Of a stretch of DNA of 64,000 nucleotides, positions 1-64,000 are shown piece after piece (position 1 is the stretch's first letter; each line of letters starts with the position of its first letter). The translations under genes were made by a program, and so were the position numbers. This stretch comes from Candidatus Moraniibacteriota bacterium (lineage in GTDB: Bacteria > Patescibacteriota > Minisyncoccia > Moranbacterales > DUUL01): contig JBFHIG010000006.1 of assembly GCA_041596615.1 (NCBI GenBank), forward strand, positions 145 through 64,144, read 5' to 3'. A model generated the notes under the pieces. It saw nothing but the letters and a program-made list of their open reading frames with translations. It did no database searches and was not told the DNA's origin.

Positions 1-1010
1 ATTGGGTGAAAGTTCCAGTGCAACATTTTGAAATGGCACTTGATGTCGTGAGCGATTTATATTTAAATTCAAAGATTGAACAAAAGGAAATCGACAAAGA
101 AAGGGGAGTGATTTTGCAGGAAGCTTCAATGTATCACGATCTTCCAAATCGTTATGTTTGGGATGTTTTTGAGACACTTCTGTATGGTGATCAACCAGCA
201 GGGTGGGAAATCGTTGGAACAGAAAAAAATATTAAATCCTTTAATAGAGAAGTTTTTAAGGATTATATTGAAAAAATGTATCTACCAGAGTCAACTGTGA
301 TTTCAATCGCAGGAAATGTAGACGAGAAAAAAACTCTAAAGCTGATTAAAAAATATTTTAAAGTAGCAAAATCTAAAAAGATAAAACAAGAAAAGCTGAA
401 AGTTGTTGTGGCTCAAAGTGAACCCAAATTTGAATTGCACTATAAAGAAACAGAACAATCTCATTTAGTTGTCGGGGTGAGGGGTCCAGACATGTTTAGC
501 AAAAAGAGATTCGCAGCAAGTTTATTGGGAATTGTCTTGGGAGGAGGAATGAGTTCTCGAACATTTTTGAATATCAGAGAAAAACACGGGCTTACTTATT
601 ATATCTCTGCTGGGATGGGCACAAACACTGATACTGGTTGTTTATGTATTAATGCTGGTGTTGAACCTAAAAAACTGGAAAAGGCCGTGAAATTGATTTT
701 GGAGGAACTGAAGAAAATAAAAGAAGAACTAGTCCCTGAAAAAGAACTGCGAAAAGCAAAGGAGTATCTAAAAGGGAAAACTGTGATGTCCTTGGAATCA
801 ACAAACTCAGTCGCATCTTTTTTTGGAGACCAGGAGCTTTTTCGGAAAGAGCTTCATTCATCGGACTATCTGCTAGCGGAAATTGAAAAAGTTACAGCAA
901 AAGAAATTCAAGAAATCGCAGAAGAAATGATTCAGAATAAGGGACTTAATCTCGCAGTTATCGGGCCACATAAAAATAAGGAAAAAATCGCTAAAATTTT
1001 AACATTCTAA
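1..1010 (+). CDS. M16-family (pitrilysin/insulinase-like) peptidase, C-terminal part; 5' end lies outside the window
   Basis: The frame is open to the window edge. The 334-aa translation looks like the C-terminal halves of M16 peptidases (EKERGVILQE, GLTYYISAG, ..LAVIGP.. near the end). Motif recognition only. Confidence 0.65.
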   Translation, partial: WVKVPVQHFEMALDVVSDLYLNSKIEQKEIDKERGVILQEASMYHDLPNRYVWDVFETLLYGDQPAGWEIVGTEKNIKSFNREVFKDYIEKMYLPESTVISIAGNVDEKKTLKLIKKYFKVAKSKKIKQEKLKVVVAQSEPKFELHYKETEQSHLVVGVRGPDMFSKKRFAASLLGIVLGGGMSSRTFLNIREKHGLTYYISAGMGTNTDTGCLCINAGVEPKKLEKAVKLILEELKKIKEELVPEKELRKAKEYLKGKTVMSLESTNSVASFFGDQELFRKELHSSDYLLAEIEKVTAKEIQEIAEEMIQNKGLNLAVIGPHKNKEKIAKILTF

Positions 1011-1011
1011 G

Positions 1012-2043
1012 ATGATGCATAGCGCACAAAAAATTGAAATTTCACCAAGCATTGTTTGGAAAACAATTTTGATATTGCTGGCTCTTTGGTTTGTGTATTT
1101 TATTAAAGACATCCTCTTATTGCTATTTTTGTCGATTATTCTCATTAGCGCTGCTGGACCAATCATTGATAGAATGGAAGCGAAGAAGATAAATAGAATT
1201 TTGGCAGTCGTCTTGTTATATGCAGTCTTCGTGCTGTTTATTTTGTTTATTTTAAGCCTTGTGATCCCGGTTCTAAATCAAGAAATTCAGTTGATTGGAA
1301 AGGTTTTGCCGGAGTATTTTAGTAGCATTAATGTTTTTATAAAAAACATAACAGCTTTGGCGGCAACTTATAATTTTGAAGAAAATATCAATCAAATTCT
1401 TTCAAATTCCACTAACGCTCTTGGTAATTCATTTTCTAATATCTTTTCAAATACACTTGAGTTTTTTTCCAATATTTTCAAGGCTTTAGTTGTTTTTTCC
1501 CTAGCTTTCTACATGCTAATTAAGAAAGATGGTACCAGATCCTTTGTTTCTTCAATAGTGCCGAAAAAAGAACATCGGGAGAGAGTACTTTTTTTGCTTA
1601 ATAAAATTCAAAAAAAGATGGGGCACTGGCTTATTGGACAATTTTTGTTAATGCTTATCATCTTCACACTTGAATTTATTGCGCTTTCTTTCTTGAGAGT
1701 CCCGTTTGCTTTAGTTTTGGCGCTTTTGGGTGGATTACTTGAGATCGTTCCATATATTGGTCCGCTAATAGCATTTGTTCCAGCAGTATTGATTGGTGCT
1801 ACAGTTTCTCCTTGGACAGGGCTATTTGTGGCAATTGTATATATTGCAATACAACAAATGGAGAATCATTTAATAGTTCCGCTTCTAATGAAAAAGGTTG
1901 TTGGGTTAAATCCTGTGGTTATAATCCTTTCCTTGCTGGTGGGTGCTAAATTGGCAGGAGTGCTGGGAATTGTGCTTGCTGTTCCTTTTGTTACGGCAGC
2001 GAAGATTGTGCTTGAAGATTTTTTAAATAAAAAAGAAGTATAG
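1012..2043 (+). CDS. AI-2E family transporter (PerM/UPF0118-like permease)
   Basis: Polytopic membrane protein with EIVPYIGPLIAFVPAVLIG and ENHLIVPLLM segments typical of the AI-2E family. Starts 1 nt after the upstream stop. Confidence 0.8.
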   Translation: MMHSAQKIEISPSIVWKTILILLALWFVYFIKDILLLLFLSIILISAAGPIIDRMEAKKINRILAVVLLYAVFVLFILFILSLVIPVLNQEIQLIGKVLPEYFSSINVFIKNITALAATYNFEENINQILSNSTNALGNSFSNIFSNTLEFFSNIFKALVVFSLAFYMLIKKDGTRSFVSSIVPKKEHRERVLFLLNKIQKKMGHWLIGQFLLMLIIFTLEFIALSFLRVPFALVLALLGGLLEIVPYIGPLIAFVPAVLIGATVSPWTGLFVAIVYIAIQQMENHLIVPLLMKKVVGLNPVVIILSLLVGAKLAGVLGIVLAVPFVTAAKIVLEDFLNKKEV

Positions 2044-2048
2044 AAATT

Positions 2049-2591
2049 ATGCAAAAGAAAGTTCAGGTTGTTGTATCCTTAGACAAGTCAACTCAGAGTC
2101 ATATAGCAGCAAAAATCAGAAACTTAACAGAAAACATTGATGCAATGTGGGTCGCTCCAGAAAATTTTTCTTTGCAATTGGCAACAATCGGCGTTATTGG
2201 TGACGAAAATTTGCTCGAAATCTGCGAAGCTTTAAAAGAAATTCTTGGGGAGACGGAAGTTTTCGATTTGAAATTTGATGAAATTGTATGGGGCCCAAGC
2301 GATGAAAATCCCAAGATGTTTTGGTTAAAAGGTCCGCAAAATGAAGAATTGATTAGGTTGCGAAACTTAATTGAAGAAGCTATAAGTGAAAGCGCCAAGG
2401 AAGTCAAAAAATTTTCACCACATATAACTTTAGCAAAAGTCCCTAGGAAAAGTTTTTCAAAAGAAATCAATCTAGGAAAAATACAGATGAATGTTGTTAT
2501 TTCAGTTGATAGCATCGACATAGTCGAAGGGATTCAAGAAAAAAAGAATTATTCTACCAGAGTTTTACAGAACATACCTCTTTGTTTATAA
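2049..2591 (+). CDS. 2H phosphoesterase superfamily protein (LigT/ThpR-like 2'-5' RNA ligase fold)
   Basis: The C-terminal H-x-T-x motif is present (SPHITLAKV). The N-terminal motif position reads LQLATIG instead of HxTL, so one half-site looks degenerate. Confidence 0.5.
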   Translation: MQKKVQVVVSLDKSTQSHIAAKIRNLTENIDAMWVAPENFSLQLATIGVIGDENLLEICEALKEILGETEVFDLKFDEIVWGPSDENPKMFWLKGPQNEELIRLRNLIEEAISESAKEVKKFSPHITLAKVPRKSFSKEINLGKIQMNVVISVDSIDIVEGIQEKKNYSTRVLQNIPLCL

Positions 2592-2594
2592 TCA

Positions 2595-3359
2595 ATGTCC
2601 ATGAAAGACCTTATTTTTAAAGTTAAAATAGATAACCACAAGCGACAAAGATTGGAAAAAATAATCAAAGGAACGCTTAAAAAAGGGAGAAATTTTTCAA
2701 AGTTGCCAATTTGTTTCGCAACAATAAACCCAGAGATTCTACTGAAAGCTAGGGATAATTCTGAATATAGAAAGATTCTAAATGAGTTTGATTTGCGAAT
2801 TGTTGATGGGTTTGGTATAACACTCTATTCTTTTCTTTTCGGAAGAGGAATTAAGCATAGAACCCCTGGAGCGGATTTGGCTAGAATCATCCTAGAAGAA
2901 GGAATGCAAAACAAACTAAGAATTTCCTTTATAATAAATAAAGAGGGACTTAGTTCCAAAAAAGAATTAATTTTATTTTTAGAGAAAGAATTTGGCAAGA
3001 AAAGGTTGTGCAATTGTGAAATATATGCAACTAATAAAGATGTGCAAGGCAGATTGAAAATAAGGAAAGATACCCAGGTTCTTTTTGTTGGTCTTGGAGC
3101 GCCAAAACAAGAAATGTTAATTCAGGGCATTAAAGATAAATTGCCAGAATTAAGAATGGCGATTGGTGTGGGAGGGACTTTTGATTATTGGACAAACAAA
3201 AGGAAAAGAGCGCCGAAGATAATGAGGAAGCTGGGATTTGAATGGCTGTGGAGATTATTAATTTTGCGCGGTTATACAATGAAAAAAGCTAGAATAAAGA
3301 GAGTCCTAGAGGCAACTTTTAGGTTTCCTTTAAAATATATTCTTGACAAATCAGAATAA
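2595..3359 (+). CDS. WecB/TagA/CpsF family glycosyltransferase
   Basis: Segments TINPEILL, RIVDGFGI, FVGLGAPKQEMLI, GVGGTFDYW and GFEWLWRL match the TagA/WecG family pattern. Confidence 0.8.
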   Translation: MSMKDLIFKVKIDNHKRQRLEKIIKGTLKKGRNFSKLPICFATINPEILLKARDNSEYRKILNEFDLRIVDGFGITLYSFLFGRGIKHRTPGADLARIILEEGMQNKLRISFIINKEGLSSKKELILFLEKEFGKKRLCNCEIYATNKDVQGRLKIRKDTQVLFVGLGAPKQEMLIQGIKDKLPELRMAIGVGGTFDYWTNKRKRAPKIMRKLGFEWLWRLLILRGYTMKKARIKRVLEATFRFPLKYILDKSE

Positions 3360-3897
3360 TAAAATAAGAAAGAAAATGGATATTTCACAAGAAGAAATTA
3401 ACAACATTAGAAAAAGTAGCTTTAGGCCACAAATAGCAGTTTGCCTGATATATCAAAAAAAGGTTTTCATGTTTTTTGATGATAAATATAAACTTTGGCA
3501 ATTTCCTCAAGGAGGAATCGATAACGGTGACACCATAATCTCAGCAGCAAAACGTGAGCTCGAAGAAGAACTTGGAAATGATATTTCAAATCATATTATT
3601 GGTGAGCCAGAGCTTTTGTTTGAGGACAAGATTTCTTTTCCTGAGAAGCTATGGGGGTCAAGAGAGTTGAAATTGGATGATGGAATGAAGATGTTTATGA
3701 AAGGAAAGCATTTCTTTTATGTAGCCCTGGAAACTGATTTGCCAAAACTTGAGATGAAAAAGGCTGAATTTAGTGAATATCTATTGATGAACGCCAAGGA
3801 GGCCGATAAATTAATAGACCAAATTTATCAATTCAACAAACAACGAATTTCAAGAAAGGCGATTGAATTTTTAAAAGAGAAAGACCTAATTTCATAG
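3343..3897 (+). CDS. NUDIX hydrolase
   Basis: Nudix box GGIDNGDTIISAAKRELEEELG. The start may instead be the ATG at 3376. Confidence 0.8.
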   Translation: MTNQNNKIRKKMDISQEEINNIRKSSFRPQIAVCLIYQKKVFMFFDDKYKLWQFPQGGIDNGDTIISAAKRELEEELGNDISNHIIGEPELLFEDKISFPEKLWGSRELKLDDGMKMFMKGKHFFYVALETDLPKLEMKKAEFSEYLLMNAKEADKLIDQIYQFNKQRISRKAIEFLKEKDLIS

Positions 3898-3956
3898 TTA
3901 GCACAAAAGAAGTTCCGATTCAGATTGAAGTATTTTAAACAGTATTAAAAAAGACA

Positions 3957-5429
3957 ATGGAAGTTAGAACAAGATTCGCGCCATCACCAACAGGTTCTGT
4001 GCACGTAGGAAATTTAAGAACTGCTCTGTACGCATATCTTCTCGCAAAAAAAGAAGGTGGAAAGTTTTTGCTTAGAGTAGAAGACACTGACCAGAAAAGA
4101 TTTATCGAGGGATCTTTAGAGAAAATTCTTGATGCTTTGGCCTGGGGAGGAATCAAAATCGATGAAGGTGTGAAATATGATAAGAACAAAAAGATTATTG
4201 AAGAAGGGGAGTGTGGACCATATTTTCAATCAAAGCGTTTGGAGGTTTATCAAAAATACATCAAGCAACTTTTGGATTCCGGACATGCATATCATTGTTT
4301 TTGTACAACAGAAAGGCTTGAGAAAATACGAAAAATTCAACAAGAGACTAAACAGGCGCCAAAATATGATAAACATTGTGCAATTCTGCCAAAAGAGGAG
4401 GTTGAGAAAAAAATTGCAGCTGGTGAAAAATATGTAATCAGAATGAATGTACCTCGAGGAGAATGCGTTTTCTTTCATGATGAAGTCTATGGGAAAATAG
4501 TTTTCAAAAGCGAGGATATTGACGACCAAGTTTTGATTAAATCAGATGGCTTTCCAACATATCATTTTGCTGTTGTTGTCGATGATCACTTAATGAACAT
4601 CTCACATATTGTTCGGGGGGAGGATTGGCTTCCAAGCGCTCCGAAACACGCTCTTTTGTATCAATTTTTTGGATGGGAAATGCCAGTGTTGGTACATGTT
4701 CCAAATGTTCTTAATGAAAACAGAAAAAAACTTTCTAAAAGACAAGGAGACGTCACTGTGGAGGATTTTCAAAACAAAGGTTATTTACCAGAAACGCTAG
4801 TAAATTTTCTTGCACTGTTGGGATGGAATCCCAAAACAGAGCAAGAGCACTTTTTACTAGAAGACCTTATCAAAATTTTTGATATTGCCGGATTGCACAA
4901 GGCCGGAGCAGTTTTCGACTATAAAAAACTGGATTGGATGAATTCATATTATATCAAAAAAAGAAGCATAGATGAACTAAAAGTACTTACTGAGAAATAT
5001 TTCAAAGAATATTTCCAAGAAAAAGGGCTAAAAGAAAACGATACTCTTATTAAAAAAATTGTTCAAATAGAACAAGAGCGCATGAAGAGACTTTCAGATA
5101 TAACTGAGAACATTGGTTTTTATTTTGAAATTGGAAATTATGAAAAAGAGCTTTTAGTTTGGAAGAAGAATACTATTGAGCAAACAATTGAAGCTCTTGA
5201 AAAGTCAAAAAAAGTACTGGGGAGTTTATCTGAAGAATTTAAGTTGCAAGAAATCACAGATTCCCTCTTAGAAGCAGCGGGTGATAACAGGGGTGATTTA
5301 CTTTGGCCACTTCGTGTTGCACTTAGTGGAGAAAAATTCAGCCCAAGCCCTTTCGAGCTTTCTTGGGCGCTTGGCAAGAAAGAGACTTTGGCAAGAATTG
5401 ATAAATCGCTGGAACTACTTAAAAATTAG
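3957..5429 (+). CDS. gltX: glutamyl-tRNA synthetase
   Basis: RFAPSPTGSVHVGNLRTALY (HIGH-type region) and KLSKRQG (KMSKS-type), with a length and C-terminal anticodon-binding region typical of GltX. Confidence 0.93.
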   Translation: MEVRTRFAPSPTGSVHVGNLRTALYAYLLAKKEGGKFLLRVEDTDQKRFIEGSLEKILDALAWGGIKIDEGVKYDKNKKIIEEGECGPYFQSKRLEVYQKYIKQLLDSGHAYHCFCTTERLEKIRKIQQETKQAPKYDKHCAILPKEEVEKKIAAGEKYVIRMNVPRGECVFFHDEVYGKIVFKSEDIDDQVLIKSDGFPTYHFAVVVDDHLMNISHIVRGEDWLPSAPKHALLYQFFGWEMPVLVHVPNVLNENRKKLSKRQGDVTVEDFQNKGYLPETLVNFLALLGWNPKTEQEHFLLEDLIKIFDIAGLHKAGAVFDYKKLDWMNSYYIKKRSIDELKVLTEKYFKEYFQEKGLKENDTLIKKIVQIEQERMKRLSDITENIGFYFEIGNYEKELLVWKKNTIEQTIEALEKSKKVLGSLSEEFKLQEITDSLLEAAGDNRGDLLWPLRVALSGEKFSPSPFELSWALGKKETLARIDKSLELLKN

Positions 5430-5506
5430 AATTGTGGTATAATTTATACTGAAAAATAGGAAATGTGTGCAATCTCAAATTTAACGTTTGAGTTCAAATA
5501 AAATAA

Positions 5507-6784
5507 ATGAAAAAAACAAAAAATAACAACAATCTACGGATAAATAAAAAAATAGCGTTTGTTTGTTTTTTGTTTTTATTCTTGCTTGTAAATAGAGTTT
5601 ATGCAGAATCAACTGAAAAAAAAATAGAAACTTTAGAAGAAAAAAAACAAAGGCTACAAGTCATGATTGATATGGCAAAAAATAGACAAGGTACATTAAA
5701 CAATCAGCTTAAATTGATGAATTTGCAAATTGATAGTTTTGGGAATGATTTGCAAATAACAAAAGAAAAGATTGAAGAAAACGAAATTGCGCTTGAAGTT
5801 CTTGATAAAGAAGTGGATATTTATAGAGAGGAAGTGACTCAAAAGAAGAAAGAGCTTGCTGCAATGCTTAGATTGTTCTATCAAACCGAAAAGAATATTT
5901 CTCTTTCTTTTATGGCTCAAAACTCAGATGTTTCATCAATCCTAAATCAATCACAATACATTGATCAAGCTTCTGCAAAAATTAACAAGGTCATTCAACT
6001 GACCAAAAAAGAAAGTGAGGAACTTGAAGTGAGGCAAAAAGAAATTGAAGAAAAGAACATCGAACTGAAAGAATACAAAGAAACATTTGAGGAAAAAATG
6101 GAATACTTGGAGGGCGAAGAAAAAAACAAAACTCTTTTATTGAAAGAGACAATGGGGCAAGAGTTGGAATATAAAAAACTATTATCCAGAGTTGAGGAGC
6201 AAATGAAAGAACTAATCGGGGACCTAGATGCTCTTTCCAGTGACACTAGAGATGATTTGGACAAAATTAAAAATTCTGCTTCGAAACCAACATCTGGGCT
6301 AGCTTCAACAAAATGGTATTATGCTCAAGATGATAAAAACTGGGGTTATAAAAGAATTGGGCTTTCAAGCACGCTCATGAAGGATTATGGATGTGCTGTT
6401 ACTGCTATCGCAATGGTTTTCACTCAGCATGGGGAAAAAATTACACCAGGAAGTCTTTCTGGTAAGCCAATTTTTGCAAGAGATCTTATCGTTTGGCCAG
6501 ATTCATGGGGAGATATTGATCTTGATTCAACAACTTGGCACGGAAATATTGACTGGAAAGAAGTTGATAAATCAATCGAAAAAGGAAACCCCGTAGTTGT
6601 TTTTATTCGTTCAGGCTCTGGTGCCGGACATTATGTAGTTGTCCATGGGAAGGATAAAAAAGATAAATATGTTGTACATGACCCGCTTTTTGGCAGCAAT
6701 ATTTATCTAGACACTTCCAGAAAATTGGTAGGAAGAATTTACAATAGCTCAACAACGGTTGACCAAATGATTATTTATAAGTAA
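5507..6784 (+). CDS. secreted coiled-coil protein with C-terminal papain-like (C39-like) cysteine peptidase domain; probable cell-wall hydrolase
   Basis: N-terminal signal/anchor, a ~230-aa heptad-rich region (EnvC-like), then DYGCAVTAIAMVF ... GAGHYVVVHG ... VVHDP, a plausible Cys-His-Asp arrangement. Confidence 0.6.
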   Translation: MKKTKNNNNLRINKKIAFVCFLFLFLLVNRVYAESTEKKIETLEEKKQRLQVMIDMAKNRQGTLNNQLKLMNLQIDSFGNDLQITKEKIEENEIALEVLDKEVDIYREEVTQKKKELAAMLRLFYQTEKNISLSFMAQNSDVSSILNQSQYIDQASAKINKVIQLTKKESEELEVRQKEIEEKNIELKEYKETFEEKMEYLEGEEKNKTLLLKETMGQELEYKKLLSRVEEQMKELIGDLDALSSDTRDDLDKIKNSASKPTSGLASTKWYYAQDDKNWGYKRIGLSSTLMKDYGCAVTAIAMVFTQHGEKITPGSLSGKPIFARDLIVWPDSWGDIDLDSTTWHGNIDWKEVDKSIEKGNPVVVFIRSGSGAGHYVVVHGKDKKDKYVVHDPLFGSNIYLDTSRKLVGRIYNSSTTVDQMIIYK

Positions 6785-6846
6785 TTTAAAAACAAAAAAC
6801 AGCCAAAATATCTAGTAAAGTGACTGTTTTCTAAAAAATTCTGAGA

Positions 6847-6872
6847 ACATCTTTTTTAAGCAATAAAGATGT
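6847..6872. terminator. hairpin between convergent genes (possible bidirectional terminator)
   Basis: ACATCTTT (6847-6854) pairs with AAAGATGT (6865-6872). T/A runs flank it. Confidence 0.4.
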
Positions 6873-6926
6873 ACTTAGAATTTCCCAGCAGACATAATAT
6901 TTTTGCCTGCCGGAGGGTTGATGATA

Positions 6927-7169
6927 TCAGGGCTTTTTTTTCACCGGCACTAGAGTTATTTTCTTAATCACCAGTGCTTGATCCTCTTCAGAAGAGACTA
7001 CGGGTTTCCCAAAGTATTTTTTGGTATTAGGGGGTGCTTTGTCTAGCATCCGTGCACCCTGGGGAGCTGCTGGCCTAGAAACTCCCGAGGTCTCTGATTC
7101 TGATGATTGTGCAGAAAAGGAGCAAAAAACCATGGAAAACACCAGAATGGACTTAGTTAGCAACTTCAT
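6927..7169 (-). CDS. small secreted protein, unknown function
   Basis: 80 aa with a signal-peptide-like N-terminus MKLLTKSILVFSMVFCSFSAQS. Confidence 0.4.
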   Translation of the reverse strand: MKLLTKSILVFSMVFCSFSAQSSESETSGVSRPAAPQGARMLDKAPPNTKKYFGKPVVSSEEDQALVIKKITLVPVKKKP

Positions 7170-7381
7170 GAAATCACCTCAATTTGCTGTTTTTATAAGA
7201 AACTACTTCTTTGGGCCATCTTATTTTTCAATTAATGGAAAACTGGAGCATGTTTGAAAAATAAGACAGACAAAGAAACTTCATTTTATTTATAACAAAT
7301 ATATAAAATTTTGTCAATAATTTATGCCCCAAAATGCCTTAGCGGAAGGGTAGTGTGAAATAAAAAAGTTATATTAAAAAA

Positions 7382-7630
7382 ATGAAAATAAAAATTGTTA
7401 ATAAAAAAAGAACGGCTATTTTGGTTGTGCTTGCTGGAATGATTCTTTTCTTTGCAGCTTTTTTATATTATCAAAATTTTCATAATTTAGAATATCGGAA
7501 GCAAAAATGCGCTGAAGAAGCTTCTTTTAAAATAAAGGAATTTTACAAAGGAACTAATTTTGATCCCGAAGAAGAAGTTTCAGAGATGTTCTATATGGAC
7601 TGTCTGAGAGATTCTGGCTGGGTTAAGTGA
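7382..7630 (+). CDS. small membrane-anchored protein, unknown function
   Basis: 82 aa with one N-terminal TM helix and two Cys in the C-terminal part. Confidence 0.4.
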   Translation: MKIKIVNKKRTAILVVLAGMILFFAAFLYYQNFHNLEYRKQKCAEEASFKIKEFYKGTNFDPEEEVSEMFYMDCLRDSGWVK

Positions 7631-7750
7631 TTTAAAAAGACCTCACAAGCCAAAATAAATGCTATTTCTAGTTACATCCAGTCGTTTAAGGCAAAATGTT
7701 CCCTTGAAACTCATTTTTGAAAGTCCCAACGCAGCGTGCTCCATTTATTG

Positions 7751-7850
7751 CTTTATTTAAGCCAATTTGAAGGCATAACCAATCAACTTCCAACTTCAAA
7801 GCGCTTAGAACTCAATTTTGAGCCTCGTTTTTTGGCTTAATTAAGGCATT
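7751..7850 (+). repeat. left copy of the prophage-bounding direct repeat (putative attL; identical core 7795-7850)
   Basis: 7751-7850 aligns with 38811-38910. The first 44 bp carry 7 mismatches and the last 56 bp are identical. Sequence diverges immediately after both copies. Confidence 0.75.
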
Positions 7851-8004
7851 TTTAAAGAGGTATGTTTTATGTTGTTTTGTAGCTCTTTAACTTTAGAATT
7901 AATAGGAATTTAAAGGAAAAGGAGGTATCTTTACTGCAAGATTACTAGAAGTGTTGTGAGAAGGAGATTGTGAATGTCTTTTGGGAATTCTTAAACAAAG
8001 CTTA

Positions 8005-8047
8005 TTAAACATGCTTAACGTCGCATAATATCTATTGTCAGCGCTAT
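8005..8047 (+). promoter_or_regulatory. two direct copies of A(A/T)CGTCGCATAA (candidate integrase arm-type sites, left arm)
   Basis: AACGTCGCATAA at 8007-8018 and ATCGTCGCATAA at 8036-8047. The same 12-mer recurs at 38512-38523, and inverted at 38530-38541, near the other prophage end. Confidence 0.4.
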
Positions 8048-8100
8048 CGTCGCATAACTAGATAAAGTCAGACCAAAAACACAATTTAAAGAAAACGTAA

Positions 8101-8127
8101 ACACGTCAGAAATGACGTGTTTTTTTG
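8101..8127 (+). terminator. intrinsic terminator
   Basis: ACACGTCA-GAAA-TGACGTGT (8-bp stem) followed by T7. Confidence 0.7.
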
Positions 8128-8186
8128 TACATCTAATTATTATTTTAAATTGATTGTTCGTGGGTGTTTCCAATCACAACAAATCG

Positions 8187-8864
8187 ATGAGAAAAATTAA
8201 AAAGTGGATTACGAAGCAAATTAAAAAAATGATGTTGAAGTTGAAAAACTGGATCATCAAAAAAATTAAAAAGGCATTTGAATCATTTAACGGATTCATT
8301 GCAAAGCAGACGTGGATTATCACATTATTCGCGTTAATCGGCGGGGGTTATGTTCTTTATTTATCAGGAAGCGTTTTTGTTCCTTATGTTGGACAGATGT
8401 TAGATGAAAAATTCACAAAAGTGATCATCATAGAAAATCCAACAATCAGAGAAGCTCATGCAGAGGAAGGGGAAACAATAGAAACAATCATTGAAGATGT
8501 GACGGAGGAAGTTATTCCAGAAACATCGTTAATCGAAGAGATTTCTAAAATCTTCCCAGAAGAGCCAGAAACGGCTATAGCAATCTTTAAAGCAGAAAGT
8601 GGTCTAAGTCTTAATGCAAAGGGTTGGAACTGTAGGTATAGCATAAATGGAACTGTGGTTAGCAAAGCCTGCAACCCAGAAGACAGACAAAATGCTTGGT
8701 CAGTTGATTGTGGAATAGCTCAAATTAATATTCCTGGAAAAGAATGTTCAAAAGAATTGCTAGGTTTAGATAAAAATCTTGAATTGGCAAGGGAAAAATA
8801 TCAACAAAGAGGATGGCACCCATGGACTGCTTATAAAAATAATTCATATAAAAAGTTTTTATAA
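8187..8864 (+). CDS. phage lytic transglycosylase / lysozyme-like (SLT domain) protein with N-terminal membrane anchor
   Basis: AIAIFKAESGLSLNA ... VDCGIAQINI resembles the SLT/goose-lysozyme-like catalytic region (Glu-Ser). The ATG at 8187 is preferred over the listed TTG at 8154. Confidence 0.65.
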   Translation: MRKIKKWITKQIKKMMLKLKNWIIKKIKKAFESFNGFIAKQTWIITLFALIGGGYVLYLSGSVFVPYVGQMLDEKFTKVIIIENPTIREAHAEEGETIETIIEDVTEEVIPETSLIEEISKIFPEEPETAIAIFKAESGLSLNAKGWNCRYSINGTVVSKACNPEDRQNAWSVDCGIAQINIPGKECSKELLGLDKNLELAREKYQQRGWHPWTAYKNNSYKKFL

Positions 8865-8868
8865 AAAA

Positions 8869-9024
8869 ATGGCAAAACATTCTTATCGAGGAAGTCGAAA
8901 CTCGAGAGCTAAAAGACAACAGAGCAAAATTTTCAAAGGGATGAAAATAGACGAAAAAGCTCAGGAAAAAGCATTTAAGCAAATAGAAAAAGAAAAACAA
9001 GATGCAGAAATACAAAAAAGGTGA
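8869..9024 (+). CDS. small basic phage protein, unknown function
   Basis: 51-aa Lys/Arg-rich ORF from the ATG at 8869, in frame with the listed ORF 8779..9024. Confidence 0.35.
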   Translation: MAKHSYRGSRNSRAKRQQSKIFKGMKIDEKAQEKAFKQIEKEKQDAEIQKR

Positions 9025-9739
9025 TTTCTTTCACTTTCCAAACAAAAGCATATTGCGTGGATTAGATGCTAAAGCACAGATTGTTTTTATGTGGTTATCC
9101 TCTTATGCAGATGAGGACGGTGTTTGTTTTCCTTCAAGAAGGACATTAGCAAATGACACAGGAATAAAATCATCAAGGACAATTGATAAAGCTATTAAGG
9201 TATTGGAAGAAATTGGACTTATAACAAAAGAAAATAGATTTAAAGAAAAAGAACAAAAGTCAAATTTATATCAAATTAATAATCTAGGAGGTAGTGCAAA
9301 AATTGCTCAGGGGGGTAGAGCAAAAATTGCTCCACCCAGAGCAAAAATTGCTCAGGGGGTAGAGCAAAAATTGCTCACAGAACTCAATCCAATTGAACTC
9401 ACTTCACTTAAGAGAGGGGACTCACCTAAAAATTACTTAGAAAAAATACCAAACGAGGACTTAGAAGCATGGGTTAAAAAATATAGGTGTAGTAGAAAAC
9501 AAATTCAAACACTAGCTACAAAATTAAAATTAGGATTAGTTAGTAAAGGGATTAACAAAAATGATTATAAAGCTTATCTGTTATCTAAAATTATAGAAGA
9601 TTTTCCAGAAAGAGAGATTAAAAATAATCTATTACCAAAAATCAAAAAGGAGGAACGAACACCAGAACAACAAAGAAAAATAGACAACATGTTGGAAGAA
9701 ATAAGAAAAAAACAAAGGTTTAAAAAACATGGAAACTAA
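9002..9739 (+). CDS. phage replication initiator-like winged-helix protein
   Basis: FPSRRTLANDTGIKSSRTIDKAIKVLEEIGLI is a typical wHTH of phage/plasmid replication-initiation (DnaD/RepO-like) proteins. The gene contains four iteron-like repeats. Confidence 0.6.
   Translation: MQKYKKGDFFHFPNKSILRGLDAKAQIVFMWLSSYADEDGVCFPSRRTLANDTGIKSSRTIDKAIKVLEEIGLITKENRFKEKEQKSNLYQINNLGGSAKIAQGGRAKIAPPRAKIAQGVEQKLLTELNPIELTSLKRGDSPKNYLEKIPNEDLEAWVKKYRCSRKQIQTLATKLKLGLVSKGINKNDYKAYLLSKIIEDFPEREIKNNLLPKIKKEERTPEQQRKIDNMLEEIRKKQRFKKHGN
9296..9376 (+). repeat. four iteron-like repeats GCAAAAATTGCTC inside the initiator gene (candidate phage origin)
   Basis: Copies at 9296-9308, 9320-9332, 9341-9353 and 9364-9376, spaced 24/21/23 bp. 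Copies 2-4 are small inverted repeats (GAGCAA-AAA-TTGCTC); copy 1 has a shorter arm (GTGCAA-AAA-TTGCTC). Confidence 0.6.
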
Positions 9740-9905
9740 AGAATTTAAACAGATAAAAAGCGAGTGGAGGGAAGGGAAAATTAGTTTTAAAGAATTTTTA
9801 GAGAAATGGGAAAAACTTAGAAACATAAAACCTCCAAAGCAAAAAGAACTGTTCAAAATGCGCTCACCTGAAAAAGCTAAACAAAACAAAGCCTATAAAT
9901 ATTAA
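9729..9905 (+). CDS. small phage protein, unknown function (below the ORF-track length cutoff)
   Basis: 58-aa ORF METKEFKQIK... read by hand. It overlaps the end of the initiator gene. Confidence 0.35.
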   Translation: METKEFKQIKSEWREGKISFKEFLEKWEKLRNIKPPKQKELFKMRSPEKAKQNKAYKY

Positions 9906-9914
9906 AAAACAAAA

Positions 9915-10271
9915 ATGAAGAGATTTACTATTGAAGAAGCAGCTGTTTGGTCAATCGATGATTATTATTCTGAGATTGGTGGACCAGAAAGAATAGATTT
10001 GGCAGGCAAGTGGATTTATGAGATGAGAAAATTCGTCGCTAAAAATAAGATTACAGGAAAGGTTGATTTAGTGATTATTGTAAACTCTCACAAACCAATA
10101 AATCCTTTGAATAATGCGGCTTTGAAATATATTTACATAGGCATTAATCAAGAGTTAAGTCCTGAAAAACCAGATGCAATCAAGGAGGTTAGAATAAAAA
10201 ATTTCTTGGTTCCTAGATCACAAAATCAGACGATTGAAATTTTAATATACGAGGATTCAGATAAAGATTAA
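9915..10271 (+). CDS. hypothetical phage protein
   Basis: 118-aa ORF in the co-oriented early block. No recognisable motif. Confidence 0.5.
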   Translation: MKRFTIEEAAVWSIDDYYSEIGGPERIDLAGKWIYEMRKFVAKNKITGKVDLVIIVNSHKPINPLNNAALKYIYIGINQELSPEKPDAIKEVRIKNFLVPRSQNQTIEILIYEDSDKD

Positions 10272-10291
10272 AAAATAATTTAAAGAAAATA

Positions 10292-10570
10292 ATGTTTAAA
10301 AAGCCGAAAAGAACAATCCACCTACAACTGAAAACTAAAAAATTTAAGCCAGTAATTGATCCTAGAATAAAATATAATGTTCTACCTGGGACAGTGAGAC
10401 TTGAAAAGGAAGAGACAGAATCAATCAGATTAGTTGATTATAAAGGATTGCAACAGAAAGAAGCTGCTAAAAAGATGAATACATCACAAAGCACAGTTCA
10501 AAGGATGCTTGCCAAGGGAAGAAAGAAAGTGGCCGATGCTTTGATAAATGCTAAGACAATCGAACTTTAA
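10292..10570 (+). CDS. small HTH DNA-binding protein (sigma-70 region-4-like / UPF0251-like)
   Basis: YKGLQQKEAAKKMNTSQSTVQRMLAKGRKKVADAL is a classic HTH with a following basic helix. Confidence 0.55.
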   Translation: MFKKPKRTIHLQLKTKKFKPVIDPRIKYNVLPGTVRLEKEETESIRLVDYKGLQQKEAAKKMNTSQSTVQRMLAKGRKKVADALINAKTIEL

Positions 10571-10786
10571 AATATTGGGAGGCGAAAGCGCAGTTGAATG
10601 TATCGGGGCTAGGGGTGTTGATATATTTAATCGGGTGTATTCCACCAACGCCTCCGGCTAACAAAAACATTGATATAAACTTGGAAACTATCCCAAAACA
10701 AATAAAGTCAAAACAAACACTTCAGCCGGGTGTGCTTACATGCCCCATGAGTTCTTTATTAATTAATTTTTTAAATAAACAAAAAG

Positions 10787-11170
10787 GTGAAAGAAATTCA
10801 AGAAATCTTCAATGAATTAAAAGAAGCAAAAAAAGAGCAAAGAGAAATCCGTGCGGAGTACAAAGATGCTTTATTACAGAATCAAGAATACCAGGAGTTA
10901 ATTGAAAAACTTGATGAATTAAAGTTGAGAAAGAAAGAATTGGAAACAATCACTCAATCACAAATGGGAAGTCGTTGGGATAGGGTTGATGATCTTAAAA
11001 TGACAATCGCAGATCTAAAACAAATTCAAAGTGATATTGCCATGACAACTTTAATGGATGGAAAACCAATCGAAGTTGTTGACGAATATAACAATCTTTA
11101 TGAACCAAATTTTTCAGTTAGATTTACAAAAACTGGAGCTAAATCTTTTGAGGAAGAAAATAAACGATAA
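10787..11170 (+). CDS. hypothetical coiled-coil phage protein
   Basis: 127-aa ORF with a heptad-rich N-terminal half. The start is uncertain (GTG at 10787 or ATG at 10812). Confidence 0.45.
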   Translation: MKEIQEIFNELKEAKKEQREIRAEYKDALLQNQEYQELIEKLDELKLRKKELETITQSQMGSRWDRVDDLKMTIADLKQIQSDIAMTTLMDGKPIEVVDEYNNLYEPNFSVRFTKTGAKSFEEENKR

Positions 11171-11194
11171 ATTAACTTATTAAAGGAGGCAAAA

Positions 11195-11374
11195 ATGAAC
11201 AGGTCAAGGTTTAACGCAACCCAAAAGACTAAGAAATTTGTTAAAAAATCAACAACATTCATCTGCCTCTGTGGTAATAGAGCAAACTCAAATGTATTTC
11301 TAGGAGTATCAACAAAACAATTTGAGTCCTGTCCAAAGTGTAATATGCAAAAAGTGCATAATGCAAAAGATTAA
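11195..11374 (+). CDS. small zinc-ribbon protein (below the ORF-track cutoff)
   Basis: 59-aa ORF read by hand, with a strong SD (AAAGGAGG, 7 nt upstream) and C-x-C ... C-x2-C (ICLCG...CPKC). A TGGGGCA/TGCCCCA hairpin follows at 11385-11408. Confidence 0.5.
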   Translation: MNRSRFNATQKTKKFVKKSTTFICLCGNRANSNVFLGVSTKQFESCPKCNMQKVHNAKD

Positions 11375-11425
11375 TTAATCTCATGGGGCAATCAATAAGA
11401 TGCCCCACCAATAAAAACAAGTAAA

Positions 11426-11629
11426 ATGGAAAAAATAAAAAAGGATATAATCCTATGTTTAGTAACTATTGTTGTTAGCATATGCTTACTGATATTAGGA
11501 GTAAAAATTGGATTAAGGATGAATTCTTCAGCTCATAATTTGGTGATTAACGGTGTTACTTATGAATATTATCAATCTCAAATAGACACCACAGGTGAGT
11601 TTGTAGTTTCATTGTTTGTTAAAAAATAA
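11426..11629 (+). CDS. small membrane protein
   Basis: 67 aa with one N-terminal TM helix. Confidence 0.4.
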   Translation: MEKIKKDIILCLVTIVVSICLLILGVKIGLRMNSSAHNLVINGVTYEYYQSQIDTTGEFVVSLFVKK

Positions 11630-11665
11630 TCAATTTCAACATAATTAATTTTAAATAACAAAAAA

Positions 11666-11896
11666 ATGTCAGAAGAATTTAATTTCAGTGAAGCATTAGT
11701 ACATTTAAAAAATGGTAGATCACTTTCGAGGAGCGGATGGAACGGCAAAAATCAATTCATTAAAGCTCAATTCCCAGATGAGAATTCAAAAATGAATTTG
11801 CCTTATATCTACATCTCAAATGTAGATAGTAAATTGGTTCCATGGATAGCAAGCCAAGGAGACATATTTGCTGAAGATTGGTTTGTAATTGAATAG
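11666..11896 (+). CDS. DUF2829-family protein (Tad2-like candidate signalling-nucleotide sponge)
   Basis: FSEALVHLKNGRSLSRSGWNGK ... PDENSKMNLPYIYI ... LVPWIASQGDIFAEDWFVIE follows the DUF2829 pattern (F-x-EAL-x2-LK-x-G, R-x-GW, PW-x-x-SQ-x-D-x-x-AEDW) end to end. Confidence 0.7.
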   Translation: MSEEFNFSEALVHLKNGRSLSRSGWNGKNQFIKAQFPDENSKMNLPYIYISNVDSKLVPWIASQGDIFAEDWFVIE

Positions 11897-11926
11897 TTTA
11901 ATTTAATTTTTAAAAGTAATAAAAAA

Positions 11927-12178
11927 ATGTCAGAAGGAATAACAACCGGAAGAATAATGACTTATGGTGAGGATGCTGTTGGTTTGAGCTTCAACCCAGG
12001 AGGAAATCCAAAAGTTGATAAAGTTAAAAAGCTATACGCTGAAATCATTGACCTTTTAAATGAAGAACGAAATTGTAATGAGTCAGACAGACATCCAGAA
12101 AAGAACAGGTTGCTATCAGTGGCTATCACTGAAGCCCAAACAGCTCAAATGTGGGCAGTTAAGGGAATCACAAAATAA
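11927..12178 (+). CDS. small helical phage protein; possibly N4 gp49 / Sf6 gp66 (Acb2-like) family
   Basis: The pattern SFNPGGNPKVDKVKKLYAEIIDLL ... LLSVAITEAQTAQMWAVKGITK matches my recollection of a very widespread small phage family. The family name is not certain without an HMM search. Confidence 0.35.
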   Translation: MSEGITTGRIMTYGEDAVGLSFNPGGNPKVDKVKKLYAEIIDLLNEERNCNESDRHPEKNRLLSVAITEAQTAQMWAVKGITK

Positions 12179-12204
12179 ATTTAATTAATTGAATAAAAAA
12201 AATT

Positions 12205-12552
12205 ATGAATGAAGAAGCATCAATTGAGTGTGAGTGTGATGGTCCTAGTCTGAGAGATTCATATAGACAAAATAAACAGCCAGGGTCAACTGGATGCACA
12301 AAGCAAACAGAGGGTTCAGTCGTTTCAATTCTATTGGAGGATTTAAACAGAGAAACTTCATCACTAAACAAAGATGTGACTAGATTGCATGATAGACTTT
12401 CACCAGTTATGAATGAATTTCCAAAAGAGGAACTCAATTCTAGTCTTACAAATAGTGATTCCCCTGTAGGAAGAGAATTAGTAGATAGAATAGCGGAAGT
12501 TAGGGAAGCAAGAAGAGAAATAGATTACATCATTTCTACACTAGAAATTTAG
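12205..12552 (+). CDS. hypothetical phage protein
   Basis: 115-aa ORF with no recognisable motif. Confidence 0.45.
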   Translation: MNEEASIECECDGPSLRDSYRQNKQPGSTGCTKQTEGSVVSILLEDLNRETSSLNKDVTRLHDRLSPVMNEFPKEELNSSLTNSDSPVGRELVDRIAEVREARREIDYIISTLEI

Positions 12553-12616
12553 TTTATTATTTCATCTCCACTCATTATGTGGGTGGGATTGAGTTAATAA
12601 GGTTCGTTCAAAATTT

Positions 12617-12804
12617 GTTAGTAGATAAAGGGGGTGGCGGAAAATAAGACGCATGAGGTTATAGCACCAGGACTTGCAAGACTGGTCGCCAGATAGTGTA
12701 TATATCTAGGTAAATTGTGGTAGTAAGGCTGGTAACCGAGCACCGTAAGGAAAACAAACCCACGTGCAAGAGTGAAAGTCTCTTGCTCCCCTTTATCTAC
12801 TAAC
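12617..12804 (+). ncRNA. candidate structured RNA / cis-regulatory leader (alternatively an inverted-repeat-bounded DNA segment)
   Basis: A perfect 17-bp closing stem (12617-12633 with 12788-12804) encloses 154 nt that is visibly GC-richer than its surroundings. Nested local helices: TGGCG/CGCCA 12635-12639/12687-12691, ACCAG/CTGGT 12666-12670/12682-12686, AGATA/TATCT 12691-12695/12703-12707, GTGG/CCAC 12717-12720/12760-12763, GCAAGAG/CTCTTGC 12766-12772/12780-12786. An SD and ATG follow 10-20 nt downstream. Confidence 0.45.
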
Positions 12805-12825
12805 AAAACCAAAAAGGAGGTAAAA

Positions 12826-13071
12826 ATGCGACAAGTGATCATCACCAACTGTTTGATCTGCAAGGGAAATTCTCTCAGCTGTTACGATTCAGAACGTGAA
12901 CCACGCAAACTGTATTGTAATAACTGCACACTCCCACGATGTCCAATCCCAACAGAAAACTTTTCATCTGGATTCTGTGATGAGCATTTTAATGGACAAC
13001 TCCAAAGGAAGATTATCGAACAAGGAAATGACTCGGAAAGAGTCAAACGCATCAAGGCAATGATGAGATAG
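12826..13071 (+). CDS. small Cys-rich (zinc-binding-like) phage protein
   Basis: 81 aa from the ATG at 12826, with a perfect SD (AAAGGAGG) upstream. It carries seven Cys plus His in C-x2-C-type spacing. The listed start at 12772 lies inside the structured element and is unlikely. Confidence 0.6.
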   Translation: MRQVIITNCLICKGNSLSCYDSEREPRKLYCNNCTLPRCPIPTENFSSGFCDEHFNGQLQRKIIEQGNDSERVKRIKAMMR

Positions 13072-13273
13072 CTAACACGCTATTAAAACCAATGAGGGGC
13101 GTAAAAAACCCCTCTCAAAAAATAATAATAAATTTAAAAGTAAAGATGAAAAAAATTATAAAGTATTTTATCTACAATAAGCAGGCTAGCGTAGTTCTTA
13201 ACATACTAACAATTTTAGTTACTATACTAAATTTATTTATTATCTTTTATATTTAATAGCTTTCAAATATAAA

Positions 13274-13900
13274 ATGGCAAAGTACACACGAAGAATAAAA
13301 ACATTTGGAGGACAGCAAGCGACGGTCCCACTCAAAAATAAAAAGGACGTAGAAAACATCCAGAATTATTTTTTGAGAAAAAGGGAGTTAGCAAAAACCA
13401 AAGCTAAAAGATATCAAGCTGATCGCAATTGGATGTTGTGTAAATTGGGATTTAATACAGCTTTCAGGGCAGAGGATTTATTGCAATTACGAGTTAAAGA
13501 TGTTGAAAACGGATATATCTCAATGAAAGAATTGAAGACAAAAAAAGCCCAAAATTACAAGATGCGAAAGGAACTAAAAGAAGAGGTGTTGGAATATAAA
13601 AAGAGAAATGGGCTGACGTCCTATGATTACATGTTTACAGGCCAGAAGAGCAAAACCATGGCCATCACAAGGCAACAAGCTGACACAATCCTTAGTGAAG
13701 CAAGAGAAGGGGTTAAATTGGGACAAAGATTTTCACTCCATTCAATGAGGAAAACTTATGGGTATCATTTTTATAAAAAAACTAAGAATATCCTAACTCT
13801 TCAGAGAATGTTTAATCATGATAGTCCGATAGTGACGACATTATATATCTGTTGGGGAAGTGATGATATGGATGTAGCAAGGAATGAAATATATCTATAA
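13274..13900 (+). CDS. small tyrosine recombinase (phage integrase family, catalytic domain only)
   Basis: Catalytic signature: AFRAEDL (Arg), ELKTKK (Lys), HSMRKTYGY (H-x-x-R), FNHDSPIVTTLYI (His ... Tyr). There is no N-terminal SAM-like/arm-binding domain. Confidence 0.75.
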   Translation: MAKYTRRIKTFGGQQATVPLKNKKDVENIQNYFLRKRELAKTKAKRYQADRNWMLCKLGFNTAFRAEDLLQLRVKDVENGYISMKELKTKKAQNYKMRKELKEEVLEYKKRNGLTSYDYMFTGQKSKTMAITRQQADTILSEAREGVKLGQRFSLHSMRKTYGYHFYKKTKNILTLQRMFNHDSPIVTTLYICWGSDDMDVARNEIYL

Positions 13901-14052
13901 TTTACGAGAATTAGAAAGTATGCAGATTTTTAAAAAAGAGAATTATCAAAATAATCTAAAAAGCCGATTGTATAGGGATTAAAAATCAAAGCAATCGGAA
14001 AATAAAAATCTTACAGTCTTAGGTGTTATGTAATATTAATTGATAAAAAATA

Positions 14053-14373
14053 ATGAACTTAGGAAAAAGAAAACAAGAGCAAAGAGAAAAAAAGGGAAAC
14101 TATAAAACTAGAACAAAAAATATTGATATAAATCAATTAAAGAGGTTAGGGGAAAAATACAAATTCGTTGTATCTGGTAAAGAGTTTAAGCACAACCAAC
14201 CACTGTTTGCGATAGTAAACCACGACAAAAAAATATCCACTATTTACTTTTTTATAAAATATCACAAGCAAGAATTTAATCTAAAATATTCCTGCAACAA
14301 CAAGGTGAAAAAAGGAGTAGAGTTAATTATGAGCAGTTTACCAATGCCAGATATAAATAAATTTATAAAATAA
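14053..14373 (+). CDS. hypothetical basic phage protein
   Basis: 106-aa ORF with a Lys-rich N-terminus. Confidence 0.45.
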   Translation: MNLGKRKQEQREKKGNYKTRTKNIDINQLKRLGEKYKFVVSGKEFKHNQPLFAIVNHDKKISTIYFFIKYHKQEFNLKYSCNNKVKKGVELIMSSLPMPDINKFIK

Positions 14374-14380
14374 TAAACCT

Positions 14381-14815
14381 ATGAAAACAAAATTAGAAGA
14401 ACTAAGAAAAGAAATAATTAAGAGTAATCCTGATATAGTAGAATTGAAATTGTTCGAATGTGAAGTTTATTGTGAGCAGTGTTGGGAAGATTCTAATGGT
14501 AATTACCACGATGAATATGGAATTATAATAAAAAATGACCTAAATGTTGATAAAGAAACTGGTTTAGAAATACAAATTGCTGGTGGTGGAAGAATTTTAT
14601 ATGGAGAGCCTACTGAAATCATAGGAAGAGATATAAATCTGGAAGATATTCTAAAATGCTACAAAGAAGTTTTTAGGAAAAATTATGGTGGAATATTTAG
14701 GACAGAAGCAAATTTACTGGAAGTATTATCAATTTGGGAACTAGGTAAACCTCTCCACGAGCAATCAGAAGCAACTATTAACGCACTGCATAATTTAATT
14801 TGTAATAGAAAGTGA
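14381..14815 (+). CDS. hypothetical phage protein
   Basis: 144-aa ORF with a C-x2-C pair near the N-terminus. No family recognised. Confidence 0.5.
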   Translation: MKTKLEELRKEIIKSNPDIVELKLFECEVYCEQCWEDSNGNYHDEYGIIIKNDLNVDKETGLEIQIAGGGRILYGEPTEIIGRDINLEDILKCYKEVFRKNYGGIFRTEANLLEVLSIWELGKPLHEQSEATINALHNLICNRK

Positions 14816-14921
14816 TGAAAGAGATAAATGATTATAAAATAACTAGATGGCTTAGAAATTCAGTTTATGGAGTAAGTGTGTTTATGATAATATTTATAAT
14901 TTACAACTTAATTAAATCAAG

Positions 14922-15185
14922 ATGAATATAACAGAAATAAGACTAAGCATTATAGAATCCCTTAATATATACGATAAACTTGTATATAAAAACAAAGAGG
15001 TTGCAAGAGCTGGACTATTATCACACATTGAAATACAATTTACCAAACTCTTAGACTCTATACCAGTTGAGGAGGAGGAGTTCAAACCACTTATAGCAGA
15101 TGATTATATCCATAAAGCAGTTGTTAAGGGGAAAAACATCGCTAAAAAAGAAGTTAAAAATAAGATAGAAGAATTAAAGAAATGA
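14922..15185 (+). CDS. hypothetical phage protein
   Basis: 87-aa ORF whose stop overlaps the next start (ATGA at 15182). Confidence 0.45.
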   Translation: MNITEIRLSIIESLNIYDKLVYKNKEVARAGLLSHIEIQFTKLLDSIPVEEEEFKPLIADDYIHKAVVKGKNIAKKEVKNKIEELKK

Positions 15186-15373
15186 CTATAGCCCAAGGAA
15201 TAATTGAAATAGAAAAACTGTTAGCAAGAGAAAGGACGGATGCAATTAATGAATTTAAAAATGATCATGCGAATCAAATAAAAAATTGCAAAATAGAAGA
15301 ACTAACCAAAACCTACCCATACAAAACAGTCAACGAAGCAATGGCAATGTGTGATTGTGATAAATGTAAATAA
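15182..15373 (+). CDS. hypothetical phage protein
   Basis: 63-aa ORF, translationally coupled to the upstream gene. Confidence 0.4.
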   Translation: MTIAQGIIEIEKLLARERTDAINEFKNDHANQIKNCKIEELTKTYPYKTVNEAMAMCDCDKCK

Positions 15374-15375
15374 AA

Positions 15376-15933
15376 ATGTCCAAGTCCATCACCAAAAACA
15401 AACAACCTAAAAAGAAATCACCCAAAAAAGGCGTTAATTTAATGGCGCTTAAAAAGAAAATTGCTGCTAAAAATATTCAAAAAAAATCAACTCAAAAGAA
15501 GTTAGATAAGAAGGCAAAAATTGGAAGGCCGAAGAAGAATATTAAAGGGCAGGTATTAGATCCACAAACTGGAAAATTTAGAACTGGAAGGCCAGCTTCA
15601 ATAAATGACAGTGTACTCTATAAACTTGCGGAAGCTTTTTCTTATGGATGTAGCGACAAAGAGGCTTGCGTTTTTGCTGGAATAACTCCGTCGACACTTT
15701 ATAACTATCAAGAAAAAAACCCAGAGTTTTTGGAGCAAAAAGAGTGTTTCAAAAATCTCCCAACATTTAAAGCAAGAAAAACAATAGTGGATACCCTAGA
15801 TAAAGACGTAGAAAACGCTAAATGGTGGATGAAAAAAAAGAGAGCAAAAGAATTTGGTGATGATCCATCTGCTGGCCTGGCAGTACAATTCAACAACTTC
15901 AATTCATCTAAATATTTTGAAAAAGCAGAATGA
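15376..15933 (+). CDS. terminase small subunit (HTH type)
   Basis: A basic N-terminus is followed by LAEAFSYGCSDKEACVFAGITPSTLYNYQEKNPEF, a typical TerS HTH. It lies directly upstream of the large terminase. Confidence 0.6.
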   Translation: MSKSITKNKQPKKKSPKKGVNLMALKKKIAAKNIQKKSTQKKLDKKAKIGRPKKNIKGQVLDPQTGKFRTGRPASINDSVLYKLAEAFSYGCSDKEACVFAGITPSTLYNYQEKNPEFLEQKECFKNLPTFKARKTIVDTLDKDVENAKWWMKKKRAKEFGDDPSAGLAVQFNNFNSSKYFEKAE

Positions 15934-16118
15934 AAGTAACAGTAACGAATAAAAACATAACAAAGATAATTAATAAAGCAAGAAAATCCCTCGGAAAGCT
16001 TGAGAGAGGAAATCCAGCCAAGTGTCAAATATGCGAGAAAGAAGGATATTTATTCATCTATGGAAACAAACAAAGATATCTTTGCATAAAACATTTAAAA
16101 TTAGAACTCAGAAAATAA
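15930..16118 (+). CDS. small phage protein (C-x2-C ... C-x2-H)
   Basis: 62-aa ORF overlapping TerS by 4 nt. Confidence 0.4.
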   Translation: MKVTVTNKNITKIINKARKSLGKLERGNPAKCQICEKEGYLFIYGNKQRYLCIKHLKLELRK

Positions 16119-16124
16119 CCAAAA

Positions 16125-17129
16125 ATGCAACGAATAAACTACAAAGCATTCATAGAAGACAACTTCTCAATTAAAACGAGAAAAGGAGAAATAATCCCCT
16201 TTATTTTCAACACATTTCAGAATGCCTATTATTATCTGCTGATAAATGATTATCCAACAATGGAAAATCTTAGAGAAAATGTTTTAAAAGCACGTCAGCA
16301 AGGGGCTTCATCTCTAATCGATGCGATAATCACAACTGACTTTATTCTCTCAGCACTAGGAGACATCCCAGTTATTGGCTCACAGATAATTTCACATAAA
16401 GCACAAGAAGTTAAGCCGCTATTCTCAAGAATAGATCTGTACATCGATTCATTCCTTCATAAAAACAAAATTCAACGTAAAAGATTTTTAAAGTTTGATA
16501 ACCATAGCACCTACATGGAAGCGCACTCAGGTGCTGAAATCTTTGTTGGAACAGCAGGAGCAAAGACACTCGGACGAGGAGGAACATTGCAGAACATTCA
16601 CTGGTCAGAGCCAGCATTTTATCCTAATACACCAGTTCTAAATGCTAAGGATTTAGTAACAGGAGCGGAACAACAAGTCGGTGAAGGAATTGGAAAGATA
16701 TTCCGTGAATCAACCGGGAACACTCCGAGAGATTTCTTTGGCCAAGAGTATGCTAGAGGCAAGGAATGTTTAGGAGATTTTAAATCAAGATTCTTCCCCT
16801 GGTATTTGGAGAAATCATACACAAGAGCGATACCTAATGACCCACAAGAAAGAGCAAAAGTTTTCACACCAGAGTATGAGGCTAAGATGCAGAAATATAA
16901 AATAACACCCGAACAGATCTATTGGTATATCAAAAAGATTGAATCAAGAATGTCTAAACATGGCCAAGAGGAAGAGACTAGGGATGTTCTAACAATCAAA
17001 AGGGAATATCCATTTGATGACACAGATGCATTCTTGATGAGTGGTGACTGTTACTTTGATAGAAATGCTTTGAAGTTTTATAAGAATGAAGTCAGAGAGC
17101 CAATAACTGAGGGAGTTCTAATAATTTAA
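16125..17129 (+). CDS. terminase large subunit, ATPase domain (N-terminal piece of a split TerL)
   Basis: Walker A-like VLKARQQGASS, Walker B-like LQNIHWSE, coupling motif ESTGN and a REYPFDDTDAF region typical of TerL ATPase domains. The ORF stops where the inter-domain linker is expected. Confidence 0.7.
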   Translation: MQRINYKAFIEDNFSIKTRKGEIIPFIFNTFQNAYYYLLINDYPTMENLRENVLKARQQGASSLIDAIITTDFILSALGDIPVIGSQIISHKAQEVKPLFSRIDLYIDSFLHKNKIQRKRFLKFDNHSTYMEAHSGAEIFVGTAGAKTLGRGGTLQNIHWSEPAFYPNTPVLNAKDLVTGAEQQVGEGIGKIFRESTGNTPRDFFGQEYARGKECLGDFKSRFFPWYLEKSYTRAIPNDPQERAKVFTPEYEAKMQKYKITPEQIYWYIKKIESRMSKHGQEEETRDVLTIKREYPFDDTDAFLMSGDCYFDRNALKFYKNEVREPITEGVLII

Positions 17130-17199
17130 TTCGTAAAAAGTAAAAATGAATGTAAAAGAGAAATTAAATCACAGATAGAAAAATTAAAACAATAACCAA

Positions 17200-17379
17200 A
17201 TGGGAAAAGTTCAAAAACTAAGAAAACAAAGAAAAGACGCGCGAAAGGAATACAGGAAAGCAGCTGAAGCTTTCGAGAAAAGATTACGCCCACAAGATTT
17301 TTTAAAGGAAAGACCAAAATTCTTTTTATTCAGATGGATATTTAATGTTTGTGCCTTTATTGTTTTAAAGAAAAAATAA
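17200..17379 (+). CDS. small basic/hydrophobic ORF inserted between the two TerL pieces
   Basis: 59-aa ORF read by hand (MGKVQKLRKQRKDARKEY...FRWIFNVCAFIVLKKK). Its TAA (17377-17379) overlaps the ATG (17379-17381) of the nuclease piece. Confidence 0.35.
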   Translation: MGKVQKLRKQRKDARKEYRKAAEAFEKRLRPQDFLKERPKFFLFRWIFNVCAFIVLKKK

Positions 17380-18062
17380 TGCTAAATGGAAAACTAAAAC
17401 AATTTAGAAAGTTAGATGTCGGAGAGCTTTTCTTTGTGGCAGTTGATTGCGCGCAAGGTGGAGCTGACAACAACATTGGACAGTTTCTTTCGCGCAAAAA
17501 GATTGATGTTCCTCTAGTCTATGAGAATAGGGGAGTGGCATCAACAATGACTCCGGACATCTTTGCAATTCTCGAGATGATCTATGATGTTACAAAAGTT
17601 GCTCCATGGGTTGCATTTGAAAGAAATATGGGAGGTGCTAGTGAAATGGACAGGTTAAATAGTATGAATATCAACAAGAAGTTTAGAATATGGAACATGC
17701 CAATATTCGGGAAAGAAAATGAGAAGAAAATGAGTGATGGGCAAAGACAAGAACATTCAAACAAGCTTGGATGGGATACGACTAGTCAATCAAGGCCTGT
17801 TCTAGTTGGAGACTTAAAAAATGCAGTAGATTCAAGGGCAATCACAATATATGAGCAGGAAACAATTGATGAACTTTATAGTTTTATCATATCAAACAGT
17901 GGGAAGCCTGAGGCTGAATATAACGCTCATGATGATAGAATAATACCTTTGGGAATATGTTGGCAGATGTTTCAAAGAATAACTCCTGATATTCAAAAGA
18001 AAGCCGATTACTCTCAATACGAAAACCATAAACAAGAAATATATTACAATCCTTTAGGTTAA
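17379..18062 (+). CDS. terminase large subunit, RNase-H-like nuclease domain (C-terminal piece of a split TerL)
   Basis: FFVAVDCAQGGADN (first catalytic Asp region) and NAHDDRIIPLG (distal Asp) fit the TerL nuclease fold. The listed alternative start is 17349. Confidence 0.65.
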   Translation: MLNGKLKQFRKLDVGELFFVAVDCAQGGADNNIGQFLSRKKIDVPLVYENRGVASTMTPDIFAILEMIYDVTKVAPWVAFERNMGGASEMDRLNSMNINKKFRIWNMPIFGKENEKKMSDGQRQEHSNKLGWDTTSQSRPVLVGDLKNAVDSRAITIYEQETIDELYSFIISNSGKPEAEYNAHDDRIIPLGICWQMFQRITPDIQKKADYSQYENHKQEIYYNPLG

Positions 18063-18063
18063 G

Positions 18064-18390
18064 ATGAATAAAAACGAAAATCAAAACTTAAATCAATTAG
18101 CATGTTTGGACAAGCACCTGTCTAACACTTGTTTTGGTTCTATCCCTGTTAGATTTCAAATGCACAATAATAAAATTGTGAAAGTTTTTGGAAAGAAAGT
18201 TCTGAAAAAGACATTCCCAAAAAAAGTTGGTGCTTCAGAAGCCGGGCTAAGGATACTTTCATTTTTAAAGAAATGTGATGAGGAAAAAGACAGTGGAGAG
18301 ATCTCTTTTAAGTTTTGTTTAACGAAAGGAAAAGTTGATGGAGTTTTGATCGAGAGCGAATTGGAGCTTGATTTTAATGACATAGTTTGA
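18064..18390 (+). CDS. hypothetical phage protein
   Basis: 108-aa ORF that starts 2 nt after the TerL stop. Confidence 0.45.
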   Translation: MNKNENQNLNQLACLDKHLSNTCFGSIPVRFQMHNNKIVKVFGKKVLKKTFPKKVGASEAGLRILSFLKKCDEEKDSGEISFKFCLTKGKVDGVLIESELELDFNDIV

Positions 18391-18466
18391 CACAGTTTCA
18401 GATTAGAGTTATTATGAATGTAGAAATTTAATAGTCTTCTCACCGCCAATTATTTGGCATCGAGCG

Positions 18467-18498
18467 ACGCATACGTTTTTTAACGTGTGCGTTTTTTT
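18467..18498 (+). terminator. intrinsic terminator upstream of the portal gene
   Basis: ACGCATACGTT / AACGTGTGCGT: an 11-bp stem with one G-U pair, a TTTT loop, then T7. Confidence 0.6.
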
Positions 18499-18501
18499 GT
18501 T

Positions 18502-20307
18502 ATGCAAAAAATGAAGAAAAAAGAAATTAAAAAAGAAGCAGAGGAAATTGTTAAGAACCTAGTCGTTGAAGACAAGGTAGAAAAGCAATTTACTACAGCA
18601 GAAACTGCTCATAAAGAAGTTAGAGATAACAGTGATTTTCCTTGGACTGAGAGAGATAGTCTTTTTCGTGGTAAATATAAAAATCCTCAAGAGCCAACTA
18701 AATCAATCTATTCTACTGGTGAGCTTACAAACCTTGCAATCGATTCAACATGTAGAGTTATGGCTCAGATGCCATCAGGTAGATTCCAGAACTTTAACGG
18801 AAAGACCGGAGCAAATATGTTAATGAATCTTCTTTTTGAACATTATGTGATTCCTAATGCTACTAGCGGAGGACCACTTTTACTTAAAAAGAGATTGGTT
18901 AATCTCTGGTCAAATGTTTTCCCAGGAGTTCCAGTTTTTATTGATTGGATAGTAGATAAAAAGAGGGGATACATTGGTCCGGATATGATTCTTCTTCACC
19001 CTCGCAGATTTAGACCTCAACCAGGAAAAATTGCCATTGAAGATATGGATTATTGTTTTATTGATACTGATGTATCAAGAGAATGGCTTGAGAGCAGAAA
19101 CAAAGAATATTGGAAAAATATTGATGAAGTAATCAATGAATACGACAAGGAAGACGAAGGAAGCGGAACACCAGAAGAAGACAGGTCTCCAAATGAAAAA
19201 GGAAAGACCAAAACAGGAATAACAATCCGTCACAAACTATCTTCAAACGGAGACTGGCTTGTGTTTGATGTTGCATCCAAGAAAGTTCTTTTGGATGAGG
19301 AAAATTATTTTCCTGGAATTCCTATAGCAATTAAAAGGCAATTCCCAACACTAGATGAGCTCTGGTCAATAACAAATTTTGACAGAGGTCAAACAGGGCA
19401 AAAATCTATAGACACTATAACTAGATTAACTTTGGATGGAGTGGATATGTCAATCAATCCTCCCGCAACAATGGACCCTGATCAGGTTGTTTTGTCATCA
19501 ATAGTTAGACAACCAAAAGCTAAATGGTTTGTTAAGAATGGAGCTGTTGATGCAATCCACATGCAAAATGTTAGTCCTCAAGGATTAAGCACATTTCAAG
19601 GAGTATATGGAACTTTAAAGGCAAATTTACTTTCACAGGGAGCTAGTTCTGATACATCTATTGCTAAATCAGTTGATGCAGGATTTGGTAAAACACCAGA
19701 AGCTTTGAAGATGCAAGGCGAGAGACAAGGCGCTCGTGATGTTTGGGATTCATATATGCAAGAGATTTTTTCAACAAGAGTCTATGAAATTATGGCAAAT
19801 ATGATTGCTAAAAAAGGTATAAAGAAATTTGCATTTCAACTACTAGGAACTTCTATTCAAAGAATTAAAGATCAATATCCTGATTCAGAAATAGATAAGT
19901 TGGTGACTAAAGACGACAGTGAAATATTAGAGATAGATCCAGAAGAAATTAGAGGTCAATACAGATACATATATGATTCAGGAAGTACTGGAATGAAGAA
20001 AGACGATACTGGAGATAAGCTTATTGGAATCCTTAAGCTTTACTCGGAAAACGAACAAATTAAAGAAGATTTAGCAAGAGCAGGTAAGAAAGTTGATTTC
20101 GGAGAGGCATTTAAAAGGATTGTTCTTGATCAAGGAATCCAAGATGCTGAGAAGATTATTGTCGATGCTCAAAACCCAGAAAGTATTGAGGGTATAGGAA
20201 ATGAAGGAGCGACTATCCAACAGGACAACGTGGAACAAGAGCCAGTATATGAGGATGTGCAACAACCAGTTGAGATGCCTGAACAACAATTAATGCAACA
20301 ACAATGA
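18502..20307 (+). CDS. portal protein (by size and position)
   Basis: A ~600-aa protein directly after the terminase, with an acidic Q/E-rich C-terminus. The ATG at 18502 is preferred because the listed GTG at 18487 lies inside the terminator hairpin. Confidence 0.6.
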   Translation: MQKMKKKEIKKEAEEIVKNLVVEDKVEKQFTTAETAHKEVRDNSDFPWTERDSLFRGKYKNPQEPTKSIYSTGELTNLAIDSTCRVMAQMPSGRFQNFNGKTGANMLMNLLFEHYVIPNATSGGPLLLKKRLVNLWSNVFPGVPVFIDWIVDKKRGYIGPDMILLHPRRFRPQPGKIAIEDMDYCFIDTDVSREWLESRNKEYWKNIDEVINEYDKEDEGSGTPEEDRSPNEKGKTKTGITIRHKLSSNGDWLVFDVASKKVLLDEENYFPGIPIAIKRQFPTLDELWSITNFDRGQTGQKSIDTITRLTLDGVDMSINPPATMDPDQVVLSSIVRQPKAKWFVKNGAVDAIHMQNVSPQGLSTFQGVYGTLKANLLSQGASSDTSIAKSVDAGFGKTPEALKMQGERQGARDVWDSYMQEIFSTRVYEIMANMIAKKGIKKFAFQLLGTSIQRIKDQYPDSEIDKLVTKDDSEILEIDPEEIRGQYRYIYDSGSTGMKKDDTGDKLIGILKLYSENEQIKEDLARAGKKVDFGEAFKRIVLDQGIQDAEKIIVDAQNPESIEGIGNEGATIQQDNVEQEPVYEDVQQPVEMPEQQLMQQQ

Positions 20308-20630
20308 ACGCAAAAGAGATAAAAAAACTCCATAAATTGATTGATGGAAGGATAAAAGAAATAAGCCAAGAATTTTTAGAAAAAAAGGATGATAATCTTG
20401 CTGATTTAGCAAATCACGAAGGGTGGAAAGTTTTAAGACAAGTTATGGAGGATATGCTTTATGAACTTTTGACTCCAATCGGAATAGAATCTACGGGAAC
20501 TTTAGAAGTTCTTGCAATTGTTAATGAGTCACGCAAAAGCAAGATAGAAATACTTAAAACAATTTTGGCATTAGTGGAGTCAACTAGCCAAGCAAAATTA
20601 ATTATGAAAAAAGAATCACCAGAAGATTAA
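20304..20630 (+). CDS. hypothetical head-morphogenesis protein
   Basis: 108-aa ORF overlapping the portal stop by 4 nt. Confidence 0.45.
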   Translation: MNAKEIKKLHKLIDGRIKEISQEFLEKKDDNLADLANHEGWKVLRQVMEDMLYELLTPIGIESTGTLEVLAIVNESRKSKIEILKTILALVESTSQAKLIMKKESPED

Positions 20631-20720
20631 GATTCAGGAACTTCCAAGTAGGGGAGACTTGGGCGTTTCTGCATTAAGCAGGGCCAAAAATAGCATTCGT
20701 GCTACCTAATCGATAAGGTA

Positions 20721-21683
20721 TTGAAAATGAAACAAGAAGAAAACAAAACGCAAGATGACAGCGATAAGTCATCCGTAGAAGAAGTCAACAACGACTCGCA
20801 GACGGAAACTGCTGAAGAAAATATTGACGATGAAATTAGAGATGCCATTGGTGAACACAACATTCCTGCTTCTGATAATACAGAAGAAAAAACCAATGAC
20901 AAAGAGGACACGACAGATCCTAATGAAAAAGAGGAAACTGTTCTGGAAAAGCCAACAGAAAATGCTGGCAATGATATAGAGCAAGGTGAAAGCCTTGAAT
21001 CTCAAAGAGAGAAGCCTGAGGCTTCAGAGCCTGGACGACTTGAAAAGAGAATTGCCAAAATCTATATCAATAACCAACTTTTACAAGGCGAAGAAGATGT
21101 TCCTGATTTAAATGAAGTTGCCAGAATGATTTCTGGTAATTCAATTAAAGAAAAAAAGGAAGCACTTCATAGATTGTTAGCTCAAAACAAAGTTCTTCGA
21201 AGAGGAGAACGCGATGATGAAGGCAATTTAGATGATGCTGAAACAACTGAACTCAGCCCAGAGGACCATGAGGCGTTGATTGAAGCTGAAGCCGAACAAA
21301 GACTTCAGGAAATGCAGTCAGACATCGATGAGCGCGACTTTCAAGATGATCTTGTAAAAACGGTTGAATCCCATCCAGAACTTGATGAGAACTCCAAGGA
21401 ATATAACCAAAAAATTGGAGATGCAGTCGAAAAATTAGTACTCAAAGGAATGAAATGTTCCGATGCTTATGATTTAGTGACTGATTCAATCAATAAAATC
21501 ACAAAAGAGGAAGAAGATAATCAAGAAATTGATAAACAAGAAGCTCTTTCAGGTTCTATTGGTTCATCTAATACACAGGTTAAATCCGAGAATCTCACAT
21601 GGGAAAAAATGGAAAAAATCCGGGAAAGTGACCCAGCACTTTTTGAAAAAATGGTGAATGAAGGGAATGTTCCGCAGGATTAA
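20721..21683 (+). CDS. scaffolding protein (acidic, helical)
   Basis: 320 aa, strongly Asp/Glu-rich and predicted helical, located between the portal and the capsid gene. Confidence 0.55.
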   Translation: MKMKQEENKTQDDSDKSSVEEVNNDSQTETAEENIDDEIRDAIGEHNIPASDNTEEKTNDKEDTTDPNEKEETVLEKPTENAGNDIEQGESLESQREKPEASEPGRLEKRIAKIYINNQLLQGEEDVPDLNEVARMISGNSIKEKKEALHRLLAQNKVLRRGERDDEGNLDDAETTELSPEDHEALIEAEAEQRLQEMQSDIDERDFQDDLVKTVESHPELDENSKEYNQKIGDAVEKLVLKGMKCSDAYDLVTDSINKITKEEEDNQEIDKQEALSGSIGSSNTQVKSENLTWEKMEKIRESDPALFEKMVNEGNVPQD

Positions 21684-21705
21684 TAACTTGCGATAATAAA
21701 TTAAA

Positions 21706-22851
21706 ATGGATAATTACGGAACTACGAAAACCGCGATTAAATTTATGACGAAAGCACTAGCAGTGTTTTTCCGAACAAGTTTTTTCGACATGGTTACAAA
21801 CAAAGATTTTGAGACCCCTTCGGATGACAATCCAAAGACTACGAAATCTATTAAAAGAAAAGACCAGGATTTTAAAATTACAACTTTGTATTCTAATGGT
21901 TGGAAAAGTTATTCTGGTGGAGCTTTAAGTTTTACAAAAATTAAGGAAGTTGTGTCAACATTGACAATCAATGCCTTTCTTTCATTGGAAGACGAAATTG
22001 CTTCTTTGGCTGCATTTGCTTCATCTCTTGATGACCCAGAGTCAACGATTGTTACCCAAGCTGGTGATAAATTGAAGAAATCTCTTTGCCAGGTTATTCC
22101 TGGAATGTATGGTGATGTTGCTGCAGGAAATTGGATTGGAACAAGCTATGCAACTGGAACTGTTACTGTAACTGTAACTACCGGTGCTGTTGTTGGAGTT
22201 GGAACAACTTTTACAGCTTCTATGGTTGGAAAACCTTTCAAGGCTGTAGGTCATTCTGCTTGGTACAGAGTTAAAACATTTACCGATACTACTCATATTG
22301 TTATTGAAAATGATAGTGATGATTTAGCTTCTGCTTATGATGGAGGTGCAATCGCTGGTGCTGCTTTTGAGATTCAAGGAAATACAAAAGTTGCTATCAC
22401 GAAGTCTACTATTATGCAATACATCAATACAATGGCTGAGGTATTAAATGATCAAGAAATTCCAGATGATGGAAATAGATGGTTGTTAATCCCAGCTAAA
22501 GCAAAAACTGTTTTGCTTAGTGCTCCTGAAGTTAATGTTGATATTGAAAGAGTTCATGGTGCTGTTGTCGAAAAAGGACACGTTGCTAATGCAGGTGGAT
22601 TTAAAATCATTACAGCTCCAACAAGTTGGTTTACTGGTGATAATACAAATGGTTACTACATAGTTGGTGGTCACAAGTCATTTATTACTGCTGGACGAGG
22701 ATTTATTGAACCAATCAATATTATCCCAGCTAAGGACAACCAGAGCGGATATGGAACCCTTATCAAAGGACTATTCGGATATGGAGTTAAAGTTGCTGAT
22801 GAGAGAAGAAAAGCAGGTGTTAACATGCTTGCAACTTTCAGTATCTCTTAG
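21706..22851 (+). CDS. major capsid protein (by position and size)
   Basis: 381 aa following the scaffold, and itself followed by a very stable hairpin. No enzymatic motif. Confidence 0.6.
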   Translation: MDNYGTTKTAIKFMTKALAVFFRTSFFDMVTNKDFETPSDDNPKTTKSIKRKDQDFKITTLYSNGWKSYSGGALSFTKIKEVVSTLTINAFLSLEDEIASLAAFASSLDDPESTIVTQAGDKLKKSLCQVIPGMYGDVAAGNWIGTSYATGTVTVTVTTGAVVGVGTTFTASMVGKPFKAVGHSAWYRVKTFTDTTHIVIENDSDDLASAYDGGAIAGAAFEIQGNTKVAITKSTIMQYINTMAEVLNDQEIPDDGNRWLLIPAKAKTVLLSAPEVNVDIERVHGAVVEKGHVANAGGFKIITAPTSWFTGDNTNGYYIVGGHKSFITAGRGFIEPINIIPAKDNQSGYGTLIKGLFGYGVKVADERRKAGVNMLATFSIS

Positions 22852-22866
22852 TTTTTGTTGTTATTT

Positions 22867-22888
22867 CTTGACCCTTCGCGGGGTCAAG
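22867..22888 (+). terminator. stable GC-rich hairpin after the capsid gene (terminator/mRNA stabiliser; no clear T-run)
   Basis: CTTGACCC-TTCGCG-GGGTCAAG, an 8-bp stem. Confidence 0.45.
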
Positions 22889-22919
22889 GTTATGGCAATA
22901 ATAATTAAATAATAAAGTC

Positions 22920-23249
22920 ATGAATCCACAGGATCAAAAAATGCTAGATGATATTCTAGCAAAAAACAAAAATTCTCTAACAATGGAAGATTTAAATGTG
23001 CTTCGAGCGAGAAGAGATTATCTAACTGAAGCTCAAGTTAAGGAATATGGAGTTGAAGAAGAAGCTCCAAAAAAACCAGAAACTGGTAATGACGAAGGTA
23101 AAGATGAAAGCATCGATTTAGAAGAGCTAAAGAGCGAGTTAGAAAAAATGACAGTCAAAGAACTCCAGGATGTATGTAAGGAATCAAAAATAGAATATAC
23201 CGGAAATAAGACTCAACTCATCAATCGTATATTAGGACAGAATAAATAG
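22920..23249 (+). CDS. small phage protein with C-terminal SAP/HeH-like motif
   Basis: MTVKELQDVCKESKIEYTGNKTQLINRILG resembles a SAP/Rho-N-type helix-extended-helix. Confidence 0.45.
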   Translation: MNPQDQKMLDDILAKNKNSLTMEDLNVLRARRDYLTEAQVKEYGVEEEAPKKPETGNDEGKDESIDLEELKSELEKMTVKELQDVCKESKIEYTGNKTQLINRILGQNK

Positions 23250-23257
23250 ATACTAAT

Positions 23258-23291
23258 AAAAAACCGTTCTGATTTAAGTGAATGGTTTTTT
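23258..23291 (+). terminator. intrinsic terminator closing the head module
   Basis: AACCGTTC / GAATGGTT: an 8-bp stem with one G-U pair, followed by a T-run. Confidence 0.6.
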
Positions 23292-23365
23292 ATTATAGAT
23301 TTTTTTTTATTAATATGTAATAATCAGTTTAGAGAAGAAATTTTAAAACAAATATAAAAATATTT

Positions 23366-23394
23366 TTGACAAATTATCTTATTGTTGATAGATT
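23366..23394 (+). promoter_or_regulatory. sigma-70-like promoter for the DUF4065 gene pair
   Basis: TTGACA (23366-23371), a 17-nt spacer, then TAGATT (23389-23394), within an AT-rich gene-free stretch. Confidence 0.45.
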
Positions 23395-23420
23395 TTATTG
23401 TTAATAATAACTATTAGGTC

Positions 23421-23867
23421 ATGAAAAATAAAACAATATCAGCTTCAGAAGTTGCAAAAGCGTTTCTTCTGTTGAGCCAGCCTGAAATTGGTGATGGGGT
23501 CACTAATCTGAAGTTGCAAAAACTCTTATACTATGCACAAGGATTTCATTTGGCTTTATATAAAAAACCACTTTTTGATGACCAAATTGTTGCTTGGGAA
23601 CATGGACCTGTTGTAAAAAAAGTATATGGTATCTATAAGAAAAATGGCGCTGGAATGATAGCTTTACCAAGAACTAAATCTTCTCTTGATGAAGAGCGAT
23701 TGGAATATATACAAAGGATATGGAAACTCTTTGGACAGTTTTCTGCATGGAAATTAAGAGATATGACTCATCAGGAAGATCCATGGAAAAACACTAGACA
23801 GTCAGATGTTATAAGTCATAAATCCATGCAATCGTTTTTTGAGACAAGAATTGAAAAAAGACCATGA
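23421..23867 (+). CDS. DUF4065 / Panacea-domain protein (SocA/GepA-like antitoxin candidate)
   Basis: VTNLKLQKLLYYAQGFHLALYKKPLFDDQIVAWEHGPVVKKVY follows the DUF4065 core pattern (KLQKLLYY-x-Q, W-x-x-GPV). Confidence 0.7.
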   Translation: MKNKTISASEVAKAFLLLSQPEIGDGVTNLKLQKLLYYAQGFHLALYKKPLFDDQIVAWEHGPVVKKVYGIYKKNGAGMIALPRTKSSLDEERLEYIQRIWKLFGQFSAWKLRDMTHQEDPWKNTRQSDVISHKSMQSFFETRIEKRP

Positions 23868-24301
23868 GCAACTGGATTAAGTCACCAGCATACAATCAGG
23901 ATGAGTATCATAAAGTAAAATACACAAAATCAACAAGTAGTTTGTCGGATAATACAGTTTTTTGTTTTAAAAAAATCGACAGTGAGTATGATGCAAACAT
24001 TCTTTGTAATAAGGGAGATAAGAAATTGCACAAAGCTTTTATTAAAAAAATTCAAATAATTTCCCAGTTGTCCATACAAGAAGTTCGTAGTTCAACCAGA
24101 ACAGGATGCGGATTTGAATTATTGGATGTAAAGTGTCTCAAAAAACCTTTACCTAATTCTGTTACAGAAGATGTTGAAAAGGTAAATGTATTTAGATTTG
24201 GTGGTAGAAAGGCTAGAATTATAGGCTACTATAGTGGTGGGAATGTCTTTCATGTATTATTTATAGATCCATTTTTAGATTTATATAATCATGGAAGTTG
24301 A
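23864..24301 (+). CDS. unknown 145-aa protein overlapping the DUF4065 gene; candidate cognate toxin
   Basis: ATGA overlap with the upstream gene. The C-terminus VFRFGGRKARIIGYYSGGNVFHVLFIDPFLDLYNH resembles the beta-strand core of RelE/ParE-like toxins. This is weak and pattern-based. Confidence 0.4.
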   Translation: MSNWIKSPAYNQDEYHKVKYTKSTSSLSDNTVFCFKKIDSEYDANILCNKGDKKLHKAFIKKIQIISQLSIQEVRSSTRTGCGFELLDVKCLKKPLPNSVTEDVEKVNVFRFGGRKARIIGYYSGGNVFHVLFIDPFLDLYNHGS

Positions 24302-24380
24302 CGGTAAATAAAATCACTGTTATAATGTAATTAAGGAATGAGGTGGCCCTCTTCTCCGAGTCGCGTTTGTAAAAACTTCG

Positions 24381-24469
24381 ACACCTAAAGCTGAGGTGTT
24401 TTTCTATATACAGAATCCCTAACAAGGGATTTTTTTGTTACAAAAAAACAGTCTAAATGGCTGTTTTTT
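24381..24469. terminator. cluster of three hairpin terminators between convergent accessory units
   Basis: ACACCT/AGGTGT plus a T-run (24381-24403). AATCCCT/AGGGATT plus T7 (24414-24437). A-run-ACAGTC/GGCTGT-T-run, bidirectional (24442-24469). Confidence 0.6.
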
Positions 24470-24481
24470 ATATAGGAAAAA

Positions 24482-25036
24482 TTATTGAAAATTTGCGCAA
24501 TAGTCATATATTTTCTGCCCAGAGTATTCGCTGATTGAATCATTTGCACTCTCAAAGGCATTCAATAAATCCTCATATGGGGGATAGTAGCCAAAGCCTG
24601 GTCTAGTTGCCTGGGACAGCGAAATCTCAGTAGAAACAATAATGCTTCTCAAGTCGTAAATTTCATTTTGTAAGGATTCAATACATAATTCGCTTTCACT
24701 TTCTAGCTCCTCTGTGTATTCAGAAGCATCTACCTCAGTAATTCTGTCATTCTCTGACTCGACATATTGCCTAGGTGCATCAGCTTCATCGTATGAATCA
24801 CTTACAAGAAGAAAAAAGAAGGCAAAAATCATTACTGCACCGAAAGACCAATAGATAAATTTAAATAGATGTTTTTTTCTAAACAAAGCAAATATTAGGA
24901 ATAAAAAAAGTAAAATAGAAATGGTGACCATTACAAAAGTATTTAATAAAGTAATTTGAACTATTGTAAACAACAAACAAAGTGCCAAAAAACCACTGAT
25001 CACTAAAAAAAATACGATTTTAAGAAATTTTTTCAT
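24482..25036 (-). CDS. polytopic membrane protein with acidic C-terminal domain, unknown function
   Basis: Three or four N-terminal TM helices followed by a ~100-aa Asp/Glu-rich soluble tail. It lies 2 nt downstream of the S26 peptidase gene on the minus strand. Confidence 0.55.
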   Translation of the reverse strand: MKKFLKIVFFLVISGFLALCLLFTIVQITLLNTFVMVTISILLFLFLIFALFRKKHLFKFIYWSFGAVMIFAFFFLLVSDSYDEADAPRQYVESENDRITEVDASEYTEELESESELCIESLQNEIYDLRSIIVSTEISLSQATRPGFGYYPPYEDLLNAFESANDSISEYSGQKIYDYCANFQ

Positions 25037-25038
25037 AA

Positions 25039-25455
25039 TTAATCCTTAAACATTATAGTACCCTCAACCTCAAATTCACCTGGGCAGAACCAGCCCCAGT
25101 CGCGAGAATCAGTGGACAGTTCATCTGTGTTGTCTCCCTCGAACCAAATACATCCATCGGAGTTTATCTCCTTGATTCTTTTAAGAAAACTAGTCTTTTG
25201 AGAGACGTCCTCATTGGTGTCAGCATCAGCTAATGATGACAATTTCAATATCATTATTTTCCCAGGCTCTGGTTCTGTATCAAATGGATTTACTAAGAGT
25301 ATCTCTCTATCTTTAATTGTCGGTTCCATAGAGTTACCATCGGAGTTTCCGATGAAATTAAAATGCACAAGTAACCGTAGTGAAATAAATAAAATTGCAA
25401 CACAAAAAACCGATATTACAAATAAACGAATAATTCTTTTGAGCTGGGTTTTCAT
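25039..25455 (-). CDS. phage-encoded S26-family signal peptidase I-like protein
   Basis: N-terminal TM helix, GNSMEPTI (catalytic Ser box), FLKRIKEI (Lys box) and WFEGDNTDELSTDSRDWG (box E). It is a paralogue of the host ORF 39104..39511. Confidence 0.75.
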   Translation of the reverse strand: MKTQLKRIIRLFVISVFCVAILFISLRLLVHFNFIGNSDGNSMEPTIKDREILLVNPFDTEPEPGKIMILKLSSLADADTNEDVSQKTSFLKRIKEINSDGCIWFEGDNTDELSTDSRDWGWFCPGEFEVEGTIMFKD

Positions 25456-25478
25456 AAGTAGTCTTATATTAACAAATT

Positions 25479-25507
25479 ATTAAATCATAATCAAATAAAA
25501 ACGTCAA
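25479..25507 (-). promoter_or_regulatory. sigma-70-like promoter for the minus-strand peptidase/membrane-protein operon
   Basis: On the minus strand: TTGACG (plus-strand 25502-25507), a 17-nt spacer, then TTTAAT (plus-strand 25479-25484), about 25 nt upstream of the start at 25455. Confidence 0.45.
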
Positions 25508-25536
25508 TACAATGGGAAGTATGGACATAAAAAACA

Positions 25537-26748
25537 ATGAGTAAATTAGGAAATTATGCATCAGCATTTAAGAGTTCTCTTGATAAGGGAATTGGAAAAA
25601 CAGCTGATAACGCATATAAAATAGCAGGTAAAACTGGAAATATAATGAAAGATGGTGCACTAGCATCCATTAAAGGCAATGTATTTTCTGCAAGTATGGG
25701 TAATATAATCAGAAACAAAGACAACAAGGTTACTTCAGATAAAAACTCAAACAATTCTATTAGTTCAGGCGGTAATTCAGGCGCATTCATTGGTCCGCTC
25801 AACAATACAGACACAATGAAAAACGGATTGAGCGATATTACATCATCAGGTGCTTATGGAAATTCGTACGCAAACGCTAAAAATCAAGCAGTAAGAAACC
25901 AAGTGGCTTCTGGCTGGGATGATGCAGATAGCCTTCGTAGCAGTGTAAGTAAGGAAATAGACGATATGAGCAAGAGTACTTCTAAATTAGGTGCTGCGCG
26001 TGATGCATATCTCAAAGCAAATGAAGAAAATCTAGCTAAAAAAAGAGCTGCAATTGCTGGAAATAGAGAACTTATAACTAAAAATCAAAAGGGAGATCTA
26101 ACTGATCTAGCTAATTCAGTAAGAAATAATATTTTTAACACTAATTTATCTTTAGGAGTTCTCGGAGCTGCTAATTCATCAGCATCTGGTGCGGCTTCTA
26201 AAGCGTTGGCCAGAACAGCTGGTAAAGATAGAAAAGCAATTCTTCAAGGGTATGGAGACCAGATTTCAGGACAGAACCAAGAAGAAGCTAATGCTCAAGA
26301 TTATTATTCACTTCAGAGGAAAAATGCTTATGAATGGGAAGACAGGCAGAAGAAAATCGCACAAGAAGAATATCTTACAAATAAAAAAGTTTTATCAAAG
26401 CTTAAAAGTAAGCTTCCGGACTGGAAGAAGGATGATATTGATGATGAAGACAATCAAAATCTTTCTAAATTTCTTGAGCAGGTCGCTGAAATCTCAGCAC
26501 GAGCAAGAGCATTTCGTGACACGCTTAATGGTTGGATTACAGAAATGGGAGGAAATACGCAGGAGCTTTCAGCTTCTAATATAGGTATCGATACTCCAGC
26601 GGCACTGGATACCCCAGAATTTACTGATGAGTTAAGTATTGGACCAGCTGAAGAAGAAGAGGATTTCTATAATCCAAACATAAAAGATAAGAAAAAAGAA
26701 GGAGACGAGAATGATATTCTAAGTAATCCTCTTATCTTCGCAAATTAA
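25537..26748 (+). CDS. virion-associated protein (internal/ejection protein candidate)
   Basis: 403 aa, Ser/Asn/Ala-rich and helical, directly upstream of the giant ORF. Confidence 0.45.
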   Translation: MSKLGNYASAFKSSLDKGIGKTADNAYKIAGKTGNIMKDGALASIKGNVFSASMGNIIRNKDNKVTSDKNSNNSISSGGNSGAFIGPLNNTDTMKNGLSDITSSGAYGNSYANAKNQAVRNQVASGWDDADSLRSSVSKEIDDMSKSTSKLGAARDAYLKANEENLAKKRAAIAGNRELITKNQKGDLTDLANSVRNNIFNTNLSLGVLGAANSSASGAASKALARTAGKDRKAILQGYGDQISGQNQEEANAQDYYSLQRKNAYEWEDRQKKIAQEEYLTNKKVLSKLKSKLPDWKKDDIDDEDNQNLSKFLEQVAEISARARAFRDTLNGWITEMGGNTQELSASNIGIDTPAALDTPEFTDELSIGPAEEEEDFYNPNIKDKKKEGDENDILSNPLIFAN

Positions 26749-26773
26749 CAAAAACTAAATTTAAACTAACTAT

Positions 26774-29700
26774 ATGGCTCTTTTTGACCTGTATAAAAAA
26801 TTCAAAAAGAAAAAAGAAGAATCCTTTGCTCCAGTAAAACAAAGGACTTCTTCTGGTCTTGGTGCAATGGCACAGAAATTCAAAAATGGAATTGATGCAA
26901 AAATAGGAGATTTTAGCGATAGAGCTTTTGGGAATTTCAATAAAAGCAAAATGGGAGTTCAAAAAAAGGCTTCCAATTTTAGTGATGCTATTTTCAAGGA
27001 TTCTGCTCCAAAATGGATGCAAAGTGTCGATAGTGGATTAAGAAACTTTTCCAATAAAGCAGAGAATGCTCCTAAATTTAATTTTGCAGATAAAATTAAA
27101 AATCCAGTTGGAAAATTTGCAGCATCAATTCCTCAAGAAATAATGAATATTCCTTCTAGAACAGTCTCGGGAGCATTTAAAGACTACGGTAAAAGCAAGG
27201 CAACTCCATCATATCTTATTAAGAGAGGAGCAGAGGCTGCCAATATAGGGTTGGATATAGGTTCTTTATTTGTTGGTGGTAATACTGGAAAAAACCTTGT
27301 AAAAGAGGGATTTAACCAAATTGGTAAAAAAGGATTTAAAGAAACACTCAAAAATGGAGTTAAGCGAGGAGCTAAAGAAGGTCTTGCTTATGGTGCAAGC
27401 TCTGGTGCTCTCTCTGGCCTCCAGGAAGGGGATAGTCTCAAAGAACAAGGAAAAAATGCTATAAAAGGTGCTGTTAAAGGTGGTGCTATGGGTGCTGTTG
27501 CCGGCGGTGTCCTGGGAGGAGTTTCTCCAGCAGTAGGACAAGAAGTGAAAAGAACAATAAATGACATTAAGTTTGTCAAAAATCCTTATGCCAAGAGGAT
27601 TGCCACTAAATATGATTATAGTCCAGTTCCAGGAACATTTGCTCCTGGTGGAAAACCCCAAATGCAACCAATTGCTTCTAGTGAAAGAAAAGTTATTGAA
27701 ACTGTTAAATTGCCATTTCAGCCAAAAAGTATTCTCGGAAAATTAACGACTGCTAAGCCTGGATTAACCATTGAAGATGTTAGCAAAAAAGGTCCACAGG
27801 TAGTCTCATCTGTTGAAGTTGGACAATTGAAAGGTTTAGCTCAAAACGCACGCTCTAGTAGAAATTTTGAACAATTTGTGAATAGTTTAAAATCTGACAA
27901 AGATCTATATTCCAAAGCACTTATATTGAAAAACAAAGGTGTTACACTAAGAGATTTTTATAATCAATCAATAAAGACAAGTATTAAAGATGTTAGCAAA
28001 AAGTCAAAGCAAAATCCAAATCCAGAAAATATATTAAAGGAGCAAATAGGTGATATTTTTACAATACAGAAGCCAGTTTATGATTTATGGAAAAGCAAGG
28101 GGAATGTCATATACATCAAGCCAAATAGAGAAAACGCCGGATTTGGAAGTTGGCTCGGTGGCAAAAATTTTATTAAATCTGTGCAAGAAGCCGGCAACAA
28201 TGTATATAAAGTTACTTTAAAAACTCCATCTAAGCAATTCAAAGTAAATCAAAAATTTAAGAATGTTGTTGATATTCCAAAGGAAGATAAATTGAAAAAA
28301 CTTCAAGGAATAAATATCGAGAAAAAAATAACTCCAAAAAATGAGGTTAGCAAGGTTCTGGATGATATGATGAATAGCTTTGGTCCTGAAGGTCCTAGCG
28401 CCACCCCAGACTGGATTGTCAAAAAGAATAAAATGCGTGCAGATGTTGCAAGAAAAATTGCAAATCAAGACGCAAGAGATGCGGAACACCTTTCAAACGG
28501 TATTACAGCACCTCAAAAACAGGCTCAGGGGAGTCTTTTAGATAAAAATAAGGGAAATGTATCACAATCTCCTTTTAGAAGTAAATGGGAGGATAATTTT
28601 GACAACAATGGTAATTTAAAGAACGAAATGCGTGCTGAAGAGGTTATCCAGAAAAAAATAAATAACCGTCCTTATGTTAAACGAACCAATACTATTGATG
28701 ATATTTATGATACATATGTAAAAAATTCTAATGAGAATAGTAAACCTTTATTAGAAAAAACAAAGGATATTTTAGAGGTTACACCAGAGGGAAAAAGATC
28801 GAGACTCGGGATGCCAAATGAAACAAATATTTTAAATTATTCACAACAACTAAAGGCTATTGGTTATAAGAAAAAACAAATAGATAAAATTGGGTTTAAA
28901 GAGGCGGAAGGAATCATAGATAAGTTCAAAGCTAAGTATGATCCAGAATATTTAAATAAAAAAAATGAAATAGGTAAATTTAAAAAATTTGTTGCAGACT
29001 TTAAGCAAGCTGAAGAGGTTGGCATAGAAAGAGGACTTCAATTTTTGCAAAAATATTCTAAGTTGCCAAGAGAAAAAGCTGAAGAAATAATTTATCACTT
29101 AGATAATCCGACTAATGCTCCTGGAGATGTCGCTCCTTTTGTGAAAGAAATAAGAAATGAATTTGACACTTTCTTCAATGAAGCTCAAAAAGCTGGTCTA
29201 GATGTTGGGTATATCAAAAACTATATTACACACATTTGGAAAGAAGACCCTAAAGAAATAAGCAAAAAAATAGGGAAGGCTTTAAAGAAAGGAATCATAG
29301 GACCAGATGACATTGCTTCAATAGAGCAAGGTGCAACAAAGACTCCATTTTTCGGTTTTGCAAATTCAAGAATGCTAAAGAGTTATGAATTAGGGGAGAA
29401 AATTGGATTGCATAGAAAATATACGCATCCAGCACAGATTATTGGGCATTATGCGAAACAACTAGAAAGAGCTAAATCTGTCTTAAGAGGTATCAATAAT
29501 TTTAAAGAGTCTGGGGAAATTGTTGAGGGATTGCAACCTGGAATGAAGGCATTAACTATGCAAGGAGCAGAGGGATTATCAACTAACCCAAAACTTGCTG
29601 ATAAGTTAAATAATGCATTTAGAGATCCTTCAGAAGAGTATTACACGAATCTGGGTGGTAAGTCATTAGAAAAAGCTGCTGCAGTTTCAAGATGGCTAAA

Positions 29701-31669
29701 AGAGACATTGATGTCAGGAGGTATTCCAGCGACTACTGTAAATTCATACGGGATAAGCATGACACTCAAGGAAATAGGAACTTTATCACCAACAAGGGCT
29801 GCAAATGCAGTAAGTTCATTTGTTGCTGCTAATTCACCGAGGGCAAGTCGTAAATTTTTTATAGAAAATCTAGATCAGATTAAAAAGATAAAAAAGCATG
29901 ACATAAATCTATCAACAATGTTAGATCAAGGTGGATTTTTGGACAAAGGTTTCTTGGCGAATATTTTTGGAGAAAAAGGTAGCGGTATTGGTGGACATTG
30001 GAATGCGCTTATCAATGAGCCAACTTTCCAGAGATATTTACCAATGAATCAAGTTAAATTTTTTAATTCGATTGAAAAGAGATTATTAAAAAAAGGATAT
30101 TCCCAAGTAGATGCTGAGGCAATAGCTGCTAGGGAATTAAAAGAGGGAATGGGACTAGGAAGTGCAGCAAAACAACAAGCTAGGTCTCAATGGTCTAAGG
30201 ATATATTAGAGACAGCTTTTTTTGCGCCAACTCATAGAGCAAATATGTTTAGGGTTTTTGGTAATGCTTTGAAATCTTTCAGTAGAAACCCTCTTAAAAG
30301 AGGAAATCGATCTGCTACACAATTTCTAACAGGTGGGTTGGCTGTTTATGCCTTGTATGATTGGGTGAACTATAAAAATACAGGTCAACATTTATGGGAT
30401 AATCCTGAGGGTAAAAAGTTTGAGTCATATATAAAAATTGGGAACAATGGAGATTTAATTTCAATCCCCTTTATGCCATCAGTCGCAACAATGCCACGAC
30501 TTGGAATTAAGGTTGGCGAGAAATTATTTAAAGGAGATTTGAGTGGAGCACTTGGGAGCGCATGGCAAGGGAGTGGCTCTCTTTTATCGAAACCTCTCGC
30601 TGATGTTGCAACGAACAGCGATTATTTTGGGCGTAATATTTCTGATGAGGACGACTCTGTTTCTAAACAATGGTTAGATCGAGCAAAATATCTAGGCAAA
30701 TCATATACTGGGCACCCATGGGTTAAGGGAGGAATTGACTTTGCTTCTGGCAAACCAAACAGAGAGGTTTTGGCACAAATGACTGAGGCTCCAATAAGAT
30801 TTAGTACGGAAGGAAAAGTCGCCAGTAAGAAGTTCTGGGATACAAAAGAGAGGGTCAAAAACGTATATGAAGAATTCAGGGCATTGGCAAAAACTAATCC
30901 AGAAGGAGCTAATGAGTTTTATTATAAAAACAAAGAAGATATTGATTCTTGGCCAAAAATCAATGAGATTTCACAGATGTATTCAAATTTAAAAGGATCT
31001 GACAGAGAAACTTCTGATTTAAAAGAATTTACTTTTAGAGACAAATTCGGAGACATTGTAAATGATATAGGGTTTGGTTTTGGTAAAAATGCACAAGCTA
31101 AAGAATTGGAAAACGGTGATGAAATGAGCTCACCAATGCAAAAAATAATGCGTGGCTTTGAAATAGAACAAAAGAAGGTTGAATTAGCTAATTCAACTGA
31201 TAATTTTATGGATTTGGGAGATATCGTATTGAGAAAAAGTCTTGATGGAACAGTAAAACAAACAAGAAAGGATACTTTCACTTCACAAATTCTTCAGCAA
31301 AAAATGGAGGGCCAAAAAAGAAATGAAAATCTTAGCGGATGGATGAAGTCAGCGGAGGAAAAGTTTAGTTTAATGGAGGGAATGATGAATGATTCTAGTC
31401 TTGATGAATTAGATAAAAGCACAATTCAAAACGATATGGAGAGTCTGATGGAGACTTACATGAAGTACAAAAGTTACGGAGGATTCACTAAACCAAAAAA
31501 GGCGAAAAAGGCCAAAGATTTAGATCTCGATACCTCATTTATTGAACTTAAACTAATGAAAGAATTCGGTGGATCTAAAAAAGCAGCAAAGGCCATATTT
31601 AGACCTAGCACAAAAGGAATAAGCACAGTCTCAAGAAAACAACGCAAGATAATTTTAAGAAAAAAATAA
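26774..31669 (+). CDS. giant 1631-aa virion protein (internal core/ejection protein or tape-measure-like)
   Basis: The longest ORF in the window. It has a Gly/Ala-rich hydrophobic stretch (GAVKGGAMGAVAGGVLGGVSPAVG) and no enzymatic motif. It sits between the head and tail genes. Confidence 0.55.
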   Translation: MALFDLYKKFKKKKEESFAPVKQRTSSGLGAMAQKFKNGIDAKIGDFSDRAFGNFNKSKMGVQKKASNFSDAIFKDSAPKWMQSVDSGLRNFSNKAENAPKFNFADKIKNPVGKFAASIPQEIMNIPSRTVSGAFKDYGKSKATPSYLIKRGAEAANIGLDIGSLFVGGNTGKNLVKEGFNQIGKKGFKETLKNGVKRGAKEGLAYGASSGALSGLQEGDSLKEQGKNAIKGAVKGGAMGAVAGGVLGGVSPAVGQEVKRTINDIKFVKNPYAKRIATKYDYSPVPGTFAPGGKPQMQPIASSERKVIETVKLPFQPKSILGKLTTAKPGLTIEDVSKKGPQVVSSVEVGQLKGLAQNARSSRNFEQFVNSLKSDKDLYSKALILKNKGVTLRDFYNQSIKTSIKDVSKKSKQNPNPENILKEQIGDIFTIQKPVYDLWKSKGNVIYIKPNRENAGFGSWLGGKNFIKSVQEAGNNVYKVTLKTPSKQFKVNQKFKNVVDIPKEDKLKKLQGINIEKKITPKNEVSKVLDDMMNSFGPEGPSATPDWIVKKNKMRADVARKIANQDARDAEHLSNGITAPQKQAQGSLLDKNKGNVSQSPFRSKWEDNFDNNGNLKNEMRAEEVIQKKINNRPYVKRTNTIDDIYDTYVKNSNENSKPLLEKTKDILEVTPEGKRSRLGMPNETNILNYSQQLKAIGYKKKQIDKIGFKEAEGIIDKFKAKYDPEYLNKKNEIGKFKKFVADFKQAEEVGIERGLQFLQKYSKLPREKAEEIIYHLDNPTNAPGDVAPFVKEIRNEFDTFFNEAQKAGLDVGYIKNYITHIWKEDPKEISKKIGKALKKGIIGPDDIASIEQGATKTPFFGFANSRMLKSYELGEKIGLHRKYTHPAQIIGHYAKQLERAKSVLRGINNFKESGEIVEGLQPGMKALTMQGAEGLSTNPKLADKLNNAFRDPSEEYYTNLGGKSLEKAAAVSRWLKETLMSGGIPATTVNSYGISMTLKEIGTLSPTRAANAVSSFVAANSPRASRKFFIENLDQIKKIKKHDINLSTMLDQGGFLDKGFLANIFGEKGSGIGGHWNALINEPTFQRYLPMNQVKFFNSIEKRLLKKGYSQVDAEAIAARELKEGMGLGSAAKQQARSQWSKDILETAFFAPTHRANMFRVFGNALKSFSRNPLKRGNRSATQFLTGGLAVYALYDWVNYKNTGQHLWDNPEGKKFESYIKIGNNGDLISIPFMPSVATMPRLGIKVGEKLFKGDLSGALGSAWQGSGSLLSKPLADVATNSDYFGRNISDEDDSVSKQWLDRAKYLGKSYTGHPWVKGGIDFASGKPNREVLAQMTEAPIRFSTEGKVASKKFWDTKERVKNVYEEFRALAKTNPEGANEFYYKNKEDIDSWPKINEISQMYSNLKGSDRETSDLKEFTFRDKFGDIVNDIGFGFGKNAQAKELENGDEMSSPMQKIMRGFEIEQKKVELANSTDNFMDLGDIVLRKSLDGTVKQTRKDTFTSQILQQKMEGQKRNENLSGWMKSAEEKFSLMEGMMNDSSLDELDKSTIQNDMESLMETYMKYKSYGGFTKPKKAKKAKDLDLDTSFIELKLMKEFGGSKKAAKAIFRPSTKGISTVSRKQRKIILRKK

Positions 31670-31670
31670 A

Positions 31671-32306
31671 ATGGAAACAATTCAAGAGGTTCTGCAAAAT
31701 GTTCATGTTGAGTACGAAAAGAATACAGATTATCCGGAAGCATCTTCTGAGGATTTTGTTGTACGTCTTGCTTATGCTAATCGTGGAATAGCTACTTGGG
31801 AGAAAGAAGCTCGAGATAATGTTCAGTGGCCAGAGCTTAAAGAAGATGGTGAGGTTGCTGCAAATGGAACAGGTCTTGATTCTCTTCCAGATAATTTCTT
31901 TAGCTTCATAAGAGCAGATGAACACCCAGCAGTTATTTCCGATGGAAAGACTCAATGGCTCGAGGTGAGAATGGGGGAGGGAAGAAGAATGAAACAAGAT
32001 AATTTAAGCCCTAATGTATTTTGGATTGAAGCTGGAAAAATAAGGACTCTTCCTGCAATTTCAGGAACTATATATTTTCCTTATATCAGAAAAGCAACTA
32101 GATATTCAACTGGCGTAGAAACTGATGCTTTAGATGTTGATCCTGAATATTTGCTCGAGTATGTTTTAGGAAAATTATATTTAGATGATAAGAATTTCAA
32201 TATTGCACAGGTACATTTTGATAATGCAAAAGATATTTTAGATAGCAAAAAATATCAATTAATCACTGGGACTCCTTCAGAATCTAGTTTCGGGATAGGA
32301 ATGTAA
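31671..32306 (+). CDS. tail/adaptor protein (tail-tubular-A-like by size and position)
   Basis: 211 aa, starting 2 nt after the giant ORF. Confidence 0.4.
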   Translation: METIQEVLQNVHVEYEKNTDYPEASSEDFVVRLAYANRGIATWEKEARDNVQWPELKEDGEVAANGTGLDSLPDNFFSFIRADEHPAVISDGKTQWLEVRMGEGRRMKQDNLSPNVFWIEAGKIRTLPAISGTIYFPYIRKATRYSTGVETDALDVDPEYLLEYVLGKLYLDDKNFNIAQVHFDNAKDILDSKKYQLITGTPSESSFGIGM

Positions 32307-32318
32307 ATTATTTAAACA

Positions 32319-34301
32319 ATGCGTAAAATCAATTTTAGACAATCGAATCAAGAATCTCCCTGGAAAATGGAATTAGATGATTTTTCAGGGGGTAGTGCAA
32401 CACTTCTTGATGATGCGCTTCTTGGAAAAAAATATGCCAAAGAGCTAATAAACATGATTCAGGTTCAAGACGGAAGAAATAAAGTTCGACCAGGAACTGC
32501 TTTTTATGGAGCTGCTATTCCTGGAGAATCTGAAATATTAGGGGCTGGGGAATATATTAAAAACGATGGAGCAAGGGAACTTGTTGCAATTGGTGCAACA
32601 ACTGGGAAAGGATACAGCTCAATTGATGGAGGAGCTTGGAGTGAAATCACTGGAGCGATATTTGATATTAACGCAAAGCAACCATTTTTCAAACAGATTA
32701 ATAATTATTTATTTGTATGTAATGGAGCCGATCCGTTAACTAGATACAATGGTTCTGTTTTTACTAGGTATACAACTATCAGCGCACCTACAGGATTTGC
32801 AGGCGTGAGAGGCGCAGGATTAACTGCTGGCAGTTATCACAATTATTACAAAGTAACAGCGCTTAATGATGTTGGTGAAACAGTCGGAAGTTCAGAAATT
32901 GATGTTACTTCAAACAAAGAAAGAAGTGTTTGGAATTCAGTTAGTAACGAATATGTTTCATTATCCTGGACAGCAGTAAGTGGAGCAACAAAATATCAAG
33001 TTTATTATTCTGAATCAGCAGGAGAAGAAACTCTTTTAGCCAATGTAGAATCAAATAGTTATAAAGACGACAACTCTAATGTCTCAAATCCTTTTGTGCT
33101 TTGCCCAGACGTAGATACAACTGGAGCGCCAAAGTTTTCAATGATTTCAATGAGTGGCTCAAGAATTTGGGGTGTGGCACCGGATGAACATCCTTACAGA
33201 GTTTTTTATTCAGGTACTGGCCAATATCTAGGATATTTCGCTGATGCTTATGGTGGTGGATGGGTTGATCTTGATAAAGGAGGAAGAGAGACAGTACAAT
33301 TTGTTGAGCATTATCGAACTGGAAAAGGTGATAGTGCTGCAACCGTTTTTTGTAAAACACCAGAAGGAACTGGTGCTATTTGGCAAATTTCACTTGAGGC
33401 TTATCCGATAGGTGATTCTACAATTATTGTTCCTAGCCCTCAAAAGATTGTCGGTTCAATTGGAACTGATGCTCCTGGAGCAGTGGTTAAAGCAATGGAT
33501 TCATTGATTTTCCCGAACAAAAAAGGTGTATTCAATCTTGGAAATAAAGCTCAGGTAACAAATGTTTTATCTACTGATGAACTAAGCGGAAATATTCGTC
33601 CTTCATATAGATCACTATTTTTATCCAGGATTGGTCAAATGGCTGGATATTGGTATGATGCAAAAATTTTCTTTTCAGCTCCAGAGGGAGATGGAGAAAA
33701 TGATATGACATTCATCAATGACACAGAAAGAAAGAATTGGAACTGGAAATGGACAATTGGATTTAAACAGTTCTTGGAATATACGGACTCAGATGGAAAC
33801 ACAAAGTTTTTAGGTGTAAAGCCAGGAGAGCCACAACTCATTGAAATCTCAGACAATTTCTTAAGTGATTTAGGAAAACCAATCAAAACATCATATATCA
33901 GCGGACTTTTTCCTATAGATGAGAAAGACCAGTCGGAATTTGCAAAAGTTGATGAGGTGATTGTTGTGCTTGGACGACCAAAGGGAACTATTAATATTGA
34001 AGTTCTTGGTTTAGAGAAAAAAAGAGGTTTTTCATCGATTAAAACAAAGCAGATAACGGATACCTTGCAGGTCAATGAATTTTGGACTGGAGATTTAGGA
34101 GAGATAACCTTGAAAGACGAGGAAGATGCTCCAAAAACTTATTCCCAAGCAACAGTTAAAAAGAGAATAAAAATCGGAAAGGAATTAAACGGAATCCAAT
34201 TTCATATCTATTCAAATTCTATCAATGTAGATTATACAATTTTACATATCCAAGCCAAGGGAACAATCACACCAACACGACCACCTTCGAGTTGGAACTA
34301 A
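32319..34301 (+). CDS. tail protein with fibronectin-type-III-like insertion (tail-tubular-B/nozzle-like by size and position)
   Basis: 660 aa. YYKVTALNDVGETVGSSEIDV ... VSLSWTAVSGATKYQVYYSE is a typical FN3 pattern. Confidence 0.5.
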   Translation: MRKINFRQSNQESPWKMELDDFSGGSATLLDDALLGKKYAKELINMIQVQDGRNKVRPGTAFYGAAIPGESEILGAGEYIKNDGARELVAIGATTGKGYSSIDGGAWSEITGAIFDINAKQPFFKQINNYLFVCNGADPLTRYNGSVFTRYTTISAPTGFAGVRGAGLTAGSYHNYYKVTALNDVGETVGSSEIDVTSNKERSVWNSVSNEYVSLSWTAVSGATKYQVYYSESAGEETLLANVESNSYKDDNSNVSNPFVLCPDVDTTGAPKFSMISMSGSRIWGVAPDEHPYRVFYSGTGQYLGYFADAYGGGWVDLDKGGRETVQFVEHYRTGKGDSAATVFCKTPEGTGAIWQISLEAYPIGDSTIIVPSPQKIVGSIGTDAPGAVVKAMDSLIFPNKKGVFNLGNKAQVTNVLSTDELSGNIRPSYRSLFLSRIGQMAGYWYDAKIFFSAPEGDGENDMTFINDTERKNWNWKWTIGFKQFLEYTDSDGNTKFLGVKPGEPQLIEISDNFLSDLGKPIKTSYISGLFPIDEKDQSEFAKVDEVIVVLGRPKGTINIEVLGLEKKRGFSSIKTKQITDTLQVNEFWTGDLGEITLKDEEDAPKTYSQATVKKRIKIGKELNGIQFHIYSNSINVDYTILHIQAKGTITPTRPPSSWN

Positions 34302-34325
34302 TATTAATTATTTATAAACAAAAAA

Positions 34326-35462
34326 ATGGGTGCACAAAACACAGACTTATTATTGAAAGTAGCTTCTAACACTGGTTGGCAATTAGGTGCTTCAGGTATT
34401 CCAGATGCAGAGATTGAAACCGCTGGGCTTGTTTCAGCAGCAGGACTTCCACAGGATACAGCCGTATTAGTGACTATTGATAGAGTTGACCAAAATGGGA
34501 ACAAAACGCCAAGTAAAATGGAGCGTGTTATTGGAGTTGTTTCAGGCGATAACTTAGTCAGTTGTCTTCGAGGAGTAGAGGGAACAGCACAGGGACATTC
34601 CGGCGGAGCTGTTGTTGAAATTGTTATTTGCGCAAGCAATATAAATAAATTGATGCAAGCGATTCTAGCAGAACACAATCAGGATGGGAGCCATGGAAAT
34701 GTTAATGCAGAGAATGTTAAAGCAACTGGATTGGAAATCTCTAGTGTCACTTGGGAAAATCTAATAAAAGGGTGGTTTGAAGCTGGGGAAGCTTGGGCTT
34801 ATGTCGCTACCAATAAATTTAAGATAGAGGGAGTTGATCTAACAGCAAAATATACTAAAGGGGCAAAAATCAAACTTATTAATAACTCTGTTGTCAAATA
34901 TTTTTATGTTGTAACAAGTGTGTTTTCTACTGACACAACAGTGACTGTAACTGGAGAAGTAGACTTAGTCGATTCAGAAATTACACTTCCTTTTTATTCT
35001 TATAATGATTGTCCTCAGGGGTTTAAACGAGGAGAAGATTGGTATAGAGCAAGGGTCTATCGTAATGCGGCACAAACAGCAAATGAAGCAGTTTATACTA
35101 AAATTTTATATGATACTGAAAATTATGACCCCAACAATAATTTTGCTTCTTCTGGATATACAGCCCCGGTATCTGGATATTATAATATCAATACGCACGT
35201 TTCTGTAGCTTTAGCGGGGGCAACATTATCTGCACTACTTTCTACTATAGATGTAAATTCCGTTCCTGTAACAACTGGATCAAGAATCGGTGGAGGTTAT
35301 TCACCACAAATAACGGCTAGTATAGCTACAGACATAATCTATCTAAACAAAGGAGATGTTGTTACTAGCACAGTCTATCAATCTACTGGGGCTAATAGGG
35401 TTATTGAAGTGGTATCAACCGGCAGTAGAAATTATATGTCTATCCAATTTGTCGGAGTATAA
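34326..35462 (+). CDS. tail fibre / receptor-binding protein
   Basis: The N-terminal CLRGVEGTAQGHSGGAVVE motif is common in phage tail-fibre N-termini. The C-terminal half is beta-rich. Confidence 0.55.
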   Translation: MGAQNTDLLLKVASNTGWQLGASGIPDAEIETAGLVSAAGLPQDTAVLVTIDRVDQNGNKTPSKMERVIGVVSGDNLVSCLRGVEGTAQGHSGGAVVEIVICASNINKLMQAILAEHNQDGSHGNVNAENVKATGLEISSVTWENLIKGWFEAGEAWAYVATNKFKIEGVDLTAKYTKGAKIKLINNSVVKYFYVVTSVFSTDTTVTVTGEVDLVDSEITLPFYSYNDCPQGFKRGEDWYRARVYRNAAQTANEAVYTKILYDTENYDPNNNFASSGYTAPVSGYYNINTHVSVALAGATLSALLSTIDVNSVPVTTGSRIGGGYSPQITASIATDIIYLNKGDVVTSTVYQSTGANRVIEVVSTGSRNYMSIQFVGV

Positions 35463-35489
35463 AACATTAAAAATTTATTAACTAAAAAA

Positions 35490-35690
35490 ATGAACCAAGA
35501 AACAAAAGAAAATATTGAAAGACATCTTAAGTCATTCGTCCTAACCTACATCACAACATTCTTTATTTTGTATACTGCACTGGTTACAGAGGAATCAATG
35601 TTTGATCTTGTTATTATCGGAAATGTCGCTAAGGTTGCACTTTTATCAATCGTGAGAAATCTCGTTAAGTTGTATACGGATAAAAAATGA
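35490..35690 (+). CDS. holin candidate
   Basis: 66 aa with two hydrophobic helices and a charged C-terminus. First gene of the lysis cassette. Confidence 0.5.
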   Translation: MNQETKENIERHLKSFVLTYITTFFILYTALVTEESMFDLVIIGNVAKVALLSIVRNLVKLYTDKK

Positions 35691-35935
35691 GTAAAGACAT
35701 TGTAACTCAAAAAGAGTGTTCAGAAATAAACAAGGAGGTAATGAGAAAAATAGATGATGTAAAAAAGGATATCGGAGATGTAAAGCTTCAGATTGCAGGT
35801 TTGCCAAAGGATTTAGCAGATGAATTCGATAAAAGATATGCTACAAAAAAGACGGAGAAAACTGTTGATAAGGTTGTCTGGATTGTGGTTGTTGCTTTTG
35901 TATTGGCAGTTTTAGAACTTATATTAAAAAAATAA
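35687..35935 (+). CDS. XhlA-like lysis-associated membrane protein
   Basis: 82 aa: an N-terminal coiled coil (KECSEINKEVMRKIDDVKKDIGDVKLQI) and a single C-terminal TM helix, as in XhlA-family proteins of phage lysis cassettes. Confidence 0.5.
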   Translation: MSKDIVTQKECSEINKEVMRKIDDVKKDIGDVKLQIAGLPKDLADEFDKRYATKKTEKTVDKVVWIVVVAFVLAVLELILKK

Positions 35936-35946
35936 TAATTACAAAA

Positions 35947-36516
35947 ATGATTTATAAAATCAAAACACGAGACAAGCGCTATGAAATCGAAGCTGATAAT
36001 CAAAAAGAGGCTTTGATGAATTTAGTTGGCCAAGGAGAAATCCAGATTGATGAGCAGAAAGTTGAAGAATTTGAAATATACAACCAACTTCTTTATCGAG
36101 GAATTAAGTTTGGAACAAAGAGATCTACCGATATGGCAGATTATGGTTGCAAGCTTTTTACTTTTGCTATTATCTTGCAAAGAGATCCTATTGAGCTAGA
36201 CAAGTTTTTTTGTGAAAAGAATGTTTATTTTGGAACTTCCGGAGATCTGATTGATGATGTAGCAGTTGCAAAAGCTTTAGGATGGGAATTCAACGGAAGA
36301 GATTATAACATCGATCACATGCCAATTCTTTCACCTACAATCAAGGAGGTTGATTTTAGTCCTGCACCTGGCAAACAACAGCATTTTGTTGTTAGATGCG
36401 TTGATGAAACTGGCCGATACATCCTGGACCCATTTGGAGGAGCAAGAAGAAAAATCAATTATTACGAAGAAAAATCGCATCAATTTGTTAGTTATCGGGT
36501 TTTTGAAGTGAAATAA
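35947..36516 (+). CDS. endolysin candidate, papain-like cysteine peptidase
   Basis: DMADYGCKLFTFAIIL ... GKQQHFVVRCVD ... YILDPFGG is the same Cys/His/Asp layout as the host ORF 5507..6784 C-terminus. It is the last gene of the lysis cassette. Confidence 0.55.
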   Translation: MIYKIKTRDKRYEIEADNQKEALMNLVGQGEIQIDEQKVEEFEIYNQLLYRGIKFGTKRSTDMADYGCKLFTFAIILQRDPIELDKFFCEKNVYFGTSGDLIDDVAVAKALGWEFNGRDYNIDHMPILSPTIKEVDFSPAPGKQQHFVVRCVDETGRYILDPFGGARRKINYYEEKSHQFVSYRVFEVK

Positions 36517-36571
36517 AGTTGGAAATATGAGAGCTTTTAAATATTGAAAATGGCTTGCATAAACTAAAAAA

Positions 36572-36610
36572 ACAGGTAAAAGTCAATAACCTTGACTTTT
36601 ACCTGTTTTT
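36572..36610 (+). terminator. strong intrinsic terminator ending the late operon
   Basis: A perfect 15-bp stem ACAGGTAAAAGTCAA / TTGACTTTTACCTGT with a 5-nt loop and a T-run. Confidence 0.8.
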
Positions 36611-36733
36611 GTGTTCTATTGACACTTTTAATTTATTTTGTAAATATAAATAAAGAAACTCAAAAAGAGAAGTTGTTCTTTTAAAAAATAGTTATGAGGA
36701 GTTTACCTAAACATAACAAATATATACAAAAAA

Positions 36734-37045
36734 TTACATTATCATTTTGCCATGGTTGGAGTTTGCTGTAGTACATAAAACAAAATGACCAGACAACTAA
36801 CAAAAAGATATAGGAGATATAAAAATAAAAATTATCCCGGTAGCGGATGGATAGACAGCTATATTAAAGCATTTATATTTCAAGAAATTAAAGCAAACTG
36901 TGACCGCGAAAAAGAAAGAAAGAAAGAAAAAGCATGAAGTAATGAAAGATAAAAGGATGCAGTAACATCCTTTTATAAGAAAACCTTAACAATGTTATAA
37001 ATTAATATCTACTCATTCACTAACCATGGTAAAATGATAATGTAA
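36734..37045. repeat. 24-bp inverted repeats (23/24) bounding a 264-bp segment
   Basis: TTACATTATCATTTTGCCATGGTT (36734-36757) against the reverse complement of AACCATGGTAAAATGATAATGTAA (37022-37045), with one mismatch. Confidence 0.8.
36785..36937 (+). CDS. 50-aa basic ORF inside the inverted-repeat-bounded segment (coding status uncertain)
   Basis: Read by hand: MTRQLTKRYRRYKNKNYPGSGWIDSYIKAFIFQEIKANCDREKERKKEKA. There is no SD. An AAAGGATG/CATCCTTT hairpin follows at 36952-36973. Confidence 0.25.
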   Translation: MTRQLTKRYRRYKNKNYPGSGWIDSYIKAFIFQEIKANCDREKERKKEKA

Positions 37046-37130
37046 ATAAAATTGATAAATTTATACTTTAAACTTATCAATTTTGAAATATAAAGTCAAG
37101 TATCTTTACTTTTCAAACTTATTAGCATCC

Positions 37131-37159
37131 TTTACAAAAAAATATTGCTATGTTACAGT
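37131..37159 (+). promoter_or_regulatory. sigma-70-like promoter upstream of the integrase leader
   Basis: TTTACA (37131-37136), a 17-nt spacer, then TACAGT (37154-37159). Confidence 0.35.
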
Positions 37160-37353
37160 GCAAAGCTATCTATTAAATGATAGGTATCAATTAAAAATTC
37201 ATAGCAACTTGTGTCCGTCAGGACAGTGCCGAAAGGTATTTTGGGAAGACAAGTGGTTTTGTGATATACTTATAACAGACAGAAATTTTATTCAAAACAA
37301 AATTCTGTTATTCTATCTATTTTATTATAGATAGTTTGTAAAAGTCGCTCATT

Positions 37354-37395
37354 AGCCGAAAGTTTCCCAACTGACGGCAGTGGGCGGCTTTTTTT
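37354..37395 (+). terminator. intrinsic terminator abutting the integrase start codon
   Basis: AGCCG...CGGCT forms the outer stem and CCCA(A)CTG-ACGG-CAGTGGG the inner stem. T7 ends 2 nt before the ATG at 37398. Confidence 0.55.
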
Positions 37396-37397
37396 AC

Positions 37398-38261
37398 ATG
37401 AACAAAGAAATTGAAAACTACTTAGCGTGGAAAGGGACTTATGCAACTAGGGCTTGTAATAATTATCGCATTTGGTTGGAAAGATTTAATAACAGGACCA
37501 AAAAATCAATTGGGGATGTCAACATCGACGATATAATCAAATTTAATTCTTATTTAAAAACAAAATTTCAACCAACCACAATCCAATATGCAACAATAAT
37601 CATCAAGAATTTTTTTGAGTTCCATAAGCTCCAAGGGGTGTCTTGCATCTCTCCAAGCATCATCAAAGTTCCGAGAGCAACAGCCTGCTCATATCAGCCA
37701 ATAGTTAAGGACGAGTGCCTTAGATTGCTATCAGAAATTGATACAAGCTCTTTTGTTGGGCTACAAAGAAATATTATGGTTAGGATTCTTTATGAGACGG
37801 GGATTCGTGTAAGTGAATTAACTGATCTCAATGTTAGTTCAATTAATACCTCAAATAAATCTGCAATTATATCAACAAAAAAAACTACTCAAAAAAGAAG
37901 GATAGTGTGGGGAAGTGAGACCAATTCCCTATTATGTGATTTTATAAAAATAAGAAAAAGTATAAATACAAATCCGGCACTTTTTATTGGAACAAAGGCA
38001 GGTGGGGAAGTAAGTAACAGAATAACAACAAGATCTGTTCAACGGACAATAAAATTGTTATGTGAGAAAGCTGAAATAGTATCAAAAATAACTCCGCATA
38101 GTTTTCGCCATGGTAAAGCTCACAGAATTTTAGAATCCGGAGGAAACCCAAAAGATGTCCAGGCAATACTTGGACATGTAAATCCAGTATCAAGTTTTGT
38201 TTATTTGCAATGGAACGACATGGAATTTGAAAAAAGGGCCAGAATGTTCGTAGAAAACTAG
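37398..38261 (+). CDS. tyrosine integrase (XerC/XerD-like, with N-terminal SAM-like domain)
   Basis: ETGIRVSELTDL (Arg), HSFRHGKAH (H-x-x-R) and LGHVNPVSSFVYL (His ... Tyr). It is the terminal gene next to the right repeat. The ATG at 37398 is preferred over the listed GTG at 37380, which lies inside the terminator. Confidence 0.85.
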   Translation: MNKEIENYLAWKGTYATRACNNYRIWLERFNNRTKKSIGDVNIDDIIKFNSYLKTKFQPTTIQYATIIIKNFFEFHKLQGVSCISPSIIKVPRATACSYQPIVKDECLRLLSEIDTSSFVGLQRNIMVRILYETGIRVSELTDLNVSSINTSNKSAIISTKKTTQKRRIVWGSETNSLLCDFIKIRKSINTNPALFIGTKAGGEVSNRITTRSVQRTIKLLCEKAEIVSKITPHSFRHGKAHRILESGGNPKDVQAILGHVNPVSSFVYLQWNDMEFEKRARMFVEN

Positions 38262-38290
38262 ATTATTGGTATATTTCTGCACTACCATAA

Positions 38291-38370
38291 AAGGCTTAGT
38301 TAAGCCAAAAAACGAGGCTCAAAATTGAGTTCTAAGCGCCTAAATAATAAAAGTTGATTAGTTATACCTT
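38291..38370 (-). repeat. third, inverted copy of the att-repeat sequence immediately after the integrase gene
   Basis: The reverse complement contains GCGCTTAGAACTCAATTTTGAGCCTCGTTTTTTGGCTTAA (40 bp identical to both bounding repeats) plus a diverged ATAAC(T/C)AATCAACTT part. Confidence 0.75.
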
Positions 38371-38416
38371 TAAAATACTATAACTAAGGGCTTAATCTGG
38401 CATTTTGATTAAATTG

Positions 38417-38445
38417 TTGACGGTCTTGCATCAATATGCTATAAT
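38417..38445 (+). promoter_or_regulatory. near-consensus sigma-70 promoter pointing toward attR
   Basis: TTGACG (38417-38422), a 17-nt spacer, then TATAAT (38440-38445). It is followed by an A/C-rich ~45-nt stretch and a weak hairpin plus T6 (38484-38500). Confidence 0.55.
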
Positions 38446-38511
38446 AGCGGTACAGTACAAAAAAACAAAATAAAACAAACAAAACACTGACGTGTTTTTT
38501 AAAAAAGGTTT

Positions 38512-38541
38512 AACGTCGCATAATATACATTGTGCGACGTT
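38512..38541. promoter_or_regulatory. palindromic pair of AACGTCGCA(T/C)AA motifs (candidate integrase arm-type or regulator site, right arm)
   Basis: AACGTCGCATAA (38512-38523) and its inverted partner TTGTGCGACGTT (38530-38541). Confidence 0.4.
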
Positions 38542-38810
38542 ACATATATAACCGTTCCAAGACGTTTCTGTTGCCACAGAGACAAAGTCATCCTAGTCTT
38601 TTAATTGCCCCGCTCTTTCCCAGCTCTTATACTTATAAATTAGATTAAGTTTATTTTTATTAAACCTTCCTAGAACGTCCATTAACCTTTTGTCATAAAT
38701 TACCCAAATTTGATTTTTGAGCTTTAGTTTGGTTTTTCATTGCTTAGTTTTATGTGCTAACGCCTATATTGAAAAAATAATACAAAAACCTCTACAAACC
38801 CTCACAAGAG

Positions 38811-38910
38811 CTTTATTTAAGGCATTTTAAGGGCATAACCAATCAACTTGCGATTTCAAAGCGCTTAGAACTCAATTTTGAGCCTCGTTTTTTGGCTTAA
38901 TTAAGGCATT
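38811..38910 (+). repeat. right copy of the prophage-bounding direct repeat (putative attR; identical core 38855-38910)
   Basis: See 7751-7850. The offset between the two copies is 31,060 bp. Confidence 0.75.
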
Positions 38911-39103
38911 ATTTTAGTAATAAATATCTCTAAAAAATGCACCTTTTGCTCTGAATATTATTAAATATCCTAGAAAAAGGCATTTAATGCCAAACAAATT
39001 ACCTGGCCAAAGAATCAGTTTTTGTTTGCTTATCGGTTAGTTATCTTTCTTTTTTTATGTTAAAATCATTAACGTAGTAATTAAAGCTTAATTTAAATTC
39101 TTT

Positions 39104-39511
39104 ATGCAACAAGAAGGTTTTTCCAAGGGCTTTTACATTATAATTCTGATTGTTTCAATTATTTTTTTATATACAATTTTTAAGATTCTTCCCGATAGAA
39201 CAAAAAATCTTTTTGTTGGTGAAGGCTCTTCTATGGAGCCAACACTTCAAGATGGCGCCGAAATTATTGTTAGCTCTAATAGAATTCCTCAAGCAGGAGA
39301 AATAATAGTTTTTAAGTGCAAAGAAAAATGTAAAGAAGCATCAGGAGAAATATTAACAAAAAGGCTTGACTCAATTGATGTAAATGGCTGTTATTGGGTT
39401 CTTGGGGACAATGAAGAGGTCTCTTATGATTCTAGGTCTTTCGGAAAATTGTGCAAAGAAGATATTGAGTTGTACGGGGTCGTAGTCAATATTATCAACA
39501 AGGAAAAATAA
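39104..39511 (+). CDS. S26-family signal peptidase I-like protein (chromosomal paralogue of the phage copy)
   Basis: N-terminal TM helix, GEGSSMEPTL, LTKRLDSI and WVLGDNEEVSYDSRSFG. Confidence 0.75.
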   Translation: MQQEGFSKGFYIIILIVSIIFLYTIFKILPDRTKNLFVGEGSSMEPTLQDGAEIIVSSNRIPQAGEIIVFKCKEKCKEASGEILTKRLDSIDVNGCYWVLGDNEEVSYDSRSFGKLCKEDIELYGVVVNIINKEK

Positions 39512-39561
39512 TTCATATTACCCCTACCCCTTACGATCTTATAATTAAAGCAACTAAAAAA

Positions 39562-40695
39562 ATGAAAACATCTTTTTCAGCTTTAAACACATTTCAGAGC
39601 TGCCCATTGAAATATAAATTTCAAGTTATAGATAAAATCAGCACGCCTAAATCCCCAGAGGCTGTCTTCGGAACTTTAATTCACTCAACCTTGCAATTTA
39701 TTCATTCGGGTGGATTTCTTCCGCCAACAGAACAAGAGGCTTTACAATTTTTTGCCACTAAATGGAACCCGGATGTTTTTACAGAGGAGTTGCAAGAAAG
39801 AACCGCTTTTGCCCAAGGCGTAAGAATAATCCAACAATATTTTCATAAATATGACCCTTCCAAAATTCAAATTGTTGATTTGGAATCTCGTTTTTCAATT
39901 GAGCTAGATGACAAGGAAGGAGATGAGAAACATTTTGTCTCTGGGTTTATAGACCGCATTGACAAGACCGAAGACGGCTATGAGATTATTGATTACAAAA
40001 CTTCTAAAAAACTACCCCCTCAAGAATTTGTTGATAATAATCTTCAGCTCGCAATATATCTTTTAGCATTTCTGAAACGTTATCCAAATTTCAACGAAAT
40101 TAACAAGGTCAAACTTTCTTTATTTTTTGTGCACCACGGCGAAAAGCTAACAACTACAAAAACAAAAGAACAGTTACAGATGGTCAAAGACGAGTTGCTT
40201 GAAGTCATTCACCAAGTAGAGGAGTCTGACTTCCCCGCTGTTGTTACGCCTCTTTGTGCCTGGTGTGGATATCAAAAAATTTGTCCTATGTGGAAACATA
40301 AGTTTAAAAAAGTTGTTTTGACTACGGACGAAGAAAAAAGAGATGCTATCAAACAATATATAAATGCTCAAGAGAATGCTAAAAACGAGAGGAAAAAAGC
40401 AGGAGAACTGCAAGAAAGAATTTTAGAAATAATGGAAGCCGAAAAAGCAGAGAGACTCTTTAGCGATGGAAAGATTGTTTCAAGAACGTGTAGACAGACT
40501 TTTGGATATGACGAGAAACGCCTGCAGGAAATATTAGAAAGAGAAAAGCTTTGGGACGAAGTCGTTAAATTGAATCAAACTCAGTTAAAAAAAGTCGTCG
40601 AAGCTCTTCCCTCTTCCACAAAAAAGGAAGTTGAACAAACACGAGAATTAAAAAAAGAAACCTTCGGTTTGAGCATTAAAAAAGGAGAAGAATAA
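39562..40695 (+). CDS. PD-(D/E)XK nuclease, Cas4/RecB-like with Fe-S cysteine cluster and long C-terminal coiled coil
   Basis: N-terminal Cys (FQSCPLKYKF), GFIDRIDKTEDGYEIIDYKTSKK (D ... E-x-K) and CAWCGYQKICPMW (C-x2-C-x5-C). The last ~125 aa are Lys/Glu-rich and helical. Confidence 0.7.
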   Translation: MKTSFSALNTFQSCPLKYKFQVIDKISTPKSPEAVFGTLIHSTLQFIHSGGFLPPTEQEALQFFATKWNPDVFTEELQERTAFAQGVRIIQQYFHKYDPSKIQIVDLESRFSIELDDKEGDEKHFVSGFIDRIDKTEDGYEIIDYKTSKKLPPQEFVDNNLQLAIYLLAFLKRYPNFNEINKVKLSLFFVHHGEKLTTTKTKEQLQMVKDELLEVIHQVEESDFPAVVTPLCAWCGYQKICPMWKHKFKKVVLTTDEEKRDAIKQYINAQENAKNERKKAGELQERILEIMEAEKAERLFSDGKIVSRTCRQTFGYDEKRLQEILEREKLWDEVVKLNQTQLKKVVEALPSSTKKEVEQTRELKKETFGLSIKKGEE

Positions 40696-40763
40696 AAACT
40701 ACGCTAAAAATATAAAAAATAGAAAATGAAAATAACCAGCTGGGTATTTTAAAAAAGCAGGAA

Positions 40764-41066
40764 TCATGCTTTAGATTTAGCTTGTTTTGTCCAATTTATT
40801 CCGAATCTCCAAGTTTTCTTTTCTACATAAACAGCATACCACCACCTATATCCAACTGGAAATCCTAGAATTAAACCTAAAATAACAAAAAAGGCTTGGA
40901 ACCAAAGGGGGAAAGAGAATTTCATTCCTTGTAAAAACCATAAATCATTTAAATTTAAATCACCATAAACAATTTGTGTAACAAGAAACAGTTCTAATGC
41001 CTTTAAAAGGGCTAAATTTACGAGTCCAATCGTTGTCATAGAAACCAAAAGGTATGTTCTTTTCAT
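40764..41066 (-). CDS. small two-TM membrane protein (paralogue of 51555..51860)
   Basis: Shares a YRWWYAVYVEKKTWRF-type C-terminal motif with the other copy. Confidence 0.5.
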   Translation of the reverse strand: MKRTYLLVSMTTIGLVNLALLKALELFLVTQIVYGDLNLNDLWFLQGMKFSFPLWFQAFFVILGLILGFPVGYRWWYAVYVEKKTWRFGINWTKQAKSKA

Positions 41067-41257
41067 GGCTTTGCTTTGTTATTGGTATTAAAAAATAGAA
41101 CCATTACAGATGAAATTTTTTGGAAATTGATTAAAGTTTATATTCTTAACTTTAAGATAGCAAAAAAAATAAGTTCTGTGAAGGGCTTATAATAGTATAA
41201 AGTTGAGGATGCTAAAAATAGGTTTATAGCCATTTTTTTAGTTAAGAATAATAATCC

Positions 41258-42619
41258 CTATTTTTTATTATGAAAATCCAACACCTTTTTGTCTATAATA
41301 ATGTCTCGTGGACGAAGTGGATTTTTAAGATATATCCCTTCAAGTTTTGTGCAACGGCTAAGAGCGACATATGTCTGACCATGAGTGAATGCCCCGTTTC
41401 CAAGGTCAATAATGGCTTTTTTGAATGTCTTTCCTTGACTTTTATGTATAGTCACCGCCCATGCCAATTTCAAAGGAAGTTGAGCAAAAGACCCTCGTTC
41501 AAATTTATCAATTTCTTTTTCCATAGAATTGTATCTATAATCGTAAACTTCCCAAACGGTTTTCATAACTCGATGTTCTTTCTTCCCAACCTTGATTAGC
41601 GCATAGTGTTCACTGAGTTTTTTAACAACACCGAGAGTCCCGTTTACCCAGCGTTTTGGGGTTTCAATGTCATTTTTCACAAACATTACTTGGGCACCCA
41701 CCTTAAGTCTTAATTCAGGATCAACTGGGCAATCCTTTTTCTGAAAGTCGCCTTTCACACTAGCTCTAAAAACCATTTCTTCTCCCTTGACCTCGGATAA
41801 CTTTGCCGAGTTTATTCTATCCACAGTAGCATTTGTACTGGCCAAGGTTATGATTGGTTCATTCTTGTTTTCACAAGAGCGACAGCGCGTATTGAAAAGC
41901 TCAAAGTCCTCATTTGTTAAAAGTCTTTCTCTGGTTCTGCTTAAAAGCTCCTGAAAATCAATGTCTTTTTGACGAAATATTTTAGTCAACTGAATTACCT
42001 CAAAATCAGCTTCCTCGAAACAATTGGCGTTAAAAAAATAAACTCCTTCATATTGGTCGATAAAATATTCTCGCTCCCTTCCCATCACAACCGGTGGCAA
42101 TTGAAAAAGATCGCCGAAAGCAATAATTTGAATTCCGCCAAAAGGGGAATTCTTTCTGGTGTTCATTCGCAAAGAATGGTCAATGGCATCCATAATATCA
42201 GCCCTGACCATTGAAATTTCATCAATCACAATTGCATCTAGATTTTCAAAAATCTCAGCCTTGTGATGCAAATTTTCCACATCATCCCGTCTCACAACCC
42301 CAAAAGGAAAGAGAAAAAAGGAATGGATTGTATTCCCTTGAATATTAACAGCTGCGATTCCTGTAGGAGCTAAGATCACAATTTTTTTTGTTGTTGCTTT
42401 GCAGAAATATTTTAGCAAAGTTGATTTTCCTGTCCCAGCTTTTCCTGTGATGAAAATATTCCGATTGGTTTCTTCCATCAGACACAATGTATCTTCAAAC
42501 TCATCCGTCATCTCAATCTTTTCTGCTTTAAATATTTTTGCTACTTTTTCGATGATTGTTTCCACTTTTTCTTTTTTAATTTTGTTTACTGGGCAATTAT
42601 AGCACACCCTATTTTGCAT
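41258..42619 (-). CDS. Pif1/RecD-like superfamily-1 DNA helicase
   Basis: GKAGTGKSTLL (Walker A), VIDEISMV (Walker B), GDLFQLPPV, TIHKSQGKTF and YVALSRCT. Confidence 0.85.
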   Translation of the reverse strand: MQNRVCYNCPVNKIKKEKVETIIEKVAKIFKAEKIEMTDEFEDTLCLMEETNRNIFITGKAGTGKSTLLKYFCKATTKKIVILAPTGIAAVNIQGNTIHSFFLFPFGVVRRDDVENLHHKAEIFENLDAIVIDEISMVRADIMDAIDHSLRMNTRKNSPFGGIQIIAFGDLFQLPPVVMGREREYFIDQYEGVYFFNANCFEEADFEVIQLTKIFRQKDIDFQELLSRTRERLLTNEDFELFNTRCRSCENKNEPIITLASTNATVDRINSAKLSEVKGEEMVFRASVKGDFQKKDCPVDPELRLKVGAQVMFVKNDIETPKRWVNGTLGVVKKLSEHYALIKVGKKEHRVMKTVWEVYDYRYNSMEKEIDKFERGSFAQLPLKLAWAVTIHKSQGKTFKKAIIDLGNGAFTHGQTYVALSRCTKLEGIYLKNPLRPRDIIIDKKVLDFHNKK

Positions 42620-43637
42620 TTTCTAGTTTAAGTTTCTTTTCCCACTCCCAAGCTGTTCGAAGTGCATCATCTAAATTTCTTTGAGCTTTCCAACCCAGAG
42701 TCTTGTTAGCAAGTTTGGTGCTTGAAAAAGAGGCTTCCACATCCCCATTTCGACGTTCTACGATTTGATATGGCAATTTTTGTCCACTTACACGTTCAAA
42801 CGATTTGATCACCTCTAGGACCGAATTTCCTTTTCCAGTTCCTAGGTTGAAAATTTCCACTCCACCTTTTTTATTTTCCAACATTCGCCAGATGGATTTT
42901 ACATGTGCTTTGGCCAAATCAACAACGTGAATGTAGTCACGGATGCAAGTTCCGTCTGGCGTGTTATAATCACCACCAAAAACTTTCAATTCTTCTCGCA
43001 AACCAATTCCAGTTTGTGTCACAAAAGGCACAAGATTCGCTGGAACGCCAATCGGCAATTCACCGATAAGTGCTGATTCGTGTGCACCAATCGGATTGAA
43101 GTATCGCAAGACAATGCTTTGAAAGTCTTCGTCGCTTTTTGCTAATGCGATTATCATATCTTCGCAAATTTGCTTTGTTTCACCATAGGGACAATTGGCT
43201 TTCTTCAAGGGGGATTCTTCTGTTAAAGGCAACCGGTCAGCATCGCCATAGACAGTGGCTGAAGATGAGAAAACCAGATTATTAATTTTGTTTTTTCTTG
43301 CCGACTCCATCAAATTCAAAAGAGAATTGAGATTGTTTCGATAATATTTCAAGGGTTGTTCAATTGATTCTCCTACCGCCTTGAAAGCTGCAAAATGAAT
43401 CATTGCGGAAATATCCTGGTGTCGTGAAAAGAATTCGTCTAGTTTCTTTTTGTCACAGATATCAAATTCTTCAAAAGCAGGAACTTTTCCAGTGATTTTT
43501 TCAATCCCCTCAAGCACTTTTTTGTTTGAATTAGAAAGATTATCAATAATGACAACCTCATATCCAGCATTCATCAGTTCAACAGTTGTATGTGAGCCGA
43601 TATACCCCGTTCCACCTGTTACTAAAATCTTAGACAT
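42609..43637 (-). CDS. galE: UDP-glucose 4-epimerase
   Basis: ILVTGGTGYIGSH (Rossmann) and a YGETK catalytic Y-x3-K, with full-length GalE-like architecture. Confidence 0.9.
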   Translation of the reverse strand: MSKILVTGGTGYIGSHTTVELMNAGYEVVIIDNLSNSNKKVLEGIEKITGKVPAFEEFDICDKKKLDEFFSRHQDISAMIHFAAFKAVGESIEQPLKYYRNNLNSLLNLMESARKNKINNLVFSSSATVYGDADRLPLTEESPLKKANCPYGETKQICEDMIIALAKSDEDFQSIVLRYFNPIGAHESALIGELPIGVPANLVPFVTQTGIGLREELKVFGGDYNTPDGTCIRDYIHVVDLAKAHVKSIWRMLENKKGGVEIFNLGTGKGNSVLEVIKSFERVSGQKLPYQIVERRNGDVEASFSSTKLANKTLGWKAQRNLDDALRTAWEWEKKLKLENAK

Positions 43638-43650
43638 ATTTTTATTTTAA

Positions 43651-44685
43651 TTATTTCTTATGCTTGCCAGCCAGTTGACCACAAGCCCCTTGAACATCCT
43701 CCCCCATGCTTTTTCTGATTGTGCATTGGATTCTTTCGGCTTCCAAGGTTTCTTTGAATTTTCTGGCAACTTCTTTTGATGAGGAGGCTAAATCTTCCCC
43801 GATGGAATTATAACGAATCAGATTTACATGCAACATTTGTAATTTGCCAATTGATTTTAGAAAAACAGCCAATTTCATAACGTCTTCCCTACTATCGTTG
43901 ATGCCATCTAAAAGAATATATTCGATGAAAATCTTCCTGCTGTTTGTTTGAAAATATTCTCGCAAAAAGTTGCGCAAGTCGCTGAGTCCATGTTTTCTGT
44001 TGGCAGGCATATATTGATCTCGTTTTTTGTCATCAGCAAAATGCAAAGAAATCGCAAGGTTCACCTGTGGAAAATCCTTTGCAAACTCCTCCATTCCTTC
44101 AATGATTCCAACTGTTGAAACAGCGATATTTCTGCTGGCAAAGTTAAAGAATTTCTCATCAATCAGAATTTCCAAACTTTCTTTTACATTTTTCCAATTC
44201 AAAAATGGCTCCCCCATCCCCATATAAACTATATTCGAAAATTGTCCTTCAATGTTGTTTTTCAAAAGGTATTGTCGCCAAAACAGAACTTGGCTGGTGA
44301 TTTCATCACTGGAGAGGTCTCTCTTGAAACCAGCCTTGCCAGTAGCACAAAAAGCACAATTCAAAGCGCAACCGACTTGTGAGGAAATGCAAGCTGACCA
44401 AGCTCCTTCTCTTGGAGCAAGAAGCACTGTTTCAATCAGATTTCCATCCGCAAGCTCCAAGAGTGCCTTGATGGTGTTTCCATCTCTGGAAACTAAAATT
44501 TCACTTGGAGAAAAAGGAAGCACAGGAATTTCACTGTCTAATCTCTCCCGCAAAACCTTGGAAATTGTTGAAATATCTGAAAATGAAAACTTCACATCAC
44601 TAAAAATTCCTTTGCAAATTTGTTTGAAGCGAAAGGCTGGCTCACCTTCTTTTTTCAAAAAATCTTCTAACTTTCTGATGTTCAT
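43651..44685 (-). CDS. rlmN: 23S rRNA/tRNA (adenine-C2)-methyltransferase, radical SAM
   Basis: CALNCAFCATG (C-x3-C-x2-C), MGMGEPFLN and a C-terminal GACGQL motif. Confidence 0.9.
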   Translation of the reverse strand: MNIRKLEDFLKKEGEPAFRFKQICKGIFSDVKFSFSDISTISKVLRERLDSEIPVLPFSPSEILVSRDGNTIKALLELADGNLIETVLLAPREGAWSACISSQVGCALNCAFCATGKAGFKRDLSSDEITSQVLFWRQYLLKNNIEGQFSNIVYMGMGEPFLNWKNVKESLEILIDEKFFNFASRNIAVSTVGIIEGMEEFAKDFPQVNLAISLHFADDKKRDQYMPANRKHGLSDLRNFLREYFQTNSRKIFIEYILLDGINDSREDVMKLAVFLKSIGKLQMLHVNLIRYNSIGEDLASSSKEVARKFKETLEAERIQCTIRKSMGEDVQGACGQLAGKHKK

Positions 44686-44774
44686 AAATAGAATATAAAA
44701 ATAATCGACTAAACATATAAATTAAAGCATGTAATTGTTTTTTAAGAAAGAGGAAGAGAAAAAAATATAAGAAA

Positions 44775-44812
44775 ATAAGCTTGGTGTTTAAATATACACC
44801 AAGCTTATTTTT
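44775..44812. terminator. orphan bidirectional hairpin terminator
   Basis: A perfect 13-bp stem ATAAGCTTGGTGT / ACACCAAGCTTAT, flanked by an A-run and a T-run. Confidence 0.6.
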
Positions 44813-45146
44813 GAAGTCGTTACTTCTTTTTTTATTAATTATCCACACGAGTTATTTCCGATAAGTCTTTTATCTCGATTTTTTTCTGCCAGCCTTAAGG
44901 CAAGTGACTATAAAATAAATTTATGGCGCTGTTCCATATCATCTTATCAAAAACTCATTTAAAATGCCCTCAAGATTAGCCAGATACTCATTGTATAAAA
45001 AATTATACTTATTTCCTAGAACCGGGTTACAAACCCGCTCCAGCAAATAGTTTTATTATTTTTTTGCCCTATAAAAACAAAAAACCCAGCAAGTAGCACA
45101 GATGAGTTTTCTGTTTTCTACTTGTGGGTTGTTTTGCATCTCTCCT

Positions 45147-45749
45147 CTATTCTCTAGAAAGAAAAGATGCCGTGTTTTGACAGGCATCGCACCTGTTGTA
45201 ATTGAATCCCCCCAGATTCATCTTAGAGAGTTTTTTGCCTTCACAATTAGGGCATTCTCCCTCTTTGACGAAGAATGTGACATGGTTGACTCCTTTATTG
45301 TTCTTCTTCAATTCCCTTCTCCTTAGGGATTTGTTGAAAAACTTTGCCAATGGAGAAGCATCCCCTCCAATTTCCCATCTAGCTAATTCTCTGGCCTCCA
45401 TTCTGTGTTTCCAGAATGATTTTTCTGGAGACTTAATCTCTAAGATTTCAAAAATCTCAAAGACGAAGGGGTCGTTGGGAAATTTTTCTAAGAACCAATT
45501 TGCCAAGTAGTTTTTTTCCTCTTCCAAAATTTTTAATACAGAGAGCTTCGCCCTGAAGCCCTGCATATACTCATCTTGGGAGAGATAATGCCCCATCAAA
45601 AATGAGACAGTATCTCTGTACATTTGAGAAAAATCCCTCTCCTGTAACCATCCTTCTTCTGAGGCATATGCTTCTCTAATTGGTGCTAAAAATCCCCTTT
45701 TTTCTATTATTTGAGCTATGTGTCGAACAATACTTCCGCTAGTTGCCAT
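45147..45749 (-). CDS. hypothetical protein with C-terminal zinc ribbon
   Basis: 200 aa with CPNCEGKK ... CDACQ at the C-terminus. A hairpin terminator follows on the minus strand (about 45075-45135). Confidence 0.55.
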   Translation of the reverse strand: MATSGSIVRHIAQIIEKRGFLAPIREAYASEEGWLQERDFSQMYRDTVSFLMGHYLSQDEYMQGFRAKLSVLKILEEEKNYLANWFLEKFPNDPFVFEIFEILEIKSPEKSFWKHRMEARELARWEIGGDASPLAKFFNKSLRRRELKKNNKGVNHVTFFVKEGECPNCEGKKLSKMNLGGFNYNRCDACQNTASFLSRE

Positions 45750-45887
45750 TTTAATTCCCCCATTCTTTCCAATTTTTTAGTTGCTTGATTGCTAAACTAC
45801 CGCTAATATTTTACGACTGTTCATGATAGCACATTTAGTGCTATTTGTCAAGGTCAAGATGCTAAATTATATTGCAACATGTCCACC

Positions 45888-45991
45888 TGTCATTCCTGCA
45901 AAAGCAGGAATCCAGGCTAGTTTTTGATATTTGGAAATTTAAGCCACAAAACACAACGCGAGCCTGGATTCCTGTTTTCACAAGAACGACA
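45888..45991. repeat. REP/MITE-like palindromic element
   Basis: TGTCATTCCTGC-AAAA-GCAGGAATCCAGGCT, with GGAATCCAGGCT (45907-45918) also pairing to AGCCTGGATTCC (45961-45972). A related unit lies at 52100-52126. Confidence 0.6.
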
Positions 45992-46016
45992 CCAAAGAAA
46001 ACTAAGAATCGTTTCT

Positions 46017-48215
46017 CTACTTCCGATAAATCCGGAGGCTATTCGTCACCACCGAAACTGAGCTAAATGACATTGCAGCTGCAGCAATCATTGGGCTCAA
46101 GAAACCTGCCATTGCAAGTGGAATTGCGATAACGTTGTAGGCGAAAGCCCAGAAGAGATTTTGTTTGATGGTTTTGAAAGTTATTTTTGAAATCTTGATT
46201 GCTTCGACAACGAGATTCAAATCACTTTGCATTAACACAATTTGTCCTGCTTCTTTTGCGATATCAGATGCGCCTCCCATTGCGATTCCAAGATTTGCTT
46301 GGACTAGACTTGGAGCATCATTGATTCCATCTCCCACAAAGACAATTTTTTCACCGTTTGCTTGGAATTTTGCAACTTCGTCAGCTTTGTTTTTTGGCAA
46401 GACATCTCCCAGCACATTTTCAATTCCCAAACGACCTGCAACAGCTTTTGCGGTTTTAAGATTGTCTCCCGATATCATCGCAACTTTGAGTCCCATTGCA
46501 ATCAAATCCGCAACTACTTTTTTGGACTCAGCTCGAACTTCATCAGCAACGACAATTGCGCCAATCACCAAATCATCATGAGTAACAAACAGTCTTGTGC
46601 CTTCTTGGATTTTGTCATTGGACAGAATTTCTTGGGCCCATTTTGTGGCAAGTCCATTTTCCTTGAGCAACTTGAAATTTCCCAGCATCACTTTTTTCTG
46701 ATGTGTGGAGCAATAACCAATTACACCCTTTCCTTTTTCTTCCCTTATCTTTTCCAGTTTTTGCAAATCAATTTTCCTTTCTTTGGCAAAAGCACTCACG
46801 GCATTCGAAAGCGGATGCTCTGAATTGACTGCGATTGAAGCTGCTATTTTTAGAACTTTATTCTCATCAAAACCAGATTTTGGTTCAAGTAATATTTTTT
46901 CCACTTTTGGAGTTCCCTTGGTTAAAGTTCCGGTCTTATCAAATATCACCATTGAGATGTCCTTTGCGCGCTCAAAACTTTCTGAATTTTTGAATAGGAT
47001 TCCTCTTTTTGCGCCCTTACCAGTCCCTACCATAATTGCTGTTGGAGTTGCAAGCCCCAGCGCGCAAGGACAGGCAATCACCAAAACAGCGACTGCATTA
47101 ATAATTGCCAAAGAAAAGTCACCCGTCGTAAATAGCCAGCCCGAAAATGTTAGCAGGAAGATTAACAACACCACTGGAACAAAAACACCAGAGACCTTAT
47201 CAACAAGTTTTTGAATTTCCGCTTTTGATCCTTGTGCTTCTTCCACCGTTTTAATAATCTGTGCAAGAACTGTCCCCTCGCCTATTTCTGTCACTTTGAT
47301 TTTCAATACACCATCCTCATTCAAAGTTGCGCCAAAAACTTTTGCTCTAGCATTCTTCTCTACTGGCAATGACTCACCTGTTAACATGGATTCACTCACG
47401 CTTGAGCTTCCTTCGATCACAATTCCATCTAAAGGAATTTTTTCTCCAGGGCGCACCACAAGCACATCTCCTCTGACAACTTTTTCAATCTCAACCTCTT
47501 TCTCTTTTCCGTCCACAAAAAGATGAGCTTTTTTGGCCGCTAATTCCATCAATTTTTTCATTGCTTCACTCGCCTTCCCCAAGCTTTTTTCTTCAAAATA
47601 TTTCCCCAGGATAATCAACGTGATAATGATTGCAGCTGTTTCAAAATACACCGGCTTTCCGCTAAAGACAGCCCAAGCGCTATAGAAAAATGCGACCAGA
47701 GTTCCCATTGAAATCAAGGTGTCCATATTGGTCTGCAATTTTTTTGCCTGCAAAAATGCCATACGATGGAAACGGGCACCAAAATAGAAAACTACTACTG
47801 CGGACAATAAAATATGCAGCCACATTACCAAATCAATCCCCAAAAACAAAACATCTGTGCGCAATTCTACAAACATTTCCAAAAGTAGCGGAATGCTAAT
47901 CACTAAAGCGCCAATAAAAGCCCTTTTACTTTTTTCAGCATTTCCCATTTCGTGATGATGCTCATGACCGTGCACATTCTCCTTGTCTGAAGCAGCTTTC
48001 TTTTCCTCGACATTGTAGCCATTTGCAATAATCACCTTATATAAATCACTTTCGCTTAAAATATCACTGTTAAATTCCACGGTTGCTTTTTTGTTTGCAA
48101 AATTAACATTGGCCTTGAAAATACCCGCTGTCTTCTCGAGCGCCTTTTCGTTATTAAGTGCGCAACTGGCACAAGTCATTCCCAGGATTCTGATTGTAAC
48201 AGTTTTCTTTGTCAT
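46017..48215 (-). CDS. copA: copper-translocating P1B-type ATPase
   Basis: N-terminal HMA (GMTCASCA), [17 protein letters not shown] and GDGINDAP. Confidence 0.93.
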
Positions 48216-48236
48216 CTTATTTATGTTTAATTTTGC

Positions 48237-49628
48237 TTATTCTACAATGAATTTCCCTCTTACCATTCCCATCCAACAGCTAAAAGGAAGTACACCAGTT
48301 TCTGTTGGGGTAAATTCTAAAATATTCTCTCCCTTTTTTATATCAACCGCTTTGTCTAAGCTGGGAATGATAATTCGATTAGTACAGCCAGAAACTTGTA
48401 CCCCTTTAATCGCCCAGCGAACAGGAACTCCTTTTTTAATTTTCAAAACGCTTGGTTCAAAGCCTTTGTTTGTGACGCTCATTTCCACTACCATAGCATC
48501 TGCGGAATTTTCACTCACTGCCTTTGTTTCCGATGACTTTCTTGTTAAGATTTCTTTAGCCTGAGTGGTTTCTGTTTTTTTGCCACTTTCTAGCACCGCA
48601 GTTTCAACTCCTAAAAGTGATCTACCTGAATTGAGGGTAAAAATTGCAAAAATAACCACAATCATCCCGGCAACCTTTTGAAAAACAAGCATCTTCTTAC
48701 CACTAGTCCAAGACGTTGTGATTCCCAAAAGCAAAAGAACTGGCAATGTTCCTAGTGCAAAGAAGAATAAATTCAAACCCCCAGAGAGAAAACTCCCAGA
48801 AGAAATTGCATAGAGTTGCATACTTTGAGTGAAACCACAAGGAAGTAGAAACGAAAGACCTCCCAACAAAAACGGTGCTGCCTTATGCTCAGATTCTCTT
48901 AGATATTTCCAATATTTGGTCAATCCTTTTGGCAGACTGACACCTAGTTTTGTAATCGAAGGTACTAAACCAAGAATGTTGAGCCCTAGCCAAATCATAA
49001 TTATCGCAACTGAAATTGTCAGGATCGCCACAGCATTTCCACTAACACTTATCTCTCCCCCAATAAGTCCCAAAAGTCCTCCAAGTAAAAAGAAGGTGGC
49101 AAGTCTCCCCACATGGAAAAACAAGTTCGGTTTCACAGCGGAGGCAAAAAATCCTTTTTCTCCATTTCTATATTTTTCCCCAAAAGCAATAATCACCCCT
49201 CCAACAACCGCAAGACAAGAAGAGAGCGAGGCTACCATTCCAATTAAAAACGAAACCCCATAACCAACATTTCCGTTGCTAAGATCTGCCTTATCGACAA
49301 TCCCTATGTTTTGAAAAATTCTAAATAGAAACAATATTCCAATAACAATTAGAATTGCTTTTATCCATTCTTGCCAACTAGCCAAAATTTTATGATTGGA
49401 AAATTTTTCACTCGGCTTTTTTTCAAAGGCCCGATAATCAAATTTCTTTGCCACTTTTCGCAATTGTGAGAAATTAGGTTCTTGTGTGGTATAGTCAATC
49501 TCGGCTTCCCCCAAAACACAATTGACTCGTACTTTTTCGACACCAGAGACAACCCCAAACTCTGTTTCGAGCAACTTCTCACAACTCTTGCAGTGCATTC
49601 CTGCTATGTAAATTTTTTTAGTTTTCAT
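48237..49628 (-). CDS. three-domain metal-handling membrane protein: HMA domain + TauE/DsbD-like permease core + C-terminal cupredoxin-like domain
   Basis: GMHCKSCEKL (HMA), about 6 TM helices, and a C-terminal beta-rich domain ending SGCTNRIIIP ... FSCWMGMVRG (Cys/Met ligand-like). Confidence 0.6.
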   Translation of the reverse strand: MKTKKIYIAGMHCKSCEKLLETEFGVVSGVEKVRVNCVLGEAEIDYTTQEPNFSQLRKVAKKFDYRAFEKKPSEKFSNHKILASWQEWIKAILIVIGILFLFRIFQNIGIVDKADLSNGNVGYGVSFLIGMVASLSSCLAVVGGVIIAFGEKYRNGEKGFFASAVKPNLFFHVGRLATFFLLGGLLGLIGGEISVSGNAVAILTISVAIIMIWLGLNILGLVPSITKLGVSLPKGLTKYWKYLRESEHKAAPFLLGGLSFLLPCGFTQSMQLYAISSGSFLSGGLNLFFFALGTLPVLLLLGITTSWTSGKKMLVFQKVAGMIVVIFAIFTLNSGRSLLGVETAVLESGKKTETTQAKEILTRKSSETKAVSENSADAMVVEMSVTNKGFEPSVLKIKKGVPVRWAIKGVQVSGCTNRIIIPSLDKAVDIKKGENILEFTPTETGVLPFSCWMGMVRGKFIVE

Positions 49629-49733
49629 GCTTTTTGTTAGTGACTGCTTAGCATCTTTTTTTCGTAGCCTAAATTTGGAATTTGCAGTAAAGTGTAAGGA
49701 TGTTAGGCAATTATTTTATCTTAAAATCAAACC

Positions 49734-50003
49734 CTATTTCGTCATTTTTTCAATTTGCAAAAGCTCCTCAACCATTTTTCTTTTCATCTTTTCGTTTGAT
49801 CCTTTCATCGCATTGGCAAAACAACTTTTCAAATGCCTTTCCATCAGTTTGTTATTTGCAGATTTTAAAAGCCCTATCACCGCCAAATTTTGTTGCATAA
49901 TGTCGATACAATATTCTTTTTCTTCAACCATCTTGGCGACTCTGAGGGAAAGAGTGGAGGCTTTTTTGAGTGCAGTGATTATTTTTTTATCTTCAGTGGT
50001 CAT
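49734..50003 (-). CDS. csoR: CsoR/RcnR-family metal-sensing repressor
   Basis: 89 aa. YCIDIMQQ ... HLKSCF gives the C-H-C ligand pattern of CsoR. Confidence 0.8.
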   Translation of the reverse strand: MTTEDKKIITALKKASTLSLRVAKMVEEKEYCIDIMQQNLAVIGLLKSANNKLMERHLKSCFANAMKGSNEKMKRKMVEELLQIEKMTK

Positions 50004-50036
50004 ATTTTTCTTGTCCTTATGCTTATTTAAGTAATT

Positions 50037-50061
50037 GTACCCCCCTGGTAGGTAGGTGTAT
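50037..50061. promoter_or_regulatory. candidate CsoR operator
   Basis: GTACCCCCCTGGTAGGTAGGTGTAT is a TACC-N5-GGTA pseudo-palindrome with a C-tract, about 35-60 nt upstream of the csoR start on the minus strand. Confidence 0.4.
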
Positions 50062-50196
50062 ATATCTCTATTTTAAACCATTCATTCTGAAAGTCAATCT
50101 CACTTAAAACCTTGCTTTTTAGGCAAAAAAGCTATATAAATAATATGAGAGATTATTGGCGAAGTGGGTTCTTAAAAAAATCAGGGAGGTGCTATC

Positions 50197-50643
50197 GTGA
50201 AAACTCAAAAAAAGAATTTGTTTGGAAGTATTTTTGCTGGTGTTTCAATCGGAGTTATTGTCGCGCTACTCAGTCATCAAATCCTTGCAATCTTTTTGGT
50301 ATCAGCCCCATATTCTGATTTCCTTCTTTTCCCAAGAGGATTATTCAGTAGTGTTCTACTAAAAACTCTTGGCTATGCCATAGCTCCGGGAATTCTAATT
50401 GGCTATATAGGAGGACTTTTTTCCTCAATAGACCTTCCTCCTGGAAACTTTTCTAAGTTTATCGCAGTCTTTGTTTCGTTGGTATGCATAATGCTTACCT
50501 GGTTTGGATATTGGGATTTTGTCTTGATAAGCAGTCCGGGCAAAATTGGTTCTTCTATTTTTATTACGGTGCTATCTTTTTATGGAATTTTTCCACTTAG
50601 CAAAAAAGTCTTGGTTCATTTGGAGAAATTTCGCTATAAATAA
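50197..50643 (+). CDS. membrane protein, unknown function
   Basis: 148 aa with four predicted TM helices and a GTG start. Confidence 0.5.
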   Translation: MKTQKKNLFGSIFAGVSIGVIVALLSHQILAIFLVSAPYSDFLLFPRGLFSSVLLKTLGYAIAPGILIGYIGGLFSSIDLPPGNFSKFIAVFVSLVCIMLTWFGYWDFVLISSPGKIGSSIFITVLSFYGIFPLSKKVLVHLEKFRYK

Positions 50644-50871
50644 AATAAGAGACAAGAAATAATCAAAACGGGCCTTCTAATTAAAAATTGGAAGGCTTGT
50701 ATTGTTTTTACGTTTCCCAGGTTACACTGGACAAAGTTGATATTTAATGATACAATTTTGGCGCTAAATGTAGTTCTTTTTGAAAATAGTGGTAGAGTTG
50801 TTAGTTAAATAAACAAAAGTTTTTGCCATGTCGGCTCTGAAAAAAGAAAAAACAGAAAAAGGAGTATTGCA

Positions 50872-51426
50872 ATGAAAAAAACAGCTTTGTGGGCATTATT
50901 AATAACAATGACAGTAATGGCACTCCTAGTAGGAGAGGCCTTTGCACTTGGAGGAAACTTGCATAAGACGATTGATTGTCCAAGAGCCTCTAACATGAAA
51001 AGAGGTTTTACATATTCAGCGTATTTTAATCCTTTGACTGAGGGAACATACCACCCAGAAGGTGTAATAACCGCAGTTTCGGTGCAATATATAATTGCAA
51101 AGACAAGCGAGGAGAGACCAATATCCGTTGAAGTATTCAACGGATATACTAGCGAAACAATGGGTTATATCTCCCAAGTTTTCAGGACTCAGTTCGCGGG
51201 AAAACCCATAAAAGACTTTTATGGCCCAAACGCCACAAATTCTTTTGGAATAAGTTTTACTTATTCAACTATACCAACAACACCCCTTGTAATAGGACCT
51301 GATAACGTATGCATTATATACGTTAATTGGACTTATGACCCTCCACCGGCACCAGAGCCCCCCACTGTAAATATAATACCAACCATTGTCTTGCCCCTTC
51401 TTTTGAATGAGAATGAGGAAGAATAG
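50872..51426 (+). CDS. secreted protein, unknown function
   Basis: Strong SD (AAAGGAG), the signal peptide MKKTALWALLITMTVMALLVGEAFA, and a strong downstream terminator. Confidence 0.6.
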   Translation: MKKTALWALLITMTVMALLVGEAFALGGNLHKTIDCPRASNMKRGFTYSAYFNPLTEGTYHPEGVITAVSVQYIIAKTSEERPISVEVFNGYTSETMGYISQVFRTQFAGKPIKDFYGPNATNSFGISFTYSTIPTTPLVIGPDNVCIIYVNWTYDPPPAPEPPTVNIIPTIVLPLLLNENEEE

Positions 51427-51434
51427 GCTCAAGG

Positions 51435-51467
51435 AACGGGTCGTCATAGACATGACGACCCGTTTTT
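51435..51467 (+). terminator. intrinsic terminator
   Basis: A perfect 13-bp stem AACGGGTCGTCAT / ATGACGACCCGTT with a 4-nt loop and a T-run. Confidence 0.8.
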
Positions 51468-51554
51468 CCTTTTATATAAATTAAAAAAGTCGAGAACAGA
51501 ATTGCTACTGTCCGACTTTTTTAAGGAATTATTTCTTCCCTATTCTTTGAATTT

Positions 51555-51860
51555 CTAAATTTTTTTCTTCTTTGTTTTCTTTTTGTTTTTATGAAATCTC
51601 CAATGTCTTTTTTCAACATAGACAACTTTCCACCAATATTGGCCGAGGAAATATCCATCTATAATTCCCACTAAAAAGATAAAAAATCTTAACCAAGCCG
51701 GAAGCTCTTTCCATAAAAAACCAAAATAACAAACGTCGAAAGGCTGCTTTGCTAGAGAAACAACTTCTTTGATATATGCAGCTTCAATCATTGCATACAA
51801 AAGAAGCCCCAGCAGAAAAACCAGAATCATCGTCAAGGCCAAATAGATTTTCTTTTTCAT
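51555..51860 (-). CDS. small two-TM membrane protein (paralogue of 40764..41066)
   Basis: GQYWWKVVYVEKRHWRF motif and a poly-Lys tail. Confidence 0.5.
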   Translation of the reverse strand: MKKKIYLALTMILVFLLGLLLYAMIEAAYIKEVVSLAKQPFDVCYFGFLWKELPAWLRFFIFLVGIIDGYFLGQYWWKVVYVEKRHWRFHKNKKKTKKKKI

Positions 51861-52099
51861 TTTTGTTTATATTTTTATTTAATTTAGTAGACTAACTAGA
51901 GTTGCCCATAAAATTTGTTAAAAAATTATTAACTATTTTAAAAGTATTCTTTTAATTTTTCTGTCCTTATGTTCGGAAGCCCTTCTTAATAAATCATTAG
52001 TGAAGCCAACATATAAAGTGCTGTACATTTTATTTGTCATGATGTAAAAAAATAGTGCTTTTGCATTTTATGCTATATTTTTTTGTTATACAGTCCAAT

Positions 52100-52126
52100 G
52101 AATTCCCGCCTTCGCGCGAATGACGC
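52100..52126. repeat. REP-like palindromic unit related to 45888-45918
   Basis: GAATTCCCGCCTTCGCGCGAATGACG belongs to the same GTCATTC-GC-loop-GC-GAAT family, in the opposite orientation. Confidence 0.5.
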
Positions 52127-52171
52127 GTGTGTTTCTAATTCTTAATTGTCGTTTACCTGCATTCCTAATTA

Positions 52172-52810
52172 TTAATTCTTAATTGCGTTACAATTTCCCC
52201 ACAACCCCTTCAATTCCTTCTGAGCCTTGCTCTCTGCAAGGCGGAAGTCTTTTTGATATTTATATTCGGAACCCTTAAAAGTGTATTCCTTTGCAAACCC
52301 TTCCTCTATCAGTAACTGGTTTATGAAGGTCCCATCATCCAAAAAAACATATCGCAGAAGCCTGCCATATTCGTCAACATCAGCTTGCGTTGGATCGGCC
52401 TCTAATTTAATTTGTTTACCCTCTAGCAACTCAATTGCGCGCTTTGTTGATTCCCCACCAAAACATTCCACAGAGCGATATTTTTCGTTATTCTCTGGGG
52501 TATCGATTCCAATCAAACGCACGCTTTCTGTCTCACCGTCGATACTAACAGAAAAAGTGTCCCCATCAGTTATTTGCAAAACTGTATAAAAAGTTTCCAG
52601 CTCTTCTTCCAGCACAGTTCCGGGATTTTTGCTATTTCCTTTTATTTCAGCATCCACACTATCTATTTCTTGATTTTCAGTCGCATCTTCACATGAGCCC
52701 CCATTCCATTTTTGAGGCTCTGGTTCAGGTGGAACACGAAATAAGATTGTAACAAAAAACCCTGCGACAAAACAAATTAAACCTACGAGAAATATATATC
52801 TTTTTTTCAT
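52172..52810 (-). CDS. secreted/anchored thermonuclease (staphylococcal nuclease homologue)
   Basis: VLQITDGDTFSV ... VRLIGIDTPE ... YGRLLRYVF are SNase-fold motifs. An N-terminal TM/signal is present. Confidence 0.8.
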   Translation of the reverse strand: MKKRYIFLVGLICFVAGFFVTILFRVPPEPEPQKWNGGSCEDATENQEIDSVDAEIKGNSKNPGTVLEEELETFYTVLQITDGDTFSVSIDGETESVRLIGIDTPENNEKYRSVECFGGESTKRAIELLEGKQIKLEADPTQADVDEYGRLLRYVFLDDGTFINQLLIEEGFAKEYTFKGSEYKYQKDFRLAESKAQKELKGLWGNCNAIKN

Positions 52811-52824
52811 TTATTTTTAGTTTT

Positions 52825-53496
52825 TTAATTAATTGAACCCCAGAATTCTTTTAAAAAAATTTTTATCTCTGGAATTTGCATCACTAAAGCGAAAATTAAA
52901 CCATAGAATAAGAGAGTGGCTATTTTAGAGGATGAATAGAGTTTAAGCGCACTTCCCAAGGATTGCTTGGGTAGCAAAGAGCGTCCATGGAGATTTACAG
53001 AGGAATATATTTCATCCAAAAGCAAATGACCAAGATACCCGATGCTCACACCTAAGCCCAGGATTAACTTGTGAGCGGGGAAAATTTCCAGAAAATCTAA
53101 AAGCCAAATCGTGATTAGCCCGAACAGAATTGCAGCAGGTACTGAATGAAAGATTCCACGATGATCTGTTAATTTCTCAAAAATATAACCAGCCCCAAAA
53201 CGAATTCCGGTAAAAACAAGAACTGGTGTCATAATAAGAATAAGCAAATCCTTTTCTTCATTATACAAATTCAAAAAAACTAACCCCGCAATCACTAACC
53301 CTAAAACACCAAAAATAATTTGAAATGGGATTCCCTCGTCCATATCAAGATCGGGCAAAAAAGAGCCAATCAAAACAGCTAGGAAAATCCAGAGCACTAC
53401 CTCTGTTGATGAAAAAAGTGAATAAATCAAACAAGCAACAATAAAGGCTATGCCAAGAAAAATTCCAAAGCTGATGTGAGTTCTAAAATTCGCCAT
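52825..53496 (-). CDS. membrane-bound metal-dependent hydrolase (YdjM/DUF457-like)
   Basis: An N-terminal FRTHISFG, a polytopic layout, and conserved His/Asp (PDLDMDEG, HRGIFHS, GHLLLD). Confidence 0.6.
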   Translation of the reverse strand: MANFRTHISFGIFLGIAFIVACLIYSLFSSTEVVLWIFLAVLIGSFLPDLDMDEGIPFQIIFGVLGLVIAGLVFLNLYNEEKDLLILIMTPVLVFTGIRFGAGYIFEKLTDHRGIFHSVPAAILFGLITIWLLDFLEIFPAHKLILGLGVSIGYLGHLLLDEIYSSVNLHGRSLLPKQSLGSALKLYSSSKIATLLFYGLIFALVMQIPEIKIFLKEFWGSIN

Positions 53497-53552
53497 GCTT
53501 TTGTTTTTATTTAAATAGAATCATTTCCGCAAAGAATATGAATCACAAAAGA

Positions 53553-54407
53553 TTAATCCCCAACACTATCTCTGATTTCTTTTATATAAACCAGCGCATT
53601 CTGAATTCTGTCCATCATTTTTTTATTATCAGAAGAAGCAGTCGATGAAATATTGTGAGGATCAATAAATCTTAAGTGGGGTCTCCCTTCTTTTTCTATA
53701 ACAGAAAGATTTTTCCTGCCCGATAAATCAATAACCTCTCCCTTGTCTCGGAATAATTGCAGTGTAATATCTGCAAATTGAATAAACTCTTTTCGAAAAT
53801 CTTCATTTTCTTCAAACATTTTTTTAAGCTCCCCCGTTTCGATTTCAGAAAAAAAATCACGCATATCTTGACCCATATATTGCTGAATTGTTGCAATCAC
53901 TGGTTCGCCATTTTTTTTATCGGTTGTAATTATTGATTGTTCAGCGGGAATAAAATTTTTAATATCTTTGTAAATAGCACTAATTCTTTCATATTCTTCA
54001 TGTTCAGTTTGAGCGACTTTTTGCAGACTATCTACATCGCCTTTTTGGCGATAACAAATCTTAAGAACATAGCTAGGTTCAGACATGTCCTTGGCTTGTA
54101 ATAAGTGTACTTTTGAAACCTCTCCCTTTCCAATTCGTTCTTGAAATTCATATTGACTAAGATCAAAGGGCAATTTATCATAGTCCTTGTCATTAAGCAC
54201 ATCTTTTATCTTCCCTGAAATAATCTCCGGGGCAATCTCTAGTAGGAGTTCTGTTGCCGCCACAACTTTCTTATATTTCCATTCCATAGTTCCGTTAAAG
54301 ATTTCTTTCCCTAATAATTCATAGGGCTTTTTCTCTCCCTTTTTATGCTCCTCTGCACCATCCTTTAGGGCTTGGATAAATAATTTTTTATAGCTTAATT
54401 TTTCCAT
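53553..54407 (-). CDS. hypothetical protein with weak protein-kinase-like features
   Basis: IGKGEVSKVHLL ... YVLKI (Gly-loop plus Lys-like) and LSGRKNLSV ... RFIDPH. Very tentative. Confidence 0.3.
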   Translation of the reverse strand: MEKLSYKKLFIQALKDGAEEHKKGEKKPYELLGKEIFNGTMEWKYKKVVAATELLLEIAPEIISGKIKDVLNDKDYDKLPFDLSQYEFQERIGKGEVSKVHLLQAKDMSEPSYVLKICYRQKGDVDSLQKVAQTEHEEYERISAIYKDIKNFIPAEQSIITTDKKNGEPVIATIQQYMGQDMRDFFSEIETGELKKMFEENEDFRKEFIQFADITLQLFRDKGEVIDLSGRKNLSVIEKEGRPHLRFIDPHNISSTASSDNKKMMDRIQNALVYIKEIRDSVGD

Positions 54408-54500
54408 ACTTTTGTTTTCGTAAAAACATTCATCATATTTCTTAGAATTTCATAAAACATTTTCATAATAGCATATTTTTGTCTTCAAGGACTAATTTTT

Positions 54501-55079
54501 CTAAAGCTTTATTTCTGATAAACTTTTCGCCAGAGAGGTCAAATTTTTTGCCAGTGGATTTTCATCCCATTGTTTCAAAATAGCATCAATTACTTTCAGT
54601 TGTTGTATAATCGTCTTCTCTTTTGAGGCGTGGAAATGAAGAAATGCTTGTTCACCATCTCTTCCGTAGTCGTCGATAAGTTCTGAAACATTGCTAATAA
54701 CGTCTGCCGATTTAACTAACAAGGAATCGTGACTAAAGTCTTTTATATGTTCCAAAGCTTCTTTTTTTCTTTCTTCCCAGGGGAGCTCCCTGTTTTGTTC
54801 TGTTACGCTTAAGACTAATTTCATGACATTCTCACCAAACCTTTTTGATAGCATCTCTTTAGTGACTTTTTTTTCTTGAATGCTGTCTTCAATGGTGTCA
54901 TGTAATATTCCGGCAACAATAACATCTTCACTGGCTGAAATATTAGCTAAAATAATCCCAACAATTAGTGGGTGTGTGATGTAGGCGATACCCTTTCCTT
55001 TTCTGATTTGCTTTTGATAAATTTCATGAGTCTTAATTGCAAACCTAATCGCCTTTTGGATTTTAACTGTGTAGTGCAT
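54501..55079 (-). CDS. HD-domain (p)ppGpp-hydrolase-like protein (SpoT/Mesh1-type small hydrolase)
   Basis: YITHPLIVGIIL ... AGILHDTIEDS is the RelA/SpoT HD hydrolase signature. Confidence 0.7.
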   Translation of the reverse strand: MHYTVKIQKAIRFAIKTHEIYQKQIRKGKGIAYITHPLIVGIILANISASEDVIVAGILHDTIEDSIQEKKVTKEMLSKRFGENVMKLVLSVTEQNRELPWEERKKEALEHIKDFSHDSLLVKSADVISNVSELIDDYGRDGEQAFLHFHASKEKTIIQQLKVIDAILKQWDENPLAKNLTSLAKSLSEIKL

Positions 55080-55164
55080 AAGTTTTGTTGAAGAATTTTT
55101 AGCTATATATTTTTTAATTTAAGCCTAAAAAATTCCAACCGATTCTTCAAAAAAGCAACTGCTT

Positions 55165-56172
55165 TTAAAGTGGTGATTTTATTATAACATAGCCTCTTTT
55201 ACCCAATCCAATTTTTTCCCCCCGAGACAGTTGGTTTTCCCCGTTATATTCTTTAAAATCTGGGCATTGTTTTTGCACAAGGTCATATGAAGCTTGATCG
55301 ATTGCCACTGGGTCTTCGGAGATAAGGACCCCTATATCATCAGTCAGTCTTTTTTGCTTGATTCCCATGCAATCACAAAGAGGTACAATGTTGATAAGAA
55401 AATTAATATAAAAACATTGCCTCCCTGTTGTTGCGGCCAAGGCATATTCTGACAAACGAGTTTCAAATTCTTCTCGTGTCACACTTCCCCAGGGGATTGC
55501 AATGGCTTTGACAGGACAAACCGAGATGCACTTTGAACAACTTATGCAAACTTCTTTGTCGATATGCGCCTCTCCATTTTTCTGATATGAAATTGCATCC
55601 ACGGGACAGTTTTCAATGCAAGCTCCACAACTGATACATTTTTTCTGATTGATTTGGTGTTTCACGCCAGCATGCATATCAAGCTTGCCTCGTCGACTGG
55701 CCAATCCCATTGCCAAATTCTTAATCGCTCCACCAAATCCTGCTAGCTCATGTCCTTTGAAATGCGAAACAACCAAAAGAGAATTGTAATTTTTTAAATT
55801 TGCACCCAGAAAAAAATTCCCAAGCTCATTACCAATTATTTTTTCATCTAAACTAACCTCAAGACTATCATCACCTTATTCGCCATCCAAGATATCGATT
55901 GGCGCAAAATCAAACCCATGTCGAATGGCCAATTCTTTGTGTGAACTGGCGCGAGAACGAACGCTACGATAGAGCACTGTCGTCTCAAGCATGGTAGGAA
56001 AATTCACCATGGCAGAAATCTGTTTGATATATTCAGGAGAAAGATAGGCATTGTTACCTTCCTCCCCAAAATGACACTTCAAGCCCAACTTTCCTTCAAA
56101 CCTTGGAAGTAGGTCTTTGATTTTCTCAATCTCGGACAACTTTAGAAAATAGACTTTTGATTTGCCTTTCAT
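55165..56172 (-). pseudogene. DUF362 + 2x[4Fe-4S] ferredoxin-domain gene interrupted by a single in-frame TAA
   Basis: ORFs 55876..56172 and 55165..55776 are in the same frame. Hand translation across the gap reads ..ILDGE-TAA-GDDSLEVSLDEKIIGNELGNFFLGANLKNYNSLLVVSHFKGHE.. with no other stop. Two C-x2-C-x2-C-x3-CP clusters lie downstream. Confidence 0.7.
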
Positions 56173-56184
56173 GGTGTTTACTGT

Positions 56185-56451
56185 TCAGTTCTTATGGTTG
56201 CGCTCTTCCAATAGATCAAGATATAATTCTTCTACTTTCAAACGAGCCCAAGGAGTTTTGCGCAGGAATGTGAGACTAGATTTGATGCTGGGATTTTTAA
56301 AAAAACAATTAATTCTCACCATTTCATATAGCTCTTCCCAGCTATATTCAATCCTCAACTCTTCAAGCATATCTTTGAGTTTGACTCCATGCAAGGGATT
56401 GTTTGGCTGAGTAGCCCCCTGTTCGTTGTTTTGAATTTTCGCTGTATTCAT
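56185..56451 (-). CDS. DUF2132 (VF530-like) small protein
   Basis: [33 protein letters not shown] ... [12 protein letters not shown] matches the DUF2132 pattern. Confidence 0.6.
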
Positions 56452-56479
56452 AATAATTTAGATTAGATTTCAATTGTAA

Positions 56480-56965
56480 CTATTCCCAAATTTTTGGGAA
56501 TAGTTTTGGTACATTTCTTTTGTATTCAATATAATCATCGCCAAATTTTTCAGTGAGAGCTTTTTCTTCTCTTTTCATCCAAAATAAAAGTACAAACATG
56601 AACAAATGCGCGCCAATCAAAAATCTCACGTCTGGATAGAAGAAAAAGATTCCCCAGCCAAGCACGATATCGGCAGAATAAATCGGGTGACGAACTTTTG
56701 AATAGACACCTTCTTTGATAATTCGCTTGGTTTTGTCTGCACTCAATGCTGCTCTTCGGTTGACCCAAAGTGCGCCAAAAAAGAAATAGGTCCAATACAC
56801 AAAAGTAATGAAAAAAAGCACCCAACCGAAATAATTCTGCTCCCACACAAACCTTGCTGAAACAAACTGAAATATCAAAAAAATTCCCACAAGCACAATT
56901 GCCCACATAAACACAGGACTTACTAATTTTCTTTTGATATTCATGTTTTTCCCATCAACCCTCAA
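56480..56965 (-). CDS. isoprenylcysteine carboxyl methyltransferase (ICMT)/phospholipid methyltransferase family membrane protein
   Basis: GVYSKVRHPIYSADIVLGWG and a C-terminal EEKALTEKFGDDYIEYKRNV. Polytopic. Confidence 0.75.
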   Translation of the reverse strand: MRVDGKNMNIKRKLVSPVFMWAIVLVGIFLIFQFVSARFVWEQNYFGWVLFFITFVYWTYFFFGALWVNRRAALSADKTKRIIKEGVYSKVRHPIYSADIVLGWGIFFFYPDVRFLIGAHLFMFVLLFWMKREEKALTEKFGDDYIEYKRNVPKLFPKIWE

Positions 56966-57088
56966 TGATTAATTTATCTTTATTCTAAGGGATAAACAAC
57001 TTTTCGTAAAGTAAATTTGAAATAAAAAAGCTTCACCATCAAAATATTTCGACAGTGAAGCTTCTAGCTCTTTTAGCTATTTTTTCTT

Positions 57089-58027
57089 TTATTTACCAGT
57101 GATGAGCGATACCGCTTCTTGATATCGAGATCTGGTTGATTCAACAACCACATCTGGCAAAGGAGGTGGGGGCGGATTTTTGTCCCAGTCCAATGTGCTG
57201 AGGTAGTCTCTTAGAAACTGCTTATCAAAGCTTGTTTGAGACTTCCCTACTTCGTATCCGTCCACAGGCCAGAAACGAGATGAATCGGGTGTGAGAACTT
57301 CGTCGATTAGAATCAATCGACCGTCAGGAAGTTCGCCCAATTCAAATTTGGTATCAGCGATGATTATGCCCTTTGCAAGAGCGTGTTCAGCAGCCCTTTG
57401 ATATAATTTGAGACAAATTTCAGCAATTTCTTGGGCTTTTCTGCCCCCGACGATTTCTCTCATCTGTTCCAGAGAGATATTCTCATCGTGCTCACCAATT
57501 TCTGCCTTGGTTGAAGGCGTGAAAAATGGTTTTTCAAACCCCTCAGACTCAAACATATTTCCAGGCAACTGAAATCCATGCACCGTCTTGTAGGGAACTC
57601 CACAGCATACACAAAGTGCTGCCTTATTATACGCACTCCAGAATGAGCCGGAGATATAGCCTCGAACGATGCACTCAATCGGCAATGGTGTGGTTTTTTT
57701 GACCAGCATTGATCTACCTTCAAGTTTCTCGGCATACGGTTGGCATACATCTGGATATTCACGTACATCGGCTGTGATCAAATGATTTTCAACGATATCG
57801 CCCAACAAATCAAACCAGAAAAGGGACAAATCCGTCAGAACCTTTCCTTTTCCCGGAATGCCCTCGTTCATAATGACATCGTATGCTGAGATGCGATCTG
57901 ACGCGACCATCAGCAATTTGTCATCGTGACCAGGGATACCGTACATATCGCGGACTTTTCCACTGTGTAAAAGAGTCAGATTTTTAAACCAATAACTGTC
58001 TGTTACAACCGGTACAATTTTGCTCAT
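57089..58027 (-). CDS. purC: phosphoribosylaminoimidazole-succinocarboxamide (SAICAR) synthase
   Basis: LLHSGKVRDMY, SDRISAYD, IIADTKFELG and LIDEVLTPDSSRFW. Confidence 0.9.
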   Translation of the reverse strand: MSKIVPVVTDSYWFKNLTLLHSGKVRDMYGIPGHDDKLLMVASDRISAYDVIMNEGIPGKGKVLTDLSLFWFDLLGDIVENHLITADVREYPDVCQPYAEKLEGRSMLVKKTTPLPIECIVRGYISGSFWSAYNKAALCVCCGVPYKTVHGFQLPGNMFESEGFEKPFFTPSTKAEIGEHDENISLEQMREIVGGRKAQEIAEICLKLYQRAAEHALAKGIIIADTKFELGELPDGRLILIDEVLTPDSSRFWPVDGYEVGKSQTSFDKQFLRDYLSTLDWDKNPPPPPLPDVVVESTRSRYQEAVSLITGK

Positions 58028-58252
58028 TTTTTATCCCCCTTCCCCTTGACCTGGTTGGTTAGATTTCCCTTATCCGAAAGACTTCTCATCACTTCCATAA
58101 CGTCTACCCCCTCACATGTTTTAGGTTGTCAAAATAACTTCTCCTATTTCTCGCACTTTTGCGATTGAGTCATTAAAGCATGAAGTAGTGTTTTTGTAAA
58201 GCAAAAAAGGCCTTTTTGGGCCTCATTCGATACTAAGTTTATTTGTAATTGG

Positions 58253-59113
58253 TCAGCTGATGTCTCCCATATCAGGCTTCCCTTCGATAAATTCAGACTC
58301 AAGTCCTTGTGCTTCAAAATATTTAACCATCTGCATGCACGCAAATTTTTCACTGGAATAATGACTAGCACCAATCAGATTTATTTTGTTTTCTTTCGCC
58401 AAACGATCAAATTCAAGAGCTGGTGGATAATCAGAAAAAGAACTAACCAAGCCACTAACATAAGTCGTGATTCCTCTTTCTATTAACTCTCTCATGACAT
58501 CTAAATCATTTCCTCCCCCACCAACCACGGCAATTGTTTGGCCATCAAGAATTGTTTTTGGATTGTGTTTGATCATTTGCACTTCATGACCAACTGCCTC
58601 TCTCACTTTTTCCGCTAATTCATCAAAAGTTTTGCAAGTTGTCTTTCCAAGTATTCCAGCCCAAATGCCAAAATATTCAGCGAACTCTTCTTCGCAGGAG
58701 ACTCCGATTACTTTGGCAAAATTGACAGACGTTGAATATTCACCGTTTTTGTCTAAAGGGACATGCAATGTGTACATGGAAATCTCATTTTCCTTTAGTT
58801 TTGCAAGCAGTTCTTTGTTCATATTCAAAAAAGGAAACCCAGGCGCTTTTGTGTCCCAAATCATTGGGTGATGTGTGAAAAGTAGCACATTCTTTTCTCC
58901 CTTTTCTAAAATAGTATTCAACACTTGGTCACTTGGAAAAACTGCCGTATAGACTTTTTTGATTTCGGAAGTATTGTCCAAAACCAATCCCATTTGACGT
59001 TGCCGGAAATTGTCAGTCACAAATTCATTAAAGTCCATTTGGCTCCAATCGTCTTTACATTTGTCCAATTCAAAATCGATTTCCAATTTTTGATAAAGTT
59101 CGTTTGCGTTCAT
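58253..59113 (-). CDS. Nif3-like dinuclear metal centre protein
   Basis: LLFTHHPMIWD ... GASHYSSEKFA fits the NIF3/GTP cyclohydrolase I type 2 family layout. Confidence 0.75.
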   Translation of the reverse strand: MNANELYQKLEIDFELDKCKDDWSQMDFNEFVTDNFRQRQMGLVLDNTSEIKKVYTAVFPSDQVLNTILEKGEKNVLLFTHHPMIWDTKAPGFPFLNMNKELLAKLKENEISMYTLHVPLDKNGEYSTSVNFAKVIGVSCEEEFAEYFGIWAGILGKTTCKTFDELAEKVREAVGHEVQMIKHNPKTILDGQTIAVVGGGGNDLDVMRELIERGITTYVSGLVSSFSDYPPALEFDRLAKENKINLIGASHYSSEKFACMQMVKYFEAQGLESEFIEGKPDMGDIS

Positions 59114-59124
59114 GATGGATTATG

Positions 59125-59165
59125 TTTTATGTGATTAATCTTCACGGCTAGTTATTTGAATTCTT
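59125..59165 (-). promoter_or_regulatory. conserved promoter/leader block, copy 1 (upstream of the Nif3-like gene)
   Basis: About 41 bp nearly identical to 60753-60794. On the minus strand it reads AAGAATTCAAATAACTAGCCGTGAAGATTAATCACATAAAA (TTCAAA-N17-TAATCA). Confidence 0.45.
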
Positions 59166-59229
59166 ATCTATATTCTACGCCAAAAAGACGTTTTAGTAAA
59201 AAATAAAGGGCTATCTTGGGAATTCAGAA

Positions 59230-59480
59230 TGAAACAAGCAGTTCTGTATTATCCCTCTCCTAATAAAGGCCCATCTTGGCAAGCCAAAGAGAGGCAGGGA
59301 GGCTAGAAGGGTGGGAACTCCATTCCCTCCATTAGATTAAGGGAGGGTTAGGGTGGGTTACGCGTCTGCGTGTTGTTTTATCAGAAGATTAGAAACACTA
59401 ACCTCCCCTTAAACTAAGAGGGGAATAGAACTAGTTACCTAAAACCACCTGTATCCCCCTTCTCAAAGGGGGATGGAAAC
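59230..59480. repeat. cluster of GC-rich palindromic (REP-like) hairpins in a ~490-bp gene-free region
   Basis: Examples are ATCCCCCTT-CTC-AAGGGGGAT (about 59452-59472) and CCTCCCCTTA..TAAGAGGGG. G/C tracts are otherwise rare in this window. Confidence 0.5.
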
Positions 59481-59605
59481 AGTCACTTATTTTCCATCTA
59501 AATTGATTTTTTGATTTATCTGTGTGAATATAATAAATCAAGGCACGAATGGAAATATACGTTTATAACAGGAAGCTAGTTCCTTCAAAATCGAAGAGGT
59601 GATCT

Positions 59606-60097
59606 ATGGGGTGGCGAGAGGAAGAGCTAAAAAAGAGAGCTCGCGAAAAGAAAGAAGCAGAGGCCGAGGCCAAATTAAAAGCCTTGAGAATTCAAAAAAC
59701 CAGAGAACTTTTAGCAACGCTAAAAGAACTAAATTCCAAGTTACCAGAAGATATACGCCTGGACATTATTCATTCTAATGAAAATGGCACCGAAATCAAA
59801 GGTAAAAAAGAAACGCTTTATATCGGAGAAGATGAAGAGTCGATAACTTCTGCCCTAGGCTTTCGTGATGAGTGCCACATCTTTTTTGATGAGAAAAGAA
59901 GTGCCTTTTTCTTCGCCAATAAAAGCGCGGGGCCATTCGGCGTGCATTATGAGAGCAGAAAGCTCTATGCGATACTATTGAGACTAGGAGATAACTTCGT
60001 AGAATCTCTTATGGAAGCTCTTTGCACAGGCAAAGAAATAAAAGAATATTTCACTACCAAGCAAGAACCGAAAAAGAAACGATTTTTGTTTTTCTAA
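59606..60097 (+). CDS. hypothetical protein
   Basis: 163-aa ORF with a Lys/Glu-rich N-terminus. A GGAGCTC/GAGCTCC hairpin follows at 60105-60124. Confidence 0.5.
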   Translation: MGWREEELKKRAREKKEAEAEAKLKALRIQKTRELLATLKELNSKLPEDIRLDIIHSNENGTEIKGKKETLYIGEDEESITSALGFRDECHIFFDEKRSAFFFANKSAGPFGVHYESRKLYAILLRLGDNFVESLMEALCTGKEIKEYFTTKQEPKKKRFLFF

Positions 60098-60148
60098 CCA
60101 CAAAGGAGCTCTAACAAGAGCTCCTGCTTTTATTTTTATGTAATTAAT

Positions 60149-60748
60149 CTACGCAATGAATTTCTCAGGATACTCCCCCACGATTTCCAATGCTCGAAGA
60201 TATCTATTTTTAAATGCCTTTTTTATTTCCGGAAGCACCATTTTTCTTTCCCAATCTTTGATTATTTTCCTCTTTACCCTACTTTCTATTGAATTCAGCG
60301 TTTCATCTGGATTGTCTCGGAAGAAACTAGAATGAAATTTCCCCGTGAAATGTGATGCGCCATCTGCTGAACTGATGATTTGAATCTCGATTGCTTCTTT
60401 TGCGATATCTATTTCTTCTTTTTTCTCCATTTTTTCCCAAAGCTCAAGAACATGTCCAATGAAATCATCTTCCAATCCAACTAATCGCAAGGACTCCGCT
60501 CCCTTGACTCTGGTTAGGGTGTGCTCATTTTCAGCATCAAGTGGTTTTCCAAAATCATGAAACCAAGCCAAAGCAAATACCAAGTCTCTGTCCGCCGTTG
60601 GATATATATCGCACAATTCCATAGCAATGCGCTCAACAATAATAAGATGATCTTTCACAAACCAATCCCGATATTCGAAATTTTCATTATCACAATTTCT
60701 GGTGACAATTTCTTTGAATGAATTGAGTTTTTCTTTGATGTTAGGCAT
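60149..60748 (-). CDS. HD-domain phosphohydrolase
   Basis: LAWFHDFGKP (H-D) with additional downstream His residues. Confidence 0.65.
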   Translation of the reverse strand: MPNIKEKLNSFKEIVTRNCDNENFEYRDWFVKDHLIIVERIAMELCDIYPTADRDLVFALAWFHDFGKPLDAENEHTLTRVKGAESLRLVGLEDDFIGHVLELWEKMEKKEEIDIAKEAIEIQIISSADGASHFTGKFHSSFFRDNPDETLNSIESRVKRKIIKDWERKMVLPEIKKAFKNRYLRALEIVGEYPEKFIA

Positions 60749-60752
60749 GGGT

Positions 60753-60794
60753 TTTTATGTAATTAATTTTTTACGGCTAGTTATTTGAATTCTT
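60753..60794 (-). promoter_or_regulatory. conserved promoter/leader block, copy 2 (upstream of the HD gene)
   Basis: See 59125-59165. On the minus strand it reads AAGAATTCAAATAACTAGCCGTAAAAAATTAATTACATAAAA. Confidence 0.45.
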
Positions 60795-60812
60795 TAATGT
60801 TTTTTTAATCAA

Positions 60813-61160
60813 CTAAAGATGGTTAATATTGAAAACAAGAAAATAGGCATTTAAAATAAATAGAAAAACACTGGATGCTAAAAATATATTATCTGTTTTA
60901 TTTCTATTTATAAAAAGTGATGAGATAATATGTGCTATTTGGCAAACCAGATAAATAAAGGCTCCTGGATAAACAAGAATCATTGCAAGGTATGGATCAC
61001 TATATAGTAGTAACAACGCAAATAAAGTAATAAGTAATGATACTATTTGTATTTTAAACAAAAGCCTTGTTTTTACATTTTGCCTCCAATCAATTGTTTG
61101 AAAAAATTTATATACACCAAAAGAAAAAAATAATAGCAGTAGCAGTTTTATTAGAAACAT
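60813..61160 (-). CDS. small polytopic membrane protein
   Basis: 115 aa with four hydrophobic helices. Confidence 0.45.
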   Translation of the reverse strand: MFLIKLLLLLFFSFGVYKFFQTIDWRQNVKTRLLFKIQIVSLLITLFALLLLYSDPYLAMILVYPGAFIYLVCQIAHIISSLFINRNKTDNIFLASSVFLFILNAYFLVFNINHL

Positions 61161-61295
61161 AGTATTTTTATTAAATTAACACTTACATAAATATCAAGAT
61201 TGAAGATATTCTTATACTTTGAATGTTCGTAAATTTTCTTCTTTGCAATTAGCAACTCTTTTTTATTGATCAATGTTTTCGTCATCCACAGAACC

Positions 61296-61697
61296 CTATT
61301 TTAAACCTTCTTCTGATGCGGAAAGGGTTTTGGTCCAGTCAATAAATTTTTTGCAATATTCAAAACTGCCAAAGTCGCCTTCTTTTTGAGAGATGAAAGT
61401 TTCACATCGATCCTTTTCATCTTCAACTTTTGAAAGCAAAACATCATAGTTTTGAGCGCGTTCAACTACTTCGATTGCCTGTGCACGCAACTGCTTTGTT
61501 TCTTGCAACCAAGAATATCCATAGATTCCTGCCCCGACAACGATTGCTACAAGTACCAAATACACTTTCCACTTTTGGAATTCTTGTTTTTTTGCCTCAA
61601 CTGGTGACTCTATTTGCTCAGTTGTTTCTACTGGCTCAGCTTGTTCAATTGGCTCTGTTTTCTCTCCTTTCTCTGTTTGTTCTTTGTTGTTTTCCAT
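61296..61697 (-). CDS. membrane-anchored protein, unknown function
   Basis: 133 aa: an acidic N-terminus, one TM helix and a helical C-terminal domain with two Cys. Confidence 0.45.
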   Translation of the reverse strand: MENNKEQTEKGEKTEPIEQAEPVETTEQIESPVEAKKQEFQKWKVYLVLVAIVVGAGIYGYSWLQETKQLRAQAIEVVERAQNYDVLLSKVEDEKDRCETFISQKEGDFGSFEYCKKFIDWTKTLSASEEGLK

Positions 61698-61787
61698 TTT
61701 TTTTATTTAACACTTAATTTATGAAATTATTCCGCTTGAACTGCCCGCTCCAGCGAAATTTATGTGAATATTTGGTTATTAACTATT

Positions 61788-62294
61788 TTAGCATAGTTTT
61801 TTTGAAAAAGTATTTTTCGCTTTGACCTTGACCTTCAAGCATTTTCGAAATGTCTGAAAATTTTCTTGCATATAATTAACAATTTTCTTATCCAAAATGG
61901 TCAGATCTTCCAGGGATTCTTTTACTAGCTTTTCTTTAACCCGCTCTTTTTTGAATCGAGTCCAATCGATTGGAAATTGGCAGGCATAATATGCATCTTT
62001 ATCAAGCCCTTTTTCTTGGTAGAAAAATTCATACAGATCTTGGGCGTTTTTGTCATAGATTGAGTGATAGCCCCAGATGATGTTTCCGGTGCATTGATAG
62101 AGTTTCAATAAGGTGTTTATATCATATTTCTCCTTTCCCTCTTCAGTCTCCAATTCACTTTTCATTCCAATGTGATGTTGCAACTTGTGAAAAGACCCTA
62201 TGAGGGAACCTAAATCAATATCAACCAAAGTAGCAACGTATTGGACTGCTGATTCCTTGATTTTTCCGTTTTCTTTCTTTTCGGTGATGGGCAT
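61788..62294 (-). CDS. hypothetical protein
   Basis: 168-aa ORF with no recognisable motif. Confidence 0.45.
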   Translation of the reverse strand: MPITEKKENGKIKESAVQYVATLVDIDLGSLIGSFHKLQHHIGMKSELETEEGKEKYDINTLLKLYQCTGNIIWGYHSIYDKNAQDLYEFFYQEKGLDKDAYYACQFPIDWTRFKKERVKEKLVKESLEDLTILDKKIVNYMQENFQTFRKCLKVKVKAKNTFSKKLC

Positions 62295-62358
62295 TTTCTA
62301 TGTAAGTAATTAATTATTTACCCCGTTAATTTAAGATTAACTAGGGCATAATTAATTT

Positions 62359-62841
62359 TTATATTTTAGTCATAAAATCATTTAGAAGGCCTAGATATTT
62401 CTGTTGCAATTCTTGAGGAATATTTTTATGTTCGAATGGTCTAATTTTACCACCCTCTTTAGTGATTGTTATAGCTTTATCAAAATAAAAACATTCTGGT
62501 GTAGCTAAAAAGAGATATGATGGCTTCCAGGAGTCATGCATTCTTTCGGCAATCTCCAATACTTTCCTGGAAGTAAAATTCCTTCGATATTTTACTTCAA
62601 TCAACGTCACATCGTGTGTTTCATTATTAATAACAGCAAAATCTGGGGCTCGACGGATGATTTCCATGGTTTCTTGGGTTTTCATATCCTGTTGGCGATG
62701 CATTAGTTCTGGTAAAATGTTCTCATAACCAAAGGCTAGAATAGTAAAACAACCAGCATCTCGTAACATCTGCTCAAAAATCATCTCGGCAATTTTACCT
62801 TTAATTAATTCTTTAGAAAATTCAATTTTAGTTTGTGTCAT
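62359..62841 (-). CDS. PD-(D/E)XK (Hjc/restriction-endonuclease-like) fold protein
   Basis: KGKIAEMIFEQMLRDAG ... RAPDFAVIN ... VTLIEVKYR gives a G-x-x-E helix followed by D ... E-x-K. Confidence 0.5.
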   Translation of the reverse strand: MTQTKIEFSKELIKGKIAEMIFEQMLRDAGCFTILAFGYENILPELMHRQQDMKTQETMEIIRRAPDFAVINNETHDVTLIEVKYRRNFTSRKVLEIAERMHDSWKPSYLFLATPECFYFDKAITITKEGGKIRPFEHKNIPQELQQKYLGLLNDFMTKI

Positions 62842-62931
62842 TTTTTTGTTTTAAAATTTATGTAAGTAATTAATTACGTAAAATTTTTAACTAATGTTTT
62901 TATTCATAATAACTTAATTCAACAAAAACTT

Positions 62932-63420
62932 CTATTTAAGATTAATTCTCCTCCTAATCTCATCAATAACTTTTTTAGAAAAATCCTCGATATTCTCATG
63001 TGTTTTCAAAATAACTTTTTTGACTCCCCTCTCTTGTGCTTGCTTGTTCCATTCCTGAACTGCTGAAATTGAAATTATTTTATCCACCCCATACTTTTCG
63101 AAATCAAGGCAATGAAATGAGCCACAAATTTTGCAATCTCGATCTAATAATATCACATCAAAAGGCTCTGACTCTTTTTTATTCACGTATTCTTTGACTT
63201 GCGTGTATTCTGAAAGTATTGTAACAGCTATATCAAAGCCAACTTTTTTCTCTGAAAGCTCTTCTTCAAATAGGTGCAGTTTTTTCAAAAGAAAAGAAAG
63301 CGTCCGAAGATCATCCTCAAGAATAAGAATTCTAAATGTATTTAGTGGTTTTGTGTTGCCGGCATTTTTGACCTTGCCACCGGCAAAATCATTTAATATT
63401 GTTGTGATCTTATCTTGCAT
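62932..63420 (-). CDS. orphan CheY-like receiver-domain protein with Cys-containing C-terminal extension
   Basis: FRILILEDD and FDVILLDRD occupy the acidic-pocket and phospho-acceptor positions. There is no output domain or adjacent kinase. Confidence 0.5.
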   Translation of the reverse strand: MQDKITTILNDFAGGKVKNAGNTKPLNTFRILILEDDLRTLSFLLKKLHLFEEELSEKKVGFDIAVTILSEYTQVKEYVNKKESEPFDVILLDRDCKICGSFHCLDFEKYGVDKIISISAVQEWNKQAQERGVKKVILKTHENIEDFSKKVIDEIRRRINLK

Positions 63421-63464
63421 TTTTTAGTCCTTCCAATCCTCAATGATAATCTTTGAGCCGCTTT

Positions 63465-63686
63465 TTAGTTAATTTTTGATATTTCAAGGGTATGTACAAT
63501 TTGTACCCATCCTCTTTTCAATTCAGGATCTCGTTGCTTCATTCTTTGCACATATTGCTTCGGATCACTTGAGTCGATAAGGGATAAAACGACATCTTCC
63601 ACCACAAACCACCATTCGTTATTGTGAATTGTTCTTCTGATTTTTTTGCCTTTGAAAATGGCAAGTTTAGGGTTTTCTTTTATCAT
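63465..63686 (-). CDS. short Bro-N-like fragment (possibly a truncated DinD/antirepressor-like gene)
   Basis: FKGKKIRRTIHNNEWWFVVEDVVLSLIDS matches the Bro-N N-terminal pattern. Full-length relatives that I recall are about 250 aa, whereas this ORF is 73 aa. Confidence 0.4.
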   Translation of the reverse strand: MIKENPKLAIFKGKKIRRTIHNNEWWFVVEDVVLSLIDSSDPKQYVQRMKQRDPELKRGWVQIVHTLEISKIN

Positions 63687-63716
63687 GATATTTTTGTAAT
63701 GTTAGCTACAATCATT

Positions 63717-64000
63717 CTAGCTTATTTTCTCTAAAATTTTAACCATTGCCAATGTATCCAACTCACAATATCTCAGGAGATTGTTTCTGATTGCTTCAAT
63801 TTCCTGCTTATCCATTTTTTCAAAGATTGTTCTGCCCCAGGCTTCGATTGCCATTGTTCCATTTTGCACGTCCAGCTCTGCATATGAAAGTTCTGGCACC
63901 AAAACAGGCAACACTTTTTTGATTGAGGCGCTTCCGTTGAATTCTGGATGCAGATAATCTTTCTTGAAAACCTTCATCAAATCAAAAATTCTCTCGTTCA
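63717..64000 (-). CDS. DUF2779-like protein, C-terminal part; gene continues beyond the window edge
   Basis: The minus-strand frame stays open from 63980 to the window edge (..NERIFDLMKVFKKDY..). ASIKKVLPVL ... RYCELDTLAMV resembles the DUF2779 C-terminus. Confidence 0.5.
   Translation of the reverse strand, partial: NERIFDLMKVFKKDYLHPEFNGSASIKKVLPVLVPELSYAELDVQNGTMAIEAWGRTIFEKMDKQEIEAIRNNLLRYCELDTLAMVKILEKIS

Follow-up and report, generated by a model that had tools for sequence, protein, structure and literature searches.

Comparative analysis of a 64-kb stretch of DNA (hereafter, the window) makes it probable that a temperate podophage integrated at a dif-like site in the replication terminus by means of its own XerA-like recombinase, among repeats that were already native to the host. 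The comparison of related loci shows native repeats, a terminal location, and an intact and a hybrid copy of the site at the two ends of the phage block; it further shows that int is followed by a dif-like site in related prophages and that a non-integrated relative has the permuted order int, attP, early genes. The coordinates of all features are collected in Table 1.

Table 1. Features of the prophage and its surroundings
Feature	Coordinates	Strand	Remarks
Element copy 1, native host DNA (attL of the first-pass annotation)	7750..7853	+	core 7804-7833
attL, hybrid dif-like site, ACGTCGCATAA-TATCTA-TTGTCAGCGCT	8018..8045	+	repeat family D3
Extra half-site, TCGTCGCATAA	8047..8057	+	direct orientation, directly after the degenerate arm
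T1, terminator-like hairpin	8099..8129	+	10-bp stem and T-run; between attL and first phage gene
First phage gene	8154..8864	+	SLT-like by eye only; no HMM match
Replication initiator, HTH_36 / lambda O-like	9002..9739	+	phrog_270, 1e-18
Small sigma-70 region-4-like HTH protein, candidate regulator	10292..10570	+	
Second tyrosine recombinase, small (208 aa)	13274..13900	+	phrog_216, 1.7e-43
Terminase small subunit	15376..15933	+	phrog_4102, 1.3e-15
Split TerL, N-terminal part, putative ATPase	16125..17129	+	weak PHROG match
Split TerL, C-terminal (nuclease) part	17379..18062	+	phrog_24361, 5e-15
Portal, SU10 type	18487..20307	+	PF23899, 30.9 bits vs cutoff 30
Major capsid protein, HK97 fold	21706..22851	+	model pLDDT 86.7, pTM 0.82
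SocA/Panacea-domain antitoxin-like gene and partner, moron-like island	23421..24301	+	PF13274, 8e-23
Membrane protein and S26/S24-like peptidase	24482..25455	-	only two minus-strand genes
1631-aa virion protein	26774..31669	+	ORF; homologues by position in L029-L034
Tail module: adaptor-like 211 aa, 660 aa, fibre-like 378 aa	31671..35462	+	
Putative lysis cassette	35490..36516	+	three members, all weakly supported
Xer-like tyrosine recombinase (Int)	37380..38261	+	NCBI call: 287 aa, start 37398
Phage-borne inverted copy of the ~100-nt element	38285..38385	-	core 38307-38336
Sigma-70-type promoter, TTGACG-17-TATAAT, extended -10	38417..38445	+	11/12 matches; strong, toward att site
T2, short hairpin and T-run	38482..38500	+	directly upstream of attR; common to L029, L002
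attR, intact dif-like site, ACGTCGCATAA-TATACA-TTGTGCGACGT	38513..38540	+	integrase side; unique in window
Element copy 2, native host DNA (attR of the first-pass annotation)	38810..38913	+	core 38864-38893

The repeats flanking the phage block

The first-pass annotation had placed the ends of the phage at 7751 and 38910, with integrase crossover in the 56-bp core of a ~100-bp repeat whose copies (7751-7850 and 38811-38910) would be attL and attR of a prophage of about 31.06 kb. The repeat itself exists, as a 104-nt direct repeat of 92% identity between 7750-7853 and 38810-38913 that ends in 56 identical nt (7795-7850 and 38855-38910), and for a 42-nt piece of the core, shuffled sequences yield an expectation of 0 chance matches. 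Its direct orientation and high significance, the terminal position of the integrase and the succession of a diverged arm and an identical core, classical for sites that duplicate the 3' end of a gene, all favor such a crossover, but it is made highly improbable by the relatives. In five phage-free syntenic loci from two related species (L009-L011 and L012-L013), where synteny from GltX to RlmN is complete, the search for an unoccupied site succeeded with both element copies present, 548-588 bp apart and with nothing of phage origin between them; a small gene precedes the first copy, a palindrome lies 208-236 bp after it and 284-296 bp before the second copy, and an S26 peptidase gene follows. 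The element copies in L009 and L012 are homologous to 7750-7853 and occupy the equivalent place. Furthermore, positions 38481-39113 of the window, including the 330 bp that precede the supposed attR (38481-38810), are collinear with the closest relative, a Candidatus Moraniibacteriota MAG (L002; GltX 89% identical) that lacks the phage block and in whose two extra small ORFs no phage homology was seen. The third element copy, which begins 24 bp past the integrase stop codon, is inverted with respect to both others, which simple integration cannot yield; an inverted copy is arranged in the same way after int in L029. Finally, what related phages and prophages carry, or end at, is a dif-like palindrome and not this repeat; the free phage L031 has such a site, and no direct-orientation copy of the element, at its attP.

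Both direct copies of the element are thus native host DNA rather than phage junctions. The concern that the repeat might be generic and dispersed over many unrelated loci is borne out in part, by a copy of the ~100-nt element in another organism (L008) in an unrelated genomic context. Within the whole window, 0 tRNA genes and 0 Rfam families were found. For the stretch of host DNA that separates copy 1 from attL (7854-8017), no homologue was detected in any relative, a point against the integration model proposed below.

A dif-like site at the replication terminus

Between the two direct element copies, which in the native terminus lie ~200-320 bp to either side, is a 28-bp near-palindrome with an 11-6-11 layout, the sequence found intact at attR. 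The sign of the GC skew switches 0.1-3.1 kb from this palindrome in six loci, and gene orientation reverses at about 40.7 kb of the window; because the concurrent flip of skew and gene strand marks a replication terminus, the window evidently spans the terminus of a Candidatus Moranbacteria (Patescibacteria/CPR) chromosome. The palindrome has the properties by which dif was recognized in Legionella, namely, a length of ~30 bp, low GC, palindromic structure, and a non-coding location at the terminus (PMC9765430), and most likely serves a single-recombinase Xer system as its site of chromosome dimer resolution (dif); that it functions as dif we infer from these features.

The 28-mer is identical in three species, among them those of the phage-free L009-L013, whose adjoining intergenic DNA is unalignable, and where it differs, in L002, both arms are altered in concert (ATGTCGC...GCGACAT). 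Together with the 11-6-11 layout, a TATACA/TGTATA-type central region like that of known dif sites, and the coincidence with the skew switch, this conservation makes it improbable that the palindrome is a dedicated attB of the phage family, or another hairpin or operator that lies near the terminus by chance, even though its arms would also pair into an 11-bp hairpin, in RNA or DNA. At least 120 IMG/VR contigs contain the motif; most have no recombinase close to it, and terminase genes are often in its vicinity. This frequency near packaging genes speaks for such an alternative, and the motif may have additional or different roles in phages.

Junctions of the prophage and its relatives

Together, these data place the ends of the prophage, of 30,495 bp, at about 8018-8045 and 38513-38540. 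The attL site combines an intact left arm with an altered central region and a degenerate right arm; at attR, the site is complete. The two sites have in common the 17-mer TTAACGTCGCATAATAT (8015-8031 and 38510-38526), 30,495 bp apart, and apart from the native element, the 37-nt family that holds the site is the sole direct repeat on both sides of the block. All three copies of the half-site CGTCGCATAA in the 64 kb (0 expected) are at the two ends of the block. An independent Logan assembly (L155), which covers 7811-11099 at 100% identity, contains the same attL junction. The strain is present in the source sample SRR29257459.

In the related L029, L030, L032/L033 and L034, a dif-like palindrome lies 244-538 bp past int; opposite-strand host genes come after it in L032 and L034, and the contigs of L029 and L030 end at the site. 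The L029 site carries a C variant in the left arm and an A variant in the right arm, as expected of a phage/host hybrid. The non-integrated L031 has the order tail genes, int, HTH, promoter, half-degenerate site, hairpin, early genes, with the attP ATGTCGCAAAA-GACTGA-TTGCCCGACTG between int and the early genes. By eye, this attP is also trailed by a similar third half-site, and promoter-like sequences are seen at the place equivalent to that of the window in L029-L034; the L031 hairpin after attP resembles T1, and one L031 early gene matches window positions 10859-11134. The first gene after attP in L031 (226 aa) has the position, and about the size, of the gene at 8154-8864, with no sequence similarity detected between the two products. 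The 24 nt upstream of attR, with hairpin T2, precede the site in the phage-free L002 as well, which argues against the boundaries given here, since these assign T2 to the phage; that assignment would fit only if L002 retained the remnant of a related prophage.

From these arrangements, we propose that the phage entered the dif-like site by site-specific recombination through an attP located between int and the early genes, a dif mimic with one good and one degenerate arm, and that the crossover would have taken place within or next to the shared 17-mer. Because attR would be a fully intact dif, dimer resolution should be preserved, and the crippled hybrid at attL, with its altered center and degenerate right arm, should limit Xer-driven loss of the prophage.

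Gene content

As the first-pass annotation had it, the block reads as a complete-looking temperate short-tailed phage in an uncultivated host with a small genome, which is supported by the genes and by the relative L002. PHROG and Pfam matches support the initiator, TerS, the TerL nuclease, the SU10-type portal, the capsid and two tyrosine recombinases, and the capsid model folds as HK97, with 177 PDB matches at E<=0.001, the best 50 of which are all phage or phage-satellite capsid entries. Four 24-nt iterons lie inside the initiator gene (9286-9377). The N-terminal part of TerL was assigned because of its position and the same split in the related phage L017; the nuclease part is 43-49% identical at the amino acid level in L017 and L018 (tblastx). 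Portals with 57-62% identity were found in IMG/VR contigs, the tail module is 41-67% identical in L029-L034, where homologues of the virion protein (1529-2117 aa) are at the equivalent position, and the homologues of the adaptor-like protein in L031 and L034 have a faint SU10_adaptor match. Capsid-family homologues occur on contigs length-matched to the int-bearing ones. The S26/S24-like peptidase, conserved in L017-L019, shares 32% identity with its paralogue, the host gene adjoining dif. The putative lysis cassette comprises a 66-aa membrane protein, an XhlA-like protein of 82 aa, and a 189-aa protein with a weak C39-like Cys motif; for neither the last, previously called an endolysin (35947-36516), nor the product of 8154-8864, previously called a transglycosylase, was HMM support found. 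The earlier observations that the block contains no recognizable CI/Cro-type repressor and only two minus-strand genes hold.

Given the split TerL and the lack of HMM support for the lysin, the first gene and the N-terminal part of TerL (the last apart from a weak PHROG match), the prophage is only apparently intact. That it is a defective or domesticated remnant, as the TerL split, the lack of a recognizable repressor or excisionase, a non-coding stretch of 860 bp ahead of int and several genes without family support might suggest, is nevertheless unlikely: L017 has the same split, all structural modules are free of interruptions and 40-67% identical to those of IMG/VR and Logan phage contigs, and both att sites and int are intact. 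The prophage is presumably inducible.

The phage recombinase

Int (293 aa, with a SAM-like N-terminus) is structurally closest to archaeal XerA (5hxy, 1.5e-20), followed by XerD and XerH, and among NCBIfam models, XerA, XerD and XerC fit it best; with 153.5 bits against the XerA cutoff of 220, it falls below all curated equivalog cutoffs. Homologues with 52-70% identity co-occur with the same tail module, and the gene is absent from the phage-free syntenic relatives. Conceivably, the host Xer integrates the phage at dif, as in LME-1, CTX-phi, TLC-phi and the gonococcal genetic island (GGI), and the Xer-like protein of the phage serves another purpose, such as multimer resolution, excision or directionality. 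The dif-mimicking attP, the pair of one intact and one modified junction, as in IMEXs (PMC12715192, PMC9765430, PMC5357621), and the scarcity of recombinases near the motif in the IMG/VR contigs are in line with this possibility, which we still consider rather unlikely: IMEXs by definition lack an integrase, and in this phage family, the recombinase gene always adjoins attP or attR and is co-inherited with it across 52-70% identity, an adjacency that is the usual mark of an acting integrase. Under the preferred reading, the XerA-like recombinase of the phage would catalyze integration, alone or with the host Xer.

Comparison with known systems

Like lambda-type prophages, the window prophage has a tyrosine integrase at its end and direct repeats beyond the phage genes. 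It differs from them in that the long repeat is older than the phage, just 17 nt are identical at the real junctions, inside a dif-like core site, and Int lacks the arm-binding N-terminal domain. With SU10-like (Kuravirus-type) phages, it has in common the SU10-type portal, the faint adaptor matches in its relatives, a giant virion protein and the lack of tail tube or sheath genes; this similarity is marginal and at the profile level only, and the window phage differs in its 30-kb genome, temperate lifestyle and CPR host. Among single-recombinase Xer/dif systems (archaeal XerA/dif, XerH/difH, XerS/difSL and XerL), the likeness lies in the affinities of Int and in the 11-6-11 palindrome at the terminus, whereas Int is phage-borne rather than chromosomal and scores below the XerA cutoff.

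The attP of IMEXs mimics dif, and recombination restores the canonical dif at one junction (PMC12715192); the sites of TLC-phi and GGI have one good and one divergent arm (PMC5357621), as does the attP of the window phage. Unlike the IMEXs compared here (CTX-phi, VGJ-phi, TLC-phi, GGI, dif-type DJR phages and gokushoviruses), the window element carries its own recombinase, and it is a 30-kb tailed phage, whereas, apart from LME-1, those in the cited literature are filamentous or tailless phages or genomic islands. Legionella LME-1 is likewise a temperate podophage with an HK97-fold capsid, and the fold matches include its capsid (9eg4, E 2.7e-6), a link to the window phage at the fold level of the capsid only. 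LME-1 integrates at the ~30-bp palindromic dif in the terminus, in a presumed single-recombinase system, with a wild-type dif at one end and, at the other, a modified dif that stabilizes the prophage (PMC9765430, PMC12407071); the window prophage, too, has one intact and one modified end at the terminus. LME-1 uses the host XerL, whereas the window phage encodes a XerA-like recombinase beside attP and resides in a CPR bacterium. The phage would thus work in the manner of an IMEX or LME-1, but with a phage-encoded XerA-like recombinase and in a CPR host.

A flanking repeat native to the host locus

The first-pass annotation had set the ends of the prophage at 7751 and 38910, within a ~100-bp direct repeat taken to be attL and attR. 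The repeat itself is real: its two direct copies align over 104 nt at 92% identity, with the mismatches confined to the first 44 nt and the last 56 nt identical, and a 42-nt piece of its core had 0 matches in shuffled sequence. A third, inverted copy, missed in the first reading, begins 24 bp past the integrase stop codon (see table of features); as a candidate attP, this inverted copy is ruled out by its orientation.

Unoccupied versions of the locus, which the first-pass annotation had proposed searching for, were found in several relatives. The best relative of the host GltX (89% identity) belongs to another Candidatus Moraniibacteriota MAG (L002), which is syntenic with the window on both sides of the locus and does not contain the 31-kb block. 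Five further phage-free, syntenic loci, representing two further species (L009-L011 and L012-L013), were reached through homologues of the flanking PD-(D/E)XK nuclease. In 5/5 of these loci, ~900 bp separate a small upstream gene from the S26 peptidase gene, and the order is element, 208-236 bp, the palindrome ACGTCGCATAA-TATACA-TTGTGCGACGT, 284-296 bp, and a second direct element, so that every intact empty site carries two direct copies of the element, 548-588 bp apart. Because both copies are present where there is no phage, the pair is native rather than of phage origin, and its interpretation as attL and attR is refuted: the empty sites hold two copies, not one. Furthermore, a sensitive alignment showed that window positions 38481-39113 are collinear with L002 (E = 4e-30), so that host-like sequence is already present 330 bp to the left of the repeat copy taken for attR. 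The ends proposed earlier are accordingly replaced by two dif-like sites 30,495 bp apart.

The 24 nt upstream of the revised attR (T2, a short hairpin with a T-run), expected to be phage DNA, are also found upstream of the site in phage-free L002 and are absent from L009 and L012. In L002 (13702-14351), the core of element copy 1 is missing and there are two additional small ORFs, of 69 and 54 aa, so this genome may carry a remnant of a related prophage; no similarity between these ORFs and the phages compared was detected, which leaves the remnant unproven. To the right of the site, a Cas4-like PD-(D/E)XK nuclease (DUF2800) and a Pif1-family helicase have a mobile-element-like look. Their position is conserved in all the phage-free relatives compared (L002, L009-L015), which identifies them as host genes of the terminus region. 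An exact look-up of the host S26 peptidase returned no match.

The 30-nt core of the element, CTTAGAAC-CAATTTTGAGCCTCGTTTTTT, is nearly invariant across species, with the consensus CTTA(A/G)AAC(G/T)CAATTTTGAGCCTCGTTTTTT, and the phages keep an inverted version of the element between the integrase gene (int) and attP. Searches for tRNA, tmRNA, and Rfam families in the window, L009, and both junction regions yielded nothing at threshold and chance-level matches at most; the element has no Rfam match, and an exact search for its core in genome and viral collections gave no match. As a structured RNA, the element found little support: RNAalifold produced one weak 7-bp hairpin with a single compensatory pair, and single-sequence folds did not convince (z = -3.3 for copy A, but near -1 for the other two, B and C). 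The element could serve as a terminator that shields dif, as an accessory site, or as a small RNA.

Features of the prophage, its junctions, and comparison loci
Feature	Sequence	Position	Strand	Remark
Element, copy 1	window	7750-7853	+	direct
Element, inverted copy	window	~38285-38385	-	
Element, copy 2	window	38810-38913	+	direct
Element cores	L009	8799-8828, 9387-9416		phage-free locus
Element cores	L012	8871-8900, 9419-9448		phage-free locus
Element copy	L008	~1700-1800	-	another organism, unrelated genomic context
attL (hybrid)	window	8018-8045		ACGTCGCATAA-TATCTA-TTGTCAGCGCT; left arm same, centre changed, right arm degenerate
attR	window	38513-38540		intact palindrome, unique in window, identical to empty-site 28-mer
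Third half-site	window	8047-8057		direct orientation, just past degenerate attL arm
Comparable half-site	L031	~11330-11340		after attP
Small HTH gene	window	10292-10570		
Second tyrosine recombinase	window	13274-13900		208 aa, among early genes; phrog_216, 1.7e-43
TerL, ATPase and nuclease parts	window	16125-17129, 17379-18062		N-part assigned from position and conserved split
Split terminase	L017	7453-8286, 8812-9474		same split position as window
Moron-like island	window	23421-25455		between head and tail genes
Minus-strand gene pair	window	24482-25455	-	sole two minus-strand genes of the phage
AT-rich region	window	36517-37379		860 bp, between lysis genes and int, no convincing ORF
Bidirectional terminator-like hairpin	window	36568-36610		19-bp stem, within AT-rich region
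Tandem repeat	window	36922-36965		23 nt x 2, within AT-rich region
int (Xer-like recombinase)	window	37380-38261	+	293 aa
Promoter, sigma-70 type	window	38417-38445		11/12 matches, extended -10
Promoter and hairpin T2	L029	~11020-11105		
Hairpin T2 with T-run	window	38482-38500		
Host S26-like gene	window	39104-39511		adjoins dif
Nuclease and helicase genes	window	39562-42619		right of dif

Prophage junctions at a dif-like palindrome

Besides the element, the block is flanked by just one direct repeat, a family of 37 nt (8002-8038 and 38497-38533), which contains the palindrome of the empty sites. The intact palindrome lies on the int side, at attR, and a hybrid form at attL; the two have in common the 17-mer TTAACGTCGCATAATAT. 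In 64 kb, there are three occurrences of the half-site CGTCGCATAA, against an expectation of 0, and all three are at the prophage ends. The stretch 7811-11099 recurs without any difference in an independent Logan assembly of this strain, with the junction in its integrated attL form, which excludes an assembly chimera on the left side. The strain is also present in the source sample, SRR29257459. Exact searches of viral contigs for the junction 25-mer gave no match, nor did a search of viral contigs for the pattern of T2 plus site.

The third of these half-sites and its counterpart in the related phage contig L031 suggest a three-half-site architecture conserved on the early-gene side of the phage. 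A strong promoter of the sigma-70 type is aimed from the int side at the att site, with counterparts in L029 and, after a small HTH gene, in L030-L034; in the window (38417-38500) and in L029, the hairpin T2 and its T-run follow ~40 nt past it. In the circular phage, this promoter would face the early genes across attP and, in the prophage, host DNA; it may yield an RNA of ~50 nt.

The palindrome as a candidate dif site

GC skew in the window is positive up to ~38 kb and negative past 41 kb, and gene orientation flips at ~40.7 kb. Across six loci drawn from several species, some occupied by the phage and some phage-free, cumulative skew reaches its maximum at a distance of 0.08-3.1 kb from the site. 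Three species in which the surrounding intergenic DNA is unalignable share an identical 28-mer, and the L002 site carries a matching change in both arms (ATGTCGC...GCGACAT). The dif site of Legionella was identified by an 11-6-11 layout, low GC content, palindromic sequence, terminus position, and non-coding location (PMC9765430). The site described here has these features: it is ~28 bp long, with inverted 11-bp arms around a 6-bp centre, is low in GC and non-coding, and is located at the terminus as marked by the switch in GC skew. From this combination of sequence and position, we infer that the palindrome is probably the functional dif of the host chromosome. In the searchable literature, we found no description of dif or Xer for these organisms.

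A phage-encoded Xer-like recombinase and related phages

The best solved and curated relatives of the int product are XerA, XerD, and XerC, with a full-length alignment to XerA (5hxy). The protein matches Pfam Phage_integrase (8e-29), along with a sub-threshold match to the SAM-like N-terminal domain (25.7 bits vs the cut-off of 27), and has a two-domain build of ~290 aa with the tyrosine-recombinase signature R143, H240-x-x-R243, H266, and Y275, identified by inspection. It scores below every curated Xer equivalog cut-off of NCBIfam (XerA, 153.5/220; XerD, 119/329.6; XerC, 112.5/335; XerS, 57/267). None of the syntenic phage-free relatives has the gene, which in every case is linked to phage tail genes; it is therefore not a chromosomal housekeeping gene for dimer resolution. 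We infer that its product performs integration, possibly together with a host Xer. For the second tyrosine recombinase of the phage, possible roles are as a partner for the degenerate arm, in multimer resolution, or as an invertase.

Homologues of int with 52-70% identity were found on contigs that also bear the same tail module, and homologues of the capsid family on contigs equal in length to the int-bearing ones; a protein-led search of viral contigs with int and the initiator gave no match. On L029 (a 29.4-kb Logan contig, SRR26541468_3056), L030, L032/L033, and L034, a dif-like palindrome lies 244-538 bp past int. In L032 and L034, host genes on the opposite strand follow it directly, and the contigs L029 and L030 end at it. 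L029 reproduces the order of the window, namely, int, inverted element, promoter, hairpin T2, and site, and its site combines a C-variant left arm with an A-variant right arm, as expected of a phage/host hybrid. L031 has the order tail genes, int, small HTH gene, promoter, site, hairpin, and early genes, among them one with a match to window 10859-11134; the L031 site itself, ATGTCGCAAAA-GACTGA-TTGCCCGACTG, has one good and one degenerate arm. This circularly permuted order is that expected of a free genome, and the L031 site is the predicted attP.

Gene content of the prophage

PHROG, Pfam, and NCBIfam scans, along with the capsid model, supported the original identification of the block as a prophage. 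Profile matches were obtained for a replication initiator of the lambda-O/HTH_36 type (1e-18), with four 24-nt iterons within its gene, TerS (phrog_4102, 1.3e-15), the nuclease part of the terminase (phrog_24361, 5e-15), the portal (Pfam SU10_portal, 30.9 bits against a cut-off of 30), and the major capsid protein (phrog_267, 2e-9), as well as for a SocA/Panacea antitoxin-like gene, an S26-like peptidase, and the two tyrosine recombinases. Sequence searches of the TerL N-part and the portal against solved structures gave no match. As anticipated in the first-pass annotation, the capsid protein is predicted to adopt the HK97 fold: the AlphaFold2 model (54 homologues; pLDDT 86.7, pTM 0.82) had 177 Foldseek matches in the PDB at E <= 0.001, and 50/50 of the matches listed were phage or phage-satellite capsid entries, including those of the podophages HRP29, T7, P22, and LME-1. 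No tail tube, sheath, or tape-measure genes were seen in the prophage, and homologues of the tail module show faint matches to SU10_adaptor, so the earlier suggestion of a short-tailed phage is reasonable. For neither the transglycosylase nor the endolysin named in the first reading did the HMM scans give support; in the supposed endolysin, only a weak C39-like Cys motif was seen. With an HK97-fold capsid, a portal and a terminase, absence from relatives, and defined junction repeats, the block fits a tailed temperate prophage (Caudoviricetes).

TerL is encoded in two ORFs, and an insert of 250-525 bp lies between its ATPase and nuclease parts, both in the prophage and in L017, a related phage from IMG/VR. 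Given that the split is at the same position in both, it looks like a family trait rather than decay or a frameshift. The moron-like island comprises the SocA/Panacea-domain antitoxin-like gene and a partner, followed by the minus-strand pair, a membrane protein with a weak 4TM-effector match and the S26-like peptidase; apart from that weak match, PADLOC detected no defence system in the phage. The S26-like peptidase of the phage shares 32% identity with the S26-like gene that the host has beside dif, and a minus-strand S26-like gene is conserved in the related phages L017-L019. Candidates for the control of lysogeny are the small HTH gene, the minus-strand pair, and the conserved outward promoter.

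The motif in other viral contigs

The degenerate motif GTCGYAWAA-N6-TTGTGCGAC was found in at least 120 IMG/VR contigs (L035-L154), compared with roughly ten or fewer expected by chance according to our own estimate. Among the motif-bearing contigs listed, the site frequently neighbours a large terminase, in some cases with an intein, or an SU10-type portal, the centres are of the TGTATA, GATATA, or TACATA type with outer bases often co-varying, and a tyrosine recombinase is nearby in 1 of the at least 120. These contigs may represent integrase-less, dif-exploiting tailed phages, a pattern hinting that dif-targeting is common among these phages. A guess from one sequence that some are inoviruses with a Zot-like ATPase found no Pfam support and was withdrawn.

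Discussion

In the mechanism that we propose, the phage circle would carry a dif mimic with one crippled arm, and its crossover with the site of the host, inside the shared 17-mer or next to it, would leave the int side with an intact dif and the opposite side with a hybrid. The predicted junction of the excised circle reads AAAAAAGGTTTAACGTCGCATAATAT joined to CTATTGTCAGCGCTATCGTCGCATAAC, that is, ~38526 joined to ~8032. The empty site is predicted to run through 7853...8017 straight into the intact 28-mer and on from 38541, retaining both copies of the element.

IMEXs (integrative mobile elements exploiting Xer), the gonococcal island, and the Legionella podophage LME-1 likewise have an intact dif on one side and a hybrid on the other, an arrangement that preserves dimer resolution and stabilizes the insert (PMC12715192, PMC9765430, PMC5357621). 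The present phage resembles IMEXs in the dif mimic at attP, the location at the probable dif, and the combination of one intact and one modified junction. However, IMEXs have no integrase of their own and use the host Xer, whereas in this phage family (the window and L029-L034) a Xer-like gene adjoins the site; a recombinase encoded next to attP also sets the phage apart from LME-1. Prophages in Patescibacteria have been reported earlier (PMC12455944), and with LME-1 already known as a dif-integrating podophage, this is not a new category.

[quoted passage not shown] The native ~100-nt elements on either side, with the inverted phage copy by int, could be accessory parts of an Xer/dif system of Patescibacteria not described before; the motif-bearing viral contigs, of which IMG/VR has at least 120, may exploit the same system.

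The case carries a methodological warning, in that a long and highly significant direct repeat with an identical core flanking a prophage can pre-date it, which was revealed here only by the empty sites in relatives. The analysis provides a candidate dif for a CPR lineage, along with attP, attB, attL, and attR sequences now predicted to the base, and the motif may serve as a survey marker for prophages and replication termini in CPR metagenome bins. A tailed phage family targeting dif with its own Xer-like recombinase would stand between classical integrase-mediated lysogeny and IMEX-type hijacking, with LME-1 as the nearest precedent.

Follow-up and report, generated by a model that had tools for sequence, protein, structure and literature searches.

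A 194-bp element inside a prophage, built of two 20-bp arms that form a perfect inverted repeat on either side of a 154-bp spacer, is more suggestive of a DNA-level element than of a folded RNA. Of the mechanisms considered, an invertible DNA switch operated by a tyrosine recombinase is the most likely; we put the probability of this tentative reading at roughly 0.3, and its function is unproven. Throughout, the window is the whole 64-kb stretch of DNA that was analysed, and all coordinates refer to it.

The left arm (12614-12633, TTTGTTAGTAGATAAAGGGG) is Watson-Crick complementary to the right arm (12788-12807, CCCCTTTATCTACTAACAAA) at 20/20 positions, the right arm being its exact complement; the spacer that they enclose (12634-12787) is the candidate invertible segment, and the whole unit contains no ORF. 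The initial annotation had reported a 17-nt complementarity (12617-12633 / 12788-12804), which is real and extends to the perfect 20 bp. Base composition predicts ~4e-4 perfect 20-bp pairs at most 1.5 kb apart per window, and when the window was shuffled 100 times with its local composition preserved, the longest perfect pair measured 12-17 bp; the 20-bp repeat pair is far beyond chance. Nowhere else in the window does the repeat occur, even at up to three mismatches, and the prophage has no third copy of an arm. Neither arm is internally dyad-symmetric, and no target-site duplication was seen: no direct repeat abuts the arms (the left flank ends in GTTCAAAA, the right flank begins with ACCAAAAA). 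The spacer, as had been noticed earlier, is GC-richer than its surroundings, with GC of 0.46 as compared with 0.34 in the prophage as a whole and 0.23-0.33 in the intergenic DNA nearby; this value stands at the 98-99th percentile among 154-nt windows. The second repeat-bounded segment mentioned in the initial annotation also exists (36734-36757 / 37022-37045, 24 nt with one mismatch).

The window comes from a bacterial contig, with host genes at both ends: an M16 peptidase, an AI-2E transporter and GluRS at one of them; a P-type ATPase, PurC and further genes at the opposite one. The prophage is ~31 kb long, is bounded by ~90-bp direct repeats (near 7760-7850 and 38820-38910) and carries, besides the small recombinase described below, a second one, a XerC/D-like integrase of 293 aa (37380-38261). 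The element belongs to a variable accessory region that separates the early genes from the packaging/head genes, and the neighbouring genes there are all on the + strand. The order is a Tad2-like gene (11666-11896; PF11195, 7e-23), an Acb2/Tad1-like gene (11927-12178; PF24729, 2e-11), a 115-aa ORF, a hairpin, the element, a Cys-rich ORF, a GC-rich hairpin and the small recombinase.

The 115-aa ORF upstream is an orphan for which no relatives were found. Directly after its stop codon there is a stem-loop (12553-12601, + strand; MFE -21.1 kcal/mol, z -4.3), weaker on the - strand and followed by no clean U-run; this putative terminator probably ends or stabilises the transcript of the upstream accessory genes. 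It is the one clearly RNA-like feature nearby, and it lies outside the element. Because this strong hairpin closes the upstream gene block, the downstream genes plausibly need a signal situated inside the segment or gated by it.

On the downstream side, the Shine-Dalgarno sequence and the start codon of an 81-aa Cys-rich ORF follow right after the element, just as the initial annotation had them: AAGGAGG (12814-12820, + strand), itself outside the repeat, is separated from the end of the right arm by 6 nt, and the ATG at 12826 by 18 nt. This zinc-ribbon-like ORF (12826-13071, + strand) had no family match in Pfam, PHROG, NCBIfam or PADLOC and no relative in the protein database; tblastn gave one relative, 69% identical, on the viral contig L031, where the context is different and no repeat element precedes the homologue. 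The similarity of the left arm to the leader on L031 was rejected as not significant, since 44/300 shuffles scored equally. Behind the Cys-rich ORF, a GC-rich hairpin (13094-13114; -10.3 kcal/mol, z -3.1) marks the end of a compositionally distinct block (12600-13115, GC 0.41-0.46), which, from the element to this hairpin, looks foreign in composition.

The initial annotation had favoured an RNA with a multi-stem junction, which would act as a riboswitch-like leader or stand free as an ncRNA. The 188-nt stretch indeed folds far better than its shuffles on both strands (z -4.3 on the + strand, -4.9 on the - strand); however, this apparent stability is due to the repeat, and the signal is gone once the arms are removed. 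For the spacer alone, the MFE z-score is -0.74 on the + strand, with 38/200 shuffles folding as well or better, so that the five nested helices described there amount to no more than chance; on the - strand the z-score is -0.40, and 70-nt windows across the spacer range from -0.9 to +1.7 over both strands, none of them standing out. The proposed GUAA tetraloop hairpin has a stem of just 2 bp. The only stable local helix in the spacer is a 7-bp hairpin at its right end (GCAAGAG-N7-CTCTTGC, 12766-12786, + strand; centroid -9.8 kcal/mol; z -2.3 for the surrounding 71-nt stretch), and its tail, UCCCCUUUAUCU, fails the terminator rule applied.

Searches of Rfam 15 gave no match at gathering thresholds in the whole window and none at the relaxed threshold of E<=10 on 12450-12950. 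A tRNA or tmRNA identity was discarded, as ARAGORN finds neither in the window. A consensus scan of the present orientation called no promoter or terminator inside the element, its sigma-70-type consensus being possibly not that of the host; the promoter suggested earlier, TTGCAA-N17-TGTATA, fails the same scan, and no promoter or terminator was evident by eye in the sequence inverted in silico. An antisense 81-aa ORF running across the spacer was dismissed as a real gene, having no homologue among 1.84 billion representative proteins.

The closing stem is purely Watson-Crick, with no G-U pair and no mismatch, and is equally strong on both strands. Such purity is unusual for a 20-bp RNA helix and is expected from symmetry at the DNA level. 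A stem of this kind, free of G-U pairs and strand-symmetric, together with a spacer whose fold carries no signal, points to DNA-level rather than RNA-level constraint. Thus, the junction RNA did not survive these checks: it lacks an Rfam match, a fold signal in the spacer and strand asymmetry in the stem, as well as any promoter or terminator that would frame a transcription unit of its own.

The repeat could still act in RNA as a 20-bp stem within read-through early/accessory transcripts, where it would be cut by RNase III; a perfect 20-bp duplex is a substrate of this enzyme. The cut would separate the upstream mRNA from the mRNA of the Cys-rich ORF and recombinase, and would either free a 154-nt RNA or set mRNA stability. 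The uniform + orientation of the neighbouring genes indicates that the region is probably transcribed; the spacer is GC-rich for non-coding DNA here, which is classically taken to suggest RNA structure; a hairpin that favours the + strand is found just upstream; and the contig L037 of a sister phage, described below, holds an RNA gene, tRNA-Met, in the corresponding slot. We nevertheless find this reading unlikely, given that Rfam stays empty even at E<=10, that the spacer and its 70-nt windows are shuffle-like on both strands, that the stem shows no G-U pair, mismatch or strand asymmetry, and that no promoter or terminator was called inside. Furthermore, no homologue was found in the collections searched, hence there is no covariation evidence, and the homologue of the Cys-rich ORF on L031 has no such leader.

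A DNA-level invertible segment, the third alternative of the initial annotation, has fared better, though only in part: it is the best fit to the anatomy, while the sister phage without the element and a recombinase family without enrichment in repeats speak against it. Switches of this type have repeats of ~9-30 bp bounding a non-coding segment of ~100-500 bp, and this anatomy is present. The segment separates upstream transcription from the start of the gene that would be regulated, and a site-specific recombinase, competent as judged from its residues, is available.

The proposed switch would work as follows. A tyrosine recombinase would bind both arms, pair them and exchange strands within the repeats, thereby flipping the 154 bp; the adjacent 208-aa recombinase would be the obvious candidate for this role and the integrase at 37380-38261 the second. 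One orientation would allow, and the other would block, transcription into the unit made of the Cys-rich ORF and the recombinase. This could be done by a promoter inside the segment or, alternatively, after initiation, if the leader contained a terminator or processing signal, which is how the cwpV and flgB switches of C. difficile act. Recombination itself would maintain the perfect identity of the arms.

The candidate enzyme (13274-13900, + strand, 208 aa) consists of a catalytic domain only and has the size of FimB/FimE (Pfam Phage_integrase 5.5e-16; phrog_216 1.7e-43). It had been noted at 470 bp downstream of the element and is located, on the same strand, at 466 bp. With R65, H156, R159, H182 and Y191 invariant in 32 family members, the protein is predicted to be catalytically competent. 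Weak full-length matches connect it to the FimB/FimE-type invertase models PRK09870/71 (E 1e-5); however, the scores (25.3 bits with a cutoff of 221 for PRK09870; 24.5 with a cutoff of 222 for PRK09871) are far under the cutoffs, and membership in the FimB/FimE family was rejected despite the same size and domain layout. Its nearest solved relatives are Xer-type enzymes. The family is present in >200 phages in GenBank, whose hosts are Streptococcus, Bacillus, Clostridium/Clostridioides and Listeria; among the GTDB-genome matches listed, at least 588 of 600 stretches encode it; its members usually reside beside regulators ahead of packaging genes, or within early operons, and these conserved early or late-regulatory slots are occupied without repeats of the kind described here.

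Outside the window the element is nearly unseen. Searches by blastn against 50,697 GenBank phage records and 72,556 PLSDB plasmids returned nothing; the exact 17-mer had only three chance matches in IMG/VR, inside unrelated coding regions; the repeat-core pair (12+12 nt, 140-170 apart) was absent from 185,579 GTDB species-representative genomes and from JGI metagenomes; 20/21-mers of the spacer found nothing in metagenome and viral collections; and nhmmer and blastn detected no homologue of the element in all fetched loci. The only other copy is on the Logan contig L035 (SRR29257459; 1,848 bp), identical to 12587-14434. As this contig comes from a separate run and has the same sequence, the element is at least stably inherited.

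The inverted orientation of the 154 bp is defined by two junctions, GATAAAGGGG joined to AGCAAGAGACTTTC and TTATTTTCCGCCAC joined to CCCCTTTATC (in the second written form of the spans, GATAAAGGGG joined to AGCAAGAGAC and TTTTCCGCCAC joined to CCCCTTTATC). No inverted copy was seen, L035 being the sole other assembly in the collections and having the orientation of the window. The ends of this contig (12587 and 14434) were discarded as evidence of inversion, its left end being off the k=31 graph branch point for inversion.

The closest relative of the recombinase, P0002 (83% identity), is encoded on the 29-kb Logan contig L037, which is syntenic with the prophage. From the Tad2-like gene to the recombinase, the sequence of L037 is unrelated to that of the window; a tRNA-Met(CAT) is encoded there, along with a small zinc-ribbon ORF, and a scan of 10 kb of this contig found no inverted repeat of >=12 bp. 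The accessory region thus differs completely between related phages. The slot of the element thus receives variable cargo, and the recombinase, which L037 keeps without the repeat, can do without the element. It is this sister phage, along with the lack of a family-wide association, of an inverted copy and of recognisable orientation-dependent signals, that holds down our confidence in inversion; the inversion reading is also weakened by the GC-rich spacer, which would be unusual for an invertible promoter in AT-rich DNA.

The element may instead be a MITE-like or otherwise foreign insert, or its remnant, that landed in the variable accessory region: non-autonomous, with 20-bp terminal inverted repeats and no dedicated function. 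Such an insert would account for perfect terminal repeats on a 194-bp unit with no ORF, for a composition unlike that of the surrounding intergenic DNA, for the lack of the element in the sister phage and, on L031, ahead of the homologue of the downstream gene, and for a region that differs completely between related phages; its empty-site allele is defined by the junction of GTTCAAAA with ACCAAAAAGG. This origin is doubtful all the same: there is no target-site duplication, the 64-kb window holds a single copy, no transposase is nearby, and the repeat-core pair is missing from the 185,579 species representatives and the JGI metagenomes, with chance matches alone for the 17-mer in IMG/VR.

It may also be that the element has no function: a recent mutation, for instance a template switch during replication or a recombination event that left a scar, would have produced it in a horizontally acquired cassette, where it has not yet decayed. 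It would then be no surprise to find a singleton that has no detected homologue, lacks a fold signal and shows no regulatory signal that could be recognised, in a block (12600-13115) of foreign composition (GC 0.41-0.46), and perfect identity of the arms would be the outcome of a recent copying event. On the other hand, a 20-bp template switch over 154 bp is rare, the position between the upstream hairpin and the next Shine-Dalgarno sequence, by a recombinase, looks organised, and L035 from another run is identical; we regard a purely mutational origin as improbable.

Perfect repeats were scanned for around ~140 related recombinase loci, roughly 1 Mb in total, and most of these loci had no repeat-bounded segment. 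Two prophages with a homologous recombinase did have one: a perfect 22-bp repeat around 147 bp in L007 and a perfect 15-bp repeat around 122 bp in L038. Both elements are intergenic, end 26-30 nt before a gene start and are located ~1.1 kb upstream of the recombinase; these perfect repeats, found in the same position, support the inversion reading. The distant family members L082, L087, L106 and L115 have long repeats directly 3' of the recombinase gene. Most long repeats near distant members are clustered ATGTnACA / TTGTGTTAC motifs around an apparent late promoter, and they mostly look like regulator sites, a reading that seems the better one. The long repeats immediately behind the gene in L082, L087, L102 and L121 were discounted, as they are clusters of a shared regulator motif around a late promoter; the interiors of L106 and L115 were not accepted as inversion evidence, since they align equally well in both orientations. 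A 17-nt block, ACACAATATAAGATATG, is common to a Peptostreptococcus prophage and the B. cereus phage phBC6A52.

No arm motif is shared among the window element, L007, L038, L020 and the second repeat of the window. Repeats were no more frequent around family members, at about one per 80 kb, than in the small control (~40 kb of unrelated viral DNA from one phage), which contained one, a perfect 15-bp repeat with a 257-bp spacer; at this scale, repeats of 15 bp are within the reach of chance and those of >=18 bp are not. No specific association of the recombinase family with repeat-bounded segments emerges from these data; recombinase and repeat-bounded target were not found to go together among the relatives.

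Regulator sites of the kind just described suggest that the arms could be paired operators, binding a phage regulator that would loop out the 154 bp and control the downstream genes. The inverted ATGTnACA / TTGTGTTAC motifs clearly bracket promoter regions in distant members of the recombinase family; however, identity over 20 bp is rare for operators, the arms have neither dyad symmetry nor a third copy in the prophage (<=3 mismatches), and they have no motif in common with the other elements, so that we think this quite improbable. Very improbable is a new phage sRNA, the GC-rich 154-nt interior, which RNase III would excise from the early transcript by cutting the perfect 20-bp stem and which could serve as an RNA-based factor of counter-defence or host manipulation with no Rfam relatives. 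The setting cited for an sRNA is the anti-defence cluster (Tad2-like, Acb2/Tad1-like) and a slot taken by tRNA-Met in the sister phage.

If the invertible DNA switch were true, the prophage would carry a phase-variable switch beside its anti-defence genes, with stochastic ON/OFF control of an accessory gene, and a very common, uncharacterised family of small phage recombinases would receive its first function. At present this is a single unconserved element, and the main value of the analysis is negative: the reading as a new structured RNA fails standard tests.

Several known systems can be set beside the element. The stems that RNase III processes, such as those of rRNA operons and of the early mRNA of phage T7, contain mismatches and G-U pairs, and what they enclose is either RNA of demonstrated structure or a very short loop. 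They resemble the element in that a long duplex arises from sequences on either side of a stretch of polycistronic transcript; here, in contrast, the stem is perfect and the spacer has no structure signal. Correia elements and RUP are ORF-less MITEs of 100-200 bp with terminal inverted repeats, which yield a long stem cleavable by RNase III when transcribed. The element is likewise a small ORF-less unit with terminal inverted repeats, but these MITEs are multi-copy and have target-site duplications, neither of which was found for it.

The element is most like switches of the fimS/RecV type, membership in which is not established. E. coli fimS has 9-bp repeats around 314 bp and a clear promoter inside. 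It shares with the element a recombinase of ~200 aa (FimB/FimE there) that has no N-terminal core-binding domain and adjoins the segment; the window protein aligns with FimB/FimE over its full length at ~25 bits, which, with a cutoff of ~221, does not make it a member, and here the recombinase is downstream of the putative regulated ORF.

The element bears a striking resemblance to the RecV-dependent flagellar (flgB) switch of Clostridioides difficile. That switch, a 154-bp segment within a 5' leader, has 21-bp flanking repeats, requires a tyrosine recombinase and acts after transcription initiation, not via an internal promoter (PMC5386303). Inversion has been demonstrated there, whereas the element described here is known from sequence alone. 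RecV is encoded far from its targets and serves several sites, whereas the candidate recombinase here is adjacent; the flgB repeats are imperfect and those of the element perfect, with dissimilar arm sequences; and the C. difficile switch is chromosomal and controls surface structures, while the element belongs to the accessory region of a prophage. What the two have in common is a segment of 154 bp, repeats of 20-21 bp and a place just upstream of a gene, and the post-initiation action of the flgB switch matches the absence of a called promoter in the element.

Immediately 5′ of the perfect 20-bp inverted repeat that encloses the GC-rich spacer, we found an anti-defence cluster of two adjacent genes, one Tad2-like (window 11666-11896; PF11195, 7e-23), the other carrying the Acb2/Tad1 hairpin domain (11927-12178; PF24729, 2e-11). 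Also upstream of the repeat element, directly where the orphan 115-aa ORF stops, begins a stable, strand-biased hairpin on the + strand (12553-12601; -21 kcal/mol, z -4.3) with no clean U-run after it. In the closest relative phage (L037, the syntenic sister), the slot of the repeat element is filled by a tRNA-Met(CAT) gene (L037 3058-3130).

Other repeats are present near the prophage ends. Direct repeats of ∼90 bp on both sides of the prophage (window ∼7760-7850 and 38813-38910) probably represent attL and attR. There is also a third copy (38290-38387), which is inverted; its 40-bp perfect core (38300-38339 / 38861-38900) lies on both sides of a 425-nt stretch situated 3′ of the prophage integrase.

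A second repeat-bounded segment, placed between the lysis genes and the prophage integrase, has 24-nt arms with one mismatch, 264 bp apart (36734-36757 / 37022-37045); it contains a 50-aa basic ORF (36785-36937) and a hairpin, and its exact arm was not found in IMG/VR. On the + strand, 3′ of the lysis gene, there is a terminator-like hairpin (36555-36619), to which the Streptococcus sRNA SpF43 gave a weak, sub-threshold match (24.6 bits, where the gathering score is 70; E 0.056), probably owed to the hairpin alone. Directly 5′ of the integrase (probable start codon, ATG at 37398), the + strand is strongly structured (37185-37400; MFE -62 kcal/mol, z -6.1), and this stretch has at its 3′-end a long hairpin, rich in GC, and then U7. 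The stretch had no match in Rfam at E<=1; it could be a leader, an attenuator or a small RNA.

Considering distant prophages that carry members of the recombinase family, we saw a repeated motif, ATGTnACA / TTGTGTTAC, flanking a promoter region on both sides, after or near the recombinase gene (L082 4539-4682; L087 4580-4840; L102 2191-2342; L121 3789-3904). ACACAATATAAGATATG occurs both in a Peptostreptococcus canis prophage and in B. cereus phBC6A52. A conserved site, of the late promoter or of a regulator, is the probable reading. In the P0046 lineage (L126-L135), a hairpin, TCTCTCTAATC-N15-GATTAGAGAGA, is located about 40-70 nt 5′ of the recombinase start, and many independent assemblies break at this hairpin, just 5′ of the gene. 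In the variant L130, two compensatory substitutions turn the inner stem from CTTA/TAAG into CTTC/GAAG.

A further repeat-closed element was observed in a Clostridiales MAG (L117 8095-8232), where an AT-rich perfect 22-bp repeat closes a 94-nt GC-rich interior. It had no match in Rfam; a MITE is one possibility, an unknown RNA another. The two elements differ in what the repeats enclose: the interior of the L117 element forms a long hairpin of its own (MFE -67 kcal/mol, z -9.0), whereas the interior of the window repeat element is unstructured.
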